Source: Epithemia pelagica
Taxonomy: Eukaryota; Protista; Bacillariophyta
Length of the DNA stretch: 64,000 nucleotides
NCBI GenBank assembly: GCA_946965045.2
Contig: OX337241.1
Coordinates: 2,666,001 to 2,730,000, forward strand
Direction of reading: 5' to 3'
The notes under the pieces: generated by a model
What the model was told of the DNA's origin: nothing
Databases searched by the model: none
What the model saw: only the letters and a program-made list of their open reading frames with translations
Part shown: piece after piece, positions 1 through 64,000 of the stretch
Position numbering within the stretch: the stretch's first letter is position 1
Layout of the letters: every line of letters starts with the position of its first letter
Made by a program: the position numbers and the translations under genes

Positions 1-310
1 TCGTGCCATCGGTGAGAGGCAACAAGCCCGCCTTGAATTCTTGAATCAAGCGATTGGCGTAAGCTTCTTCTTCGGCCGTCCATTTGCCACGACGCAAGGG
101 AGGACCCTTGCTGTTGTTGTTGCTGTTTGATTTGTTGTTGTTGTTGTTGTTGCTATTGTTATTATTGGACTTGTTGTTGTTGGTATTGTTCGAAGTGGTG
201 GTCGTTGTGGCTTCGGGAGGTCGTTGGTGGGGCGGTTGCATGGCCCCCTCGGCTCCCACACCATCGGCTTGAGCCGCACTTTGCGCGGCTTGCAACACCA
301 AACTGGACAT
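1..310 (-). CDS. 5' part of a Myb/SANT-like uncharacterised stramenopile protein, paralogue of 37415..40054; runs off the window start
   Basis: Reverse complement from ATG 310 gives MSSLVLQAAQSAAQADG...GPPLRRGKWTAEEEAYANRLIQEFKAGLLPLTDGT. It is collinear with 37415..37724, and the differences in the conserved block are synonymous. Confidence 0.85.
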   Translation of the reverse strand, partial: MSSLVLQAAQSAAQADGVGAEGAMQPPHQRPPEATTTTTSNNTNNNKSNNNNSNNNNNNKSNSNNNSKGPPLRRGKWTAEEEAYANRLIQEFKAGLLPLTDGT

Positions 311-1455
311 GATAAAAAGTGTAGTAGTGGTGGTTGTGGTTCTTGAGGCTCGTCAAGGTTCCAGGTTACTTCTGGGTGGGTGGGTTCATCCAAGACAATT
401 CGACTAGAGGTAGTTCCATCGACAAACAATAATACAAAAGAGCCATTGGCCAAAAACCAACAACAACAACATCAAGAGGCATGAGACAACAACACCAAAT
501 CAAGGAAATCCACACGCAACGATGTAGGCTTCTTCTCTAGTACTACTGCTCTCCCCTTGCGGCGAGAGGACCCTAGGACTCCTGGAACCCAACACCGCAG
601 GAGAGCCATCCTCTCTTTGGGGGTGGAATGACTCTCCTACTCCTAGCGGATTCGAATGGTGTTGGGGTTCACATCCTCCTCATCCAAAGGCTTGGAAGAG
701 GACATTGTCTTTCTCTCACACACAAAGATGAATGAAACCACACGAGTCCATTCATCTCTATATTGTTTTAGAGAATGGACTTACCAAAACGGAAAACGAG
801 AGAAGTCCAACGCAACGTCAAGTTGATGATGAAGGAACGATGATGGATGATTGTTGATTGTCTCTGTCTCTCTTCAACGTACAATACCATTTCTGCTGTT
901 GAATGTTCGCTTCAAGCAAGAGAGAGAGAGAGTCTTCCACTATAACAACGGGAAAGTTATCATTCACGTAGAATTTGTACGAATTTCTACGAGAGTCAGA
1001 GATCGCTCCAGTCAGGCCCTTCTTCGGGCGTTGCACTTCCACGATCGATTTCAGCCCCCCTCGCTCGCCAATGAATCTTGCCATGGCCTCTCCCAAAATG
1101 CCCCCTAAAAGGAATAAACAATGGGGGTGGTTCATGAAGTTCCAACACTCCGTACGGACAGACCACTTCTTTGGACACTCTTGATGCCCCCATTATGTAA
1201 CAACCATCAAGGGGTGCCCGTGGCAGTTCGAATCCACACCATCGATCCAGGGGGCCTGCCCCCCGGCATATGCCCCCATGTGGGGCAAATCTCTACCCAG
1301 TCAGCGTCTGGAAAACTTCTTCCGGAACTTTGAAGACACTACATCAATGTGTACTACTTATGAGTACAGTCAGAGATTATTCTATAGTACAATCATACTA
1401 TCTGCGACCCCTTTTCGTGCGACTCTTTTTCTGCGACCCGAGTGGGAAGGACGAA
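1..1455. repeat. Inverted segmental duplication, arm 1 (partner ~36255..37724)
   Basis: Reverse complement aligns by eye with ~36255..37724, e.g. ccatgaaccacccccatt, gccccttgat and ctatctgcgacc. Similarity is high in the CDS and lower upstream. Confidence 0.9.
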
Positions 1456-1645
1456 TGCGTGAGTCGTCCAGGAGATCCAAGAGCACCGACCATGACTGAA
1501 TCCATCCAGATTCTTCGCTGAATGCTCACATAAAATAGACTCGGAGCAGCAAGCAGAGGAACCAAGCAATCCCGAAGCAAAGCGGAACAGTCGATCGAGA
1601 TTGCACATCACCACCACCACTGACCAGCAACACAAACGACACAGT

Positions 1646-3571
1646 ATGCGAAAACGCAGAACCTCGAGTCACCATGCGGCTGTGTCGTCACGGAGTAGTA
1701 GCAGCAGTATGACCACGGCGGCGGCCGACGACGATCGATCCTTGGCCGTTGCCACTTCGGCGACTACGACAACCGCCACACGATCTCGATCGACCAACTC
1801 CAAATCTTTGAAATCCTTGGGCGACCACGAGACATCGTCTCCCTTGACGACCAACCCGAAAAAAGGAGGAGGAGGTCTCTTGGCGTCCTTTCGATCGGCA
1901 TCTCCACCCATGACCAAATCATCCAGGAATCCGAGTCCACCGACTACCAGCAAATCCATATCATCGACTGTACCACCACCACCACCACCACCACCACCAC
2001 CACCACCACCTTTGGAATCAGAAACCCCCGTGCCCCTCTTGCACAAGCAACCACCCGGACAATCGAATTCTCAACAACAAGAACAACAACAATCCAAGGC
2101 TCTCCACGCTCCATCAACGACAACGAAGACGACGATTCCCCCTCTAGCCGTCACGACGGCGACTGCCGCCCGCACGAGCGAATTGTCCTTGCGCAAATTC
2201 TTGTTGCGTCTCGTGATTGGGTCCCTCTTGTTTTCGTGTTTTTCCGGCATTGTGTATTTGGGACACTTGTACATTTGCATTTTGGTGGCCATTATTGAAA
2301 CGGTCCTCTTTTACGAATTGGTCCGCGTCCGCTATTCCACCTTTTTTCACAATACAATCAAGGATACCATTCCGCTCTTTCGCACCACGCAGTGGATGTG
2401 GTTCACCACGGCCATTGTGTATACCTATGGAGACTTTGTCGCCGATGTCGTGCAAAACAATTATCAAGCCGAAGGACATTCGGCCCTGCATCATTTGGTC
2501 CCCTACATTCCCTATACGAGCAGTATTTCCTTTGTTCTGTATTCCACCACCTTGATGGTGACCATTGTCACGTTGCAACGAGAACATTTGAAATTCCAAA
2601 TCAATCAATTGTGTTGGACCGTCGTGGTCTTGTGTTTGACCTTGGGACAATTGAAATATGTCATGCACAATATTTTCAATGGCTTGATTTGGTTTGTCTT
2701 GCCCGTATGTTTGGTCATTACCAACGATGTCATGGCCTATGCCTGTGGCGTCACGACCGGACGCAAATTTATTTCTCGACCCTTTTTGTCCTTTTCTCCC
2801 AACAAGACGTGGGAAGGCTTTTTGGGCGGTGGCTTTTTTACCATTGTCGCGGCCTGGTACATGAGCAAATATTTGGTCCCTTATACCTGGATGACCTGTC
2901 CGACCAATGAATTTCGCGTCGTGCCCCAATCCTTGGAGTGTACCCTCGATCCCGTCTTTGTCCCCGCCCAATGGGTCTTTCCCTCGCAACTTTTTGAACT
3001 CTTGCCGCAAAATCTTGTCCGCATGGTGCCTGGAATGGTGGAAATTTGCAGTACGGCACTGCCAACGACGACGACGACGACAATGGAGGGCAGCCTGACG
3101 GGAGAATCGGAATCATCGTCCGAAGTGGATCCATCGGTATTGGAATGGATTTTGGAACCCTGCATTTCGGGCAACGATCGTCAAGTTCATGATCATTTTG
3201 AATTGCGCATCAAGCAAGGCTTTTATCCCATTCAGCTGCATGCCGTCATGTTGGGCTTTTTTGCCAGTGTCGTGGCGCCCTTTGGCGGCTTTTTGGCCTC
3301 GGCCATTAAACGTGCCTATGGACTCAAGGATTTTGCCGCCCTCTTGCCCGGACACGGCGGTGTCATGGACCGAATGGATTGTCAATTTCTCATGGCGCTC
3401 TGTACCTGGGTCTATTACAATACCTTTATCAAAATTGCCACCGTCTCGGTCACCAAATTAACCTACCTCTACTCTCTCTTGTCGGAACGAGAACAAGCCG
3501 AATTTGCCCAATGGATCATGGAAACCACGAATACGACAACGACGGCTGCCACAAGCACGGGAATGGAATAA
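1646..3571 (+). CDS. CDS: Phosphatidate cytidylyltransferase (CDP-diacylglycerol synthase), intronless, with Ser/Thr/Pro-rich N-terminal extension
   Basis: Multiple TM segments plus CTP_transf_1 motifs SPNKTWEGF and KRAYGLKDFAALLPGHGGVMDRMDC. The first ATG is at 1646; the ORF-track start at 1601 is a TTG. Confidence 0.93.
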   Translation: MRKRRTSSHHAAVSSRSSSSSMTTAAADDDRSLAVATSATTTTATRSRSTNSKSLKSLGDHETSSPLTTNPKKGGGGLLASFRSASPPMTKSSRNPSPPTTSKSISSTVPPPPPPPPPPPPPLESETPVPLLHKQPPGQSNSQQQEQQQSKALHAPSTTTKTTIPPLAVTTATAARTSELSLRKFLLRLVIGSLLFSCFSGIVYLGHLYICILVAIIETVLFYELVRVRYSTFFHNTIKDTIPLFRTTQWMWFTTAIVYTYGDFVADVVQNNYQAEGHSALHHLVPYIPYTSSISFVLYSTTLMVTIVTLQREHLKFQINQLCWTVVVLCLTLGQLKYVMHNIFNGLIWFVLPVCLVITNDVMAYACGVTTGRKFISRPFLSFSPNKTWEGFLGGGFFTIVAAWYMSKYLVPYTWMTCPTNEFRVVPQSLECTLDPVFVPAQWVFPSQLFELLPQNLVRMVPGMVEICSTALPTTTTTTMEGSLTGESESSSEVDPSVLEWILEPCISGNDRQVHDHFELRIKQGFYPIQLHAVMLGFFASVVAPFGGFLASAIKRAYGLKDFAALLPGHGGVMDRMDCQFLMALCTWVYYNTFIKIATVSVTKLTYLYSLLSEREQAEFAQWIMETTNTTTTAATSTGME

Positions 3572-4387
3572 TCACACGACAGGATAACAGGAGAAAGGGC
3601 GGCTGGTTCGAGTACATTCGGGCTCACAATATTGAGGCATTCATGCGAGCGTCTTGTTTGGGCGTTCCCCAACATTCCACACCGTTCTGCTCTCTCTCGC
3701 TTTGACTTTGCTGTGGTGGGTTGATCTTGCTACAGTAGGTAGTTTGTGTTTGGGGATAGAGGATAGACATCATACAGTAGATGCGAAAGGTTACAACGTT
3801 TTCCAAGAGTCACATTCCCACTACTCTAGAGACGATCGATCCATGGCCGTACCACGCAGTTGTCGAAGCATGATGTGTGGGACGAGCCAACTAAGGTATG
3901 TCGCCTCCCAACCAGGCAAGTCTTTGGTCTTACCGCCAACCCACACCCTCGGTAGAACACCTCCTCTATACCAAACAAACAACGCACTATGGAATGCAGT
4001 GACTTACGAAAACTAAAGACACACTCCTCTCTTGTGTGGAATGCTCGGATCTACCCATTGAGTGAGAGAGTCCCATAGTCCCTTGCATAGTTTTTGCCTA
4101 AGAGTATGGGTTATTCTAGGTAGAGGTTGTTGCATATCCGGGTTCTATCAATCGCTTCAAAAAGATGTGCATTCGCACTTAGATCGCGAAAAAGGGATTG
4201 CCGCAACACACCCAATCAAAGCGAATGGCGAATGGAATTCTGCGAGGATTCTGAGAGGTCGTAATCTACACTCCCAACCAGAAACTAGACACTAGCCCGT
4301 CCGCACTCTTCTCGCATGATCATGGTAATAAACACTAGATTTACAAACAACGTTATGGTACAAAATGTTACAATGAGATCGGTTGGT

Positions 4388-5098
4388 TTAGCAGCACACA
4401 AGAGATTCGTTGGCCATGCCCACATAGAGGGCAAACTGTTGGGAGGGAGCACTGATTTCTTGACACACACGACGCATCACATTGGCATGCAGTTTGAGGT
4501 CTTGGGACGATACATGTTCGTTTTGGAATTGAATCTCATCCATGGCCTCCCAAATCAAATTGCGACGATGATGCTTGTCTTTGTGAATCTTTTTGGACAC
4601 CAAGTGTTCCAATCCAATCACCTCCACGCAATCATGAAAGGACAAGTCCACATCGTCCTGAAAGGATGCAATCGCATCATAGGCATGACGAATCGCATTC
4701 GATGCTGTCGCCAGTTTCTTGTTCTTCTTCTTGTCGTTGCTTGACTCGTCTTTGTTGATGCGAGACTGTTTCAAAAGAAGCTTGGCTTCCTTGATGAGTG
4801 TTTTCTTGAAGCGGGCATAGTCTTCTCGGGAGTACCATGTGGGCGACACTTCCTCTTCTTCTTGTCGGTGTGACTGTTCTTCTTGTGGTGCAACAGTAGC
4901 AGTAGCGGTTCCCCAGACGGCGGTCACACCATCAAATCGAACACTGGAAAAGGATCGTGGTCTTGGGCGTTTCGATCGGGTCGCAGTAGTCGTAGTTCTC
5001 GTTGGCGTTGTTGGCTGAGGACTGTACTCCGTTCCCTTGGTGATGGTGGCAGAGACTTGAGAATGAACAATGGAGGGGCTTGATTCGAAGAGGAGCAT
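4388..5098 (-). CDS. Hypothetical diatom-type protein (SVRF...WYS..DY..FK...GLE pattern)
   Basis: ATG-initiated 236-aa ORF containing SSVRFDGVTAV, TWYSREDYARFK and CVEVIGLEHL, a pattern recurrent in diatom hypothetical proteins. Confidence 0.65.
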   Translation of the reverse strand: MLLFESSPSIVHSQVSATITKGTEYSPQPTTPTRTTTTATRSKRPRPRSFSSVRFDGVTAVWGTATATVAPQEEQSHRQEEEEVSPTWYSREDYARFKKTLIKEAKLLLKQSRINKDESSNDKKKNKKLATASNAIRHAYDAIASFQDDVDLSFHDCVEVIGLEHLVSKKIHKDKHHRRNLIWEAMDEIQFQNEHVSSQDLKLHANVMRRVCQEISAPSQQFALYVGMANESLVCC

Positions 5099-6822
5099 CT
5101 TGACAGAGAGTTTTTACTGTTGGAAGCAGATGAATGAGGGGAATGAATGAGCCGTACGATGATGAGTGCTTTCACTTTCGCTCCTCGAAAGAATATGTTA
5201 CCAAGAGGAGGAGGTCCGAGGGATCCGACATCCCTCCGATATCCGATATCTCCATATCTCTCTACTCTCTCTTTATTCGTCTTTTTGATGTTCCCTGGAT
5301 CGTTACGAACCTTCTCTTCAAATTGCAGCCTTCGCAATTGCTCTCTATTAATCTCGAACTATGTCTAGAGAGTCTTCAAGTGCATCTGAAATTTTTATGG
5401 TTGACAAAAGGACCAAAAGATATCCCGGACAATCCGGTTGGACAACGTCACCACGTGGCTGCATGATGTCACTGACGTCGACCATAAATCCGAACTTCGA
5501 ACTTCATTATTTAAAGACATTTCATTTAGTCATTCGGTTTTTGTCAAATCACAAATCAAGCTTTCACATCCCCAACACCCCAACCCCCAACTCCTCGAGC
5601 CTAGCCCTGGACTGAGCCCATCTAAGACGGAACCTTGAGCATTCATTTAGTAGTAGTCGACTTTTTACAAGTACATCGACCAAGAACTACGACCTGAAAA
5701 AGCGACGTTGGCCCAGAAACCTCAACACGCATCTGTCCTTTTCGGCATCTACAAAAAGCATTAGCCAAAGAGGCTTGCCCCGTTAAGGCCGTGGAGTTGA
5801 AGAGAAAGATCAATTCAGAATTCAGCCGACTTTCAGATAAGTTGAGAGGATCTTCCGCTGCCATCTTATCGTTTGTGTCTTGCGTTACACCTGGCCGTAA
5901 CTGGAAACTGGAGCTTGTATTTCATTTAAGAATATCCTTATCACTTGCAGGTCCTTTCAGGAACAACATTAGACTCTGCTCTCTCTCTCTTACTGGATAG
6001 TTTCCAAGATGTTCTCCATGCGTATCAGTCAAGAACAATCCAGATGTCTTTGTCACGAATGACCAAGAGTGGCATGCTTGCAGGTTGGACCTTTTGGATC
6101 TCTTTTCCATCTAGGAGTAGTGTTTTTCTTCCGCAATGAATCCTTGGAACACCCGTCAAGTTTGTAGACACTGTCCATCGATGGATCTGATATTATGGCA
6201 CAAATGACAGCGGCTCATGGTGTACAATGTCCTTGGTAATCTCGTGAGCTGCCCAAGTGGAACAGTTCCGGTCCAGCATACAACCCATGACCTCTCCTCA
6301 GTAGAATCATCTCAACGAAACTGTAGATTCAAAATGTAGATTCTTTCCAATTGGATACACATCTCGTTGGTTGGATATGTTATTTTCTTGTTCGTTCGTC
6401 GCTTGGTCCCCCCAGGAGGATCCAACGGAAAGCACAAAGCACTGCTAACGCATTATTTGTCATCACCCCAAATCGAGTCGGTTCGTCGTCAGAACCTTGT
6501 TCTGGTCAGCGGCATGCTGTGTGGACATTTTCCGCCTTGGATGGCTTCTCATTATTCCTTTGTCGGTTGGTCCAATCCGAAGTCTTGTTGTTGTTGTTGT
6601 GTGTGTATCGCTCGCAGTTCGCATCGAGTTTCTTCCTCTTGGTCTCCTTGTTTGTTCGGCGGATGATCTGGGACCGTTGGTGTCTAGTAGTCGTCCTACG
6701 GTTCGATTCGCGTTGGCAACCAATGAGATGGATTCGGATTACGCGCATGTCAATCAAACAAAGGTGGGAGTCTGTCTCGATGTACCTACTTCATGTCTGT
6801 TCATCGTTCCCATCACCTTGCT

Positions 6823-7246
6823 CTAGTGCCTTCTTTCTGGGTGTGCCCATTACGGGCGAAAACGTACCATTGGGCACATAGTTTCAACTAGATATAACTC
6901 AACCAATATTAGACCTACGGCACCATGTAGATGCTCAAACTTTTTCCTTAACATATCCTCTGTCACCATTGAATACTCCATGACACCCATCTATGACATA
7001 TCTAGGTCATATGAGGACCTCCTTTGTGCTCAATTTTAGGCATGTGGGCACACTTGGAATCCAATGTGATATGTCATAGATGGGTGTCATGGAGTATCCA
7101 ATGGTGACAGAGGATGTGTTAAGGAAAAAGTTTGAGCATCTACGTGTTGCCGGAGGCCCAATATTGGTTGAGTTCTATCTAGTTGAACTATGTGCCCAAT
7201 GGTACATTTTCGCCCGTAATGGGCACACCCAGATAGAAGGCACTAG
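6823..7246. mobile_element. Foldback / MITE-like element with ~180-bp inverted arms
   Basis: Arm 6823..7002 is the reverse complement of 7068..7246, with about 11 differences counted by eye and a 65-bp spacer. Both ends lie in CTAG (possible TA duplication). No ORF. Confidence 0.85.
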
Positions 7247-7288
7247 CTAGTAGATAGATGAGGTTACAACCATGTCACTGCTTTGTCC

Positions 7289-7620
7289 TCCTCGTTTCAT
7301 GGCCGTTGGCCAAACGCAAAGACTTATCGTACAAAAGTTAGGTTCGCATCGTTTCACGTTTATCACCTCCCCTCCTTGATCAATGGTGTAATATCTTGTT
7401 GTTGTGGTACGTTCGGCCAGGATGGATTCTCGTTCCTCCTCGTTTCATGGCCACTCATTATTTCGTGGACAAAACACAAAGACGAATCATGCATAGTTCG
7501 CATCGTCCTTTGACATTTCTGTTGTACCTCCCCTCCTTCGTCATAATGATGATGATGATGATTATGGGATCCCTCATCCCTCGTTGTGGTTTGTACGGTC
7601 AGGATGGATTCTCGTTTGCA
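7289..7620. repeat. Short degenerate direct repeats
   Basis: ctcctcgtttcatggcc at ~7289 and ~7436; caggatggattctcgtt at ~7408 and ~7599. Confidence 0.6.
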
Positions 7621-8244
7621 ACCATTGGGGTGATGATTCGGATTGGTGCTCAATGGACGAAGCATTGTGCGGGGACTCATTTTTTTGCTTCGGTTGGTGG
7701 TGGAGCGATGATGATGGCACACCCACACCGTTCGCGCCGTCGTCACCCCTTCCGCGACTAAAAGGGTTCCGGATGCACCTGCGACTGAGTTCGGCGACAA
7801 CTCAGATCTCCAGAGAACTCCATTTTTAAATTTACAGTCAAAGTTTGAGGAGTGATCAGGATGGGAAATGTGTACAAACCCGAATCTTGTGTGTCTTTCG
7901 TCCATCCTCCCACCGCTGGTGACATGGACGGTGCGAGGATCGGTCGTCACCCACACTACAACCCATTGGTTGCACTAAATAAGTTTTCTTACTGGTCTAT
8001 GATTCATGTTGAGCTCAACCCGATGGATTGTAACTAGGAGTCGCACCTACTCCATGCCGACGGAAGCCCATTCTCTCGCGTTGCATCGTGATGACGGACA
8101 ACGTGGCAAACTGGGAAGGAGCGCTGCGTCACATTTTCGGGTTTCGAGACTTTCCTTGCATTCTGTTGCCACAATTGTTGCTGGTGGTGGAATCGGTCGT
8201 ATCCATCTACTCAACCGTATTAGTACTACCTACTTGTCGATATC

Positions 8245-9537
8245 ATGGGAAAGGGAGGAAATCAAGCCGTCCGCGTGAGAGCTGCCCCATCCAAAGGAGG
8301 AGAGGATTCATCGTCCGTGTGGACGTCTCCGTACAATCCCTTGGCCAAGGATGCGCCGGAATTGCCCACCAAGGGTCAAATCAAGGCGTCCATTCCGAAA
8401 GAATGCTTTGAACGAAGTTATGGTTGGTCCATGTTTTACACGGCTCGTGATTTGTTGACATCGGCCGCCTTTGCCTACGCCACCAGCTTGGTCTTGTCCA
8501 CGGATGTGCCGTCCGTATCGGAACCCTTAGAGTGGGTCAAGTTTGTTGTGGGCTGGAGTTTCTATGCCTTTTGGCAAGGTACCATTTGGACGGGACCGTG
8601 GGTCTTGGCACACGAATGCGGCCATGGTGCTTTTTCGCCCTCGCAAACCTTTAATGACTGCTTTGGCTTTGTCATGCACCAAGCCTTGTTGGTCCCCTAC
8701 TTTGCCTGGCAATACACACATGCCAAGCACCATCGTCGTACCAATCACTTGATGGACGGCGAATCGCATGTGCCACCCACCAAGGAAGACAATGGCTTGT
8801 CGGAAACCTTGGAACGCAACTCCTTTTATGCCGCCTGGCACGAAGCCATGGGCGATGGCGCCTTTGCCGCCTTTCAAATTTGGTCTCACTTGTTCTTGGG
8901 ATGGCCCTTGTACTTGTGTGGATTGGCCTCGACGGGCCGTCTCAAGAATGATGGCAGTCCCCGTGGCGATGCCATTATGGACCATTTCCGTCCCAGTTCG
9001 GCCATGTTTCCCGACAAAATGTCCACCAAGGTTTGGGTCTCCACCCTGGGAGTTTTGGCCACCTTGGCCGGTTTGGGCTACTTGCAATACGAATACGGCT
9101 TTGTGCCCGTCTTGTGTTGGTATTGGGGTCCCTATTGTTTCACCAATGCCTGGTTGGTCTTGTACACGTGGTTGCAACACACGGACCCGTCCATTCCCCA
9201 TTACGGCGAAGGCGAATGGACCTGGGTCAAGGGGGCGTTGTCCACCATTGATCGCGATTATGGCATTTTTGATTACTTTCATCACCGGATTGGATCGACG
9301 CATGTCGTCCATCACTTGTTTCATGAAATGCCCTGGTACAATGCTCTCAAGGCAACCCATGCCGTCAAGGCTTATTTGGAACCCAAGGGATTGTACAATT
9401 ACGACCCTACATTCTGGCCCATTGCGATGTGGAGAATTGCCAAGACGTGCCATTATGTCGAGGGGACGGACGGCATTCAATATTTCAAGAGTTTGGAAGA
9501 CGTGCCCCTGACCAAGGATCGCAAAAAGCAAGAGTAG
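8245..9537 (+). CDS. FAD2: Microsomal delta-12 (omega-6) fatty acid desaturase, intronless
   Basis: Three His boxes (HECGH, HAKHH, HVVHH). N-terminus MGKGG...VWTSPYNPLAKDAPELPTKGQIKA closely resembles Phaeodactylum FAD2. Confidence 0.95.
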   Translation: MGKGGNQAVRVRAAPSKGGEDSSSVWTSPYNPLAKDAPELPTKGQIKASIPKECFERSYGWSMFYTARDLLTSAAFAYATSLVLSTDVPSVSEPLEWVKFVVGWSFYAFWQGTIWTGPWVLAHECGHGAFSPSQTFNDCFGFVMHQALLVPYFAWQYTHAKHHRRTNHLMDGESHVPPTKEDNGLSETLERNSFYAAWHEAMGDGAFAAFQIWSHLFLGWPLYLCGLASTGRLKNDGSPRGDAIMDHFRPSSAMFPDKMSTKVWVSTLGVLATLAGLGYLQYEYGFVPVLCWYWGPYCFTNAWLVLYTWLQHTDPSIPHYGEGEWTWVKGALSTIDRDYGIFDYFHHRIGSTHVVHHLFHEMPWYNALKATHAVKAYLEPKGLYNYDPTFWPIAMWRIAKTCHYVEGTDGIQYFKSLEDVPLTKDRKKQE

Positions 9538-10031
9538 AGTTCCAGCCGCGGAAGGGGTGCCCGAGCGAATGGCCGGCCTCTCTTTTCTTCTCCTCCAAGA
9601 CGCTCGTTTCTTGGATTCCCATCTTGTATTTGTATAAAACCAAGTTTTCTACGGAACCCAATGACACAAGACCCGTAGCCGTAGCGTCGTCCTGACACAC
9701 ACATTCTAGAATCGTAGGTTTCACGAAAGTGTTTTACTTAAGTATAGTTCTTTAGGACTGTCGACTGTTTTGCAAAACTAAAAAAAGGATCGAATCTATT
9801 TCAGCTGCCGCGCTCACGCCAAGAACGTTTGGTACCAACATTCGCACAAATGACGGCGGCCGGGTGCTGGTCGAGACCTCAACAGCTCGGTATTCTTGCC
9901 TGTGTAGACTGGTTCCCTCCCGTATTGTAGTTGCAGGACACATGCCTCTATTCTCTTGTATGGAAACACGGTAGTCGACACACTGTATCAAGTCTCATGT
10001 TGTTCTTGTTTCCCTCCTGTGTTATTTGTTG

Positions 10032-10265
10032 TCAGTCGTCATGCTCGTCCTCCGCCGCCGTCATGTCGTATTGGGCATTGTATTCGTGCGCCATGTGTTG
10101 CATCGCCAGACTCATGTTGGTGACCAACGAAACCAACGACGTCCAAAATGGGCTGGTGGTGTGGCGTTGCCATGACACAATCACGACGACGACGAGAGCA
10201 CCAAGAAGAAGAAGGGTAAACCCCACAACACCAGGAACGAGATTCGCACCCTCGTTCTCCACCAT
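10032..10265 (-). CDS. Possible small membrane protein (77 aa)
   Basis: ATG 10265 gives MVENEGANLVPGVVGFTLLLLGALVVVVIVSW with an acidic C-tail. No family recognised. Confidence 0.3.
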   Translation of the reverse strand: MVENEGANLVPGVVGFTLLLLGALVVVVIVSWQRHTTSPFWTSLVSLVTNMSLAMQHMAHEYNAQYDMTAAEDEHDD

Positions 10266-11157
10266 GGTCTCTCTGCATTGGCAACGGTCCCCAGAGTCCC
10301 CAGCCAACGACGTCCTTCCTGGAGTCGCCTTTCAGTCCCTTTCCTGACGGTCACTCTTGTACTCTCGAGCGCGAAAGAGCAATCCGAACTGTCCTCTAGT
10401 AGTGTACATAGACACAGTTCTTCACAGTTCCTTTCACTGAAAAAGTCATACTCCGTGCGATTCTGTGCGCTGTCGCCGAACCAACGCTGGAACGGAGAGG
10501 GGGCACCGGGATCAGATGACGCATATACCCCTCAAAACTCGAAATTAATTTTTACCCCGAAATTGATCTCTCTGTTGATGAGCCTGTGAAAGCCGCCATC
10601 CCCTTCGAATCGCCCCCATCTTAGTTTTGCCCCCCATTCTCCATTCGTGGATGAGTCGTTGGACAGCCCCAATCTGTGACTGGTCGGGACAGTTGGGTGG
10701 GGACTGGCGAGGAACACCTCCTCGTGTGAATTCGAATAGGAGGCGGCTAAACGCCGTACGTCCTTTGCTGTAATCGGCATTGTTACACGATCAAAGCGAT
10801 GAGTAGTCATTGCAAATCCCACATCAGCTTGATGTGGGATCAAACACTGGGAATCACCACACACAGAACACAGAAACTCTCTTGCAAGGATTCGAACCAA
10901 CCAAAACACAGAGCGACACGTGGGAGATGGAAGCGCCAAGCGCGTCTTTCCTTCCCCTCCGTTTCTCCGTTTGTCGATCGCTCACAACGTTTTCAACTCA
11001 CACAAAACAACCAGCAAGACGAAGCATCTCGGCAACGACCTGTGGTTGCGACTCCTCTGTTCGGTTGGCCGAAACACACACACACAAATTGCGGAGCGAT
11101 CGTCTCACACTCCGGTTCGCCAACAAGAGAAATCCGTAAAGCATCATCATCGTCAGC

Positions 11158-12661
11158 ATGGCAATGGACCAGCGCAATTCGCACGACCAGGACGACGATT
11201 CTGCCGTAACCAACAACCACAAGAGTCTGGAATCGACAATTACGTCCAGTTGCAACGACTACGACGACAAGAAAACCATGATTGTGTTGGACGATGCACC
11301 CAAACGATTAGATGTCTTGTGTGGACGTGGAGGCTTGTCGGTACGTGCGGCTCGTGTTCCAACCATGTTTGTATTCGTATTTGTTGTACCCCGACTTCTC
11401 ACCGAATCCATCGGGCTGCTGTTGGTTTGGTTTCACTCAGAACTCGCATCCGGGCAATGAATAGTACCGGTACGTGACAACACAAACAACGAGCCAAACG
11501 CAAAAGGCAAGAGCAACATAAGGATGGAATGACCACTCACCCACTTGTTGTTGTTCTTCTTCCAAAACTACCCTTGCTATTTGCTATACTATTATTACGA
11601 TTCCTCCAGACACATGATTGCCAAAAATCGTCACTTGTATCACTCGTGTCCCAAACATACCAAATTGTTGGTGAGCAAAACGGTGGTCAAGGCGGTGCAA
11701 ACACAGGGGGGTCGATTTGTCGATCGCGATCGTGCGACGGGGCAATGGTATTTGGTGTCCATGGATCGCCGCGGCCAAAACGTCGCAATGTTTGCGGGAA
11801 CGCAATGACAATGGCAGCCGCCGTTACAAACAAAAGAACCGTCCAGACGACCACAACGACGACGACCAGGAAGAATCCTCCTCCTCTTTTGGCAGGACCC
11901 GAATCCGTCCACCACCCACCTCCTACAATGCCGGAGGCTTGGTGGATTTGGCCAATCAGGCCGTGGCCCTGTTGGAATAAGAACAAGACGAAACGAATAG
12001 TGATCATGATGATTCATCAGCACCACAAGAACCAGCAACGTCTCCAACCACAACGAGACCACTCCCCGAAACCGAGCCGGTTTCGGCCATTACCACCACT
12101 CCCTATTTTGCCATTCTGGCCGCCACCCGCAATTCCATGCCTTCCAAGTCGCCCTTGGGATTCGAATCAGAGGAAGAGGAGGATCAAACAGCTCCTTCTC
12201 CTTCTCCGCCACCTCCTTCACCTCAAGTCCCAGCGCATGCGCATGGATCTTCTCCTCCTCCTCCTGTTGTGGCACCACCAACCACCACCCAATCGGTGCA
12301 ACATTCGGTACTCCCACCCATTCTTCCTGGTCGCCATGGGTTTCTTCTGGCACGGCAACAACAACCGCAACAACACTTTTGGCTAGAGCAGAACCAGTCC
12401 CCAACTCCTGTAGCACCCGCACAGGAGGATGACTACTACCACTATTACAAACGACAACATCAACATCAACAACAACAACAACAACACTTGGCCTTGTTGG
12501 CCTTGGCACAACAACAACAAGAACGACAGGTCACGAGCACCAGACTTGCGGCAGGTTGCAACTTTCGGGACTCGAGAAATACACGACCGGTTGCGCTACC
12601 TTTGCTAGGTACTCTACTCTCTACTTCTCAGTCTATGGAGAGTAAAGCTAGAGCGGAGTAG
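11158..12661 (+). pseudogene. DUF6824-domain pseudogene; exons 11158-11340, 11441-11469, 11610-12661
   Basis: The spliced sequence reads DVLCGRGGLS|NSHPGNE*YR|...GGRFV...W...AAKTSQCLRE. Lesions: in-frame TAG 11462-11464, a frameshift at ~11767-11775 and TAA 11978-11980. Both GT-AG introns are intact. Confidence 0.85.
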
Positions 12662-12920
12662 CTAACTCTAGCTAGAGAGAAAGAGAAAAGCTCAGCAAAT
12701 CTCTCTACGAAATTCATTGCAATGTTATTGCACCAATTCCAATAGTTCTTGAAAAAACATACTCCTACTCTAACCATATCATATGCTCAGAGGAGAGAGA
12801 GATATGGCTGGACATTGAGGGAAACTGGTGACATTTGGAAAGGAGTTGACGAGGCGGCGAGTTGTTCCAAACAAGGAGTTCGGATCTTCCACTTTTACTA
12901 TGAAAACTCCTCGATCAAGA

Positions 12921-13090
12921 TAGCTGTTCCAACTTCCAACATGTTCATCCATTGGTTATTGGTTTGACTTTGACCGAATCCACTATAGTTCAGATCTTCC
13001 GCTTTTACCTGTACGAAGACTTGCCGTCTTGGCACGATCAATATTGCTGTTCCAACATGTTCATCCATTGGTTTGCCTTTGAATCCACTA
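12921..13090. repeat. Short degenerate direct repeat (two copies)
   Basis: gctgttccaac..atgttcatccattggtt..gaatccacta occurs at ~12922 and ~13046. Confidence 0.6.
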
Positions 13091-13772
13091 CGTGAATGAG
13101 CTACCTCTAGGACCAAGGACATCACTCCATTCTCCATCCTCGATCCTCGCAGTCGTGTGAGAAGGGCGAATATCCGTGGGTAGTGCTGCGCGCCAAGCGC
13201 CGAACCAAAACCACCAAACGCATGACATTGACATGCTGTCGAGTTACCCCCAAGCGCCGGGTGAGTTTGAATCCCGCCTGAGTCGGAGAAAATATGCATA
13301 CGAAAGCCCTTTTTAAGTGCGACTCAATACTCGCCCGGCGCTTGGGGGTAGCTGTCGAGTGACGGTCGCAAGACCGTCGTTCTATCTCATTGCGAACCAG
13401 CTTCTTTCCGATCGGCGATCGAATTATGTTCCCGATTGTTCGTAGAGACCTCACGACTTATTCCTGTCACTTCCTGTACATTCCCTTCTGGCTTGGATTC
13501 GATTCTTTCCTACAGGAAATAGACAATATCTTGTTGCCGTCTGTAGTTTTGAACCCTCACTTGTAATGTAGAAAGTTCTAGGGAGTGCCACGAATGACGT
13601 AGTCGGGATAATTATTTTTTCATGTCCATTGTCGATGGTCGATCTCCACACAAAAAAGAGAGAGGACAATCAACAATATTTCGATTGGATTACAGTATTG
13701 TTAACGCGAACAGGGAGAAGACAAGGACCAGTGGTTTGTTTCTGAGTTGGTTGAGAAAAGAAAACAAGGACG

Positions 13773-16700
13773 ATGCGCTGCTGCTGCTGCACCCGCGCAT
13801 TTCGCGCCTTGATGCGTCGTAACGGCATCTACCGTGCTCGAAATCCCATTGGAACCGTAAGATCCGTCGAATTCGTATCGATTGCAGTCATTGCTTCCGC
13901 GACATTTTTCTAACTTTTGGTTTCTTCACCGTGATGCTAGTTCTTGGAGTTTGCACTACCAGTTGGGTTCGTAGCCATTTTGTTGCTCATTAAGAATTCA
14001 GTGGACAGTTCTGGAGCCGACACGGTGCCACCTCTTTATCCTGCCAACAGCAGAGCTTTTCGACCTTTGAGTTTCCAAGATTACCTAACGGCAGTTCGCG
14101 CGGAAAAAGTATGTGAAGAACAGGGTGTTGAAGACGGGGAACGCGAGCTTGGTATCAGTGGTATGGCCAATCAAGGCTCTAACTGGATGGTGCCCATGGT
14201 CAAATGTGACAGTCGTAAATGCGATGAGGCAGGCCAGGATGCTTCTACCTTTTGTGAATATTCCATTATTGCTGTGGCTGGCTCCAATGCAAATGGCCTC
14301 GAGCGCGCTCAGGATTTTCGCGGCTGGATGGTCGACCGCTACCCAGAACTTTTGACGGATATGCCCTTTGACTTTGATCCCATCAGAGTGTTTGACACTT
14401 CTCAGGATATTGACGCATATGTTCGACGAAATGATTATGGAGAGTCTGGAGTTCCAAAGGTTATGATTGGAGTTGTTTGGGAAAGCAACAACGAAAATAA
14501 CTACGACTACCGCATCCGTTTGAATCAGACCAATTTCAACAACCCTCCTGATGAAGCACGTCCTGGAGCGAAGACTGCAGCATACACTGACACCGTTCTG
14601 GATAGCTTTGCCAATGATGATTTCTCGGTGTGTACAGGCGATGAGGATGGTCTGCCCGATCAAGGTCCACTTGAGGATTCTTGTACTGGAAAATACCTCT
14701 ACAATGGTGTTTTGACAATCCAGCGAGTTGTTGGTGATTACATCCTTGATCGAACCGGTGCTGTGGACGCAGGATACGCTGTTTCGGAGAATGGCGTTCA
14801 GTTTGTTCAGTTTCCGACAAAATCTTACGAAGAGGAAGGGTTCTACGGTGATCTTGGGGACTACGGTCCGATCTTGGTCGCCCTTGGACTCCTTTATCCC
14901 GTTGCAACCATGATTGGCTTCATCACGCGGGAAAAAGAACTGCGTCAAAAGGAGCTTATGAAGATGATGAGTGTTACAGAGGCTGAAATGTAAGTCCCGT
15001 CTGGACAAAAGGTGATGTTATTTTGTGTCTCGTTTCCCTAACACTATGCCTCTGTTACCTCAGTGGTTGGTCATGGTTCACAAGTTTTTTTGCGTTACAC
15101 TTTGTCAATGCAGTTTTGTGTACCATCGTATCTACTTCTCTTTACACAAATTCTGAAGGTTCCTATCTTTTCCAGTATTGGCTTTTTACCTTCTGGGCTG
15201 TCATCAACTTTTGTTCGGCGATTGCGGCGTTCACGTCGAGGACAACAGTGGCGGTGTTTGTGGGTATCTTGTTCTTTATTGCAGGAGTCTTCCTGCCCGC
15301 TGTATACGATTACCAAGATGGAGACGAGGGTATGATCGCTCTGATTAGTTTGCACCCTGTGGCTGCATTTGGTTTTGGGATGCAAGAGATTGGGTTTCTG
15401 GAGGATCGTGGCGTTGGTGTTATTGAAAGTACATGGGACAACAGTGATCATCAGTCCGGTTACTCTTTCCAAAATACCCTGAATTCACTCGTCACGTGTA
15501 TCATTCTGTGGGGTCTTCTGAGTGCCTACCTGAACCGAGTTATCAAACAAGATTACGGGCAGGCGTTGCCATGGTACTTTCCTTTCTCTGCTTCGTATTG
15601 GTGTCCATCTGTGGCCACTAACACGGAGGAGGTTACGGACGACCCAGATGATGACCCCGATGTTCCATACGAACCTGTTTCGGATAATCTGAAGCGTCAA
15701 CGAGAGGAGGGCAAAAGTATTGAAATAAGAAACTTGCACAAAACTTTCGGTGAAAAGTCCGCTGTGAATGGTTTGTCTCTCTCTATGTACTCCAACCAAA
15801 TTACTTGTCTCTTGGGTCACAATGGTGCGGTACGTTTGGTTCGGGATCGGGGATGGAAGCTCTTGATCGGTCATTTGGATTGTTGGTCTTACTAACATGA
15901 TTGCTTTGTCCGAATGTTGTGCAGGGTAAGACAACTACAATCAATATTCTTACCGGTGCACTGGTCCCTACCAGTGGGACCGTCCTTGTAGCTGGCAAAA
16001 ACGTAAAGACGCAACTCCCAGATATCCGTCAAGATTTGGGTATTTGTCTTCAGCATGATTGCCTCTTCCCCCTGGTAAGCGATCCATCAATACCAATTTC
16101 ACGTGTGACCTTTGCTCGTGAGACTCACACTTGTTTCATCAGTTGACTGTCCGGGAACACGTGCAGTTCTTTTCTCGAATTAAAGGCCTTTATCAAAGCC
16201 ATTCGTACGAAGAGGCAGAGGAGTTGGTTGACCAAGCCATTCGTGATGTTGCTCTACTTGAAAAGCGGAATTCTCTCTCCAAGAACTTGAGCGGTGGAAT
16301 GAAGCGTAAACTGAGTGTCGCCATCGCTTTCTGCGGTGGAAGTCAGGTTGTGATGCTTGATGAGGTAAGCAATCATGATCTGTTGTAATTCCCCAGTTGT
16401 GTCATGTTCTCATAGTTTTGCCCCAGCCAACGAGTGGGATGGATCCTTTCAGTCGTCGATTCACGTGGAATGTGATCCGGTACGTGTCGAGACAAAGTGT
16501 CGTTAATTCGAGAAATACACCGTTCTAACCAACTCGACATGGCATACAGACAATATCGCAAAGATCGGTGCATTATTCTAACTACTCACTTGTAAGTTGA
16601 AATCGTGATTGCGATGGTTTGAGGCAAGTTCACGTCCTGAGTTTCTAATTCAATACCTTTTTAACAGCATGGATGAGGCCGATATTCTCGGAGACACAAT

Positions 16701-19700
16701 CGCTATTATGTCGGAGGGGGAACTGCGTTGCTGCGGTAGTTCGCTTTTCTTGAAGAAGACTTATGGAGTGGGATATCAACTCACAATCGAACGGACAAAT
16801 AATGAAGAAAGCGTTGACGATCTGAAAGATCTCGTGACAACCAACGTTCCAGAAGCTTCACTTCTGAGTGACGTCGGAACCGAGCTCAGTTTCCAGTTGC
16901 CCATAGGAGCATCAGAGAATTTCAAACCAATCTTCGAGGGCTTAGATTCTGAGATTGAGTCCGGGACCGTGTCGTCATATGGAGTGTCCATCACAACACT
17001 TGATGGTGAGTTTTAAAAGAGTGGAGATAAGCGCCTTCATGTCCTCTCTTCTCTCTCCCGGTTCCCTAACATCTTTGGAATAGAGGTTTTTCTACTTGTT
17101 GCTCGTGGTGGCCAGACGGCAACCAGCAAGAGAGAATACAACTCCAGCATTCGCCAAAGTGGCGAGCCTATGAACACAGAATACGATGCTGATAAGAGTT
17201 CCCGGTCTAAGATGGACTTGGACAATGATGGCTTGTTCAACACTCATCTCATTGCTCTTTTCAAGAAGCGGGCTGCATACTTTCGACGTGACAAGAAGGC
17301 CTGGGTGAGTATAGGCGTTGAGTGAAACTGAAAAGCATGCATCTCTTTCTCATTTTATTTTTCACAGTGCTGTACAACACTCGTTCCTAGCATATGTGCA
17401 TTGTTCGGATTCATCATTTACGCACTCACGGGAGGCGACAACAATTATGAAGCTATCACTCTCTCACTTTCTTCTTTCAACAAGGGTGTCGAAGACGGTC
17501 CAAGAAACCCTGTTGTTTTCAACGAACCTTCAGACACCTTCACATGTCAACCAGGCGAGTGTGCCTATCAAGTGCCGACCACTGTGGTGAATTCGACTAG
17601 TGAGCAATATTTCTTCTGTGGATATCAAGCAAGAGTAGTTGGGAACTGTTCGGTTGATAATTCTTCTGACTTCATCGAATTTATTGGGGGCGATCTTGCG
17701 ACGCCCGAACCTGCACAAGTTTCCAACATTTTTGAGTCCTCCCTGGCCTTGAACGCAAGCAGGAATGATTACATCGCGTCGCAATACGGTGCTGTTTGGT
17801 TTTCCCATGAGGTCAACAGTATCCTCAATGATGGTTCTCTGTACGGTAATACGACTGTCGAGGAATGTCTTTCAAATCCTGGAAACTACACCAGCGAAGC
17901 TGTCTGTCAAAGGTTTGGGGGAATCGGATACACCATTCAGTATAATTTTACCGCTCTCCATGCCTCCCCGTTGTTCCAAGGTTTAGCCGATGAGGCTTTG
18001 GTTAGAAGTTCTCTAGGCTCCGACGATTTCGTGGCTACTGTTACAATTGACCCGTTGCCGATCACTGTTAAAGAGAGTGGTTTTGCGGAAGCCGAATCAT
18101 TAACTGCCTTGTGGATGCTCATGGTGGTAAGCTTCCCATTTATTGGCGGAGCATATGCCAGGTAAGCGTGTTTGTCCCTCGCATTGTTCCTTTAACTTCA
18201 TCTCACATGCTGCCTGATTCGCAGTTTTGTTGTTGCCGAGCGTGAATCCAAAGCAAAGCATTTGCAGACAGTTGCTGGGGTTAAGGCATCAGTGTATTGG
18301 CTTTCGACACTTTTGTGGGACACCCTGAATTATCAGTTGCCTTGTTGGTTGACAGTCGCTTTTATGTATGCGTTTGACGTTTCCAGCTTGGCGACAACTG
18401 ATCGTCAAGCGGCGTCTGGAGTTATTGTGCTCCTTGTCGTTTATGGGCCTGCTGCCGCCGCATTCAGCTACTGTGTTTCTTTTGGATTCAAGTCGCCATC
18501 TCTATGTGCTCTTGTCCTCATCGTCTCCGGGTTTCTGATCGCCCTCGGTGGACCGATCACAATCTTCATTCTGGAGATTCTTGCAAGAGACGACCCAAAT
18601 GACCCAAGAGATAACTTGCTCACTGCAGCTGACGTAATCGCTTGGATTCTTCGGATCTTTTTCCCCACTTTCAATCTGGGAAAGGGCCTGTTATACATCA
18701 TCAATGTCGAAAGTTTCGAATACCTGGAAGGCAAAGACCTCACTGCGTGGGACCCTGAAATCTTGCTCCTGGAGGTCATTTTTCTCGTTATACAGACGTT
18801 TGCATACATGCTTCTGGCGCTCCAACTTGATGTATGGAGCAGTAGCCCCAAGGCCGTATCAATTTGGCAGGGTTTTCTCCGCGTTGTTTCATGTAGCTGG
18901 GCGTTTAAGAAGCAGAAAGAAGAAGTCGACATTACAACTGCGCTTCCGGATGACAGTGACGTGATCGCCGAACAAGATCGTGTGCTGGCTGGTGAAGCTA
19001 ACAACGACTTGATTGTTATCAGTGAACTTACTAAGGTGTACGACAACCAAAAGGTAGCCGTGAACAACATGTCTTTGGGAATCCCGCCAGGTATGACATT
19101 CGGTCTTCTCGGGATCAATGGTGCCGGCAAGACTACAACGATGGGCATGGTAAGTCTTTGTTTCCAGTTTCGGTTTTGGAACAGGGTAGTAGTGAAACGC
19201 TCACTTGTTTTTTATTGTTTCAGTTGACAGCAGAGTTTCCACCCACCAGTGGGGACGCAACGCTCGCTGGATATAGCGTCACGATGGAACCTGAGAAGAC
19301 CCGCCGACGCATTGGTTATTGTCCTCAGTTCGATGCTCATTTTGCCAACCTGACTGGTCGGGAACATGTAGAGCTGTATGCCTCGGTAAAGGGAGTTCCA
19401 AAGCAGTTTGTGTCCGAAGCTGCGGCTTCCAAGCTGAAGGAAGTGGGTCTCAGTGAAGAAGATTCAAACCGTTTGGCTGTGGGCTACAGTGGAGGAATGA
19501 AGCGCCGTCTTTCTTTGGCCTGTGCTACCATTGGACAACCTCAGATTGTCTTTTTGGATGAGTGTTCGACGGGTAAGTTTGTATATGTGACGTGTTTGTG
19601 TTGATATCTGCAGTATAGTGGTCCCTCACCTCAATTTTGAAAATACAGGTGTGGACCCAGTAGCTCGACGTGAAATCTGGCAGTTGATCAGTGATATGGT

Positions 19701-20558
19701 TTCGGGTGGTAATGTACCTGAAGAGGAGCGGACCAGTGTTATTCTCACGACTCATTCGTAAGTTTGGAGGATGGTTCTCTGTTGGACTTGATTTTATGCC
19801 ATCTCAAATATTTTGTCTCGATCTGCGACAGTATGGAAGAATGTGAGGCCCTCTGCCCGCGTATTGGAATCATGGCCAATGGTCGGCTTCGTTGTTTGGG
19901 ATCTGCCCAGCATTTGAAAAACAAGTTTGGCCAAGGATTCCAGTTGGAACTTAAAGTCAAGCTCGTGGAAAGAGAGGATGAAGACTTTCTTCGCATCCGC
20001 TCGGAGTTGGCATCCTTCAAAGGAAGCGTTGTCAATGACGTTCACAACGACGAAGAAGACGCCAATGACGGTGAAGAGCATGTGGAACGCGATGAAGGAA
20101 TGGAAGCTGGCGTGTCGAAAGACGAGGACGAAATTTATTTCAACTTGTCCGAAGTCCATGCCGCCTTGGATGCGATATCTGGAGACGACTCGATTTCTGC
20201 CTTGGTGGAGGAGAGTAATCCCGTGGGATACGGTATTTGGAAGAATACCGTTCAAGGGATGCAAGAGTTGGACGAATTGGCCGTCTTTTGTGCCAGTGAA
20301 CTTCGCATGCGTCGTGTGGAACAGGCTATCACCGAAGAGTATCCCAGTTCGTTGCTTCGGGAACGTCAAGACAACAAGACCCGATACGAAATCTCCTCAG
20401 AAGGCGTGCGCATTTCCAGTATCTTTGCGTTTGTTGAAGAGAACAAGGAGGATCTTCTCTTGTCCGACTATGGCGTGAGTCAAACCAGTTTAGAGCAGGT
20501 GTTTAACTTACACGCCTCCGAAGCCGAAAAATTGAAGCAGGGACGAAACGATGGTTAG
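13773..20558 (+). CDS. ABCA: Full-size ABCA-family transporter, 14 exons, 1942 aa
   Basis: Exons 13773-13856, 13941-14989, 15064-15829, 15925-16074, 16143-16364, 16427-16479, 16550-16591, 16668-17005, 17084-17304, 17368-18161, 18225-19149, 19224-19572, 19649-19757, 19832-20558 join in frame (5829 nt, all GT-AG). Two NBDs: GHNGA|GKTT with LSGGMKRKL and LDE|PTSGMD; GINGAGKTT with YSGGMKRRL. Confidence 0.93.
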
Positions 20559-20813
20559 ATGGCATGCTCAATCCAACGTGTCCCAGATTTTAGAAAGAAG
20601 TGTTCATGAACCAGTGTCCCCAAAGAAATGGAAAATGATTGTCGAACAAGATTCGCACCGATATTATCTACATAGTCTCGATTATATTTCTTTCACGTTA
20701 TGTATTCGACGTTCTCCACGGAAGAAATGGCTCTTGAGGGACAGGCCCACAGGAGTAGGTAGAGGGTAGGCCGAACAGGGAATGGATCGTGCATCCGATC
20801 GCGCAATAAATGA

Positions 20814-21233
20814 GTGACAAATCCTTTCCCTACACCCACACAATTGGCAACGGCTGCCTTGGCCATGACCGACTCCGAATTGGCGTTGTTGGAAGAAACG
20901 AGCCGGGCCTTGCAGCAGCAGCAGCAGCCGTGGAGGAATCACCACCAGAACCATTCCAAGCGGACCCGTGCGGCTGTAGAGGTACACCCGCAGCATCCGA
21001 CACCCCCGTCGCATCCTCATGCGACTGCTGCTACTACCGCAGTGGTGCCCACCCATTTGGGATATGGTTCCACGAGCCTCCTACACCCACCGAGGACCAT
21101 GGCACCTCTTTGTTCGGTTCCTTCCCCCGCTGCCAAACGACTCCGGACCTCTCTGGTTGTGCCAACCATGACGACACTCACGACGACGACCAGTCTCCAT
21201 CTAGGGGACCTGCATATTCACTCGTCTAGCTGA
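20814..21233 (+). CDS. Hypothetical 139-aa low-complexity protein
   Basis: ATG-initiated, poly-Q, His/Pro/Thr-rich, with an AAKRLR basic patch. Composition is similar to neighbouring genes; no domain. Confidence 0.4.
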   Translation: MTNPFPTPTQLATAALAMTDSELALLEETSRALQQQQQPWRNHHQNHSKRTRAAVEVHPQHPTPPSHPHATAATTAVVPTHLGYGSTSLLHPPRTMAPLCSVPSPAAKRLRTSLVVPTMTTLTTTTSLHLGDLHIHSSS

Positions 21234-21710
21234 GATTGGGAGTGGTTCTCTGGAATGAAGGAAGGAATCCATCCATCTTAGATTAGAGTAACGAGTGGAT
21301 AACACACGAAAATATGGGGGAACAGGAAGCACTACTGGTTTCAAGTAGGCACTCGTGGCTCGAGAACAGTCTGAAACGTCCACACTGGTAAACCTCGGTA
21401 CACGTCTCCTCTCTACTAGAACAAAATGTGGAACGGTTCCTTCACTGGAGTAGCTCGAGTCCCATCGACTGGAGTGTTGCTGCAGCTCCGCAAACGAATA
21501 CTCAAAAAGCAACTCTAGACCTGTGCGTACCCACAAACAATCAAAACCCACTCGCCATGATATGCTGTAGGCTTTAGTATTATTTTAGAGGAATTTGGAG
21601 CGGAGCGGTTCATCATGGTCGATATGCATCTTGCAGACTCGGTTCAATCTGCTTCTCTATATAGGATTACTACGGTAGTAAGACTACTTCACGGTGTTTC
21701 AGTCCTTTAG

Positions 21711-21832
21711 AGGAGGGTCGCCCGGCGCGGAGGGTATAATGACGAGGAGGGCATATGTTCGAGGAGGGCGCATGCCCGACAAGACATATGCCCGTCGAGT
21801 CATTCTCCCGACAAGCCGGGCGCCCGACGAGG
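21711..21832. repeat. Imperfect GC-rich hairpin built from short modules
   Basis: Inverted pairs cgcccggc/gccgggcg, aatgac/gtcatt and gggcatatgt/acatatgccc; GAGGAGGG x3 and CCCGAC(A/G)AG x3. Confidence 0.55.
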
Positions 21833-22372
21833 AAGGAGTGAGAAAACACAGGGGAGTAATCTGCTTACTTTATATCTAGATGTGTAGGTAGTGACTACCG
21901 CCCGGTTTTATTACGAGTTGGGATGTCGCGACGACATAGTTTTCCTTACACGGCTCAACCATGATGTCGCGCGAATCGCACGATTACTACTTCCCGGCTC
22001 TACAATAAAATTCTACTGTAAAATAAAAATGTGAGACGAACTAGCTGCATAGCTAGGTATAGAGTTAGATATCGCTATTGCGGAGGAGTAAGGTAGATGA
22101 GGTAGCAGAAGGAGGCCTTTTACTCCGAAGAGAGAGAGTCACCGGTTCTTTGTTATCCAGGATTGCTCACAAGTGGACTACCCACACTGAGTAGTGGTCT
22201 AAACAAATCGCGCAACCACGTATGAAATGTGACTGCGAAACACCGACTGTGACTCCGCGATTCCACCCAATTCACACTTTCCCCACTTTTTGCGAATAAA
22301 AGACCTGTCGAACGACGAAAAGCCAACAAACCTCTAGTGAAGAAGCGAAACCGCTATTGGTAATGACAAACC

Positions 22373-23912
22373 ATGTCGGCTAGAAGAGAATCATCTACTA
22401 GAAACAGGATCGATGAACCAAATGAAATGGTATGTGTGCGCTTGTCTGCTTGTTCCCTGCTGTGCCTAATACAGATACAAATGGCATCTAAATCGTCTTT
22501 TTCCTCCTACCCAAAACATGTCTAGGATGTGCTATGTGGTAGAGGTGGACTTTCAGTGAGTAACCATGATTGTTGGCGGGAGATTTGAGGATAGGAGTTG
22601 CATTGGGTCATTCTGTATGAGAAGCTTGTTCTCCTCAACCACTGTGTTGTGTTGAATTCGCGTTGACGTGTGGTTCTTTGATTCAGAATTTTCATCCAGG
22701 GAATGAATGGTACAGGTAAGTTGCGGCTTCTTCCGTTCCCATTGATGCACTGCTGGTAATTACCTCAATCATATGTGACCCCATTGTTGATTGTTTGCCA
22801 TCGATGGATTCTTTTGCTGTAATGACTTCGATATGGTTCCATCACACATTACGACAAACTGATGTTCTGTGTTGTGTTTGACGCGGATTGTTAGGCGCTT
22901 GATTCGTGCCAATCGGTCCTTGTACCAAAACAGTCCCCATCATCAGAAAGCCAAGGTAGTGAAGGCAGTTGTTCAAGCTGTCCATGAAAATGGTGGCCGA
23001 TTTTTGGAAAAGCCAATTCAACCCAAAGCTTGTTCCGTATCCGAACCGCAAAACAAGAAAATTGGTGCACGCACTGACACTTCTGATACAGGTTGGTACC
23101 AAGTGTCCTTTCAACGTGCCCTCACAAAGACAGCACAAGCTCTACGTGAACGGGAACGAAGTGTTACTAAGCCTCCTGCCGTTGCCATGGCACTGTCCAA
23201 CAACACTGTTTTTGGAGCAGGAATGCCGTTGGTTGTTCACCAGGATTTGCCTTCCAGTAGCAACACCGGCAGTAGCACCAACCAAACCTCTTTTCACCAT
23301 CAACCAGACTCGGTACCGAGTTGTTCGCAGCACACCCCTGGAACCATACACAGCCATTTTCTGAAACCCGAAAGTGCTATGACACAATCATCCATGTCCA
23401 ATAGTACGATGAACCCGAGTAATGCACGCGACCGTGCGCTGTGCACCCGAAATCCAACAAGAGAATTGGATTCCACCTGTTCTTTGCCGAACAGTCATGC
23501 ATCGTGCATACAAGCGACCCCGTTTTTACAACAGCAGGAAGAAGAACAAAATACTACACATTTAGCAGCGCAATCTTTATCCTGGGGTAACCAATCAACC
23601 ACGGTGCACCCATCCAAATATTCTTGCAGACCTTCCCAGTCTATCGGTTGGGAAGAAGCATCACCAATGTGTACAGGAGGGGATATCACCAAGCCGATCG
23701 ACGAACTCAATCACTTCTCCGAGGAAAACAAGGACAGTCACATGCCACTCCTAGGGTCGTCATTGTCTTTGTGCAATCAAGCAGCATCAAGCCCTTTTGG
23801 TCCGAATGACAATGATCCAGAGAATGATTCGTTCGCACTGCTGGCGGATGATGCGAGTACACCTAGACCGCCTCGCTTGAAGCGTCAGAATCATCATTTT
23901 GTTTCTGAATGA
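22373..23912 (+). CDS. DUF6824-domain protein, 377 aa; exons 22373-22429, 22526-22555, 22687-22715, 22895-23912
   Basis: The spliced product reads IDEPNEM|DVLCGRGGLS|NFHPGNEWYR|RLIRANRSLY...GGRFL...WYQV...KTAQALRE. 1134 nt in frame, GT-AG introns. Confidence 0.9.
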
Positions 23913-24540
23913 TTTCATTCTAAAAACAGTTTCATTCTCCACGACAGGCTGTTGAGGTTGCCTGTGCGAATGAATGTTCTACCGCTTGGTAGAAAGTAAC
24001 CTTTTGGATGCTGTCCAAAATAGAGAGTAACCGAATAAAACTTCATTATGATCATGTCATCAAAGGACCTCTTGTCCCCTTGTACTTCTCCGATCCTGAA
24101 TCGCGACGAATGGATTGTACAAAGTGCCGACTAGGCGGGCAACACAAGAAGGATTCTCTTGTGGTTGATCTCTCACATAGTTGTAACAATCTCGCGGAAG
24201 GAGAAGCCCATGTTGTTGCTGTTGTTGTTGGAGTGGTAGACAACAGGAATGGGACAAGGAGTCAAGAGTAACGCCAGATACACTTGTACCCATACGAGCT
24301 ACTTTTCTAGGTAGTACCCAAACGAGCCACAGCGCTTGCCAGTGCCATCTCGTGTGCTTTCCCCTGTGGCCTCGTCTTGGCCCATGTGATCGTCTTGAAA
24401 GTCATTGTCCTTCCCATGCTTGTTACCCCGCACGACCATGCACTACTGTCCGTTACAACGAAACGATTGGTTTGGTTTGAAAGGCTCCTCTCCCAACCAA
24501 CACATACACACACACACACACTTCTCTGTGTTTCTTAACT

Positions 24541-27500
24541 TTACTTGGCATCCTTTGAGACAGTTGTGGATTCTTCCATGACGGCCAAGGGTGGTGGTTC
24601 AGCAGCACCAGCAGACGCTGTGGTTTTGGCACGCTTGGCCGCCCGTTCTGGTTCGGAAGTGTCGTCGTTTTCTTCGTTGTTTTTGTCGTCGTCGTTCTCA
24701 TCGTCTTCGTCATCTTCGGTGGGTGGATCATGTCCCAAGGCTTGAAGTTTGGCTCGCACTTGGGACAGTTCGTGCATGCGTGCCATGTAATCTTGGACCA
24801 GCGCATTGTGCAAATCTCGCGTTTTGGTCACCATGACGGACGCATAGGTTCCCATATTGCCCGTTTCGTGCATGTCCACACTCAACCCCTGCAACAAGAG
24901 CTCTCGATTTTTCTTGGCAATCAGGTTCAAGTGCTGGTCGTTTATACTCCCACTCTTGTTGTTGCTCTTATTGGGGAGACGCGTGTGACCAAATCGTCGG
25001 GCGAGATTGCGGGCATACTGAGCGCCGCCACCGACAAAAATTTCCACGGGACCTTGTTTGGGTCCATGCAAAAAGGCATCCAACGAGGGAATAAAGGTGT
25101 GGGCCGTGGGCATGCGCCAGGTAAAGGCGGGTGGACCACCCCGTGTTTGATCCAGCAAGACTTGTTCTTCTTGCAACAATTCTTGGACATGCAATTGATC
25201 AATCCGTCCATGAATGTAATGAATGACTCGTTCCGTGGCTTCTGGATGACTGGCTTGGACGGTACTGGTCAAGACAAGACTTTGCAAGACGGTATCGGCA
25301 TCGGACAAAACAGACCGCGGCGCTGTACTGGCCCAAGTTTCAATCCGTTCCAACATGGCCGGCGTCCCATGGACGAGCAATTCCTGCACCACGACTCCAA
25401 TTTTGCTCGCCTTCCAAATTCCACCACTTGTGACATGAGTTTTGGTATACACGGCCTTTTTACTGGGATTGCTGCTGTCTTGGACCACGAGCAAATCGAC
25501 CAAATCCGTCAAGAGCGAGTCCCACAACTGGCGGGCCGATTCGGTCGACGACGACGCAGTCAAGGATTGAATGGCGGGTATTTGATCGGCATAGGTTTCC
25601 ACCAATTGGGTAATGGACAAATTGACGGGCGACGTCCAATTGCGTTTGCGAATGCGGGCCAAACAGGCCAGGACGACCGTTTGAATGGCATCCTTCCAGG
25701 TCTGCATCCGCATCAAGGTTTGCAATCGTTTGTACAATTTGCCGGCATAGGTGGAATTGTAATGAAAAAATTTGGAATAACAGGCCGCCAGGGCCGTTTC
25801 ATCATTGGAGGCCTCATTGAAATACTGAATGGTTTCGTGCAACAACGTGGCAATCATGGGGGCGGCCGGCGAGCCCAATTCTTTGGACAAGGCATACCAT
25901 CGTTCCACCAGGGCCACGAGTAAATTGCACGTGGCCTTTTTTCCCGCGCGGGTGACTTGTTGCCAAAAGGTGCGAATACACGCAAGTTTGGGATCGTACC
26001 AGCCATATTCCTTGATCAGGGAACAAAAGAGGGACGACACGGCATGGGAGGGCAAGGCGGCATGGGGTAAGGCTTGGACCAAAATGGGCAAGAGGGTCCA
26101 ATAGGATCGTTGTTGGTGTTGGCCACCGCCTTCGAGGAGGGAATGCAAACTCTTGAAGGTATCCCAGGAAATGACTTGGTTCGAATCTTGGAGGTATTGA
26201 ATGGCGCGATCGAGCAAGATTGGTTTGGTGTGGACGGCTTGAACGGCTCGAGAAAAATCAAATTGACACAATCGTTCAAAGACACGATCGGAACAAAAGG
26301 CAATCAAGAGTCGTGTCGTATACAGAGCTTCGGTGGGTTTTGGCGGAGTGGGTTTGGACGCGGGTGGTTTCTTCTTTTTGGGTTTCTTCGTCGTGCTGGT
26401 CGTCGTTGGCATTTGGGTCAATGTCAGTGTTGTCGTTGTCGTTGTGGTGGTGCCGGTATTGCCGGAGGGTGGAGCAATCAAGGTGGGAGACGTGGCGTTG
26501 GGTGCAATAATGAGCTTGGCGGAAATGGTCCGTCCCGCAGCACCCAGAGGTTGGGAGGCGTCACTCGTATTCGTCGTACTAGTAGTACTAGGACGACTGC
26601 CTGGTTCGGCAGTGGGTGCAGGCTTGGATGGTGGTGGTGGCGGTTTTTGGTTCTTATTCTTGGTTTGATTCTTCTTCGTGTCCTGGTCGGATTCCGTTTG
26701 GATGGTCCACATGGCGGCGCACGTGGCGGGTGTGGCCACGACATGACCACCGTCGTGAATCGACCTTAAGTCCAATTGGGGGGCCAACCACGGCACTTGG
26801 GCCCGGGCATCGTCTCCCCCCTCTTGGGCAAAGACTTCGGAAAAGGACACCAAGGAAGATGATGTTGTCGATGTCGTCGTGGTGGTACTACGACTGCCCT
26901 TGGCTTGTGATTGTGGTGGTGTGGTTCGTCGTTGGACGGCCGTAACGAGGACCAGTTCCCATCCCCCGACATGCCGAACGGTGCGGGCCAAGGCCCGGTC
27001 CACGCCGTGCAAGGCTCCGACGCCCAATCGGGCCAAGGCGGCACCGGTATAGGTGTGTTGCAACGGCACGGCCCACAACGAACACGTGTCATTGTTCGTG
27101 GGCAATTGACGCAGGGCCGACACCAAGGGACTACTACTACTCAACAAGTCCACGCCCAAGGGGGGTTGCGTGCGGAAATCATTTTTGCGCTTGGTATAAT
27201 ACAAGCCGTAATAGAGGGACACGCGTGTGCCACTGGTCACGACCGAGCCGTGTCGCTGACAATCAATGTAATGGGCCAGATAGTGACAGACAAAGGGAGC
27301 CGTGGATTCCTCCTCCATGTTGTACGTGTACGTGTGGGATTGTTGTCGTGGTCGCGAGTCGTCTGCTTCGTCGTCCGCCACGTCTTGATCGGGATGAGAA
27401 ATGGTCCAGGATCCTCCCGTAAAGCGACTGGGCAGTTGGACGAGCAGTGTCGCAAAGCGTCCCTTGCTGGTCGTTGGAGTGGACGAATCTACATCCAGGT

Positions 27501-28320
27501 ACGATTCCTCATGGTTGTTGTCATCTTCGTTGGAAGCACATCGATGCAAGATGAGCTTGTGCAATTCGGCATGGACCAAGACGGGATTGACCCCGAGTTC
27601 GTGACAGACCTTGGTCACCACTCCCTCCAAGGCCAGGGACCAGGCCGGATTGGTCAGGGCGAGTTGCGAACTGCGAATGTCCCACGCATTGGGATTTGTA
27701 TTCGTGGTATTGGTGGTAGTGTGGGGATGGGAAGGATAGGGTGAATGATGATGATGATGGAGCATGAGGACGGTTTCCCGACCTCGTCGATGCAAGACGG
27801 GTCGATGATGCGGTTGGACAGTTGTCGTGGTGGTGGTACTGGGCCGTGTCGCCGCCGCCAAGGGAATCAATTGGGTCGCCACATTGGAATTCACGGGCAA
27901 GGCCACTTCTCCCAGACCATCCACCACGAGGCCGGGAAGGGCGGGCAATTCCTTGGACACACCCGCCGTACACAAGGATCCCGGCGGAGGCGCTCGTGTC
28001 AAGCAATCCATGGCTTGGAGGACGTCGTGCAAGGTCGTGGGTGTGGTCGTCGTCGTTGTCGTGGTGGTTGCTTTCGGTGCAGTGGCTTCTGGCACACTTG
28101 CTTCGTCTTCAGTTGGATCATCATCATCATCGTCGTCATGGTCATTCTTCTTGTGGTTCTTGTTCTTGTTCTGGTCGGCTTGATCGAGAGATTCCATGGA
28201 ATGTCGAATGGCCGAGGACGACGACGAGGCCGTCGTATACGAAGCATCGTCGTCGTCATCGTCTTGGGCAGCAGCAGCCGCGGCAGCAGTCGATCGACTG
28301 GGTAAGACGCGATCCGTCAT
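24541..28320 (-). CDS. 1259-aa protein with a degenerate 2OG-Fe(II) oxygenase-like N-terminal domain
   Basis: PGLVVDGLGEVALPV, HAELHKL, GRFATLLVQLPSRFTGG and HYIDC...VTSGTRVSLYYGL match the fungal/oomycete 2OG-Fe(II) family pattern. C-terminal FTWRMP...FL...G...V.VTKT block; acidic tail. Confidence 0.8.
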   Translation of the reverse strand: MTDRVLPSRSTAAAAAAAQDDDDDDASYTTASSSSSAIRHSMESLDQADQNKNKNHKKNDHDDDDDDDPTEDEASVPEATAPKATTTTTTTTTPTTLHDVLQAMDCLTRAPPPGSLCTAGVSKELPALPGLVVDGLGEVALPVNSNVATQLIPLAAATRPSTTTTTTVQPHHRPVLHRRGRETVLMLHHHHHSPYPSHPHTTTNTTNTNPNAWDIRSSQLALTNPAWSLALEGVVTKVCHELGVNPVLVHAELHKLILHRCASNEDDNNHEESYLDVDSSTPTTSKGRFATLLVQLPSRFTGGSWTISHPDQDVADDEADDSRPRQQSHTYTYNMEEESTAPFVCHYLAHYIDCQRHGSVVTSGTRVSLYYGLYYTKRKNDFRTQPPLGVDLLSSSSPLVSALRQLPTNNDTCSLWAVPLQHTYTGAALARLGVGALHGVDRALARTVRHVGGWELVLVTAVQRRTTPPQSQAKGSRSTTTTTSTTSSSLVSFSEVFAQEGGDDARAQVPWLAPQLDLRSIHDGGHVVATPATCAAMWTIQTESDQDTKKNQTKNKNQKPPPPPSKPAPTAEPGSRPSTTSTTNTSDASQPLGAAGRTISAKLIIAPNATSPTLIAPPSGNTGTTTTTTTTLTLTQMPTTTSTTKKPKKKKPPASKPTPPKPTEALYTTRLLIAFCSDRVFERLCQFDFSRAVQAVHTKPILLDRAIQYLQDSNQVISWDTFKSLHSLLEGGGQHQQRSYWTLLPILVQALPHAALPSHAVSSLFCSLIKEYGWYDPKLACIRTFWQQVTRAGKKATCNLLVALVERWYALSKELGSPAAPMIATLLHETIQYFNEASNDETALAACYSKFFHYNSTYAGKLYKRLQTLMRMQTWKDAIQTVVLACLARIRKRNWTSPVNLSITQLVETYADQIPAIQSLTASSSTESARQLWDSLLTDLVDLLVVQDSSNPSKKAVYTKTHVTSGGIWKASKIGVVVQELLVHGTPAMLERIETWASTAPRSVLSDADTVLQSLVLTSTVQASHPEATERVIHYIHGRIDQLHVQELLQEEQVLLDQTRGGPPAFTWRMPTAHTFIPSLDAFLHGPKQGPVEIFVGGGAQYARNLARRFGHTRLPNKSNNKSGSINDQHLNLIAKKNRELLLQGLSVDMHETGNMGTYASVMVTKTRDLHNALVQDYMARMHELSQVRAKLQALGHDPPTEDDEDDENDDDKNNEENDDTSEPERAAKRAKTTASAGAAEPPPLAVMEESTTVSKDAK

Positions 28321-28924
28321 GGTACTTACAATCTACCACTCGTAAAATGTGGTGTCTGGGTTCGAATATTCGCTTGTTCTTGTTGTTTGTTGTGGTTCTC
28401 GTTCGTTCTGGTACGCACAACACCACACCCCTTGTTCGTTCTCTCAACTCTCAACGCCTCAAACTGGAAGGCAGCAACAGCAACAAACAACACCAACAGG
28501 GCAGCAACAAACAATAACCGAACCAAAAGAGTCCACCTTCCGCAACTACGCCCTGGCGTGGATTCAACGGTTAGAGAGGAGGAGCCAGTTGAGCTTCCAA
28601 CCCCCAGCGTGAGAGAAAGGCAGTCCAACACTGGAGGGAGCAGTGATTCCGTGCCCACCCCGCCGTCGGGAGGTACCACCCACGGGCAACCCTGGGCGTG
28701 GCGAACTGTCACACCCGCTCAAGATTGAGACAACCCAAGTTCCCGCGGCTCATCCGGCGTGCCGGCGTTCCAGAAGTAATAGCTACGCTAGCTATAGCTA
28801 GAGTGCACCTCAATGGCTTGGAAACACTGGTGATGGTTGGCAACGACCGATTCCTTCGGATCCCTCTACGATACCCTGATACGATCAATCTCTCTAGACT
28901 CTAGAGAGTAGAGAGCTCTACTAG

Positions 28925-29874
28925 CTACCTACTAAAGCTCGAGTGTTGATGAACCGAGACCATGGGAGTCCTTCCAGTTGCCGACTGCCGGGACCTTGTT
29001 GTGCGGGGGCTTTTTCTGCCTCTGGAACGACTGCTATGGAATGGGAGTCGGAATATCCACTGATCGTCGTCCTCGTCATCATCACCCCGTGTTGGTTGGT
29101 TGGTTGGTTCGCACGCACACACAGGTGTGTGCAGCTCTGGATGGGATGGGTCAAATAAAAAATGGTGCATTCGGGTCGGAAGAGAATGGGGCAATTCCTT
29201 CTTCTTCTTCTTCTGCTTCTTCTGCTTCTTCATGGGCCACTGAATCGGCCGGAATACTGCCGAGTTTGCTCGTTTATGCTGCGTAAGCACCTCTCGTCGA
29301 GAACTCTACACAGCCATGGCTCGGATCGGGTGTTACACCTTCTTTGTTGGTGGGGTCCTCAGTCCCACACGATCATCTCACACTCTGGTCGTTCTTGTTC
29401 CGTGCTAGTAGAGTGGTGGTGGTGGTGGTCTCATTGGGCGGCAGTCTCTTACTGCTTCTGGTCGGACGACGACGCAAAGGTGGTAAAGAACCAAATTACA
29501 AAGAGGACAAAGGATACCAGAACAATACCTTCTCTCGGCGACAGTCGTTGTTTCTGTTTTTGGTCGTGTTGTTGTTCGTTTCGACGTTGCTGTCGTTGTT
29601 GCCGTTTCCACTCGCGTTGTCGCGCACGACGATACGACAACGGTGGTCGTTCGTCGTCGTCCCACCACAATGGCGTGTCCATGTCGTCGTGATCATTCTC
29701 TTTTTCATTCTTGGTATCCTCATTCTTTTGTAAGAATCGTTGCATGGCGGAATCGTCGTCTGGCACGTCCAATCTTCTCATTATTATTTGTTTGTTCTTC
29801 TCCCTTCGTCTCGGACTCGTCTTTCCTCTTTCTTGGGTCCCTTTCATTTGGGTGTCGTCGATCGTCGTTGTCAT
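28925..29874 (-). CDS. Hypothetical single-TM protein, probably spliced; 3' structure uncertain
   Basis: ORF 29449..29874 has a charged N-terminus and a TM (GIVLVSFVLFVIWFF) and ends at a gtaaga donor-like site. ORF 28925..29290 lies downstream. Exon joining was not resolved. Confidence 0.35.
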
Positions 29875-30013
29875 TGGTTTTGTTTCAATATGTGCGTCTT
29901 AGGAGCGACCCTTTTGGAGGGCCCCATCCTCCCCCCCCCCGGGGGTGACCTACCCCGTCATTTGCGAGGACCAACGAGAACCTCCGCTCCACACACACAA
30001 TCCAAACACCACC

Positions 30014-30933
30014 ATGATGAATACAGTGTTGGTTCCATTGAACCAGCTCTTGGCGCTGGCCCGAGAGAATCCATTCGTCACCTTGGTCCTTGTCGTGGTC
30101 CTGTTGCAACTGGCGAAGCGGTCCAAGCATGGTACGTCGTCGTAGTCGTATTCGGCGTGGTCGTCGTGTGGGTGATTGTGTATATTCGGTGACAACAACG
30201 CCACCACATGGGGTTCGCTGCCTCTTGCTGCAAGTCTAGTAGAGGAGTGTTGGTTGACACGCGAAACAATCCATTCATTCTGGACGCTCATTCTGTTTCT
30301 TGTTTGTTTTGTAGTCTTTCAGGGGGTAGGAAACTGGCTGGGATCAACGAGGACCACCAACTCATCCACGACACTGTCCTACCAGGAACTGTCGTCGTCG
30401 CCCTCGTCCAACAATACTAACAATAATCAGCAAACTCGCCGCCCAGTCGTATCCAACGATTTGCAACGGGTTCGAGAATTGCAACAAGAACGAGCGAATG
30501 AACTAGCCCAACGAGCGGCCGAAGAACGCAAAAAGAAAGACGAACAAGAACGCAAACGCAAAAACAGTGTCGCTCAACTGAATCCCAACCACAAGACTGG
30601 AGGAGGACGGACCTTGGGTGGTAGTTCCTCCAGTTCTCAACGAACCAGTACTACGGATCGTGGTGGATACAATCCCATGCAACCCTGGACGGCTGGAACA
30701 AGTGGATATCGGTACGTGATGATGATGATGATGCGATTCAGCGTCTTTAATTTGTGTGTGTTTGTAACTGTCTTTATTTTCTTCGTGTGTGGGATTCTCA
30801 TGGATGCCTGTCGTGTACGTGCTCTGGTTTTGGGATTTCCATTGCCTCTCTCTCTCTCTCTCTCGCCGTAATACAACATACAACATATTACAGACCGCAA
30901 CGAAGGACGGTCAGCCGTGGATGAGGACGGTAG
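30014..30933 (+). CDS. SELENOS: Selenoprotein S (VIMP)-like protein, 209 aa, putative Sec at UGA 30922-30924; exons 30014-30131, 30240-30711, 30894-30933
   Basis: 630 nt in frame. Hydrophobic segments are followed by the coiled coil LQRVRELQQERANELAQRAAEERKKKDEQERKRK and the C-terminus RGGYNPMQPWTAGTSGYRPQRRTVSRG-UGA-GR-stop. This parallels SelS GGYNPL...SWRPGRRGPSSGGUG. Confidence 0.82.
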
Positions 30934-31055
30934 TTCCATTGCTGCGGCTCCCTCCATTCGTCAAGTCCAGGAATGACTTGTGGGGAATGGAGTTGTTGGA
31001 GTTGCAGCAATGGCAAACCAGAAGGACAGCGTTTTTTGGGACACGTGTGTGTGTT

Positions 31056-31149
31056 GCGGGCGACCGTCGAATGATGAGAGAACGACTCGGTATATCCATA
31101 TATGCTGGTGCACCAGTCTCTCTCTCGGAACAGGATTGCGTTGGCTTGC
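31056..31149 (+). promoter_or_regulatory. Candidate SECIS element in the SelS 3' UTR
   Basis: Core ATGAT (31071-75) / GGAA (31127-30). Helix II of 12 positions, GAGAGAACGACT/AGTCTCTCTCTC, has 2 mismatches. A helix I can form below; the apical AA is missing. Confidence 0.55.
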
Positions 31150-31808
31150 GCTCATCAAGTGTGTGGTGGTGATGGTGATTTGGTGGGGGAAAGCGAAACC
31201 AAACAAACAAACCACGGACTCTCGTGTCCATTGGCTGTTTTTCGATCCAGAAATACCAAAAAACCGATACAAACTATTATATTGCATAAAAGGATTGTTG
31301 ATCTCGTTAATACGATTGGTGGATCTTGTCCAACTACACTCCTCTTGTTGTTGTGTTTGCGTCGTCGTGTCATTCGAATATAGGATGGCTCGATTTGTAT
31401 TCTGTAGGCGCGATTCTTTGCGTGGCAATTTGTCGTGAGATGCTCTGTTCTAAAGTCAGTGCTACCTGTTGGGGAGAGAGAGCAACGCATAGGGCGCGGT
31501 TGGTTGCAATGCTGTGGTTGTTGGTTTGGTCGGATCATTCAACACACAAGCGTGTCGTTGGTTTGGAAGGAACCGAACATCAAATATCCGCGTGGCCGAA
31601 CCACAGCGACTGTCCGAAACACATACACACACATAATGCTCGGCGGTCCACCGTTTGGACTGTTCTACGACTACAAGAAGCAACGTTTGTGTGCACCGTT
31701 GTGGTTCAGTTTGTGTGGCACTCGACCCAACAACCACAACCACAACAACCGCCGCAACCAACCATCCAAACAGCAGCAGCGTCTCACATCGCTTGTGATG
31801 TTGTTGTC

Positions 31809-33437
31809 TTACTCGTCACCCCCTCCCGAAAAGACATCCCACAACATGCCAAACAAGCCGCCACCATCGCCATCGTCGTCATTATCATTATCGTCATTAT
31901 TCGAATTGCCCGTATCGTCAAACAATTCTCCATCGGCTGGACCGTTGGAGGTATTATTCGCAAAGGGATCGTCGTCGGTCGTTGTATCCCAAAAGGACGA
32001 CGACGACGACGACGACGAAGAGTCGGTGGAAAAGGATGTCATGTCGTCGTCCTGGAAGGTTGTTTCGTTGGAAGGGCTGGAATCGGAAGAAAACGCAGTC
32101 TCCTCCTGAGGTGACGGATCCATTGGATTTGTTGTGCTTGTGGTTGTCGTTGTGGCAGTGGAGGGTGCCGCATCGCCAAACAAGGCTTGGGGGGAATTGG
32201 CATCCACACCCGAGTCTGGATTCAGGTCCGTGGCCGAAGACGCCACGGTGGCTTGTCGATCGGCTTCGATTGCCGCCTCGGCGGATGCGGCGGCGGTTCC
32301 ATCCACTCCATCTCCTGCTGCTGCCGTCGTGGCATCTCCACTACTACTACCACCGCCCATACCAATGGGAATGCCCCATCCAATGCCACTACTTCCGGCT
32401 GGAATACGTCGCGCAATTTCGGCACACATGCGGTCGGCCGGCAAGCCTTGCAACCAGACATGACCGGGACCGGTCAAGGTGGTGACAAAGAGCCCTTCTC
32501 CACCAAACAAGACATTGGTGAGTTTGGATTGCGTTTGCACCGTGTAGTGGACGGACGGTTCGAACGCGACAATGGAACCGGACGTGACACGAATTGTTTC
32601 GTCCGCCTCCAACACTTTGTGCACGACAGTCCCACCCGCTTGGACCAACACGTCACCCGACCCGGTCAAGCGTTGCAAACAAAAGCCTTGTCCGCCAAAC
32701 AACCCGGCCGTGAGGGATTGCGTAAATTCGACCGTCAATTCCGTCGTGGGATTGCTGGCCACAAAGGCCCCGCGTTGTCCAATCAAACTTGACTCGGTAT
32801 AGTCGGACAGCGAGAGTCGCAACAATTTACTCGGAAAGGCCGTGCCCAAGGCCACCGTGGCACCCTGCGGATTATCGCCCGTATAACGAAAGTCGGTCCA
32901 AAACAAATTTTGGCCCGTCAAGGCACGACTCATGGCACTCGACAAGCCTTGCAATTGCGTATCCATTTCAATGCCGTCCTCCATGAATACCATGGCACCC
33001 GATTCGGCCCTCAAGACTTGACCCGGTGTCAAGGTAATGAGAGCCACATTGGTTTCTTGTCCCTGAATTTGACACGCGGTGGAAAAATCAATTGGAACGG
33101 TTACGGCGGTGGAGGATGGAGGTGACGACATTGTGGTGGGAGAAGAAGAAGAAGAAAAGGACGACGAGGAGGACGATGGAGGCGATGGTACAGTAGAAGA
33201 GAAATGCCGACACTGTGACTGTGCAAATGAAGTAGGAGTAGTGGTAGTTGTTGTTGGGGAGAATGGTAGGGAGGACCATGGATTTGTTCGTGTCGTTGTT
33301 GTGGGTTTGGTGGTGATGCTTTGTTGTTTGGTGGTGGTGGTGATGATTGGGTATTGTGATAGTGTGCCGAGGATTCCTCTTCTTGGTGGGACTCGGTGGA
33401 ACGGTCGTCCCAACGAAAAAAAGGACGACGAGGACAT
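31809..33437 (-). CDS. AIM24: AIM24-family protein (TIGR00266-like) with probable mitochondrial presequence and acidic tail
   Basis: LRAESGAMVFM, LTGQNLF, GLFGGQGFCLQRLTGSG and GGEGLFVTTLTGPGHVWLQ. The N-terminus is Arg/Ser/Thr-rich and lacks acidic residues. Confidence 0.9.
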   Translation of the reverse strand: MSSSSFFSLGRPFHRVPPRRGILGTLSQYPIITTTTKQQSITTKPTTTTRTNPWSSLPFSPTTTTTTPTSFAQSQCRHFSSTVPSPPSSSSSSFSSSSSPTTMSSPPSSTAVTVPIDFSTACQIQGQETNVALITLTPGQVLRAESGAMVFMEDGIEMDTQLQGLSSAMSRALTGQNLFWTDFRYTGDNPQGATVALGTAFPSKLLRLSLSDYTESSLIGQRGAFVASNPTTELTVEFTQSLTAGLFGGQGFCLQRLTGSGDVLVQAGGTVVHKVLEADETIRVTSGSIVAFEPSVHYTVQTQSKLTNVLFGGEGLFVTTLTGPGHVWLQGLPADRMCAEIARRIPAGSSGIGWGIPIGMGGGSSSGDATTAAAGDGVDGTAAASAEAAIEADRQATVASSATDLNPDSGVDANSPQALFGDAAPSTATTTTTSTTNPMDPSPQEETAFSSDSSPSNETTFQDDDMTSFSTDSSSSSSSSSFWDTTTDDDPFANNTSNGPADGELFDDTGNSNNDDNDNDDDGDGGGLFGMLWDVFSGGGDE

Positions 33438-34803
33438 TGTGTAATAGATGAGAGATGATCAACAGCAACGCGTTCTGCTGTGTTGCTTTATCGTTTTGAA
33501 CAACAATAACAAAACCTCTGCGGGGACACCAAGAACAAAGACCGTAGAAGTGAAACACGACAACCGGGAGAAGACAGAGATCGAGATTGAGACAGCAGTG
33601 ATGAGAGTGAGAAACAAGAAGAAAGGTTTCGATATGGCTCAAACACGCATCGAGCTCTCTCATTGCTCATGTCATCACACGCACACAGCTCACACTCGAA
33701 CGAGACGTGGCACGCTTCTTGGAGCTCCACTGGGAACTCTACCGTAATTTTCGGTTTCCTGTACCCCCGGAATGTGCATGGATCAGTGAGGGGGGTACAG
33801 GACCAAGAGAATTTTTACTATTTTTTTTTAAGATTCCATACGCAAGGTACAATTAACTTCATAGTATTAGTCAACTTCAACATCGGAGTAGTAGAGAAGA
33901 GTTGGTCGCACTATTCCAGATAGGGGAAAGACCGTGCTTCAACGCGTAGCCTTAACCCTAAGCATATACCCATCATGCTGTATCTCTTGTTTCTCCTCTT
34001 TAATTCACTCCCATGCAACGTCAGGCAGTGTGATAGAAAGCTCGGAACGTGAGGAATGTGGGGGTAACCCTATCACCAGGAAAGAGCCTACAGATAAAAA
34101 GTCATGGGGACATGTACATCTGAGGGGGTGGGGGTACGGGAATGCGAGGGGTACAAAACACCGAAAATTACGGTAGCTACCCTCGCCCCCGGATTTCTCA
34201 ACCCAGCTAGAGGAGAAGGATGTGGCCAGAAAAAGAGAGTCAACAACAACATCGCAACAACAAACAACACACATAACGACACGCACATACAACGTTTTGC
34301 GTCCGTCTGGATGGACGGTAACCGACAAGAAGGAGGAGGATCCTGGCGGAGACGAGACACGAGAGATAAGCATTTCTCGCCAACAAGAGGGAGCAAACTG
34401 TTCCTCACCAAACACTCACACACACACGGGACGACCAGTATCTACAATACAATACAATACATAAACTACTCTCTAGCTGAACTGGGAGTCGTCTGGAACC
34501 ATATCTACCTTCTACCTCTACCGAGTGTTTCTACACGTTCGAGAGAGTGTTGTTGCTTGCGTTGTGCTAGGAATGTGGATCTGGACAGTCACTGGTCTCT
34601 TTTTTGTCCTATTCCATTCTCGTGTTGTTGGTGAGGTTATGTTTTGGGAGGTGGTGATGGTCCTTTTTGGGGGGTGTAGCAAACACGAACCATTCAGACT
34701 CTGCACCGAAAACAAAAGTAGCAACTGCACCCATCACCATTGCTCGTGTATGGACCGGACCCGACATGTGTGTCTAAATCGCTGGCATCGTCAGTACTCT
34801 AAA

Positions 34804-35852
34804 CTAGGTTGAGAGCGAATGGGAAGAGTCGGTGGTAGTGGTAGTGGGATTGGCAACCACCGCAGGGTCCTTGTTGTCCTGGTTGTCCTTGTTGTTGCTG
34901 TGGGAGTGCTGGTCGTGAAAGAATTGCAGCGTGCGTCGTTGCATACCGTGCGCATCAAAATTGGAGGGATGCAACCAGTCCACAAGGGCCTTGTGTCGTT
35001 GCGGCCATTCGGTCGCGAGCAGGGAATACCAATTGGTATCGCGATTGGTCCCATGCGCCGTGACGCAATGACCGCGAAAACAACCTTCGTAGGTATAGCC
35101 CAATCGTTGGGCGGCGTGATTCGACGGACGATTGTGGGAATCGCACTTCCATTCCAATCGACGATAGCCTAGAGTGTGCAAGGCATGATGGGCCAACCAA
35201 TAGTGGGCTTCCGTGGCGGCGGCGGTTCGCGCCAAGGCCCGTCCATGTGCGACATTGTCCACTTCGGTCGTCCCATGAGCCGCCTGTGTCGCAATAAACG
35301 ACGCCATGCCCGCGACAATGCCCGTTTTGTGGTGGTTGGTAGTGTCAGTGGGAGTAGTGTCGTCGTCGTCGTCGTCTTCTTGGGGCAGAATACGAAAGAC
35401 ATTGGTACACACAAAGGGTGCGGCATCCGGATGCTGATTGTGGCTGGCCGGTGTTTCGGCCGTTTGAATGGAGTGGAGCAACTGGTAAAGTCATCGACCG
35501 ACTCGAGTTTCGGCAATCCATACCAATACAATCGTTCATTCACCGCCTCGGCCGTTCCTCCCAAGGCCTTGTACAATTCCACCACATCATTGGTCTTATT
35601 GTCCTGGTTATTGAGATAGCCTTGCAAATCGAGGGGATCAATCCGAACCAATCGACCCACGTGGGAGAGGGCTTGTATGGGGGGACGCGGGGTCCATTTG
35701 GACAGGTCCTCTTGTTGTTGGTGGTGGTCGTTGGCGAACGTGGAGGAATGGGTAGTCGTCATGCTTTGTACAGTAGTCTCAATGAACCAAACCCGTTGTG
35801 AAGCAGCAACCGCAAGGACTCCTAGATTTGTCGTCGTCGTCGTCGTCGTCAT
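34804..35852 (-). pseudogene. RimJ/RimL-type GNAT acetyltransferase split by a 1-nt frameshift at ~35482-35487 (pseudogene or assembly error)
   Basis: N-half WTPRPP...GRLVRIDPL...LYWYGLP is in one frame. C-half GMASF...LGYRRLEWKCDSHNRPSNHAAQRLGYTYEGCFR...RDTNWYSLL..EWP is in another. There is no room for an intron. The start could be 35852 or 35762. Confidence 0.8.
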
Positions 35853-36254
35853 TGTTGTTGTGGTTGTCGTGCCAAAACGAGGTGGAATGGTCCAACCCAA
35901 ACACACGGAACCAACCAAGCAGAACAAGACAAAGAACCAGGCGACAAGGAAAGAAGAGAACCAGGATGCTTTGTGTTGTGTCCACATTCACCAGCCAGAG
36001 AGAATGAACGCCATGGACTCGTACTCGTTGATGTATATCGAACCCTCTGGAAACGGGGAAGCAACCGTCCGACGACAAGACAGATGGGCTCCACTTCTTG
36101 CTTCGTCGTTAGTGCAGAAAGGTTCCCAACAAAAAGGGTACGATTTCCAAAATCCAAACGTGCTCTGGTGAGGATCTTTTATAACGGGATCACGATCAGA
36201 AATGATCCATGCGGGCGTGTTGCATCCGAGGCGGCATGCTTTGTGTTGGGATCG

Positions 36255-37724
36255 CCCGTCCCATTGAGTCGCACAAAGGGAGTCGCATGAAAGATGGTCG
36301 CAGATAGCTGACATTGTAGTGTAGAATTATCATTGAGTCTACATATAACTAGTACAGATTGTTGTAAAGTGTACATAGTTCCGGAAGAACGCGGACTGGG
36401 TGGAGAAGTGCCCCACATCGGGGCATATGGCTTGGGGCAAGCCCCGTGGAGGGACGGTTCTTCCAGGGACGCCCCTTGATTGTTGATACAGAATGGGGCA
36501 TGAAGAGTGTCCAAAAAAGTGATCTGTGCGTACAGAGTGTGGGAACTCCATGAACCACCCCCATTCTATATTCCTATTAGGGGGCATTTGGGAGAGGCCA
36601 TGCCCAGATTCAGGCCCTTCTCTTGGCGAGAGAGGGGGGCTGGGATCGATCGTGGAAGTGCAACGCCCGAAGAAGGGCCTGACGCGAGCAATCTTTGACT
36701 CTCGTAGAAATTGGTACAGATTCTACGTCAATGATAACTCTTCTGTTGTTATGGTGGTGGCTTTCTCCCCTTCGCTTGAAGCGAACATTCAACAGCAGAA
36801 ATGGTTCCTTGAAGAGAGACAGAGACAGAGACAATCATCCATCTCCTCTTCATCATCAACTTGACGTTGCGTTGGACTTCTCTCGTTTTCCGTTTTGGTA
36901 AGTCCATTCTCCAATACAATATAGAGATCAATGGAGTCGTGTTGTTTCATTCATCTTTGTGTGTGAGAGAAAGACAATGTCCTCCTCCAAGCCTTTTGAG
37001 GAGGAAGATGGGAACCCCAACACACCATTCGAATCCGCTAGGAGTAGGAGAGTCATTCCACCCCCAAAGAGAGGATGGCTCCTTGCGGATCCCTCGGTCT
37101 CCTTTGGATCGTTGTGGTGTTGGGTTCCAGGAGTCCTCTATTATATGGCTTGGAGGGAGGGTCCTCTCGCCGCAAGGGGAGAGCAGTAGTACTAGAGAAG
37201 AAGCCTACATCGTTGCGTGTGGATTTCCTTGATTTGGTGTTGTTGTCTCATGCCTCTTGATGTTGTTTTTGGTTTTGGCATTTGTATTTTTCTATTCGAT
37301 GGAACTTGCGAGTAGAATCGTCTTGGATCGAACCCACCCAAAAGCAACCCAACAAAACCGTTGGAACCTTTTGCGAGCCTAAAGAACCACCACCACTACA
37401 CACACTCCATTATCATGTCCAGTTTGGTGTTGCAAGCCGCCCAAAGTGCGGCTCAAGCCGATGGTGTGGGAGCCGAGGGGGCCATGCAACCGCCCCACCA
37501 ACGACCTCCCGAAGCCGCCACAAATGCCACCACTTCGAACAATACCAACAACAACAAGTCCAATAATAACAATAGCAACAACAACAGCAAGTCCAACAGC
37601 AATAGCAACAATAGCAAGGGCCCGCCCTTGCGTCGCGGCAAATGGACGGCCGAAGAAGAAGCCTACGCCAATCGCTTGATTCAAGAATTCAAGGCGGGTC
37701 TGTTGCCACTCACCGATGGCACGA
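36255..37724. repeat. Inverted segmental duplication, arm 2 (partner 1..1455)
   Basis: Reverse-complement match to the window start. Confidence 0.9.
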
Positions 37725-40054
37725 CGTTGCGCACATTTCTGTCCAAATTGTTGAATTGCGATCCCATGCGGATCAGCAAAAAATTTGTCGGATCCAATTG
37801 CATTGGCAAGCAAGTCTTTCGGCGTCGAACGGCCGATTTGAATCGACTCACACCGGAACAAATTCAAACCTCGCGGGCCGAATTGTCGGAACTGGAACGA
37901 CGCTTTTTGGAACGCGTCGCTCAAACCAATCGCGTCAAATCCAATGCCATGGTCACCACCACCACAACGACGACCAATCCGACCGCCACCAACACCACGA
38001 CACCGGCAGCTGGAAATAACAATGTCACTCCTACGCCCACTACGACCAATGGATTGCCGTCCAGTGCTTTGGTGGGCAATGGTGGTAGCGACATGGCAGC
38101 CATGGCTGCCGCTGCGGGCAACAATCCCTTGGCTGCGGCGCTCAGTGGAGGAGGCTTTGGGTCTCATGGATTGGGTGGTACTGGTCCTGCCACGGCGGCG
38201 GATCTCTTGGCGGCCGCCGCAGCTGCGGGAAATTCGTCCATGTCAGCCGCCTTGTTGGCCGCCTCGGAACAACAACAGCAGCAGCAACAACAACAACAAC
38301 AACGAGCAGCACTCTTGGGCATGGGAGGCTTGTTGGATGGTGGTGGTAGTGGTAGTGGAACGACACCACCTTGGTTGTTGCCCCCTAGTGGATACAAGCA
38401 AGGACAAGGAGCGGCCTTTGCCGCCGCGCACTTGTCGTCCAATCCCTCGGCGGCCGCGGCCGGACGAGCCTCGTTGGGAAGTTTGGTGGGATCGTCGTCG
38501 TCGTCGAATTCCAACTACACCAATGATGCCATGGTCGCCTTGGGCTTGACCAACCACAACAACAATACAGCCGTGGATGGTCGTCCCTTTGCCAACAATA
38601 ACAATAACAACAATTCGGCTTCGGATTTGTTGGCCCAATTGCAACGACGCGCCTCCCATCAATCCTTTTTGCAATCGGCCTTGAATGGCAGTACTGCCAC
38701 GCTCAATAGTGGCACGGCCACCCCCACGACGAGCAATCATCCCTTTGCTTCGTCGTCGTCGTCGTCGAATGGCTTGTCGAGTGCCGCCTTGGCTCAATTG
38801 GCGCAAAATGCGTCGGCCGTGCGATTGGCCGGGTTGGGGAGCAATCCGTCGAGCATGACCAATTTGTTGCATTCGACGAATGATCCGCAACAACAACAGC
38901 AGCAGCAACACCAACAACAAGCGGCCATGGCAGCCGCCCGGGGCTTGTCGACAGCCTCCTTGAGCAATGCCATGAAACGCAAAAATTCCTTTAATGCGCT
39001 CATGTCATTGGATTTTCAATCCTTGCAATCCATTGACAATTTGGCCAATTTGATTCAAACCGGTGGTGGTGGAGCAGCCACAAGCCATCCTTCGGCTGGA
39101 CTCAAAAATGCCGATTTTGGACTTGCCGCCACCAGTTCGTCCAATTTGTCATCCTCGTCGGCTCAACGACTGTCGTCGGCCGGACGACTCGGATCTCTCT
39201 TGTCGTCGTCATCGTCCAATCATGCTCATGGCTTGACGAATACGTCTTCCTCGACCGATCCCATGGCCAGTTTGACAGCAGGAGATGGGACCACGAGTAG
39301 TAATACCAGTCTAGCTGCAGGGGCCACGTCGTCCAATCCCGGTGGTACCGCGGCCACGGGGACTTCTTCTTCGTCGACGACGAGTGGTGCTGCTGCCACT
39401 TCGTCGTCGTTGAGCAATACAAGCAGTGCCAATCTCAATCAATTTTTGCGGAACATGGACAAGGAATCGGCGGCCAGTTTCTTGGGAGGACTGGGGGGAG
39501 GATCGTCCACCAACCATCATCATCATCACGCGGCTTCGGTTGCCAATTTGACGTCGCCCAGTGCCATGCAATTGGCCGATTTGTTACGACAAGATTCCAG
39601 TAGTACGGGCTTGTCGTCCGCCTTGCGAGTGCAAGATTCCAGTAGTACGGGCTTGTCGGCCTTGCGAGTGCAAGATGGGTTGGCCCAACGCAATTCCTCG
39701 GTGGATGATTTTTTGAGTCTCATGGCCACTGGCGATATTCCCCATCAAGATCCAGGACTCTTGAATATTCCCCTCATGCAACAACAATTGGCCGTGGCCG
39801 CGGCGCAACAACAACAACATGGCGGCAGTGGCAGTAGTAGCAGTGGTGGAACCAATCCAGACATGGCTCGATTGTTGGCCCAACAACAATTGTTGCAATC
39901 CAATCCAGCCTTGGCCAATGCCTTGTCCTCTCGATCCTTGGCCAATTTGTCACAGCAACATTCCAACTCGTCGTCGTCGTCGTCCAAACGAAAATTGGAA
40001 GAATTGGGTTCGGCCTTGGCTGCCCAACAAGCCAAGGTGAAACGAGAAGGATGA
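37415..40054 (+). CDS. Myb/SANT-like uncharacterised stramenopile nuclear protein, 879 aa, intronless
   Basis: Conserved block LRRGKWTAEEEAYANRLIQEFKAGLLPLTDGTTLRTFLSKLLNCDPMRISKKFVG followed by Q/S/N-rich low complexity. ATG at 37415; the track start is a TTG. Confidence 0.85.
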   Translation: MSSLVLQAAQSAAQADGVGAEGAMQPPHQRPPEAATNATTSNNTNNNKSNNNNSNNNSKSNSNSNNSKGPPLRRGKWTAEEEAYANRLIQEFKAGLLPLTDGTTLRTFLSKLLNCDPMRISKKFVGSNCIGKQVFRRRTADLNRLTPEQIQTSRAELSELERRFLERVAQTNRVKSNAMVTTTTTTTNPTATNTTTPAAGNNNVTPTPTTTNGLPSSALVGNGGSDMAAMAAAAGNNPLAAALSGGGFGSHGLGGTGPATAADLLAAAAAAGNSSMSAALLAASEQQQQQQQQQQQRAALLGMGGLLDGGGSGSGTTPPWLLPPSGYKQGQGAAFAAAHLSSNPSAAAAGRASLGSLVGSSSSSNSNYTNDAMVALGLTNHNNNTAVDGRPFANNNNNNNSASDLLAQLQRRASHQSFLQSALNGSTATLNSGTATPTTSNHPFASSSSSSNGLSSAALAQLAQNASAVRLAGLGSNPSSMTNLLHSTNDPQQQQQQQHQQQAAMAAARGLSTASLSNAMKRKNSFNALMSLDFQSLQSIDNLANLIQTGGGGAATSHPSAGLKNADFGLAATSSSNLSSSSAQRLSSAGRLGSLLSSSSSNHAHGLTNTSSSTDPMASLTAGDGTTSSNTSLAAGATSSNPGGTAATGTSSSSTTSGAAATSSSLSNTSSANLNQFLRNMDKESAASFLGGLGGGSSTNHHHHHAASVANLTSPSAMQLADLLRQDSSSTGLSSALRVQDSSSTGLSALRVQDGLAQRNSSVDDFLSLMATGDIPHQDPGLLNIPLMQQQLAVAAAQQQQHGGSGSSSSGGTNPDMARLLAQQQLLQSNPALANALSSRSLANLSQQHSNSSSSSSKRKLEELGSALAAQQAKVKREG
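39591..39680 (+). repeat. In-frame tandem duplication (QDSSSTGLS(S)ALRV x2)
   Basis: caagattccagtagtacgggcttgtcg...ccttgcgagtg occurs twice. Confidence 0.9.
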
Positions 40055-40422
40055 TACTCCACATTTCCGGAGGATTGTCATGTGTGTGTCTTTTTTGGAA
40101 ACTACAAACAGTTTATACAACAAGAGAATCCTGTAATACTTACAATATAATAATAGACGTTACAGCCAAAAGCCAACCAGCGAGTGGCCCATTCGAGTTC
40201 AAGTCGATAGGAGCAGTAGTCAAGGAAGTCGAGCATCTACAAGTATTGTGAACTGGAGCAGGTCAGCAGTGGCACTCTTCCTACCTACCGTAGTAAATGA
40301 GAGGGCTATCCACTATCCATGTCCATCTAAAAAAGTAGGCTCCGTACATAAACCTACAATCTACAATATACGTAGACCCAGTCTCTCCCCATCCCACGAA
40401 CTGGTCATTCTCATTGTCATCA

Positions 40423-41394
40423 TCATTTTCGTGTCCTTTCGTAACGGGGGGCATATTCTTTGTCGGTCGCTGCCCACATACAATTCAGTTGATTGGGCAG
40501 ATTCTCTTTCGGTTGCAATTCCCCAAACTCAACATCACTGAAATTGGGAAATGGAACAATTATTCCCCTTTCTTCGTTTTCCCCTTCTTTTCCAATTTTC
40601 TTTGTTCCCCTAAAGAGTCCAATGACAAGCACTTGATTATCTTTCAACCATGTTCTGTTTTCCATGAACATGACAGTACCGCTGTAGTCTTTCTCTGTGG
40701 ATTCGGTAACAAAATAGTAGTTACCATCTTTTCCAATGACAACGTTTTGCCCTTGAACGAGTCCACTTTGAGAATGTCCCGCTGTGGAATTTGGAAGACT
40801 GAGATTGACCGTCCCTTGGTTGCTATCGCGCCAATCAATGGCATCTTCCTTGTTTAACCCCGTTGGATTATCACCGTCCAGGTCGATTTCGAAAGCGACA
40901 AAGTCTCATGTTGCTCAACGAGTTGGCTTTGTGTTTGCGGGGGGATATCCCATGCAAAAACTTGAGTTTTTGCGGGGGATATCCCACGCAAAAACAAAGC
41001 AAACTTGTTGAGCAACATCCAAAATTTCCTTCGGCACTTGAACAAACACAGAATTGTCGGCTTCCGCTTCGTCAAACCAGTGTCGCAGTACACAGTGTGC
41101 ACAGCTCACGAGATAGTAGCTATAGTCCCTGTCTTCACTCGAGCGGTGCTTCACCAGTGAAAACGTCCACCGACCTCCCTTTCTCACAATCGGGGCAACG
41201 ATGTCATCGCTATTTGAGCGGAAATGAAAAACATCCAAGACAACGATGTGGCCACCGTGTCGAGGATACCTCTCACTTCCGCTCGAACAGCGATGACATC
41301 GTCTTGAGTTGCATCCTGTTTGGTGGCCACGTTGGCAATTGTTTCTGGCATTGAATCCTGTATAGTACTTCCAACCTGAAGACGATGAATTCAC
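40423..41394 (-). pseudogene. Family A copy A1: frameshifted trypsin-like protease pseudogene
   Basis: GGRWTFSLVKHRSS..LVSCAHCV and EKDYSGTVMF lie in different frames. An internal ~30-bp duplication (tttgcgggggatatccca x2, ~40935-40990) breaks the frame. Confidence 0.85.
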
Positions 41395-41635
41395 AACTCC
41401 GCATCGATTCGAAATATCTTACTCTTAACATGAATCTAATCGCCTGGGAATCGTAGGTGCAGCAACAAGCCTTCAAAATTCTCTCCAAGGTCGCCTGAAC
41501 TAGCGATTCGCCCGCTTCAATATCTTGCAGCGACAAAGCCACTGATATACCCTGCCACGTCCAGTCACTTTATTGGTATTATTGTCAGCATCACACATTC
41601 CCTGAACGCTGGTTATGGTCATTGCACCGTCACCG

Positions 41636-42862
41636 TCATAGGCACTCATACCCGGGCTTCTTGTGCAAGGTAGCAACCATATTTTGGTGGAAAGATCTTG
41701 ACGCGAACGTCGCTTGGCGAACTAGGATCTTGAGATTGGAATTAGTACTTGAGTAGTAGTAGTCGTGGTCATTCTCCTTTTCATTGTTGTTTGTGCTTTC
41801 TTCATTTTCAGCTTGTGGCCTTTTGTAAAGGTGGGCTCGTTCTGCGTCGGTCGCTGCCCACGTACAACTCAGTTGATTGGGCAGATCCGCTTCCGGTTGC
41901 AAATCCCCAAACACAACATCACTGAAATTGGGAAATGAAACAATAACACCTCTTTCCTCATATGCTCCGGAACTTCCAATGGTTTTCGTGCCCTTGAAAA
42001 CTCCAATGACAGACACCGCAATGCTTTGCGTCCCTGTCATGTGTGTCAAAAACATGACTGTACCGCTGTTGCCTCTTTCTCCGGATTCAACAACAAAATA
42101 GTCGTAACCATCGTCTCCATGGACAACGTTTTGCCCTTGAACGGGCGCACTGTGAGAATGTCCTGCAGTGGTATTCGGAAAAGGAAGATTGACGGTCCCT
42201 TCGTTACTAGGCCAATCGAGAGCATCTTCCTTGTTTAACCCCGTTCGATTGTCACTGTCCAGGTTGACTTCGAATGCCACAAAGTCTCGCAGTTTGTTAT
42301 CCCCCGCAAACACAAAGCCAACCTGTCGAGCAACATTCACAATTTGCTCCGGCACCTGCAGAAACAACGAATTGGCAGTGTTGTCGGCTTGCGCTTCCTC
42401 AAACCAATGCCTCAGTACGCAGTGGGCACAGCTCACTACAAAGTACCTATAGTCGTTGTCTTCACTCGAGCGGTGCTTCACCAGCGAAAAGGTCCACCGA
42501 CCCCCCTGTATCACAGGCGCGGCAAAGTCCTCTCGGGGCGGGGATAGAACAAAATTGCCCTCCGGGATGGCAGCAGCAGGAGTGGCCACCAAAAGGCGGT
42601 CCAGTTTATCGGTGATGGTGGTCACATCTTTTTTCGTGGCCATTTCCTCTCGAATTTTGGCAATCTCTTCTTTGGTGGCCATTTCCTCTCGGATCTTGTC
42701 AATGTCTTCTTTGGTGGCCATTCTTGCGGTAATTTCTTGTATTTTCAACAAGATTTGATGATAGGAATCATTCGTTTGGGACTGTGAGGAAGCGACGGTA
42801 GTGGGTGGGGTGTCTTCATGCGTCATGGGTACATTACCCTGGTCATTCTCTTTATCGTCCAT
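41636..42862 (-). CDS. Family A copy A2 (intact, 408 aa): MATKED coiled-coil repeats plus a chymotrypsin-fold serine protease-like domain
   Basis: 13-aa repeats MATKEDIDKIREE / MATKEEIAKIREE / MATKKDVTTITDK. Putative triad motifs VSCAHCV (His), LRDFVAF (Asp) and ERGNSGTVMF (Ser). No signal peptide. Confidence 0.8.
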   Translation of the reverse strand: MDDKENDQGNVPMTHEDTPPTTVASSQSQTNDSYHQILLKIQEITARMATKEDIDKIREEMATKEEIAKIREEMATKKDVTTITDKLDRLLVATPAAAIPEGNFVLSPPREDFAAPVIQGGRWTFSLVKHRSSEDNDYRYFVVSCAHCVLRHWFEEAQADNTANSLFLQVPEQIVNVARQVGFVFAGDNKLRDFVAFEVNLDSDNRTGLNKEDALDWPSNEGTVNLPFPNTTAGHSHSAPVQGQNVVHGDDGYDYFVVESGERGNSGTVMFLTHMTGTQSIAVSVIGVFKGTKTIGSSGAYEERGVIVSFPNFSDVVFGDLQPEADLPNQLSCTWAATDAERAHLYKRPQAENEESTNNNEKENDHDYYYSSTNSNLKILVRQATFASRSFHQNMVATLHKKPGYECL

Positions 42863-43610
42863 TTTTTCAATGTGAATGGTTTTTGTGGCACGGGAACAAC
42901 AAAAACCACTTCGAGCTTCGAAAAGACTCTTGTTCGGAAACTTTACTGACTCCTGCCGGCCTTGTCCAAATCCTGCACGTTGTCAATGGTACCGATTGTT
43001 TGTACCGATTGTTTGTTTGTATGTATGTATCTGCAAATGTCAGGTTCGTTTGTTGTGGTACCACGATTTGTGTCTGGTTGTGCGGGTTTTGTTTTCCAAC
43101 GCTTCAAGCTTCGAGTGTGCGGCTTCGAGTGTGTGCATGATGAAGCTTTTCCCACCAACAGCGCGGAAGCGGAGGAGGAGGGAGGAGGCGTGTGCGTTGG
43201 CGAAGGCTAAGCGATACTACGCCCTAGCGCGAGTACTTGTGGATAGTGATTCGTTGTGTACTCAAATAGCATCTACTACTCTAGAGGTATTAGGCATTCA
43301 CGATCACGATTCATAAATTTGACAACGCCCGGAAAAACTACGACCGGTGGCGCACAAGTGAGTTTGGCGCCAATCGTGGGATCTTCCTTGTGTATGTGTG
43401 GGCACGATGTACCTAAATGTGGAGGCGCTCGGTTGGCTTGGGTAGCGGAGATGCGAATCCGTGAAACCGATTCTTCGTCTCACATACATCATACATCATG
43501 GTTCCAATCCAGAGTTTGTCGATCCGCAACACACTCTAGATGAAATTTTGTCCCTTTCAAGCGTCCACCAAGATTGACTGTGTCTCCAAAAAGGCACCCG
43601 GGTTGAGATG

Positions 43611-44330
43611 ATGGTGGTGCCACTACGTTGAGCAATACGAGCAGTGCCAATCGCCATCATTTTTCGCGGAGGAATTGGATATGGTCCAACCACACCACAA
43701 CAACACGGCTTCAGCGACCAATTGGACGTCGTCCAGTGCCATGCAATTTGGTCGATTTGTTACAACAACACGGGGTTGTCGGTCTTGCTTGTTCAAGATG
43801 GTTTGACTCCACGCAATTCGTCGGTCGATGTTTTTTTTACAGTCTCATGGCCACGAATGATATTCGCCATCAAAAGATCCAGGACTCTTGAATATTCGAC
43901 TCGGGCAACAACAATTGGCAGCAGTGGCGGAACCACCACCATTCCGGACATTGCTCGGTTGTTGACACAACAACAACAAGTCAATCTAGCCTTGCCCAAT
44001 GCATTGCCATCCCGATGCTTGGCCAATTTATCACAGCAACATCCGAACGCGTCGTCTAAACGAAAATTTGGAAGAATTGGGTTCGGCCTTGGCCCGGCCT
44101 TGGCCGGTGAAACAGAAGGGTGATCTTCCACATTCATTATGGTCGTGTGTGGTTTTGCTACCGTTTCTTTGTGTATACAACAAGAGGAGAAGAAGAATCC
44201 TGTAATACTTATAATAATAGACTTTACAGCCAAAAATAAACCAGCGAGTGGCCCATGAGATCAAGTCGAGAGTACTCAAGTAAGTTTAGCTTCCACAAGT
44301 ATGGTAAACTGGAGTAGGTCAGCAGTGGGT
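43611..44330 (+). pseudogene. Degenerate direct copy of the 3' end and 3' flank of the Myb-like gene (~39380..40270)
   Basis: Shared strings gttgagcaatac.agcagtgccaatc, agatccaggactcttgaatattc, gaagaattgggttcggccttgg and ccagcgagtggccc; multiple frameshifts. Confidence 0.85.
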
Positions 44331-44347
44331 GTGGGTGTGTAGCTCTA

Positions 44348-45181
44348 CTAAAAGTTGTCGATGAGGGCTTTTTCTTTCTTTTTCTTTCTGTTCTTTTTCT
44401 CTATCTTCTTTTTCTCTTTGTTCTTTTTCTTACGCTCTTCATTTAGTTTTTGGGAATATTCAGCAAGCCACGAACGAATGCTTGTTGCCGAATAGCGGTC
44501 ATATTCATCGTGTACCTTTTTGGGAGCCTTCTGGTTGCACGACAAGTAAATCTGCGTCCATTCTCCCGATGGAATTTTGCCCTCTGACACAGGATGGCTA
44601 AACACAGAATGGCCAAAAGTGTACATACCCAACGCGTAGGGTTTGTTGGTGTCAGACTCCTCGTAGTACGCCACAAGGAGGCACTTTCCGGAATTGACCT
44701 TGCGCGTGTACACTGCAGCGCAATTCTTCAAAGCAATTCCCGCGGCTGCGATTGCATGGGATGTTCGCAGAACCCTGCACTTGCCGGAGTCAGAAAGCTG
44801 AAGCAAATAATCATACCTGACTAATGCTTTATGCTTCAGCTGCGCCTGAATAGCCCGATCTCGAATGTAGTTAACCAGCTGACGGACATTCAGACTCTCC
44901 CAATCTTCTGGCCAAGCTTCGTTGTACTCTAGTTCATCAATGGAACCAAGGTACGAACCTAGTTCATCGATGGAACCAAGGTTTTCTGACCATTCGGTGT
45001 AGTACTTGATGAGGTGCTGACGCGGAGGGCTGTCCTTTGGGGACTGCAGGATTCTCTCAATGTGATGCCACTCGTTGGTGTTGGCGGTGGGGAAATATGC
45101 TTGCCTTTGCAGCGAGCTTGGGAGAGGAAACCAATACCGACTTTCACCAAAGCTGTCTGGATAGACTCCTCGATTGATGTC
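44348..45181 (-). pseudogene. Family B copy B1, 3' half (PcfJ-like domain, Lys-rich tail), separated from its 5' half by LTR element 1
   Basis: INRGVYPDSFGESRYWFP...LKNCAAVYTRKVNSGKC is collinear with 62394..63100. Confidence 0.9.
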
Positions 45182-45890
45182 TGGCAGAATTCTCACCAAC
45201 AACTAGGTTGTGGTGGAATCTACAACTCATCGACTGATGCTAGTATTTTATGGCATCCGATGACATTTTCGTAAAAGTGAGAAAAGAATGACGGCATGCT
45301 CGCAGACCTTTTAATTTCGGCCAAGGCATGCTCGCAATGCACGCGTTATGAGCGACCGATCGGATATTAATTATGGCCCAACACGTGCGCGCCCATTATT
45401 CTCAAGCGCGCGCAATCAATATCCGAGTACGCACCTCCACGACTTAGCCCAACGGCCTAAGTAACCGAAGCACGAATCACGATCACGCGAGACCATATCT
45501 CTATTCCCACAAATCAAAGAATGCAAACAGCAACGCGCCAAGGAAACTACCTATATCATGACAAAGCAAGAGCTGTTGGCATTGGTATATGATATACAAG
45601 TGCATATACTTCCAATACACAATATCCATGTCTACTCCAACCATACCAGTCCTGTCAGCGCCATGAATATATCAGTCATGCACCCTGACCAGACCTGCAC
45701 ACCCACACACACACCGTAGTCCTAAAGCTCACAATCATTAACATTACCATATCATCACGTCTTCAGTGTCCTGACTATCCCTACGATAGAACCCTTGGGT
45801 TTCCTTTGTTCTCTGACCCGTGGAGAACCTTGGTATCAGTTGGTAATCGATTGTGGCTCTTCTAGAGCGTGTATTGATGAATCTCTACTA
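45182..45890 (+). repeat. 5' LTR of element 1 (TGGCAG...CTACTA)
   Basis: Near-identical to 50628..51336; two substitutions noticed by eye. Confidence 0.95.
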
Positions 45891-45904
45891 GATTAACAGT
45901 CTCA
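45891..45904 (+). promoter_or_regulatory. Putative primer-binding site GATTAACAGTCTCA
   Basis: Abuts the LTR end and is identical in both elements. Its reverse complement TGAGACTGTTAATC looks like a tRNA-Asn(GTT) anticodon arm. Confidence 0.7.
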
Positions 45905-46466
45905 CTGCTTATTTCCCTGCAGTTGCAATTGAAACCTTACTTACCCATCAACACCCGTTACAGATTGAGCTACCACAACAAACAAGAGTTAGAGGACAAA
46001 GCTACTCAACCCATCAACAGGGCCAGCCTGGCTAAGGCTAGGGTCACTAACCCTCTCCTATTCCAGGACCTCAAGCTGCACCAGGACTCCGTACAACTAC
46101 CTTCCCAATACTCATCCAACCAGTGAACCACTTTTGTTGAGGACTACTACGAGTACCACGAAGAAGCCGCCTTCTGTTACTGAATCTCCGGATCAACTCG
46201 ATCACCGCAACGAGTCTGGAAGTGACCAAGAATAAGTAACTTTAAGTAGTTTTCACACCAAACCGGAGACAAAACAAAGTTCCGCACATCCGGGTTACCT
46301 TTTGGACATCACAACACACATCCGGGTCCTTCATACGTGGCACACACGTGGCACATCCGGGTTCACAAGGCACACCACACATCCGGGTTACAAAACATAA
46401 CTAAAGTTTTCGACTAAGACATCACAGGACACATATCAACATATCTTATCACCAAGTCAAGCAATC

Positions 46467-49400
46467 ATGGAACCAACTACACAGACCACACCAGAGTTCA
46501 ACCCTAATCAAAGTATATCTGATCAAGAAGTCTTTGATCATATTACTCAGGTGTTGTTCAACTTTTCCAAGGAAAGGGTCGATGTACTCGTGAAATGGAT
46601 GCACCATCATGCTTTTGATGATATCCTTAGTATCATTGAACATATGGCAATTGACCCTGAGAAGAACATGGATAGTATGACAAAATACAAGTCAGGAAAA
46701 CAAATGCACGACCTACATGTCAATACAAGCCAGCAGATCAAGTTGCTTGCCCATTGGTTCCGACAAACGAGTATCGACATTCAGGGTATACCTTCCAAGG
46801 CAACCTGGATGAATCTGACCAAGGCAGAATTTGATCTATGGAGGATAAACACTGACTTTCGCTCCGGAAGCCCTATCAATGACCCAGTATCACCTATGAA
46901 ATCTCCATCCCATTCGACGTCACCCAAATCGTTTAGTACTACTTCTGCTGCATCACAGTCCCAACTGGACCTAACCGCATTCAAGAAGGGAACCAAGCGT
47001 GACGCTATGGCATATGAAACATTCAAGGATGAACGATACTACGACACGTTCTGGAGGACTTTCAAGACCACAGCAAAAGCCCAAGGTTTATCTAATGTTC
47101 TTGACTTCCGATACAAGCCACCGACGAATGATACGTATGCAACAGAACTTTTCCAAGAGCAACAAATCTTCCTATACTCCGTCCTTGTGCGCATCATCCA
47201 GACTGATCAAGGAAGAGCTTATGTTCGCGAACATGAACATGATAAAGACGCACGAGCAGTGTTACAGAAGCTTCACACATTGCATACGAAGTCAGACTTA
47301 GCAAAACGAGAGGTCCTACGATTAACCAATTACATCTCCAACCTTCGCCTCGATGATACATGGCGTGGATCATCACGTCAATTCTTGCTTCATTTCCAAG
47401 ACAAACTACGTTTACTCGATAACCTTGTTGATCTCTCTGATCGCATACCTGATCACACCAGGATGACGTTTCTTATGCAAGCTGTCGAGAAGGTACCTGA
47501 CCTTCGCAGAGTTAAAATCTTGGACAACGTCGTCAACACGAAGTCTGGAGCAAAGTCTTTATGTTATCAGTCGTACTTCTCCATTTTGATGGACGCAGCA
47601 TATGACCATGATCAAGTCACGCAATCTTCTGCAACTGGTCGTCGTCGTAGTGTCAAGCAACACGAGCAACACGAAACACAACATGATATTGAGGGATCCC
47701 TTCAGGAAGACAATGCATATAAGATAAACAATACCAACGTCCAAGATGACAACACGGCATCTCCAAAAGCCAGTCTTCCTCGTGACCTATGGTTTAAACT
47801 TCCTGAGGATGCTCACAAGGTGATTGTTGAGTATAACAAGAACGTGCAAGCTCCTACTCCAAGTCCAAGAAACGTACAGCAACACTCCCTTGACATTGAT
47901 CCTGAACCTGATCCTGACCCTGGTCAAGATGTTTTCGACGACCTGGACAACCTCACATATCCGCAGGATGATTCCGATCCAGCCACCCATCTCATCCATC
48001 AAGCAATGACGTCAACCGACCTCAATCATCCAGCTTCTGATTTGTCTAATGTTCTATCCAATGCCGCATCCAAGACGAGTAAGAAAGTTAGTTTCAAACA
48101 GAAAGAGCACAAGCAGAAGATCCACATGGCTCAGTACATGTTCTCTCGAAAGTCAACCTATACTGGGAATCAACTCATCGATCGCAGTGCCAATGGTGGT
48201 TTAGCCGGAGCTGATATGCGTATCCTTTCCAAGACAGGTCGTAACATCACGACTGTGGGAATCGACAACCATGAGCTTACTGGTCTCCCTATTGTCACTT
48301 GTGCTGCCAAATTTGAAACTAATGACGGGCTAATTGTCGGCATCTTCAACGAATATGCATACTATGGAAAAGGACAGTCTATACATGCGCCTTGCCAATT
48401 AGAACATTATGGACTATCTGTGGATGAACGTTCTGTCAAGGTGGATGGGAAGCAACGCATCACTACTCTTGATGGACATGCTTTACCTCTCTGTATCAAG
48501 GATGGTCTTGCCTATATTCAGTATTTGGGTGTTCCTTCTGATGACGACATGGACAGATCTGCTAAAGTTGATGGCAAACAATGCATCACTATACTTGGTG
48601 GACGTGCTATCCCTCTTCACAGCAAAAATGGATTATCATACATCCACTCCCTTGGTATCCCCAGTGATGATGACATGGACACATTACCCCAAATCATCTT
48701 CACGTCACCTGACATCTGGGATCCTGGTGTTTTAGATCATTTGCATCCTGCCTCATCACCTGACAGTGCTTCTAACTGGCAACAAGTCAACACTGATGGT
48801 AGTATGACGCATCACCCATATGACAATGAAAATTATGGGGAGTACACTGATTGTGACGTCTGTAACCTCACTCACCTTTTGGATTTACCTTACGATCATG
48901 GACCTGATACACCTTCCTTCTCCTCACCCCTTATTGGAGACTCTTGTTCCAAACTGTACCATCAAGATCACAACATGAGGACTGAGAAGCGTTATCCTAC
49001 CGTTAAGAAGATGCCTTACGTCATCATAAACGTTTCTGGTCATCTTCCTCTTCAGATCCTCAATGGTCGCCCTCCCGATTTTTCCCAACCCCTTTTCTTC
49101 CTTCTCTGCGACAAGGTCTTCTCCTGTACCGAATCTTATGCACCCTATCTTTGTCCGGATGCCTCTTCAGGAAAGGAGTCACTTCCAAATAAACCCAATG
49201 ACAAGCAAGCTGACACCGTTTTCATTTGTAGCAAAGGTGAAGATCCATCCGCACAAATGCCTACGATCAAGAACTGCGACAAAATTTTTGGACAAGCGTT
49301 TCCTTACAAACCAGCAGAGGGAAATGGGGAGCAACAACAAGCATGTATAATCCAACACGTCAATTTAGAACAAGACGCTTTCAAGCAAGAAGCATGTATC

Positions 49401-50720
49401 AAGAAGTACATTTTCTGCAAACACAATTCCAATATTGACAAGAAGGTGATCTCATGCAGTCAACTTGTGGAATACAATGGACAGGACAACCAGGAACAGG
49501 CAACTGAAGATGTTGTTTTCCAATTCAGAGATGTTGTCATACATCAAGGACCTTCGAGCAGTAACAACAACCCTGACTACAAAGGAAGTCGCTGGAATGA
49601 ACTTGTTAATTGGGAGACTGGGGAGATGATCTTTGAGCCTCCAACACCCACCATAACCATTGTCTATGGCAAGAAACATGACCTACTGAATGAACTTGGA
49701 TGGAAGCATTTCAAGCATTTTGTCAAGATCAGTGAATGCCTCATTCAAGCTGCTAAACAGCAGTCAAGAATCGAGCAACTCAGTCTTTTTGTCAAGTACA
49801 AGTTTGGTTACCCACACGTTCCACAGACACACAAAGAAGCAATTGTTTTAGACAAGCAACATGGCAAAAACAAGTGGCAAGACACTACCGATTTTGGACC
49901 CTCACAGATTCAATCACTCAAGACATTGAAGGATCATGATCAAGTTCAAGTCCATCTTGGGAAAATGTTAGATGCACAAGAAGAGTATCAGAACAAGATT
50001 CAAGTCTATCGTGTGAAACATGATGATAGATGCAAGGCACTTCTCGTCACGTGTGAACATTTTACCAAAGAACCAGTTGAGGCAATCTGTCCATGTGCTA
50101 TTTCCTTTTGCAACTTCCATACTACCATCTACCTTGGGCCTCTCAATGATATGGATATATGGAGAGCATACATTGGAAATGCATGCAACCTGAAAGCTTT
50201 AGCTGGGGAGAAGACCTTGATAGTCGCAAGACAAGAACTCAAGGAATTATGTCACACCTTGGTTACCTACTACAAGACCTCAAATGGATTCGATTCTTCA
50301 GGAGAACGTCAACATGACTGTTTATTTGGTGTCTTTCTTGATATGGATTTGTCACCAAGTAAAGCAATTCCCAATGTTTGGAGGAAGAAAGCACCCGGGG
50401 AGAAGAGCTCTGAAGGTATCTGCAACAACTTTACACTCAAGAATGATGGATTTATTATCAACTGCCTCAGACGTTTTTATACACCAATCCAGAAGATGTT
50501 CTCGGCAAACATTGGAAATTCTCCACATGCTAGACGATGTTCAAGACCTTCTTCTTCTTCTGGAATGGAAACAATCACAAGAATGACAAAGGAAAATAAC
50601 AATCCTCACTCGACGAATTGTGGGGAGTGGCAGAATTCTCACCAACAACTAGGTTGTGGTGGAATCTACAACTCATCGACTGATGCTAGTATTTTATGGC
50701 ATCCGATGACATTTTCGTAA
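46467..50720 (+). CDS. Gag-(defective Pol) ORF of element 1, 1417 aa, reading into the 3' LTR
   Basis: Gag is collinear with element 2 and the protease motif is LIDRSANG. Relative to 54422..60109, the integrase D-D region, RT YVDD and RNase H are missing. Confidence 0.88.
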   Translation: MEPTTQTTPEFNPNQSISDQEVFDHITQVLFNFSKERVDVLVKWMHHHAFDDILSIIEHMAIDPEKNMDSMTKYKSGKQMHDLHVNTSQQIKLLAHWFRQTSIDIQGIPSKATWMNLTKAEFDLWRINTDFRSGSPINDPVSPMKSPSHSTSPKSFSTTSAASQSQLDLTAFKKGTKRDAMAYETFKDERYYDTFWRTFKTTAKAQGLSNVLDFRYKPPTNDTYATELFQEQQIFLYSVLVRIIQTDQGRAYVREHEHDKDARAVLQKLHTLHTKSDLAKREVLRLTNYISNLRLDDTWRGSSRQFLLHFQDKLRLLDNLVDLSDRIPDHTRMTFLMQAVEKVPDLRRVKILDNVVNTKSGAKSLCYQSYFSILMDAAYDHDQVTQSSATGRRRSVKQHEQHETQHDIEGSLQEDNAYKINNTNVQDDNTASPKASLPRDLWFKLPEDAHKVIVEYNKNVQAPTPSPRNVQQHSLDIDPEPDPDPGQDVFDDLDNLTYPQDDSDPATHLIHQAMTSTDLNHPASDLSNVLSNAASKTSKKVSFKQKEHKQKIHMAQYMFSRKSTYTGNQLIDRSANGGLAGADMRILSKTGRNITTVGIDNHELTGLPIVTCAAKFETNDGLIVGIFNEYAYYGKGQSIHAPCQLEHYGLSVDERSVKVDGKQRITTLDGHALPLCIKDGLAYIQYLGVPSDDDMDRSAKVDGKQCITILGGRAIPLHSKNGLSYIHSLGIPSDDDMDTLPQIIFTSPDIWDPGVLDHLHPASSPDSASNWQQVNTDGSMTHHPYDNENYGEYTDCDVCNLTHLLDLPYDHGPDTPSFSSPLIGDSCSKLYHQDHNMRTEKRYPTVKKMPYVIINVSGHLPLQILNGRPPDFSQPLFFLLCDKVFSCTESYAPYLCPDASSGKESLPNKPNDKQADTVFICSKGEDPSAQMPTIKNCDKIFGQAFPYKPAEGNGEQQQACIIQHVNLEQDAFKQEACIKKYIFCKHNSNIDKKVISCSQLVEYNGQDNQEQATEDVVFQFRDVVIHQGPSSSNNNPDYKGSRWNELVNWETGEMIFEPPTPTITIVYGKKHDLLNELGWKHFKHFVKISECLIQAAKQQSRIEQLSLFVKYKFGYPHVPQTHKEAIVLDKQHGKNKWQDTTDFGPSQIQSLKTLKDHDQVQVHLGKMLDAQEEYQNKIQVYRVKHDDRCKALLVTCEHFTKEPVEAICPCAISFCNFHTTIYLGPLNDMDIWRAYIGNACNLKALAGEKTLIVARQELKELCHTLVTYYKTSNGFDSSGERQHDCLFGVFLDMDLSPSKAIPNVWRKKAPGEKSSEGICNNFTLKNDGFIINCLRRFYTPIQKMFSANIGNSPHARRCSRPSSSSGMETITRMTKENNNPHSTNCGEWQNSHQQLGCGGIYNSSTDASILWHPMTFS
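50619..50627 (+). promoter_or_regulatory. Short polypurine tract of element 1
   Basis: tgtggggag immediately before the 3' LTR; the same sequence occurs at 60095-60103. Confidence 0.75.
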
Positions 50721-51336
50721 AAGTGAGAAAAGAATGACGGCATGCTCGCAGACCTTTTAATTTCGGCCAAGGCATGCTCGCAATGCACGCGTTATGAGCG
50801 ACCGATCGGATATTAATTATGGCCCAACACGTGCGCGCCCATTATTCTCAAGCGCGCGCAATCAATATCCGAGTACGCACCTCCACGACTTAGCCCAACG
50901 GCCTAAGTAACCGAAGCACGAATCACGATCACGCGAGACCACATCTCTATTCCCACAAATCAAAGAATGCAAACAGCAACGCGCCAAGGAAACTACCTAT
51001 ATCATGACAAAGCAAGAGCTGTTGGCATTGGTATATGATATACAAGTGCATATACTTCCAATACACAATATCCATGTCTACTCCAACCATACCAGTCCTG
51101 TCAGCGCCATGAATATATCAGTCATGCACCCTGACCAGACCTGCACACCCACACACACACCGTAGTCCTAAAGCTCACAATCATTAACATTACCATATCA
51201 TCACGTCTTCAGTGTCCTGACTATCCCTACGATAGAACCCTTGGGTTTCCTTTGTTCTCTGACCTGTGGAGAACCTTGGTATCAGTTGGTAATCGATTGT
51301 GGCTCTTCTAGAGCGTGTATTGATGAATCTCTACTA
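50628..51336 (+). repeat. 3' LTR of element 1
   Basis: 709 bp, follows the PPT and is followed by the ATGTC TSD. Confidence 0.95.
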
Positions 51337-51980
51337 ATGTCGCGGCGAATAATATCGAGGCGTTCATAAACAAGTTCTAGATCTTGGTCAATAACATCAT
51401 CGAACACAAATTCTAGATCTTGGTCAATAACATCATCGAACGACTCGTGCGCAAGTTCTAGATCTTGGTCAAGAACATCATCGAACGACTCGTGCGCCTT
51501 GGCGCCAATCTCTTCCGAAATTCTCATCAAATCCATTTTCCGGTTTGCTACCCAGTTGCGGTAGGTTTCCTCGATGTCGAAAGAACCGAGGCCACTGATG
51601 AAGAGGTCCCTGCCTCGACTGTATTGCCGCCATTCTTTCAGATGGCGAGAACGGATATTGCTGATTTGCATTTCCAAGCACACCCGAGGAATGCCACATA
51701 TCTTCTCCAACGTACTGAGAACTTGTTGGTCCTCCTTGCCCAACAGATGATGGTCAGGCACGATTGTCTGGTAAAGATCCGGGGAACTCCAAGGTGCTTG
51801 ATCGTTTTCGATGGTATCATCCAGTAGTAAAGTCCGGGGCGACAGTTTGCTCGACGCCGGTGAAGTCTGCGACTGCGACGCAGCTGAGCTACTGGACAGT
51901 TGCCTCAACAATGCGGATACCCTTGTCGCCCGAAAGGAGAGCCCTCCACAGGAAGATCGATGCCAAATAAAGGCAGCCAT
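51337..51980 (-). pseudogene. Family B copy B1, 5' half
   Basis: MAAFIWHRSS...EETYRNWVANRK...LDIIRRD is collinear with 63100..63800. The SAP-like segment is truncated and followed by FDDV(L/I)DQDLE x3. Confidence 0.9.
51371..51490. repeat. Three in-frame tandem copies of ttctagatcttggtcaa(t/g)aacatcatcgaac
   Basis: Seen directly in the sequence; absent from copy B2. Confidence 0.9.
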
Positions 51981-52402
51981 GGCTATCCAAATATCCGGCA
52001 AGATGACTTTGGTTTGCAAGATAACTCGGAAACCTGAAAAAAAGACACGGTTACTTCAAAACCTGAGATGTGTTGCGCTGCATAGAAATTGTGCACGCAG
52101 GCTGGGTACTGAGGCGGCATGGCGTGTAAGCGATACACCCCATCATCCACCTATCGACCGAAATGTACTCGCACTTGTTTTTTGGTTTATTCTAACAACC
52201 CGACATACTTCTCACCGCTCGGGCGTGATCCTTCTCCGTGACAGCGAGAAACACGCCCCAGCGGGGGTGGCTTATTGCTTCACAGAAACTAGTAACTCGA
52301 AACCACCTCCGCTGGGGAGTGAAATGGTTGGGGAAAACAAAACCCGCGCGACCAGCCACAAACCGTGGTACCACACCAAACGAACCTGGCATTTGCAGAT
52401 AC

Positions 52403-52470
52403 AACCAAACAACCAAACAACCAAACAACCAAACAACCAAACAACCAAACAAACAACCAAACAACCAAAC
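52403..52470. repeat. (AACCAAAC)n microsatellite upstream of family A copy A3
   Basis: About 8 tandem units of the 8-mer with one short unit. Confidence 0.9.
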
Positions 52471-52502
52471 ATACAATCGTAACTCGACAAGGCCGGCGGG
52501 AG

Positions 52503-53285
52503 TGTTAGAATTCTCACCGTCTATGGTGGTTAGATTCTACATCTCATCGATTCCCCATGTCACATAGCCTCGTGCTATCGCATCATGCCATCTAGCTTCG
52601 AGCTATGTTCCCTAGCTTCGCGCTATATCGACCTATATTTCTTCGCAAATCATGAAAAGTGAGAATAGATTGACGAACTCACTCTCAAGACTAAACTGGG
52701 TCGTGCGGTATTACAACGGACGTAAATTTGGCCGTTGCTCGGACATTATACTAACGCCCTAAGCGTACGCGCCCGAAATCATCGAGCGCGCCCAAGCGAC
52801 ATCCGAGCGCTGTCAGCATCTATCCGACCCGACGGTCTAAGTATCCCAAGCACGATACACGATCACGCGAGACCATATTTCCATTCCCACAATCTCCAAA
52901 TTGTCAACAAGCTGCGCGCCATGAAAACAACTATGCCAACCCAAAGCAAGAGCTGTTGACCCTGTATATGTTATCCGTCCACATATACATGTCATATACA
53001 TCACATGAATCGACTCCAACTATTCCAAACCTGTTGCCGCCAAGAACCTATGACACATGACCCTTGGCAGGACCGAACATTTCACGTAGACCTATCGTAG
53101 TAATCAACACACAATCTAACAATATCACCATTTATCACATCTTCTTTTGTGTCCCGACTATCCTTCTGATAGACTTCGACTTGCTTGCTTCTCTGACCCT
53201 GAGAAGCTTGTATCGGTTGGTGACCTACCTGATTGTCTGCTCTACCGAGCATCAATGTCCCTACGATTCAGAAAGAATTGTAACA
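52503..53285 (+). repeat. 5' LTR of element 2
   Basis: TG...CA with a 5-bp terminal inverted repeat. Three transitions versus the 3' LTR were noticed by eye. Confidence 0.95.
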
Positions 53286-53299
53286 GATTAACAGTCTCA
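53286..53299 (+). promoter_or_regulatory. Putative primer-binding site GATTAACAGTCTCA
   Basis: Same 14-mer as in element 1, directly after the LTR's CA. Confidence 0.7.
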
Positions 53300-53321
53300 A
53301 AGCTTATTTCCCTGTGGTTTC

Positions 53322-54101
53322 ATGGATACTAACGAGCTTATCACTCCTGTACGACAGATCTATCGAGCCAAACTGCATCCCGGGCAGCCCGATACCCTGG
53401 TGCAGCAGGAACTGGTGCCGACGCCGAAGGCAGCCAACACATCGGTCAACATCTCCGTCGACAGTTCCAACAGCAACCCATTCGAGACTCCAACCCAGCC
53501 TCACGCTCCGATCCCTGCGCCGTTGCTTCGGCCCCCGAGTCCGCCTCGTCGGCTCGTCCCTTCTCGATCCCGTCGTACCACCCGGTTGATTGCTGATCAT
53601 ATCAAGTACTTCCGTCAACCAACTTGTTCGACCTTCGATCCCGAGATCATCCGTGGGGAGACCCAGATCGAACGCCAGTTCCAACCGGTGACCCACATCG
53701 TCGACCAAGAAGACATTGACCGTCTGAACGACCAACTTCATCGTTCTCCGAGGCGTCGCCTCATCTTGACCGCCCTCTCGGGCAACCCCATCCGTACTGT
53801 CCACCTCCGCTTCCTAACCTTCGAGCGCCCAACTGGATACTACAATACCATCCACGTCGTGAACGCGACGACTTGCCCTCTGCCTCCTAACGTTGTACGC
53901 CTAGATAACTACGTTGCCTACATCCACGAGGTCCATACCATCGAGGACCATCGTGCAACTATCTTCCCTTTGCGTACCGAGGTCGAGAATCACCTGGCTG
54001 AAGGTGATACCCCTTCTTCTGTTGCTTGTGCTGCCCCATCTGAGCCTGGAAACGACTCTGATCATTCGGAAGAGAGTGGGGATTCGGAGACCGAAGCTTA
54101 A
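53322..54101 (+). CDS. ORF0: 259-aa protein of unknown function between the PBS and gag
   Basis: ATG lies 36 nt after the LTR end and the frame is uninterrupted. It has a Pro/Arg/Ser-rich segment and an acidic tail; no TM segment. Confidence 0.75.
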   Translation: MDTNELITPVRQIYRAKLHPGQPDTLVQQELVPTPKAANTSVNISVDSSNSNPFETPTQPHAPIPAPLLRPPSPPRRLVPSRSRRTTRLIADHIKYFRQPTCSTFDPEIIRGETQIERQFQPVTHIVDQEDIDRLNDQLHRSPRRRLILTALSGNPIRTVHLRFLTFERPTGYYNTIHVVNATTCPLPPNVVRLDNYVAYIHEVHTIEDHRATIFPLRTEVENHLAEGDTPSSVACAAPSEPGNDSDHSEESGDSETEA

Positions 54102-54129
54102 TTACTCATAGTTAACTCCCGTCCTCTCA

Positions 54130-54420
54130 AAACCTTTCCAAGACTTAAACTCAACGCACATCCGGGTACCCTTGGTCGCACAACACGCCACACATTCCCG
54201 TCAAATCGCGAAAATTCGGCGAAAATTTGTTGAAACTCGGCGAAAATTTGTCGGAATCAACGGAAATTTCCAGGAGTCGCACATCACAACACACATCCGG
54301 GTATCACATACGTGGTACATACGTGGCACACGTGGTACATCCGGGTTCACATCACATCACACATTAAATAAACCACATCACACCGCACATTAAATAAACA
54401 TCGAACCAACCAAATAACAT
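54130..54420 (+). promoter_or_regulatory. Repeat-rich pre-gag spacer (ACATCCGGGT x3, ACGTGG x3, GAAAATT x3)
   Basis: The same motifs occur in element 1 at 46285..46388 (CACATCCGGGT x4, ACGTGG x2). Confidence 0.55.
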
Positions 54421-54421
54421 C

Positions 54422-57400
54422 ATGGATCCTCAATCACCCAAGACACCTACGACTCCTAAGGGAGAAGATAACCAAGACAATGTCTCGGACACAGACCTAT
54501 TCGACCACATCATATTTACTGTCTGCCAATTCTTTACCAAAGAAAGGGCCGACTACTTAATGAAGTGGATGAAATACCATGGTTTTGAGAACATTACCCA
54601 TGTTATCTCGTATATGCAAACTAATACCGAAGAATCCATGAAGGAACTGACACAATACAAGGTCAACAAACAGACACATGATCTACAAGGCCCCACAAGA
54701 CAGCAGATCAAGCTCTTGGCTTATTGGGCCATATACAAGACCAATGAAATTCAAGACGAGCTATCCAATAGCGACTGGATGAACCTAACGAGGAAAGAGT
54801 TCAACACTTGGAGGATCAACACAGATTTCTCTAAGGGACCACCTAGCCAAGTTCCAGTCTCGCCAATGAAGTCACCGTCATCTGTGAAATCTGTCAGCAC
54901 AGTTACTGCCGCATCCCAATCTCAACAAGACCTTACAGCATTCAGAAAGGGAACTAAGCGCGACGCAACTGCATATGAGATATTCAAGGATGAACGATAC
55001 TACGATTCATTCTGGCGTGTATTCAAGACTACAGCTAAGGCTCAAGGCCTATCCAACGTTCTGAATTTCAAATACACACCACCCCATGATGATGAGTATG
55101 CCGAAGAACTTTTTCAAGAGCAACAAGTATTTCTTTACTCCGTTCTTGTCCGTATCATTCAGACTGACCAAGGTCGAGCCTATGTACGTGAAAATGAACA
55201 TGATGAAGATGCGCGTGCCCTATTGCAGAAGTTACACTCTTTGCATACCGAATCCGACCTAGCAAAACGAGAGGTCCTCCGTTTAACCAACTACATTTCC
55301 AATCTACGTCTTGACGACGCATGGCGCGGAACAACACGTCAATTTCTTCTACACTTTCAAGAGCAGCTACGTTTGCTAGACAATCTAGTGACATTGTCTG
55401 ATCGCATCCCTGATCATACCAGGATGACCTTCCTCATGCAAGCTGTAGAAAAGGTACCTGATCTCCGCCGAGTCAAGATCTTGGATAATGTGGTGAACAC
55501 CAAATCCGGTGCAAAATCCCTTTGCTATCAATCATACTTCCGTCTCCTTCTAGACGCAGCTTATGACCATGATCAAGCAACCCAGTCATCTGTTCATAGT
55601 CGCCGTCGACATGTCAAACAACGTGAATCACTATATGGCCAAGATACAGATGCTGACATAACCTCACAAGATGATATGGAGTATCATGTCCACAACACCA
55701 CAGCGACATCTGAATCTCCATCCTCTTCGTCCAAGGTTAGTCTACCGCGTGACCTATGGTTCAAACTTTCTGAAGAAGATCGCAAGTTGATCATTGAGTA
55801 TAACAAGATGATTCAAGCACCTTCATCAACAACACCGAGGAAAGTGCAAACACATGCCCTCGACATTGATCCGGAACCTGATCCTGACCCCAACCAAGTT
55901 GCATCTGATGACGACTCACCTGGCGTAGTCCCTGAGCATCCAGATGATTCAGATCCGGTTACACAATTTATCAACCAAGCCATGACGACTGATATCAATC
56001 ACCCGGCAACTGACCTGACTAGTGTTCTTTCTAACGCCAAGTCCAAGACGAGCAAGAAGGTTACTTTCAAAGCCAACATGCATAAACAAGCAGGACATGT
56101 TCCACGCTATCTGTTTTCCAGGAAATCTACTTTACCAGGAAATCAATTGATTGACCGTGGTGCTAATGGAGAACTTGCTGGTTCTGACATGCGCATCCTT
56201 TCTAAGACTGGCCGCCATATCACTATTGTGGGTATTGATAACCATGAACTTACTGGACTTCCTGTCGTCACATGTGCCGCAAAGTTTGAGACCAATGATG
56301 GACCTATTGTCGGCATCTTCAATGAGTATGCTTATTATGGAAAGGGCTTATCTATCCATGCTCCTGGTCAATTCGAGCATTTCGGACTTGCTGTTGATGA
56401 ACGATCTGTTAAAGTTGATGGTAAACAACGCATCACTACACTTGATGGTCGTGCTATACCCCTTCACATCAAGGATGGGTTAGCCTACATCCACTCCTTG
56501 GGTATCCCCAGCAACGATGACATGGATACCTTACCTCAGATCATCTTCACGTCACCCGACACATGGGATCCTGGTGTTCTGGACCATTCGTATTCTCCCA
56601 CACCCTCTGACAATGATGCTGATTGGAAACACGTAAAGACTGATGGTAGTATGTCGAACCATCCATATGACAACTATGGGGAGTACACTGATCGTGTTGT
56701 TTGTAACCTCAATCTCCTTTTGGATCTCCCATACGATCATGGACCTGACGACGCACCCTTCTTTTCTATCTATGCTGACGCAGAAGGTAATGATCCTACA
56801 CTTCATGCCTCTGTCCACCGTCGTTACCAGGAAGCGTATGACTGGAAGAAGTTCCGTCCATTCTTTGGTTGGCAATCTGAAGATGTTATTGCCGATACAT
56901 TCAAGCACACTACACGTAATGGTAGCATTACTTTTGACCACGACACCCTCAAGAAACATTTCAAGGCTCGCAATCCGGTCCTTAATATACCTCGACGTCA
57001 TGAACCCGTTGCTACGGACTCGGTTTTCTCCGACACCCCTGCTGTTGACCATGGAGGTAAAGTCGCACAAATCTTTGTTGGTCGAGATACTCTGGTTACT
57101 GATATCTATGGGATCAAGTCAACCAAACAGTTTGTCAATACTCTTCAGGACAACATCCGGTTTCGTGGTGCCATGGAGACTCTTATCAGTGATGGTGGTT
57201 CATCTCTCATCTCTCAAAAGGTCAAAGACATTCTTCGCACTTTGCTTATTGGGGAGTATCGATCCGAACCTTATCATCAACACCAGAATAAGGCTGAAAA
57301 CCGTTACCAGACCGTTAAACGTATGACCAACGCTCTCATGAATGCCACTGGTTGCCCTGCCAACACCTGGCTTCTTTGCCTTGAGTATGTCTGTGACTTA

Positions 57401-60109
57401 TTGAACCATACGTCATCACCCACCCATTCCGGTCGCACTCCTCTTGAGGCTCTCTCCGGACGCCCACCCGACATTACTCATCTCTTGTTCTTTCCTTTCT
57501 GGGATGAGGTTTACTACCGTGTCGACCCCGCTGAACCCAATTCTGGTTCATATCCATCTTCTTCTGATGAGAAACTTGGCCACTGGGTTGGTTTTGCTCA
57601 CAACGTTGGTGATTCTTTTACTTGGAAGATTCTCACCCAGGATAACCAGATAATCTACCGTTCTGCCGTTCGCCGTGTTGAATCCACTACACCTAACCTA
57701 CGTGTGGATCGACCTTCAGGGGAGGATTCGTCTGAGAAGGATGACAATGATAAGCAAGCTGACACTGTCTTCATTCGCAGTGATAGTGAAGATCCATCCA
57801 AACCAATGCCCACGATCGATTTTGACGACATGATAGGACGCACATTCCTATGCGACACAGAAGAAAATGGGGAGCGACACCGTGCACGTGTCATCAAACG
57901 AGTCATTGATCTTAATGAAGAAGCAACGAAACAGGAAGAACGTGTCAAGTACATCTACCGAAAGACAAATTCTGATGTTGATGAGATGATATCCTATAAT
58001 CAACTCATGGAGTATATCGAACGAGATAACCAAGCTCAAACCTCTGGAGATAATCTTTTCAGGTTCAGGGACGTCATTGCCCATCAAGGCCCACTGAGCA
58101 CAACTGATCCAGATTACAAGGGGAGCAAATATAATTTGCTTGTTGATTGGGAAACTGGGGAGACTACCTATGAACCTTTATCACTCATCGCCAATGATGA
58201 TCCGATCACTGTAGCAATTTATGGAAAGAAACATGATTTACTCAACGAACCTGGATGGAAGCATTTGAAACGTTATGTCAAAACAAGCAAACGTCTCATT
58301 CGAGCAGCCAAACAGTCAAGGATTAAACAAGTTCACCATTCCGTCAAGTATAAGTTTGGATTCCAAGTACCACGCAATTATGAGGAAGCTGTCGCTCTTG
58401 ATAAACAACATGGCAACACAAAGTGGCAGGATGCAACAGAATTAGAATTGTCACAGATCCAGTCCTACAAGACATTCAAGGATTTTGGGAAAGCCATCTT
58501 CATTAAAGGGAAAGTATCCAATGCACCTGAAGGATATCATAAGATACGTGTACATCTTGTCTTTGACGTAAAACATGATGGACGACATAAAGCAAGACTT
58601 GTCGCAGATGGACATCTCACAAAAGAACCTGTTGAGACAATCTATTCAGGTATTGTTTCCATTCGCAACCTCCGCATTGCCTTATTCCTGGGTACTTTGA
58701 ATGACTTGGAAATATGGGGAGCAGATATTGGAAACGCATATCTGGAAGCCTTGACAGGGGAGAAAATTTTCACTGTCGCAGGACCTGAATTCAAGGAATT
58801 AGAAGGTCACATCCTGATTATATACAAGGCACTTTATGGATTGAAGTCATCAGGCGCACGCTGGCATGATGTCTTATTCGATGTTTTGACAGACATGGGA
58901 TTTTCACCAAGCAAAGCAGATCCGGATATCTGGATGAGGAAAGCACCTGGAGAAGACTGTTACGAATACATTGCCGTATACGTTGATGACTTAGCCATTA
59001 TTTCTACTGATCCTGGGAATATCTGCAAGATCCTGAAGGAGAAATACAACTTCAAACTCAAAGGAGATGGACCTATTGATTTCCACTTGGGATGTTGTTA
59101 CACCAAGGATTCTGATGGAACATTAGTAGCAGATCCAAGACGCTACATTGGTAAGATGATGGACACTTTCGAACGAATCTTCAAGGAGAAACCCAAGAAA
59201 GCCAAAACACCTCTTATTGGTGGAGACCATCCTGAATTGGATGATTCTGAGCTCCTTGATGAAGAAGGTACTAGCCATTTCCAAACTCTGATTGGACAAC
59301 TCCAATGGGTGATCACTATTGGTCGTTTCGATGTCTTCACCGCTACAATGACGCTATCACACTTTCGTGCTGCTCCGAGGAAAGGACATCTTGATAGAGC
59401 CAAGCGTATCTATGGATACCTTGCACATCTCCCAGAAGGCGCAATCAGATTTAGGATTGGAGAGCCTGATTATTCAAGTCTTCCTACCCAAGAATTTGAT
59501 TGGACTCGCACTGTCTATTCGAATGCAAGTGAACGTACTCCCGAAGACTGCCCAACACCTCTTGGTCGCTATGTTACCACAACTCATTATGTTGATGCCA
59601 ATCTCATGCATGACATAGTCACTGGTAAATCCGTCACTGCTGTTCTACATTTGTTGAACGGAACACCTATTGATTGGTACAGCAAGAGACAGAGCACGGT
59701 GGAAACTGCTACCTATCGATCCAAGTTTGTGGCTGCAAGGACAGCAATAGATCAGATTACAGAATTACGACATTCTCTCCGCTACCTTGGAGTACCTATC
59801 CGAGAGCGAAGTTACATGTACGGAGATAACAGATCTGTTGTGCTCAATGCAACCGTTCCTCATTCCATACTATCCAAGAGACACCATCTTCTGTCATACC
59901 ACCGAGTTCGTGAAGCCATCGCAGCAAAGTATGTTGCATTCTACTGGAAAGATGGAAAGACCAACCCTGCCGATTTCCTTAGCAAACATTGGGATTTCGT
60001 ATCTATTTGGCCCATGCTCAAGCCATTGTTGTTTTGGAAAGGAGAAGTTCAAGACCTCAACAAATCCAATGATGACAAGGCTGAAACAACGAGTTGTGGG
60101 GAGTGTTAG
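54422..60109 (+). CDS. Gag-Pol polyprotein, 1895 aa (PR, IN, RT, RNase H)
   Basis: PR LIDRGANG; IN ATDSVFSD..LISDGG..AENRYQ; RT ADIGNAYL..YVDDL; RNase H YVDANL..YGDN..NPADFLSK. Confidence 0.96.
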   Translation: MDPQSPKTPTTPKGEDNQDNVSDTDLFDHIIFTVCQFFTKERADYLMKWMKYHGFENITHVISYMQTNTEESMKELTQYKVNKQTHDLQGPTRQQIKLLAYWAIYKTNEIQDELSNSDWMNLTRKEFNTWRINTDFSKGPPSQVPVSPMKSPSSVKSVSTVTAASQSQQDLTAFRKGTKRDATAYEIFKDERYYDSFWRVFKTTAKAQGLSNVLNFKYTPPHDDEYAEELFQEQQVFLYSVLVRIIQTDQGRAYVRENEHDEDARALLQKLHSLHTESDLAKREVLRLTNYISNLRLDDAWRGTTRQFLLHFQEQLRLLDNLVTLSDRIPDHTRMTFLMQAVEKVPDLRRVKILDNVVNTKSGAKSLCYQSYFRLLLDAAYDHDQATQSSVHSRRRHVKQRESLYGQDTDADITSQDDMEYHVHNTTATSESPSSSSKVSLPRDLWFKLSEEDRKLIIEYNKMIQAPSSTTPRKVQTHALDIDPEPDPDPNQVASDDDSPGVVPEHPDDSDPVTQFINQAMTTDINHPATDLTSVLSNAKSKTSKKVTFKANMHKQAGHVPRYLFSRKSTLPGNQLIDRGANGELAGSDMRILSKTGRHITIVGIDNHELTGLPVVTCAAKFETNDGPIVGIFNEYAYYGKGLSIHAPGQFEHFGLAVDERSVKVDGKQRITTLDGRAIPLHIKDGLAYIHSLGIPSNDDMDTLPQIIFTSPDTWDPGVLDHSYSPTPSDNDADWKHVKTDGSMSNHPYDNYGEYTDRVVCNLNLLLDLPYDHGPDDAPFFSIYADAEGNDPTLHASVHRRYQEAYDWKKFRPFFGWQSEDVIADTFKHTTRNGSITFDHDTLKKHFKARNPVLNIPRRHEPVATDSVFSDTPAVDHGGKVAQIFVGRDTLVTDIYGIKSTKQFVNTLQDNIRFRGAMETLISDGGSSLISQKVKDILRTLLIGEYRSEPYHQHQNKAENRYQTVKRMTNALMNATGCPANTWLLCLEYVCDLLNHTSSPTHSGRTPLEALSGRPPDITHLLFFPFWDEVYYRVDPAEPNSGSYPSSSDEKLGHWVGFAHNVGDSFTWKILTQDNQIIYRSAVRRVESTTPNLRVDRPSGEDSSEKDDNDKQADTVFIRSDSEDPSKPMPTIDFDDMIGRTFLCDTEENGERHRARVIKRVIDLNEEATKQEERVKYIYRKTNSDVDEMISYNQLMEYIERDNQAQTSGDNLFRFRDVIAHQGPLSTTDPDYKGSKYNLLVDWETGETTYEPLSLIANDDPITVAIYGKKHDLLNEPGWKHLKRYVKTSKRLIRAAKQSRIKQVHHSVKYKFGFQVPRNYEEAVALDKQHGNTKWQDATELELSQIQSYKTFKDFGKAIFIKGKVSNAPEGYHKIRVHLVFDVKHDGRHKARLVADGHLTKEPVETIYSGIVSIRNLRIALFLGTLNDLEIWGADIGNAYLEALTGEKIFTVAGPEFKELEGHILIIYKALYGLKSSGARWHDVLFDVLTDMGFSPSKADPDIWMRKAPGEDCYEYIAVYVDDLAIISTDPGNICKILKEKYNFKLKGDGPIDFHLGCCYTKDSDGTLVADPRRYIGKMMDTFERIFKEKPKKAKTPLIGGDHPELDDSELLDEEGTSHFQTLIGQLQWVITIGRFDVFTATMTLSHFRAAPRKGHLDRAKRIYGYLAHLPEGAIRFRIGEPDYSSLPTQEFDWTRTVYSNASERTPEDCPTPLGRYVTTTHYVDANLMHDIVTGKSVTAVLHLLNGTPIDWYSKRQSTVETATYRSKFVAARTAIDQITELRHSLRYLGVPIRERSYMYGDNRSVVLNATVPHSILSKRHHLLSYHRVREAIAAKYVAFYWKDGKTNPADFLSKHWDFVSIWPMLKPLLFWKGEVQDLNKSNDDKAETTSCGEC

Positions 60110-60886
60110 AATTCTCACCGTCTATGGTGGTTAGATTCTACATCTCATCGATTCCCCATGTCACATAGCCTCGTGCTATCGCATCATGCCATCTAGCTTC
60201 GAGCTATGTTCCCTAGCTTCGCGCTATATCGACCTATATTTCTTCGCAAATCATGAAAAGTGAGAATAGATTGACGAACTCACTCTCAAGACTAAACTGG
60301 GTCGTGCGGTATTACAACGGACGTAAATTTGGCCGTTGCTCGGACATTATACTAACGCCCTAAGCGTACGCGCCCGAAATCATCGAGCGCGCCCAAGCGA
60401 CATCCGAGCGCTGTCAGCATCTATCCGACCCGACGGTCTAAGTATCCCAAGCACGATACACGATCACGCGAGACCATATTTCCATTCCCACAATCTCCAA
60501 ATTGTCAACAAGCTGCGCGCCATGAAAACAACTATGCCAACCCAAAGCAAGAGCTGTTGACCCTGTATATGTTATCCGTCCACATATACATGTCATATAC
60601 ATCACATGAATCGACTCCAACTATTCCAAACCTGTTGCCGCCAAGAACCTATGACACATGACCCTTGGCAGGACCGAACATTTCACGTAGACCTATCGTA
60701 GTAATCAACATACAATCTAACAATATCACCATTTATCACATCTTCTTTTGTATCCCGACTATCCTTCTGATAGACTTCGACTTGCTTGCTTCTCTGACCC
60801 TGAGAAGCTTGTATTGGTTGGTGACCTACCTGATTGTCTGCTCTACCGAGCATCAATGTCCCTACGATTCAGAAAGAATTGTAACA
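60104..60886 (+). repeat. 3' LTR of element 2
   Basis: Offset 7601 bp from the 5' LTR; follows the PPT. Confidence 0.95.
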
Positions 60887-61006
60887 GATTAACAGTCTCA
60901 AAGCTTATTTCCCTGTGGTTTCATGGATACTAACGAGCTTATCACTCCTGTACGACAGATCTATCGAGCCAAACTGCATCCCGGGCAGCCCGATACCCTG
61001 GTGCAG
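60887..61006 (+). mobile_element. Second PBS, leader and first 28 codons of ORF0 after the 3' LTR (start of a truncated tandem unit)
   Basis: Matches 53286..53405, then joins host sequence at CAG followed by cagtaaagtttgcc x2. Confidence 0.92.
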
Positions 61007-61117
61007 TAAAGTTTGCCCAGTAAAGTTTGCCCAGAAAGTGTCTTTTGGAAGAAGCAAGAAGTGGTTTGCGATCCAAGTCTGTCGTTCCCGTGCCACAAAA
61101 ATCATTCGAACGTAGCC

Positions 61118-62276
61118 ATGTCGAATGAAGAGGCCCCAGCCGATGCCGTCGCTTCCACACTTTCAGACATGAATGAGGCGCTCCGTACTCTTACGACGAA
61201 AATACAAGACGATTTTGCCACTATTCGAGCCACAATGGCGACCAAAGACGATTTTGCCTCTATTCGAGCCACAATGGCGACCAAAGACGATTTTGCCAAT
61301 ATGCAAGACACATTGGCCACTAAAGGAGATGTCACCACCATAACCGAGAAACTGGACCGCCTTTTGCTGGCCACTCCTGCTGCTGCCATCCCGGGGGGTG
61401 GTTTTGTTTATCCCCGCCCTTTGCCCCGGTTGCGAAAGAGGGAGGTCGGGGGACGTTTTGAAACACCGCTCGAGTGAAGACAGCCAATATAGCTACCATG
61501 TAGTGACCTGTGCACACTGTCTACTGCGACACTGGTTTCACGAAAGGCAAGCCGACGACACTGCCAATTCTGTGTTTGTTCAAATGCCGAAGCAAATTGT
61601 GGATGTTGCTCGACAAGTTGGTTTTGTTTTTGGGGAAGATGACAAACTGCGAGACTTTGTGGCATTCGAAGTCAACCTTGACGGTGTAAATCCACTGGGG
61701 TTAAACAAGGAAGATGCCCTTGATTGGCCCGATAGCAACCAAGGGACTGTCAATCTCAGTCTTCCAAGTTCCACAGCGGGACATTCTAAAAGTGGACCCG
61801 TTCAAGGGCAAAACGTTGTCCATGGAGAAGATGGGAACTTCTATTTTTCTGCCGAAACCAGAGAGAAAGGCAACGGCGGTACTGTCATGCTTTTGACAAA
61901 CATGGCAGTGATAGAAAAGAATCAAGTGTCTGTCATTGGACTCTTCAAGGGGACGAAAGCCACTAGAACTTCCGGAGCATATGAAGAAAGAGGTGTTATT
62001 GTTCCATTTCCCAATTTCAGTGATGTTGTGTTTGGGGATTTGCAACCGAAAGCGAAGTTGCCCAATCAACTGAGCTGTACGTGGGCAGCGACCGACGCAG
62101 AACGAGCCCACCTTAACAAAAGACCAGAAGCTGAAAATGAAGAAAGCACAAACGACAATGAAAAGGAGAATGACCACGACCACTACAACTCGAGCCTAGT
62201 TCGCCAAGCGACGTTCGCGTCAAGAACCTTCCACCAAAATATGGTTGCTACCATGCACATGACCCCCGGGTATTAG
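61118..62276 (+). pseudogene. Family A copy A3: frameshifted, with the putative catalytic Ser replaced by Gly
   Basis: MATKDDFASIRAT repeats are in the first frame and VTCAHCL / LRDFVAF in a second. Indels at ~61405-61460 total about -17 nt versus A2; REKGNGG replaces ERGNSG. Confidence 0.85.
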
Positions 62277-62393
62277 TGCTTATGATGGGGGCTGTGCAAT
62301 GGCCATAACCAGCGTCCAGGGAATGTATGGTGCTGCGGGCACTTCCCGCTTGTCTACTTCCGGAGTCTCTAAATGGCAATTGCCTCTAATGAT

Positions 62394-63800
62394 TTATTGA
62401 TTCTCGTCTTTCAGTGTTTGGGAATATTCAGCAAGCCACGAACGAATGATTGCCGTATAGCGGTCATATTCATCGTGTACCTTTTTGGGAGCCTTCTGGT
62501 TACACGACAAGTAAATCTGCGTCCATTTTCCAGATGGAATTTTGCCGTTTATCATGTTCAAGGGTTGGTCAAAAGTGTACATACCCAGCGCGTAGGGTTT
62601 GTCGGTGTCAGACTCCTCGTAGTACGCCACAAGGAGGCACTTTCCGGAATTGACTTTGTCCGCGTACATTGCAGCGCAATTCTTCAAAGCAATTCCCATG
62701 GCTGCGATTGCATGGGATGTTCGCAGAACCCTGCACTTGCCGGAGTCAGAAAGCTGAAGCAAATGATCATACCTGACTAATGCTTTATGGTTCAGCTGCG
62801 CTTGAATAGCCCGATCCCGAATGTAGTTAACCAGCTGACGGACATTCAGACTCTCCCAGTGTTCCGGCCAAGCTTCGTTGTACTCTAGTTCATCAATGGA
62901 ACCAAGGTTTTTTAACCATTCGGTGTAGTACTTGATGAGGTGCTGACGCGGAGGGCTGTCCTCTGGGGACTGCAGGATTCTCTCAATTTGTTTCCACTCG
63001 TGGGTATTGGCGGTGGGGAAATATGCTTGTATTCGCAGAGAGGTTGGGTGAGGAAACCAGTATGGACTTTCACCTTTCGTGCCAGCACAGATTCCTCGAT
63101 TGATGTCGCGGCGAATAATATCGAGGCAATCACAACCACGTTCCCGATCTTGGTCCAGAAGAGACTGTTTTAGCCCTGTGGTTCTGGCTATTCTTTCCAA
63201 AAGTCGAGCCGGTGCATCGAACGACTCGTGCACCAAGAGGCGATGAATTAGATCTCCTTTTTTCATGCCTGAAGCCTTGGCACCAATCTCTTTCGAAATT
63301 TTCTTCAAATTTACAGCAGTTATGTAGAAGTCGACCATGCTAAACCAAAAATCCGCTTTCCGGCTTGCTACCCAGTTGCGATAGGTTTCCTCAATGTCGA
63401 AAGAGCCGAGGCCACTGATGAAGAGGTCCTCGCCTCGACTGTATTGCCGCCACTCTTTCAGATGGCAAGACTGGATATTACTTATTTGCATTTCCAAGCA
63501 TACCCGAGGAATGCCACATATCTTCTCCAGCGTGCTGAGCACTTGTTGGTCCTCCTTGTCCACCAGATGATGGACGGGCACAATTGCCTGGTAAAGATCC
63601 GGGGAACTCCAAGGTGGCAGAGCGTGCTCGATGGCATCATCCAGTAGTAAAGTCCGGGGCGACAGTTTGCTCGACGCCGGTGAAGTCTGCGACTGCGACG
63701 CAGCTGAGCTACTAGACAGTGGCCTTAATAATGCGGATACCCTTGTCGCCCGAAAGGAGAGCCCTGCACACGAAGATCGATGCCAAACAAAGGCAGCCAT
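62394..63800 (-). CDS. Family B copy B2 (intact): probable mitochondrial presequence, SAP-like motif and PcfJ-like C-terminal domain
   Basis: MAAFVWHRSSCAGLSFRATRVSALLRPLSSSS has no acidic residue in the first ~53 aa. SAP-like TAVNLKKISKEIGAKASGMKKGDLIHRLL. PcfJ-like AMGIALKNCAAMYADKVNSGKCLLV...WTQIYLSCNQ. The upstream ATG at 63935 is in frame here but not in B1. Confidence 0.8.
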   Translation of the reverse strand: MAAFVWHRSSCAGLSFRATRVSALLRPLSSSSAASQSQTSPASSKLSPRTLLLDDAIEHALPPWSSPDLYQAIVPVHHLVDKEDQQVLSTLEKICGIPRVCLEMQISNIQSCHLKEWRQYSRGEDLFISGLGSFDIEETYRNWVASRKADFWFSMVDFYITAVNLKKISKEIGAKASGMKKGDLIHRLLVHESFDAPARLLERIARTTGLKQSLLDQDRERGCDCLDIIRRDINRGICAGTKGESPYWFPHPTSLRIQAYFPTANTHEWKQIERILQSPEDSPPRQHLIKYYTEWLKNLGSIDELEYNEAWPEHWESLNVRQLVNYIRDRAIQAQLNHKALVRYDHLLQLSDSGKCRVLRTSHAIAAMGIALKNCAAMYADKVNSGKCLLVAYYEESDTDKPYALGMYTFDQPLNMINGKIPSGKWTQIYLSCNQKAPKKVHDEYDRYTAIIRSWLAEYSQTLKDENQ

Positions 63801-64000
63801 GGCTTTCCATTTATCCGGCAAGATGACTTTGGTCTGCAAGATTACTCGAAAACCTGAAAAAGACACGGTTACTTCAAAACCTGAGATGTGCCCCGCATAA
63901 AAATTGTGCGCGCAGGCTGGGTATTGAGGCGGCATGGCGTGTTAGCGATACACCCCATCATCCACTCATCGACCAAAATGTACTCACTTTTTGTAGCTTC

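Follow-up and report, generated by a model that had tools for sequence, protein, structure and literature searches.

The window analyzed here is a 64,000-nucleotide stretch of the Epithemia pelagica genome, and its right-hand 23.6 kb carry copies of two unrelated gene families in repeat, which we refer to as A and B. Copies A1, A2, B1, A3 and B2 are all present at or near the coordinates given in the first-pass annotation (Table 1), with copy-to-copy similarities (tblastn E values from 1e-23 to 0) well above chance level, and the repeated adjacency, copy turnover and pseudogenes that it reported are confirmed. It had also predicted that the array continues past 64 kb, and A4 and B3 were indeed found on extending the sequence rightward; two further intact copies, B0 and A0, belong to an inverted duplication and are located 3–9 kb to the left of the window. 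Positions (w) refer to the whole window, such that negative values lie to the left of its start and values above 64000 to its right.

Table 1. Features of the A/B cluster and its flanks, in window (w) coordinates.
Feature	Position (w)	Strand	Remarks
A1 pseudogene	40423..41211	-	5'-truncated; about 110 first codons gone; several in-frame stops
A2	41636..42862	-	intact, 408 aa; MATK[ED]D repeats followed by protease-like domain
A2–B1 spacer	42863..44347	.	three parts: A-upstream element, conserved segment, X 3'-end remnant
B1, 3' part	44348..45181	-	PcfJ-like half
Copia element 1	45182..51336	+	inserted in B1; internal 1417-aa ORF degenerate
B1, 5' part	51342..52019	-	likely start Met at w51980
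Copia element 2	52498..61006	+	between B1 and A3; intact 1895-aa polyprotein
A3 pseudogene	61100..62282	+	frameshift near codons 95-123; Ser266Gly; TAG at codon 406
B2	62394..63935	-	intact, 513-aa ORF; conserved start probably Met46 (w63800)
A4	64277-65514	+	beyond the right edge of the window
B3	65629-67125	-	beyond the right edge of the window
X1	37361..40054	+	neighbor gene unrelated to A or B, 897 aa, Q/N/S-rich; co-duplicated
X0	352..-2314	-	partner of X1; intact, 889-codon open frame, left arm
Right arm, inverted segmental duplication	36252..52039	.	carries X1, A1, A2, spacer, B1
Left partner arm	-8929..1454		carries B0, A0, X0
Inverted match	-2687..1454 vs 40401..36252		self-blastn
Inverted match	-4471..-2950 vs 43307..41817		self-blastn
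Inverted match	-6169..-5573 vs 43770..43197		self-blastn
Inverted match	-8175..-7081 vs 45181..44050		self-blastn
Inverted match	-8929..-8417 vs 52039..51529		self-blastn

Several copies are damaged. Seven TGA codons were counted in A1, with stops at the Asp193 motif, and in B1 a short tandem repeat stands in place of the SAP-like segment found in B2. The starts of B1 and A3 are about 610 bp apart when retrotransposon 2 is removed (w51981-52497 plus w61007-61099), in agreement with a head-to-head arrangement over approximately 0.6 kb, and B2 together with its upstream sequence is a direct repeat of B1, as had been noted (90%; w51529-52252 versus w63349-64065). Within the A2–B1 spacer, the A-upstream element is located at w43009-97, the segment at w43197-43770 and the left arm are conserved at 89%, and w43770-44328 is a copy of the X 3' end in degenerate form. 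Marine metatranscriptome contigs map solely to w43444-44239 in this spacer, and no RNA contig covers A or B. X1 and X0 share 82-88% amino acid identity and neither contains stops; no Pfam family is matched by X1.

Two very young Ty1/copia LTR retrotransposons make up about 14.7 kb of the 23.6 kb, and these are insertions into the cluster, not members of the A or B families. The LTRs of element 1 are 709 nt long with 2 differing positions, the terminal repeats of element 2 are 908 nt long with 3, corresponding to 99.7% identity in both, and the two element ORFs have approximately 71% DNA identity. Both inserts qualify as Ty1/copia elements by their LTRs, the 5-bp target duplication (ATGTC) of element 1, and the placement of integrase before reverse transcriptase in the element 2 polyprotein (rve at residues 899-952, RVT_2 at residues 1365-1584). 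Element 2 departs from this pattern, however, in that no target duplication was found flanking it and its terminal repeat extends about 120 nt past the LTR. Excising element 1 and one copy of ATGTC in silico restores a single open 503-codon B1 frame across the conserved DIIRRDINRG motif. Inactivation of B1 is a transposon hit rather than gradual decay, and its split frame does not serve as the sign of a selfish module for which rapid pseudogenization had been taken. B1 is a clean case of very recent gene inactivation by a copia insertion, one that the other haplotype lacks and that can be undone exactly in silico.

The A proteins have two recognizable parts. The N-terminal part of A2 contains the motifs MATKEDIDKIREE, MATKEEIAKIREE and MATKKD, and A0 has more such repeats; A2 and A0 contain between two and four MATK[ED][DE] hexads, and a single heptad comes after each, so that the pattern recurs every 13 residues. 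The MATKDD motif is that of beta-layer-containing alpha/beta coiled coils (Hartmann et al. 2016, eLife, PMC4786415), and profile searches with A match two solved structures, 5APW (E 0.0068) and 6H9L (E 0.017), and the Pfam CCDC90-like family (E 0.004). The MATKED beta-layer coiled coil proposed in the first-pass annotation is thus borne out, and, judged by these repeats, A carries beta-layer (alpha/beta) hexads between heptads, with an N-terminal coiled coil that probably makes the protein a trimer. Three protease catalytic motifs are also present: CAHC, RDF and GNSG supply His, Asp and Ser in the expected order and spacing, and the putative triad His147/Asp193/Ser266 is conserved in A2, A0 and paralogs on two other chromosomes (contigs C3 and C6), with Ser266 replaced by Gly in both A3 and A4. 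Each motif aligns locally to its counterpart in Deg/trypsin genes from the same genome; hhalign matches are of motif length only. The language-model neighbors of A are PA-clan proteases without exception; the best Pfam scores are weak and come from one member each (Trypsin_2, E 0.076; Peptidase_S7, E 0.14), a profile search against the PDB matched the coiled coil alone, and the AlphaFold model, with a pLDDT of 31, is unusable. The most likely identity of A is a cytosolic serine protease of the chymotrypsin fold, with the motifs suggesting protease activity. The C3 and C6 paralogs have the same plan, with the coiled coil followed by the His/Asp/Ser motifs, but the C6 paralog has an 11-residue repeat instead of 13 and adjoins a gag-like zinc-knuckle ORF. 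Word-based and pattern-based searches found no homologs of A outside this genome, and a beta-layer coiled coil joined to a protease-like domain is an architecture without earlier description.

B2 begins with a presequence-like N-terminus, which is followed by the conserved module W..RG.D.F..GLG.FDI, then by a weak SAP/Rho_N-like motif and finally by a C-terminal domain that is PcfJ-like. PF14284, the Pfam PcfJ family, is named after pcfJ of the Enterococcus plasmid pCF10. B2 scores 16.6 bits against it (E 0.0071), which is under the 25-bit gathering score, and B2 and B3 score 18.9-19.1 bits in a six-frame genome scan. Relatives of B strengthen this distant match. A profile search of 1.84 billion proteins returned 126 related clusters at E <= 0.001, including 55 at E <= 1e-10, and one of the 126 contains an MMETSP transcript from Stauroneis constricta; Pfam PcfJ is matched by 50 of 125 sequences comprising B2 and its relatives, and one relative, P0101, passes the cut-off at 35 bits and is itself a match to the B profile (E 3e-6). 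With B, tblastn finds plasmid genes that carry a PcfJ domain annotation (E 8e-3), and B has 187 of 256 features in common with its atlas neighbors. The PcfJ-like domain that had been assigned to B is therefore supported through family relatives, and homology to PF14284 members holds through these intermediates. No match to the SAP model was found in B, and Rho_N matches are below cut-off (E 0.063 in B2, E 0.0016 in B3), with this segment being poorly conserved across the family.

Across the whole genome, a broad B-family profile has four matches, none of them outside this cluster, and B is, on these profile matches, the genome's only representative of a eukaryotic family known from at least one other diatom. 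The proposition that both genes carry modules mainly of phage or conjugative origin holds only in part: eukaryotic DUF1640/CCDC90 proteins have beta-layer motifs as well, and B belongs to a eukaryotic subfamily and is not a recent phage acquisition. The presequence-like N-terminus suggests that B is probably imported into an organelle, and B could add to the organelle proteins whose ancestry lies in a family known chiefly from phages and plasmids. At 126 clusters with at least one diatom member, B defines an uncharacterized eukaryotic family. Both families, A and B, evolve fast.

Comparison of the sequence with itself by blastn over 90 kb reveals two generations of duplication. The older one is inverted, spans at least 10 kb at 78-89% identity, has 35 kb between its arms and includes three genes (B, A and X). 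A younger tandem duplication (w61348-63809 versus w64477-67026, 90%) gave rise to the units A3-B2 and A4-B3. A3 and A4 have in common both Ser266Gly and the TAG at codon 406, indicating that a dead A was copied along with a B that stayed intact. These observations depart from an amplified two-gene cassette, since X was copied in the older duplication, which is accordingly not cassette-specific, and the younger units each pair a dead A with an intact B. Synonymous divergence between B2 and B3 is uneven (dS is 0.16 in the middle part and 0.019 over the 3' half), a pattern indicative of gene conversion. The dN/dS values among paralogs are 0.4-0.8, and the frames are nonetheless open at dS of 0.25-0.31.

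The two haplotypes are also unlike in copy content. A 17.7-kb segment containing B1 and both copia elements (w43376-61100) is missing from the alternative haplotype (L007), whose B3 carries a 3.1-kb insertion with an RVT_2 ORF and a 9-bp target duplication. Between haplotypes, A2 has a dS of 0.28 in the N-terminal coiled coil and of 0.048 in the rest of the gene. It is scarcely credible that the repeats are an assembly artifact, with haplotigs or collapsed repeats joined into one scaffold: the region does lie in short contigs in three same-organism runs (library type unrecorded), some of which jump from A1 to A2, and a second, divergent haplotype is present, but the copies differ by 10-25% with differing lesions and distinct flanks, a long ENA-assembly contig (possibly derived from the same data) matches w56078-74000 at 99.994%, and the alternative haplotype contains the same kinds of copies in unchanged order.

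We consider it probable that this is a structurally unstable cluster produced by ordinary local segmental duplication, and not a mobile or selfish cassette. An ancestral stretch would have contained three neighboring genes, B (PcfJ-like), A (protease-like) and X, and this stretch would then have been duplicated in inverted orientation around approximately 35 kb of unique DNA. Local events on the right side could have generated the partial tandem copy A1 and an inverted A copy next to a B copy; this A copy would have lost its catalytic serine before the A-B unit was tandemly duplicated to form A3-B2 and A4-B3, with ongoing gene conversion homogenizing B2 and B3. The two copia insertions, one within B1, would have followed very recently. 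A and B would be adjacent because neighbors were duplicated together, and the relaxed constraint, dead copies and tolerated transposon hits would arise because duplication provides redundancy. What had appeared to be an amplified selfish cassette is thus better described, at this level of confidence, as local segmental duplication of neighbors followed by transposon hits.

One observation that sits less comfortably with local duplication is that all four B copies (4/4) have an A within 0.06-3.4 kb, in three relative orientations, which is more pairing than one duplication event requires. An alternative explanation is that A and B form a functionally coupled conflict module (toxin/antidote, defense or other), in which selection keeps the protease beside an organelle-targeted partner and an arms race drives expansion and decay. 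The tandem, convergent and divergent arrangements in which A neighbors every B copy in the genome would fit such coupling, as would the divergent B1/A3 and B2/A4 pairs, which are separated by 0.3-0.6 kb and could share a promoter, the dN/dS values of 0.6-0.8, the difference in copy number between haplotypes, and the greater divergence of the A2 coiled coil than of the gene remainder. Linkage, however, is missing elsewhere. No A-like ORF was found beside B relatives at 8 other loci, although the metagenomic contigs among them have flanks of only 0.4-10 kb, such that a more distant A could escape; at these loci B is single and lies among ordinary eukaryotic genes, with named neighbors including EMG1, FAD monooxygenase, MGDG synthase, a kinase, a U-box protein and GILT. 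Likewise, no B was found near the A paralogs on C3 and C6. The first-pass annotation had named unlinked homologs of A and B as the outcome that would tell against its own selfish, toxin/antidote or defense proposal, and this is largely what is observed, leaving that proposal unsupported. A selfish module would be expected to keep both partners of the amplified pair intact and to conserve their linkage at other loci or in other genomes; here A3 and A4 were inactive before being copied with intact B2 and B3, the intact copies are unequal (2 A versus 3 B), and the same duplication carried gene X. B in other organisms is an ordinary single gene, and neither A nor B matched any defense-system or toxin family in Pfam, PHROGs or NCBIfam. 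We therefore regard functional coupling as unlikely. A more specific form, in which a trimeric coiled-coil protease and an organelle-targeted PcfJ/SAP-like protein constitute a lineage-specific conflict module (nuclear-organelle or toxin-antidote, for example) that expands and decays under selected adjacency, with haplotype copy content set by drive or balancing selection, is a speculation to which we would give little weight.

It is also possible, but very improbable, that a large mobile element or integrated virus carries the A-B unit as cargo and that the unit spreads by transposition. Phages and conjugative elements are where the PcfJ domain is most frequent, transposons are frequent within the cluster, and the position of the C6 paralog of A next to a gag-like ORF could be viewed similarly. 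Against this, one chromosome holds all B and all close A copies, with 8 of 9 confined to some 76 kb and fragments of a further A copy lying at a distance of 135 kb; the duplication boundaries cut through host genes and take in X; neither terminal repeats nor target duplications flank an A-B unit; searches of IMG/VR contigs and phage records yielded no relatives; and the 35 kb separating the two arms have no second copy within the 90 kb compared.

Local segmental duplication, which we favor, places the cluster among known systems as follows. With PA-clan proteases (Trypsin_2/HtrA-type and small viral or bacterial S1-like enzymes), A shares the order and spacing of the His/Asp/Ser motifs, but it has no significant profile match and no PDZ or other known accessory domain, and the chymotrypsin fold is not known to be paired with a beta-layer coiled coil at the N-terminus. 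Its MATK[ED]D-type hexad repeats are those of solved beta-layer coiled coils and DUF1640/CCDC90 proteins, whereas in A the motif precedes a protease-like domain, and does so in a eukaryote. The C-terminal 200 or so residues of B have the core of PcfJ-like proteins around L(R/K)VLR(S/T)...L.NCA..Y, but the subfamily to which B belongs is eukaryotic and has a presequence-like N-terminus together with one more conserved module in the N-terminal part, and B is located on neither a plasmid nor a phage. Eukaryotic toxin-antidote pairs resemble A and B in tight linkage, fast evolution and variable copy number; they differ from A and B in that here linkage is not conserved, dead-A/live-B units occur, a third gene is co-duplicated, and no toxin or antidote family is detected. 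Eukaryotic segmentally duplicated clusters share with this one the copying of blocks that ignore gene boundaries, neighbors duplicated together, graded identities of 78-90%, gene conversion, dead copies beside live ones, tolerated transposons and presence/absence differences between haplotypes, and the departure from typical examples lies in the unusual families involved, an orphan protease-like A and a PcfJ-like B that has no copy elsewhere.

Open reading frame (ORF) listing, repeat finding and six-frame searches over the whole 60.5-Mb assembly recover the order A1, A2, B1, A3, B2 given in the first-pass annotation, where A is a probable serine protease with a MATKED coiled coil and B a gene with a distant PcfJ-like C-terminal domain. 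The array had been predicted to run on past 64 kb, and it does so with a further A pseudogene (A4) and an open B3. B3 is a single open 527-aa frame in this assembly (L003:1626-3209), but the gene caller makes two products of 376 and 158 aa of it in an ENA contig (L008:10001-11583); because that contig matches w56078-74000 at 99.994%, a single-base assembly difference is the likely cause.

Features of the A/B cluster, in positions (w) of the window, C17:2666001-2730000; negative positions are left of its first base
Feature	Position (w)	Strand	Description
Left arm	-8929 to 1454		inverted duplication; carries B0, A0, X0
B0	left arm	+	intact, 510-aa frame
A0	left arm	+	intact, 451-aa frame
X0	left arm	-	open frame
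Right arm	52039 to 36252		inverted duplication; carries B1, A2, A1, X1
X1	right arm		open frame
A1	40423-41211	-	5'-truncated copy, full of stops
A2	41636-42862	-	intact ORF, 408 aa
B1	44348-45181 and 51342-52019	-	two pieces
Element 1	45182-51336		709-nt LTRs, 2 differences; 5-bp target duplication ATGTC; degenerate 1417-aa ORF
Element 2	52498-61006		908-nt terminal repeats, 3 differences; intact 1895-aa polyprotein; integrase before RVT_2
A3	61100-62282	+	frameshifted
B2	62394-63935	-	intact, 513 aa
A4	64277-65514	+	pseudogene, right of window
B3	65629-67125	-	open frame, right of window

Self-blastn of 90 kb (the window and its flanks) defined two duplications. The older is an inverted segmental duplication whose arms are 78-89% identical and flank about 35 kb of unique sequence. 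Both arms also carry X, an 897-aa Q/N/S-rich gene unrelated to A and B, and since X is present in each, the older unit was three neighbouring genes and not an A-B cassette. The younger is a tandem duplication (w61348-63809 against w64477-67026, 90% identity) whose products are the units A3-B2 and A4-B3. Ser266Gly, at a catalytic residue, and a TAG at codon 406 are common to A3 and A4, which argues that A was already inactive when the tandem unit was copied alongside a B that stayed open. For B2 against B3, dS falls from 0.16 in the middle part to 0.019 in the 3' half, an unevenness that indicates gene conversion. Paralogue pairs have dN/dS of 0.4-0.8 at dS of 0.18-0.31 and the intact copies are stop-free, consistent with weak purifying selection or with partial redundancy.

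The A2-B1 spacer (w43197-44328) holds a 574-nt segment that is 89% identical to the left arm, better kept than either coding gene, and adjoining it a degenerate copy of the final ~160 codons of X. Near-identical RNA-library sequence comes from only one library, a marine metatranscriptome, as four 151-nt contigs at w43444-44239, in this spacer and over the degenerate X 3' end; no contig from this metatranscriptome lies on A2 or B1. The remaining runs with matches are of unrecorded library type.

Two Ty1/copia-type LTR retrotransposons account for about 14.7 kb of the 24-kb region. Element 1 lies inside B1, with its junction in the conserved DIIRRDINRG motif of the family. Excised in silico together with one target-duplication copy, the element leaves B1 as one open frame of 503 codons, so the gene appears to have been intact up to the insertion, a very recent event. 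Element 2 sits in the ~610-bp intergenic stretch separating the divergent B1 and A3, and no target duplication is present at its ends. Judged against element 1, its LTR should stop near w53285; the terminal repeats (w52498-53405 and w60099-61006) extend about 120 nt further, over the primer-binding region and the first 84 nt of an extra ORF (w53322-54101). With this excess, the 3' repeat resembles the first part of a truncated second copy in tandem more than it does a simple 3' LTR.

The A/B family is found on two contigs of one ENA assembly, L008 and L007, the latter a divergent allele at 94-98% identity. L007 lacks w43376-61100 (the spacer, B1 and both retrotransposons), which brings A3 and A2 head to head. 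Its B3 allele is interrupted by a 3.1-kb insertion (L007:4121-7198, corresponding to w66729-66737) with one 897-aa RVT_2 ORF and a 9-bp target duplication (CTCGGGTGT); the insertion lacks LTRs, and its DNA resembles neither copia element of the window. The two haplotypes therefore do not carry the same set of copies, and transposon insertion into a B copy has been tolerated twice, independently. The A2 alleles (L007:13550-14788 for the second) barely differ over the protease-like part (dS 0.048) and diverge strongly over the first ~100 codons with the MATKED repeats (dN 0.23, dS 0.28), a concentration that points to shuffled repeats or to conversion by another gene copy.

Linkage of A and B was compared at eight loci with B relatives (L009, L010, L011/L026/L027, L028, L029, L030, L031 and L032), with 0.4 to 10 kb of flank available. 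No A-like ORF was found in these flanks, even with filtering disabled and E cut-offs of 1 to 10, and the neighbours belonging to named families are ordinary (EMG1, FAD monooxygenase, MGDG synthase, protein kinase, U-box protein and GILT). There is likewise no B near the A paralogues on contigs C3 and C6, or near the A fragments at C17:2868880-2870600 on the contig of the window. The lack of linkage elsewhere that the first-pass annotation had named as counting against its reading is thus largely what we observe.

The best explanation for the A/B cluster is segmental duplication of neighbouring genes, which would have given rise to a cluster variable in copy number, with pseudogenes, gene conversion and recently inserted copia elements. 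A functional basis for the recurrent adjacency of A and B within the cluster is improbable. Two linked families, one protease-like and one PcfJ-like, survive from the original interpretation; the selfish, toxin-antidote or defence module proposed for them is unsupported, with X co-duplicated and an apparently dead A copied with an open B. An assembly artefact behind the repeats was considered and is rejected, as the copies differ by 10-25% and bear distinct lesions.

An exhaustive profile search with B gave 126 clusters at E <= 0.001 (55 at E <= 1e-10), one of which includes an MMETSP transcript of Stauroneis constricta and shows that the family is expressed in another diatom. Many matches are 400-560 aa long, and the alignment spans both the C-terminal domain and a conserved N-terminal module (W..RG.D.F..GLG.FDI). 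The broad family profile has four matches in the genome, all within the cluster, which argues that B is the organism's locally amplified version of a family also present in other eukaryotes. Word-based protein searches returned only the same organism's copies, and neither the scan of IMG/VR nor tblastn of B2 against phage records gave a match. The most distant B-type matches, L031 and L032 (ENA ERZ25074135, contigs of 545 kb and 131 kb, GC 56%), have dense short ORFs without a Pfam family plus ankyrin, RNase H and 2OG-Fe(II) oxygenase genes, and L032 has two B-like ORFs side by side; the source may be a large virus, or a eukaryote whose genes were poorly called.

Matches of B in Pfam, PHROGs and NCBIfam are sub-threshold (16.6 bits for B2 against Pfam PcfJ). 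PcfJ is matched by 50 of 125 sequences (B2 and its relatives), with the relative P0101 above the cut-off, and tblastn reaches Clostridium plasmid genes annotated as PcfJ domain proteins (E 8e-3). A PcfJ literature search, which returns nearly all C. elegans pCFJ plasmids, found no functional study of the domain. The SAP-like motif drew weak Rho_N support only. The conserved start of B2 is Met46 of the ORF, and the N-terminus that follows is rich in Arg and Ser and has no acidic residues, as is also the case in B relatives; from this residue composition we infer a putative organellar presequence. AlphaFold models from shallow family alignments were unusable for both B2 (pLDDT 36.6) and A2 (pLDDT 31.1).

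No relatives of A beyond the source organism were found: word-based protein searches gave only its own copies, and there was no match in JGI metagenome contigs scanned for patterns from the A alignment, in IMG/VR, or in phage records searched by tblastn with A2. Distant paralogues at C3:950222-951502 and C6:2525243-2526331 (24-26% identity) have the same plan as A2 and A0, an N-terminal repeat or coiled coil followed by a ~220-residue domain with conserved ..CAHC.., ..RDF.. and ..GNSG.. motifs (His147, Asp193 and Ser266). A cysteine lies one or two residues before the stop in A2 (w41636-41650, ..ECL) and the distant paralogues (L005:2231-3346 (-) and L006:1946-3508 (+); ..VCLL, ..LCFF), and could serve as a C-terminal signal, for lipidation or otherwise; A3 and A4 lack it because of their TAG codon. 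The C6 paralogue has as its head-to-head neighbour a gag-like ORF of 496 aa (L005:3728-5218 (+)) that contains a CCHC zinc knuckle.

For A, all matches in Pfam, PHROGs and NCBIfam are sub-threshold, the best being Trypsin_2 (E 0.076). Its language-model neighbours are all chymotrypsin-fold proteases (scores 0.92-0.93, on only about 100 shared features). Each motif aligns locally with the corresponding catalytic motif of the same genome's Deg/trypsin genes, and hhalign against those domains gave motif-length local matches only. The N-terminal 13-residue repeats of the MATKEDIDKIREE type match Pfam CCDC90-like (E 0.004) and the solved beta-layer coiled-coil constructs 5APW (E 0.0068) and 6H9L (E 0.017); the motif and the trimeric alpha/beta coiled-coil structure of such repeats have been described (PMC4786415).

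Follow-up and report, generated by a model that had tools for sequence, protein, structure and literature searches.

A full-length nuclear PcfJ-like gene in the diatom Epithemia pelagica, with a SAP-like insertion and a presequence-like N-terminus

Introduction

Why does a diatom carry in its nucleus a relative of the pcfJ genes of plasmids and phages, and where in the cell would the product of such a gene work? The question is raised by a locus in a 64,000-nucleotide stretch of Epithemia pelagica DNA (contig OX337241.1 of assembly GCA_946965045.2), which is called the window below. Genes for PcfJ-like proteins are often found on phages, conjugative plasmids and integrative elements.

An earlier note on this DNA described a C-terminal PcfJ domain fused to a SAP-like motif behind a mitochondrial-type presequence, and called the mitochondrial import of a mobile-element-derived protein unusual. 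That word is too strong, given that phage-derived proteins working in mitochondria are well known, among them the T7-like RNA polymerase and the helicase-primase Twinkle. It holds in a narrower sense: the literature searched contains no description of a mitochondrial PcfJ-like protein, nor of an algal PcfJ-like family. Like the genes for these two proteins, the diatom gene is a phage/plasmid-type nuclear gene with an organelle-type presequence. It differs from them in belonging to an unrelated family, in that its import is only predicted, and in its distribution, which as far as seen is restricted to algae with red-type plastids.

The gene and its start

The locus is a single open frame on the minus strand.

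62394..63800, minus strand: complete PcfJ-like gene of 468 codons and a stop, with no intron and with its ATG in the context GCCATGG

The frame proposed earlier is present as described. It runs from ATG 63800 through 468 uninterrupted codons (62397-63800) to a stop at 62394-62396. The G+C content of the gene matches that of the rest of the window (about 49%), and its product is 100% identical to that of L003 13409-14812 (ENA assembly ERZ21939226).

Upstream of ATG 63800 the frame stays open as far as another ATG on the minus strand, at 63935. When the upstream translations of the copies in loci L001-L003 are compared, a common frame is found only from MAAFVW or MATFVW onward. Before this point, frame-shifting indels and a duplicated LQTKVILPD piece set the paralogues apart. 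Because of these frame-shifting differences ATG 63935 is rejected as the start, 63800 is taken as the conserved one, and the stretch 5' of it behaves as an untranslated leader.

Homology to PcfJ-like proteins

Searched alone, the window protein gives a sub-threshold result. Residues 346-404 match positions 57-116 of the Pfam profile PcfJ (PF14284) with E 0.006 and 16.8 bits, under the gathering cutoff of 25 bits. The protein also matches PHROG 16315 (E 9.9e-5), and phrog_16315 is matched as well by the PcfJ protein of the Enterococcus faecalis plasmid pCF10 and by P0084, one of the relatives described below. A PDB search by sequence found nothing. NCBIfam and PADLOC had no match either, which leaves no tie to any known defence system. 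Searching phage genomes by tblastn with the C-terminal half of the protein, or with P0084, returned nothing meaningful.

Relatives were found with profiles. A word-index protein search with the single protein finds just four paralogues or alleles, all from the same assembly, and with the family alignment it finds paralogues from that assembly and one algal relative already known, P0068. An exhaustive profile search finds 124 cluster representatives at E <= 1e-3, of which 54 reach E <= 1e-10. Most are algal nuclear proteins from diatoms, a pelagophyte and dinoflagellates. A sub-group of about 400-residue relatives sits on compact contigs with overlapping genes and is of bacterial/phage type. 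Pfam PcfJ is matched at E <= 0.01 by 27 of the 56 family members scanned (best E 1.3e-7).

The bacterial/phage-type sub-group provides the bridge to known PcfJ proteins. Its member P0084 clears the Pfam cutoff with 32 bits (pCF10 PcfJ scores 148.9 bits), and in the language-model comparison P0084 neighbours PcfJ clusters from Bacteria and from Uroviricota (0.96). A profile of 32 algal members (A6) was aligned by hhalign with a profile of 13 bacterial/phage-type members, P0084 included (A5). The alignment has a probability of 100%, E 1e-43 and 261 columns, and it spans model residues 24-395 of the 409-residue query. The alignment of a 129-sequence profile (A3) with pCF10 PcfJ (E 7.7e-5) brings the signature motifs into register. 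Among the language-model neighbours of the window protein itself, 59 of 60 fall in PcfJ sets.

These results bear on what the earlier note had proposed. The C-terminal strings that it quoted are present and align motif for motif with pCF10 PcfJ, including the N/H-C-A/V..Y and Q..G.CN motifs. A scan with PF14284 had been suggested as a check, and here the protein's own score falls short while the profile-profile homology to Pfam-passing proteins is strong. The PcfJ reading is thus borne out by the family-level profile match, by the chain through a Pfam-passing member and by structural matches to phage and bacterial PcfJ-like proteins, given below. The description as a C-terminal PcfJ domain joined to other parts does not hold, for the homology to complete bacterial and phage PcfJ-like proteins begins near residue 80 and runs on to the C-terminus. 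Homology of the window protein to PcfJ-like proteins, over nearly the whole mature protein, is therefore established.

A score of 16.8 bits against a cutoff of 25 could also come from a chance resemblance of motifs. This reading is refuted by the alignment of A6 with A5, and also by fold searches in the ESM Atlas and BFVD. With a profile-profile E of 1e-43 and with structural and language-model neighbours that are almost all PcfJ, its probability is negligible.

Predicted structure and conserved core

The regions shared with bacterial and phage-type relatives are as follows.

63396..63452, minus strand: conserved block 1, residues 117-135 (W....RG.DLF..GLG.FD), column conservation 0.6-0.94, common to the bacterial/phage-type PcfJ-like consensus and aligned by hhalign
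62865..63074, minus strand: conserved block 2, residues 243-312 (W...P..L...GYF ... P.R.HL.R....W ... DEL ... WP)
62397..62783, minus strand: PcfJ-like domain proper, residues 340-468, beta-alpha-alpha-beta-beta-beta and a long helix

An AlphaFold2 (AF2) model of residues 60-468 made with the 129-sequence alignment is confident (pLDDT 85.1, pTM 0.80). The same method with five close paralogues alone gives a useless model, at pLDDT 37. When the confident model is searched against the ESM Atlas, all six rows are PcfJ-like clusters, either bacterial or from Uroviricota (tailed phages), and the alignments cover 179-265 residues at TM 0.36-0.49. The global TM is below 0.5, and the domain arrangement may differ. 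In BFVD there are ten matches at E <= 0.001. The named ones are phage entries called "PcfJ like protein", with 250-450 aligned columns, and the top matches have probability 1.00. PcfJ-like proteins thus come first in both predicted-structure libraries; a structure search of this kind had been suggested in the earlier note. Foldseek finds no match to the model in the PDB at E <= 0.001, and no solved structure of a PcfJ-like protein was found there by either sequence or Foldseek.

The almost invariant residues of the family are W117, R360, N374, C375, Y379, W426 and N434. In the PcfJ-like domain, N374, C375, A376, Y379, Q428 and N434 are present, at positions with conservation of 0.6-0.99 across 106-118 sequences. 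In the AF2 secondary structure, N374-C375 lie in the loop that joins the first helix to the second, and N434 follows directly on the last strand. In GNAT folds, positions of this kind are on the substrate side. The Asn-Cys...Tyr...Asn cluster of the model could plausibly be an enzymatic or ligand-binding site.

The domain has a GNAT-like half fold, and a GNAT acetyltransferase was considered and rejected. Such an enzyme is recognised by a complete fold with the acetyl-CoA motif Q/R-x-x-G-x-G/A and the elements beta5-alpha4-beta6. Here the modelled fold stops behind alpha3, beta4 is followed by N-Q-K-A-P-K-K, and no GNAT family of Pfam matches.

Comparison with plasmid and phage PcfJ

The window protein shares with PcfJ-like proteins of pCF10 and tailed phages the order of the conserved blocks (W..RG.DLF.G.G.FD, then GY...DEL, then L.NCA..Y...LV...ALG...W.Q...N), the same predicted fold over about 250 residues, and a similar core length. 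There are also several differences. The algal gene is nuclear, identity is about 25%, and the Pfam score of its product remains below the cutoff. The N-terminal 135 or so residues of the bacterial proteins are replaced in the algal protein by a targeting-like extension. Finally, the algal proteins alone have a helical, SAP-like insertion, about 95 residues long, that separates block 1 from block 2.

On pCF10 (L006 15874-17984), downstream of the relaxase, pcfJ has an AcrIIA9-family gene and a DpnD/PcfM gene as neighbours. In Streptococcus phage Javan450 (L009 1942-7299), a 42%-identical homologue lies in the early region, after DnaD and RecT and before the portal gene. The ESM Atlas clusters include PcfJ fused to HIRAN, a domain that binds DNA 3' ends. 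The HIRAN fusions and the position behind DnaD and RecT count in favour of a link to DNA. The few papers found that mention PcfJ give no function for it. As a side observation, pCF10 pcfJ overlaps the end of the neighbouring gene, which is annotated as a Cas9 inhibitor of the AcrIIA9 family.

The algal insertion and its SAP-like motif

Two nested features distinguish the middle of the algal protein.

63072..63362, minus strand: helical insertion, residues about 147-243, the sole large gap in the hhalign alignment of A6 with A5, pLDDT 51-80
63225..63314, minus strand: SAP/HeH-like helix, extended loop and helix, residues 163-192

Because a single large gap between the algal and the bacterial/phage-type alignments covers residues from about 147 to 243, the insertion is peculiar to the algal clade. 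It is also the fastest-evolving part of the protein among paralogues (dN/dS 0.84 for residues 151-215).

The earlier note had placed a SAP-like motif in mid-protein. A helix/extended loop/helix arrangement appears to be there, both in the sequence and in the AF2 model, which places helices at 165-171 and 181-191 with a Gly/Lys-rich loop between them. Its assignment to SAP stays below threshold. Pfam SAP (PF02037) does not match the window protein, and the excised segment matches Rho_N with E 0.045-0.061 (13.7-14.2 bits against a cutoff of 24.9). One homologue matches Pfam SAP with E 0.0086. For the segment profile, the best PDB sequence match is the SAP motif of Ku70, with a score that sums two copies of one segment in the record, each insignificant alone. 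Many algal members show a similar pattern, in which the loop measures about 10-40 residues. Compared with known SAP or helix-extended-helix motifs (the Ku70 C-terminus, the FAN1 SAP domain, Rho_N), the window protein falls below every curated profile and the family varies in loop length. Several weak lines agree, and the case for a SAP nature of the insert is suggestive.

A second module of a similar kind occurs elsewhere in the family. P0039 has a DUF4332/helix-hairpin-helix module between block 2 and the PcfJ domain, a different place from that of the SAP-like insert. That modules of DNA-binding type were gained separately lends support to a putative DNA-related role of the family. Modules of other kinds are found too: P0056 has gained a Mind-bomb SH3 domain, and the dinoflagellate protein P0123 carries C-terminal ankyrin repeats.

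Spread among algae

The named members of the eukaryotic family come from the diatoms Stauroneis constricta and Cyclophora tenuis (MMETSP transcripts), the pelagophyte Aureoumbra lagunensis (UniProt A0A7S3K480), and the dinoflagellates Prorocentrum and Polarella. Since MMETSP entries are transcripts, the family is transcribed in other species. The contigs of two relatives carry eukaryotic neighbour genes such as TPT, EMG1 and CRAL_TRIO.

For these named members, the family is a nuclear gene family of diatoms, a pelagophyte and dinoflagellates. The window gene is nuclear and intronless and codes for a full-length homologue of PcfJ-like proteins known from conjugative plasmids and tailed phages. 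The family is spread, as far as seen, across algae with red-type plastids, and it is unannotated in the sources and papers searched. A domain tree made by a quick method (118 columns, 109 rows, fragments excluded) lacks the resolution needed to tell whether the algal clade arose once.

The N-terminus and predicted targeting

The part of the protein that replaces the bacterial N-terminus is as follows.

63642..63800, minus strand: acid-free presequence-like extension, residues 1-53, with V-S-A-L-L followed by R-P-L/S-S, an R-3-type site (the slash marks the cleavage-like position)

The absence of acidic residues noted earlier is real: residues 1-53 contain 14 Ser, 8 Ala, 8 Leu and 5 Arg and no Asp or Glu. 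The cleavage-like motif R26-P-L/S is also present, but it is not strictly conserved as had been thought. The Copia-split paralogue and the L001 copies, described below, have RQLSS, and the conserved pattern is R-x-L-S-S.

A crude rule was applied across the family. An N-terminus is called mTP-like if its first 30 residues hold at most one acidic and at least three basic residues, and if the first acidic residue lies beyond position 15. By this rule the window protein is mTP-like, and so are 19 of the 41 algal members that have a Met start and an extension. The rule picks none of the 12 bacterial/phage-type members, and among internal windows of the same proteins it picks 2.9%. On the complete Stauroneis and Cyclophora transcripts, too, the encoded N-termini are mTP-like.

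Other members carry signals of another type. The crude rule flagged four as signal-peptide/transmembrane-like (P0037, P0047, P0070 and P0112). By eye, a signal peptide with an ASAFAP-type motif is seen in P0047 (CLA/FAP), P0041 (AAA/FVP), P0070 (ALS/FVV) and P0034 (AAA/YLP). An ASAFAP-type motif after a signal peptide is the mark of diatom plastid import. The two sets overlap only in part, as P0034 is mTP-like by the rule and P0041, which has no Met start, is outside the table. P0022, which is mTP-like, and P0041, which is plastid-like, are sisters in the tree. Given such unlike signals on sister proteins, members of the family seem to have changed their target organelle.

By composition alone, the family looks organelle-directed and its window member looks mitochondrial, and a mitochondrial presequence on the window protein is plausible. 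The close tree relatives P0047, P0070 and P0041, with their signal peptides and ASAFAP-like motifs, might instead suggest that the product goes to the plastid. Plastid import in diatoms requires a hydrophobic signal peptide, however, and the window protein has none (maximum 12-residue hydrophobicity 0.9), which makes a plastid destination very improbable.

The same PcfJ-like protein could also work outside organelles. The Ser/Arg-rich N-terminus would then be a disordered linker and the protein a nuclear or cytosolic one, for instance a SAP-type chromatin-associated factor. SAP motifs are typical of nuclear proteins, the N-terminus of the window protein has only a moderate hydrophobic moment (0.93), and 18 of the 41 algal members fall outside the mTP-like rule. 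Several of these other cases resemble miscalled starts, however. Family-wide, acid-free basic N-terminal extensions are about 16-fold enriched over internal windows, and the plastid-type signal peptides on sister members point to organelles as the workplace of the family. A non-organellar role is therefore unlikely.

A possible role in organelle DNA maintenance

A joint explanation can be offered for the gene and its product. The algal proteins have lost the N-terminal 135 or so residues of their bacterial relatives and have, in their place, an organelle-targeting-like extension. Between blocks 1 and 2 they have gained the helical insertion, some 95 residues long, which is plainly present and putatively SAP-like. 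The product would most likely be imported into the mitochondrion, with removal there of at least the first 28 residues, up to the R-x-L motif. Through its SAP-like insert, the mature protein would probably attach to organelle DNA. There the PcfJ core, with its Asn-Cys...Tyr...Asn cluster, would act in DNA maintenance, that is, in replication, recombination or repair.

DNA-related work in an organelle is something that we infer. With modest confidence we lean towards the whole combination of a full-length nuclear PcfJ homologue with a SAP-like insert, mitochondrial import and a part in organelle DNA maintenance. A wider scenario is conceivable but rather doubtful. In it, algae with red-type plastids domesticated a phage or plasmid PcfJ gene, added a SAP-like DNA-binding insert and diversified its targeting, so that paralogues serve mitochondrial and plastid nucleoids.

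Consequences for organelle biology. If the wider scenario is true, the algal proteins would form a class of factors for organelle genome maintenance that had not been recognised before. For algal biology the family adds one more candidate to the few organelle nucleoid proteins of phage or plasmid origin.

Consequences for PcfJ. In that scenario the family would offer a first experimental handle on the role of the widespread phage and plasmid PcfJ-like proteins. A conserved eukaryotic branch with organelle-type signals and independently acquired DNA-binding-type inserts (SAP-like in one case, helix-hairpin-helix in another) points to work on DNA. Transformable diatoms are tractable hosts for such a family.

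Rebuilding after transfer. The gene is also an example of a scaffold rebuilt after its transfer, with the N-terminal domain swapped for a presequence and an insertion gained.

Copies in the genome

The gene is not alone. By tblastn, at least seven copies are found in the assembly, the intact window copy among them. Two further copies and a neighbouring gene are placed as follows.

44444-45190 (residues 229-463, 79% identical) and 51330-51980 (residues 1-235, 70% identical), minus strand: paralogue split by Copia
L003 10193-11580, just beyond the end of the window: frameshifted copy in two frames, residues 1-311 and 313-468
61013-62276, plus strand: convergent neighbour gene with MATKDDF-type repeats and a weak Trypsin_2 match (E 0.076)

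About 6.1 kb of Copia sequence separates the halves of the split paralogue. An acidic DQDLE-type repeat stands in this copy where the second SAP-like helix would be. The copy at L003 10193-11580 is either a frameshifted pseudogene or an assembly error. L001 holds two intact copies, 73% identical to the window copy, and L002 holds one 97% copy and one 5'-truncated copy (7201-8307) next to an RVT_2 gene.

Copies of the trypsin-like gene adjoin most PcfJ-like copies, as at L002, L003 and window positions 40435-42520. Their orientation varies: the two genes are convergent at the window copy and on the same strand beside the Copia-split copy. Since their copies mostly adjoin, the PcfJ-like and protease-like genes were probably amplified as a unit. 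Constraint on the copies is relaxed, and several of them are broken.

Compared with an L001 copy, the window copy has a dN/dS of 0.60 overall. By region, residues 53-150 stand at 0.31, the PcfJ domain at 0.64, the insert at 0.84 and the presequence at 0.87. Synonymous divergence is patchy between paralogues. For instance, dS between the window and L003 copies is 0.016 for residues 216-345 and 0.26 for residues 53-150. This unevenness suggests gene conversion among tandem copies.

The family is thus expanded in Epithemia pelagica, partly decaying and under relaxed constraint, and the window copy may be dispensable. A stronger version of this reading makes the window copy one of a recently amplified, decaying set without present function, in which a domesticated gene is drifting to pseudogenes in a Copia-rich region. 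The seven or more copies, the losses by Copia splitting, frameshift and 5' truncation beside RVT_2, and the overall dN/dS with its still higher values in insert and presequence would all fit. So would a search for RNA runs containing this stretch, which found none; the four runs compared are DNA-type contigs. Against it, the 468-codon frame is intact in the window copy and in at least three others, the N-terminal core is still constrained (dN/dS 0.14-0.31), and the almost invariant residues W117, N374, C375, Y379, A404 and N434 are kept. A copy without function is accordingly quite unlikely.

A small variation is also seen at window position 63191, where some public contigs are without 3 bases. 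The indel is in frame, lies within the fast-evolving insert, and corresponds to the one-residue difference (ERIARTT and EIARTT) from the 97% copy P0001.
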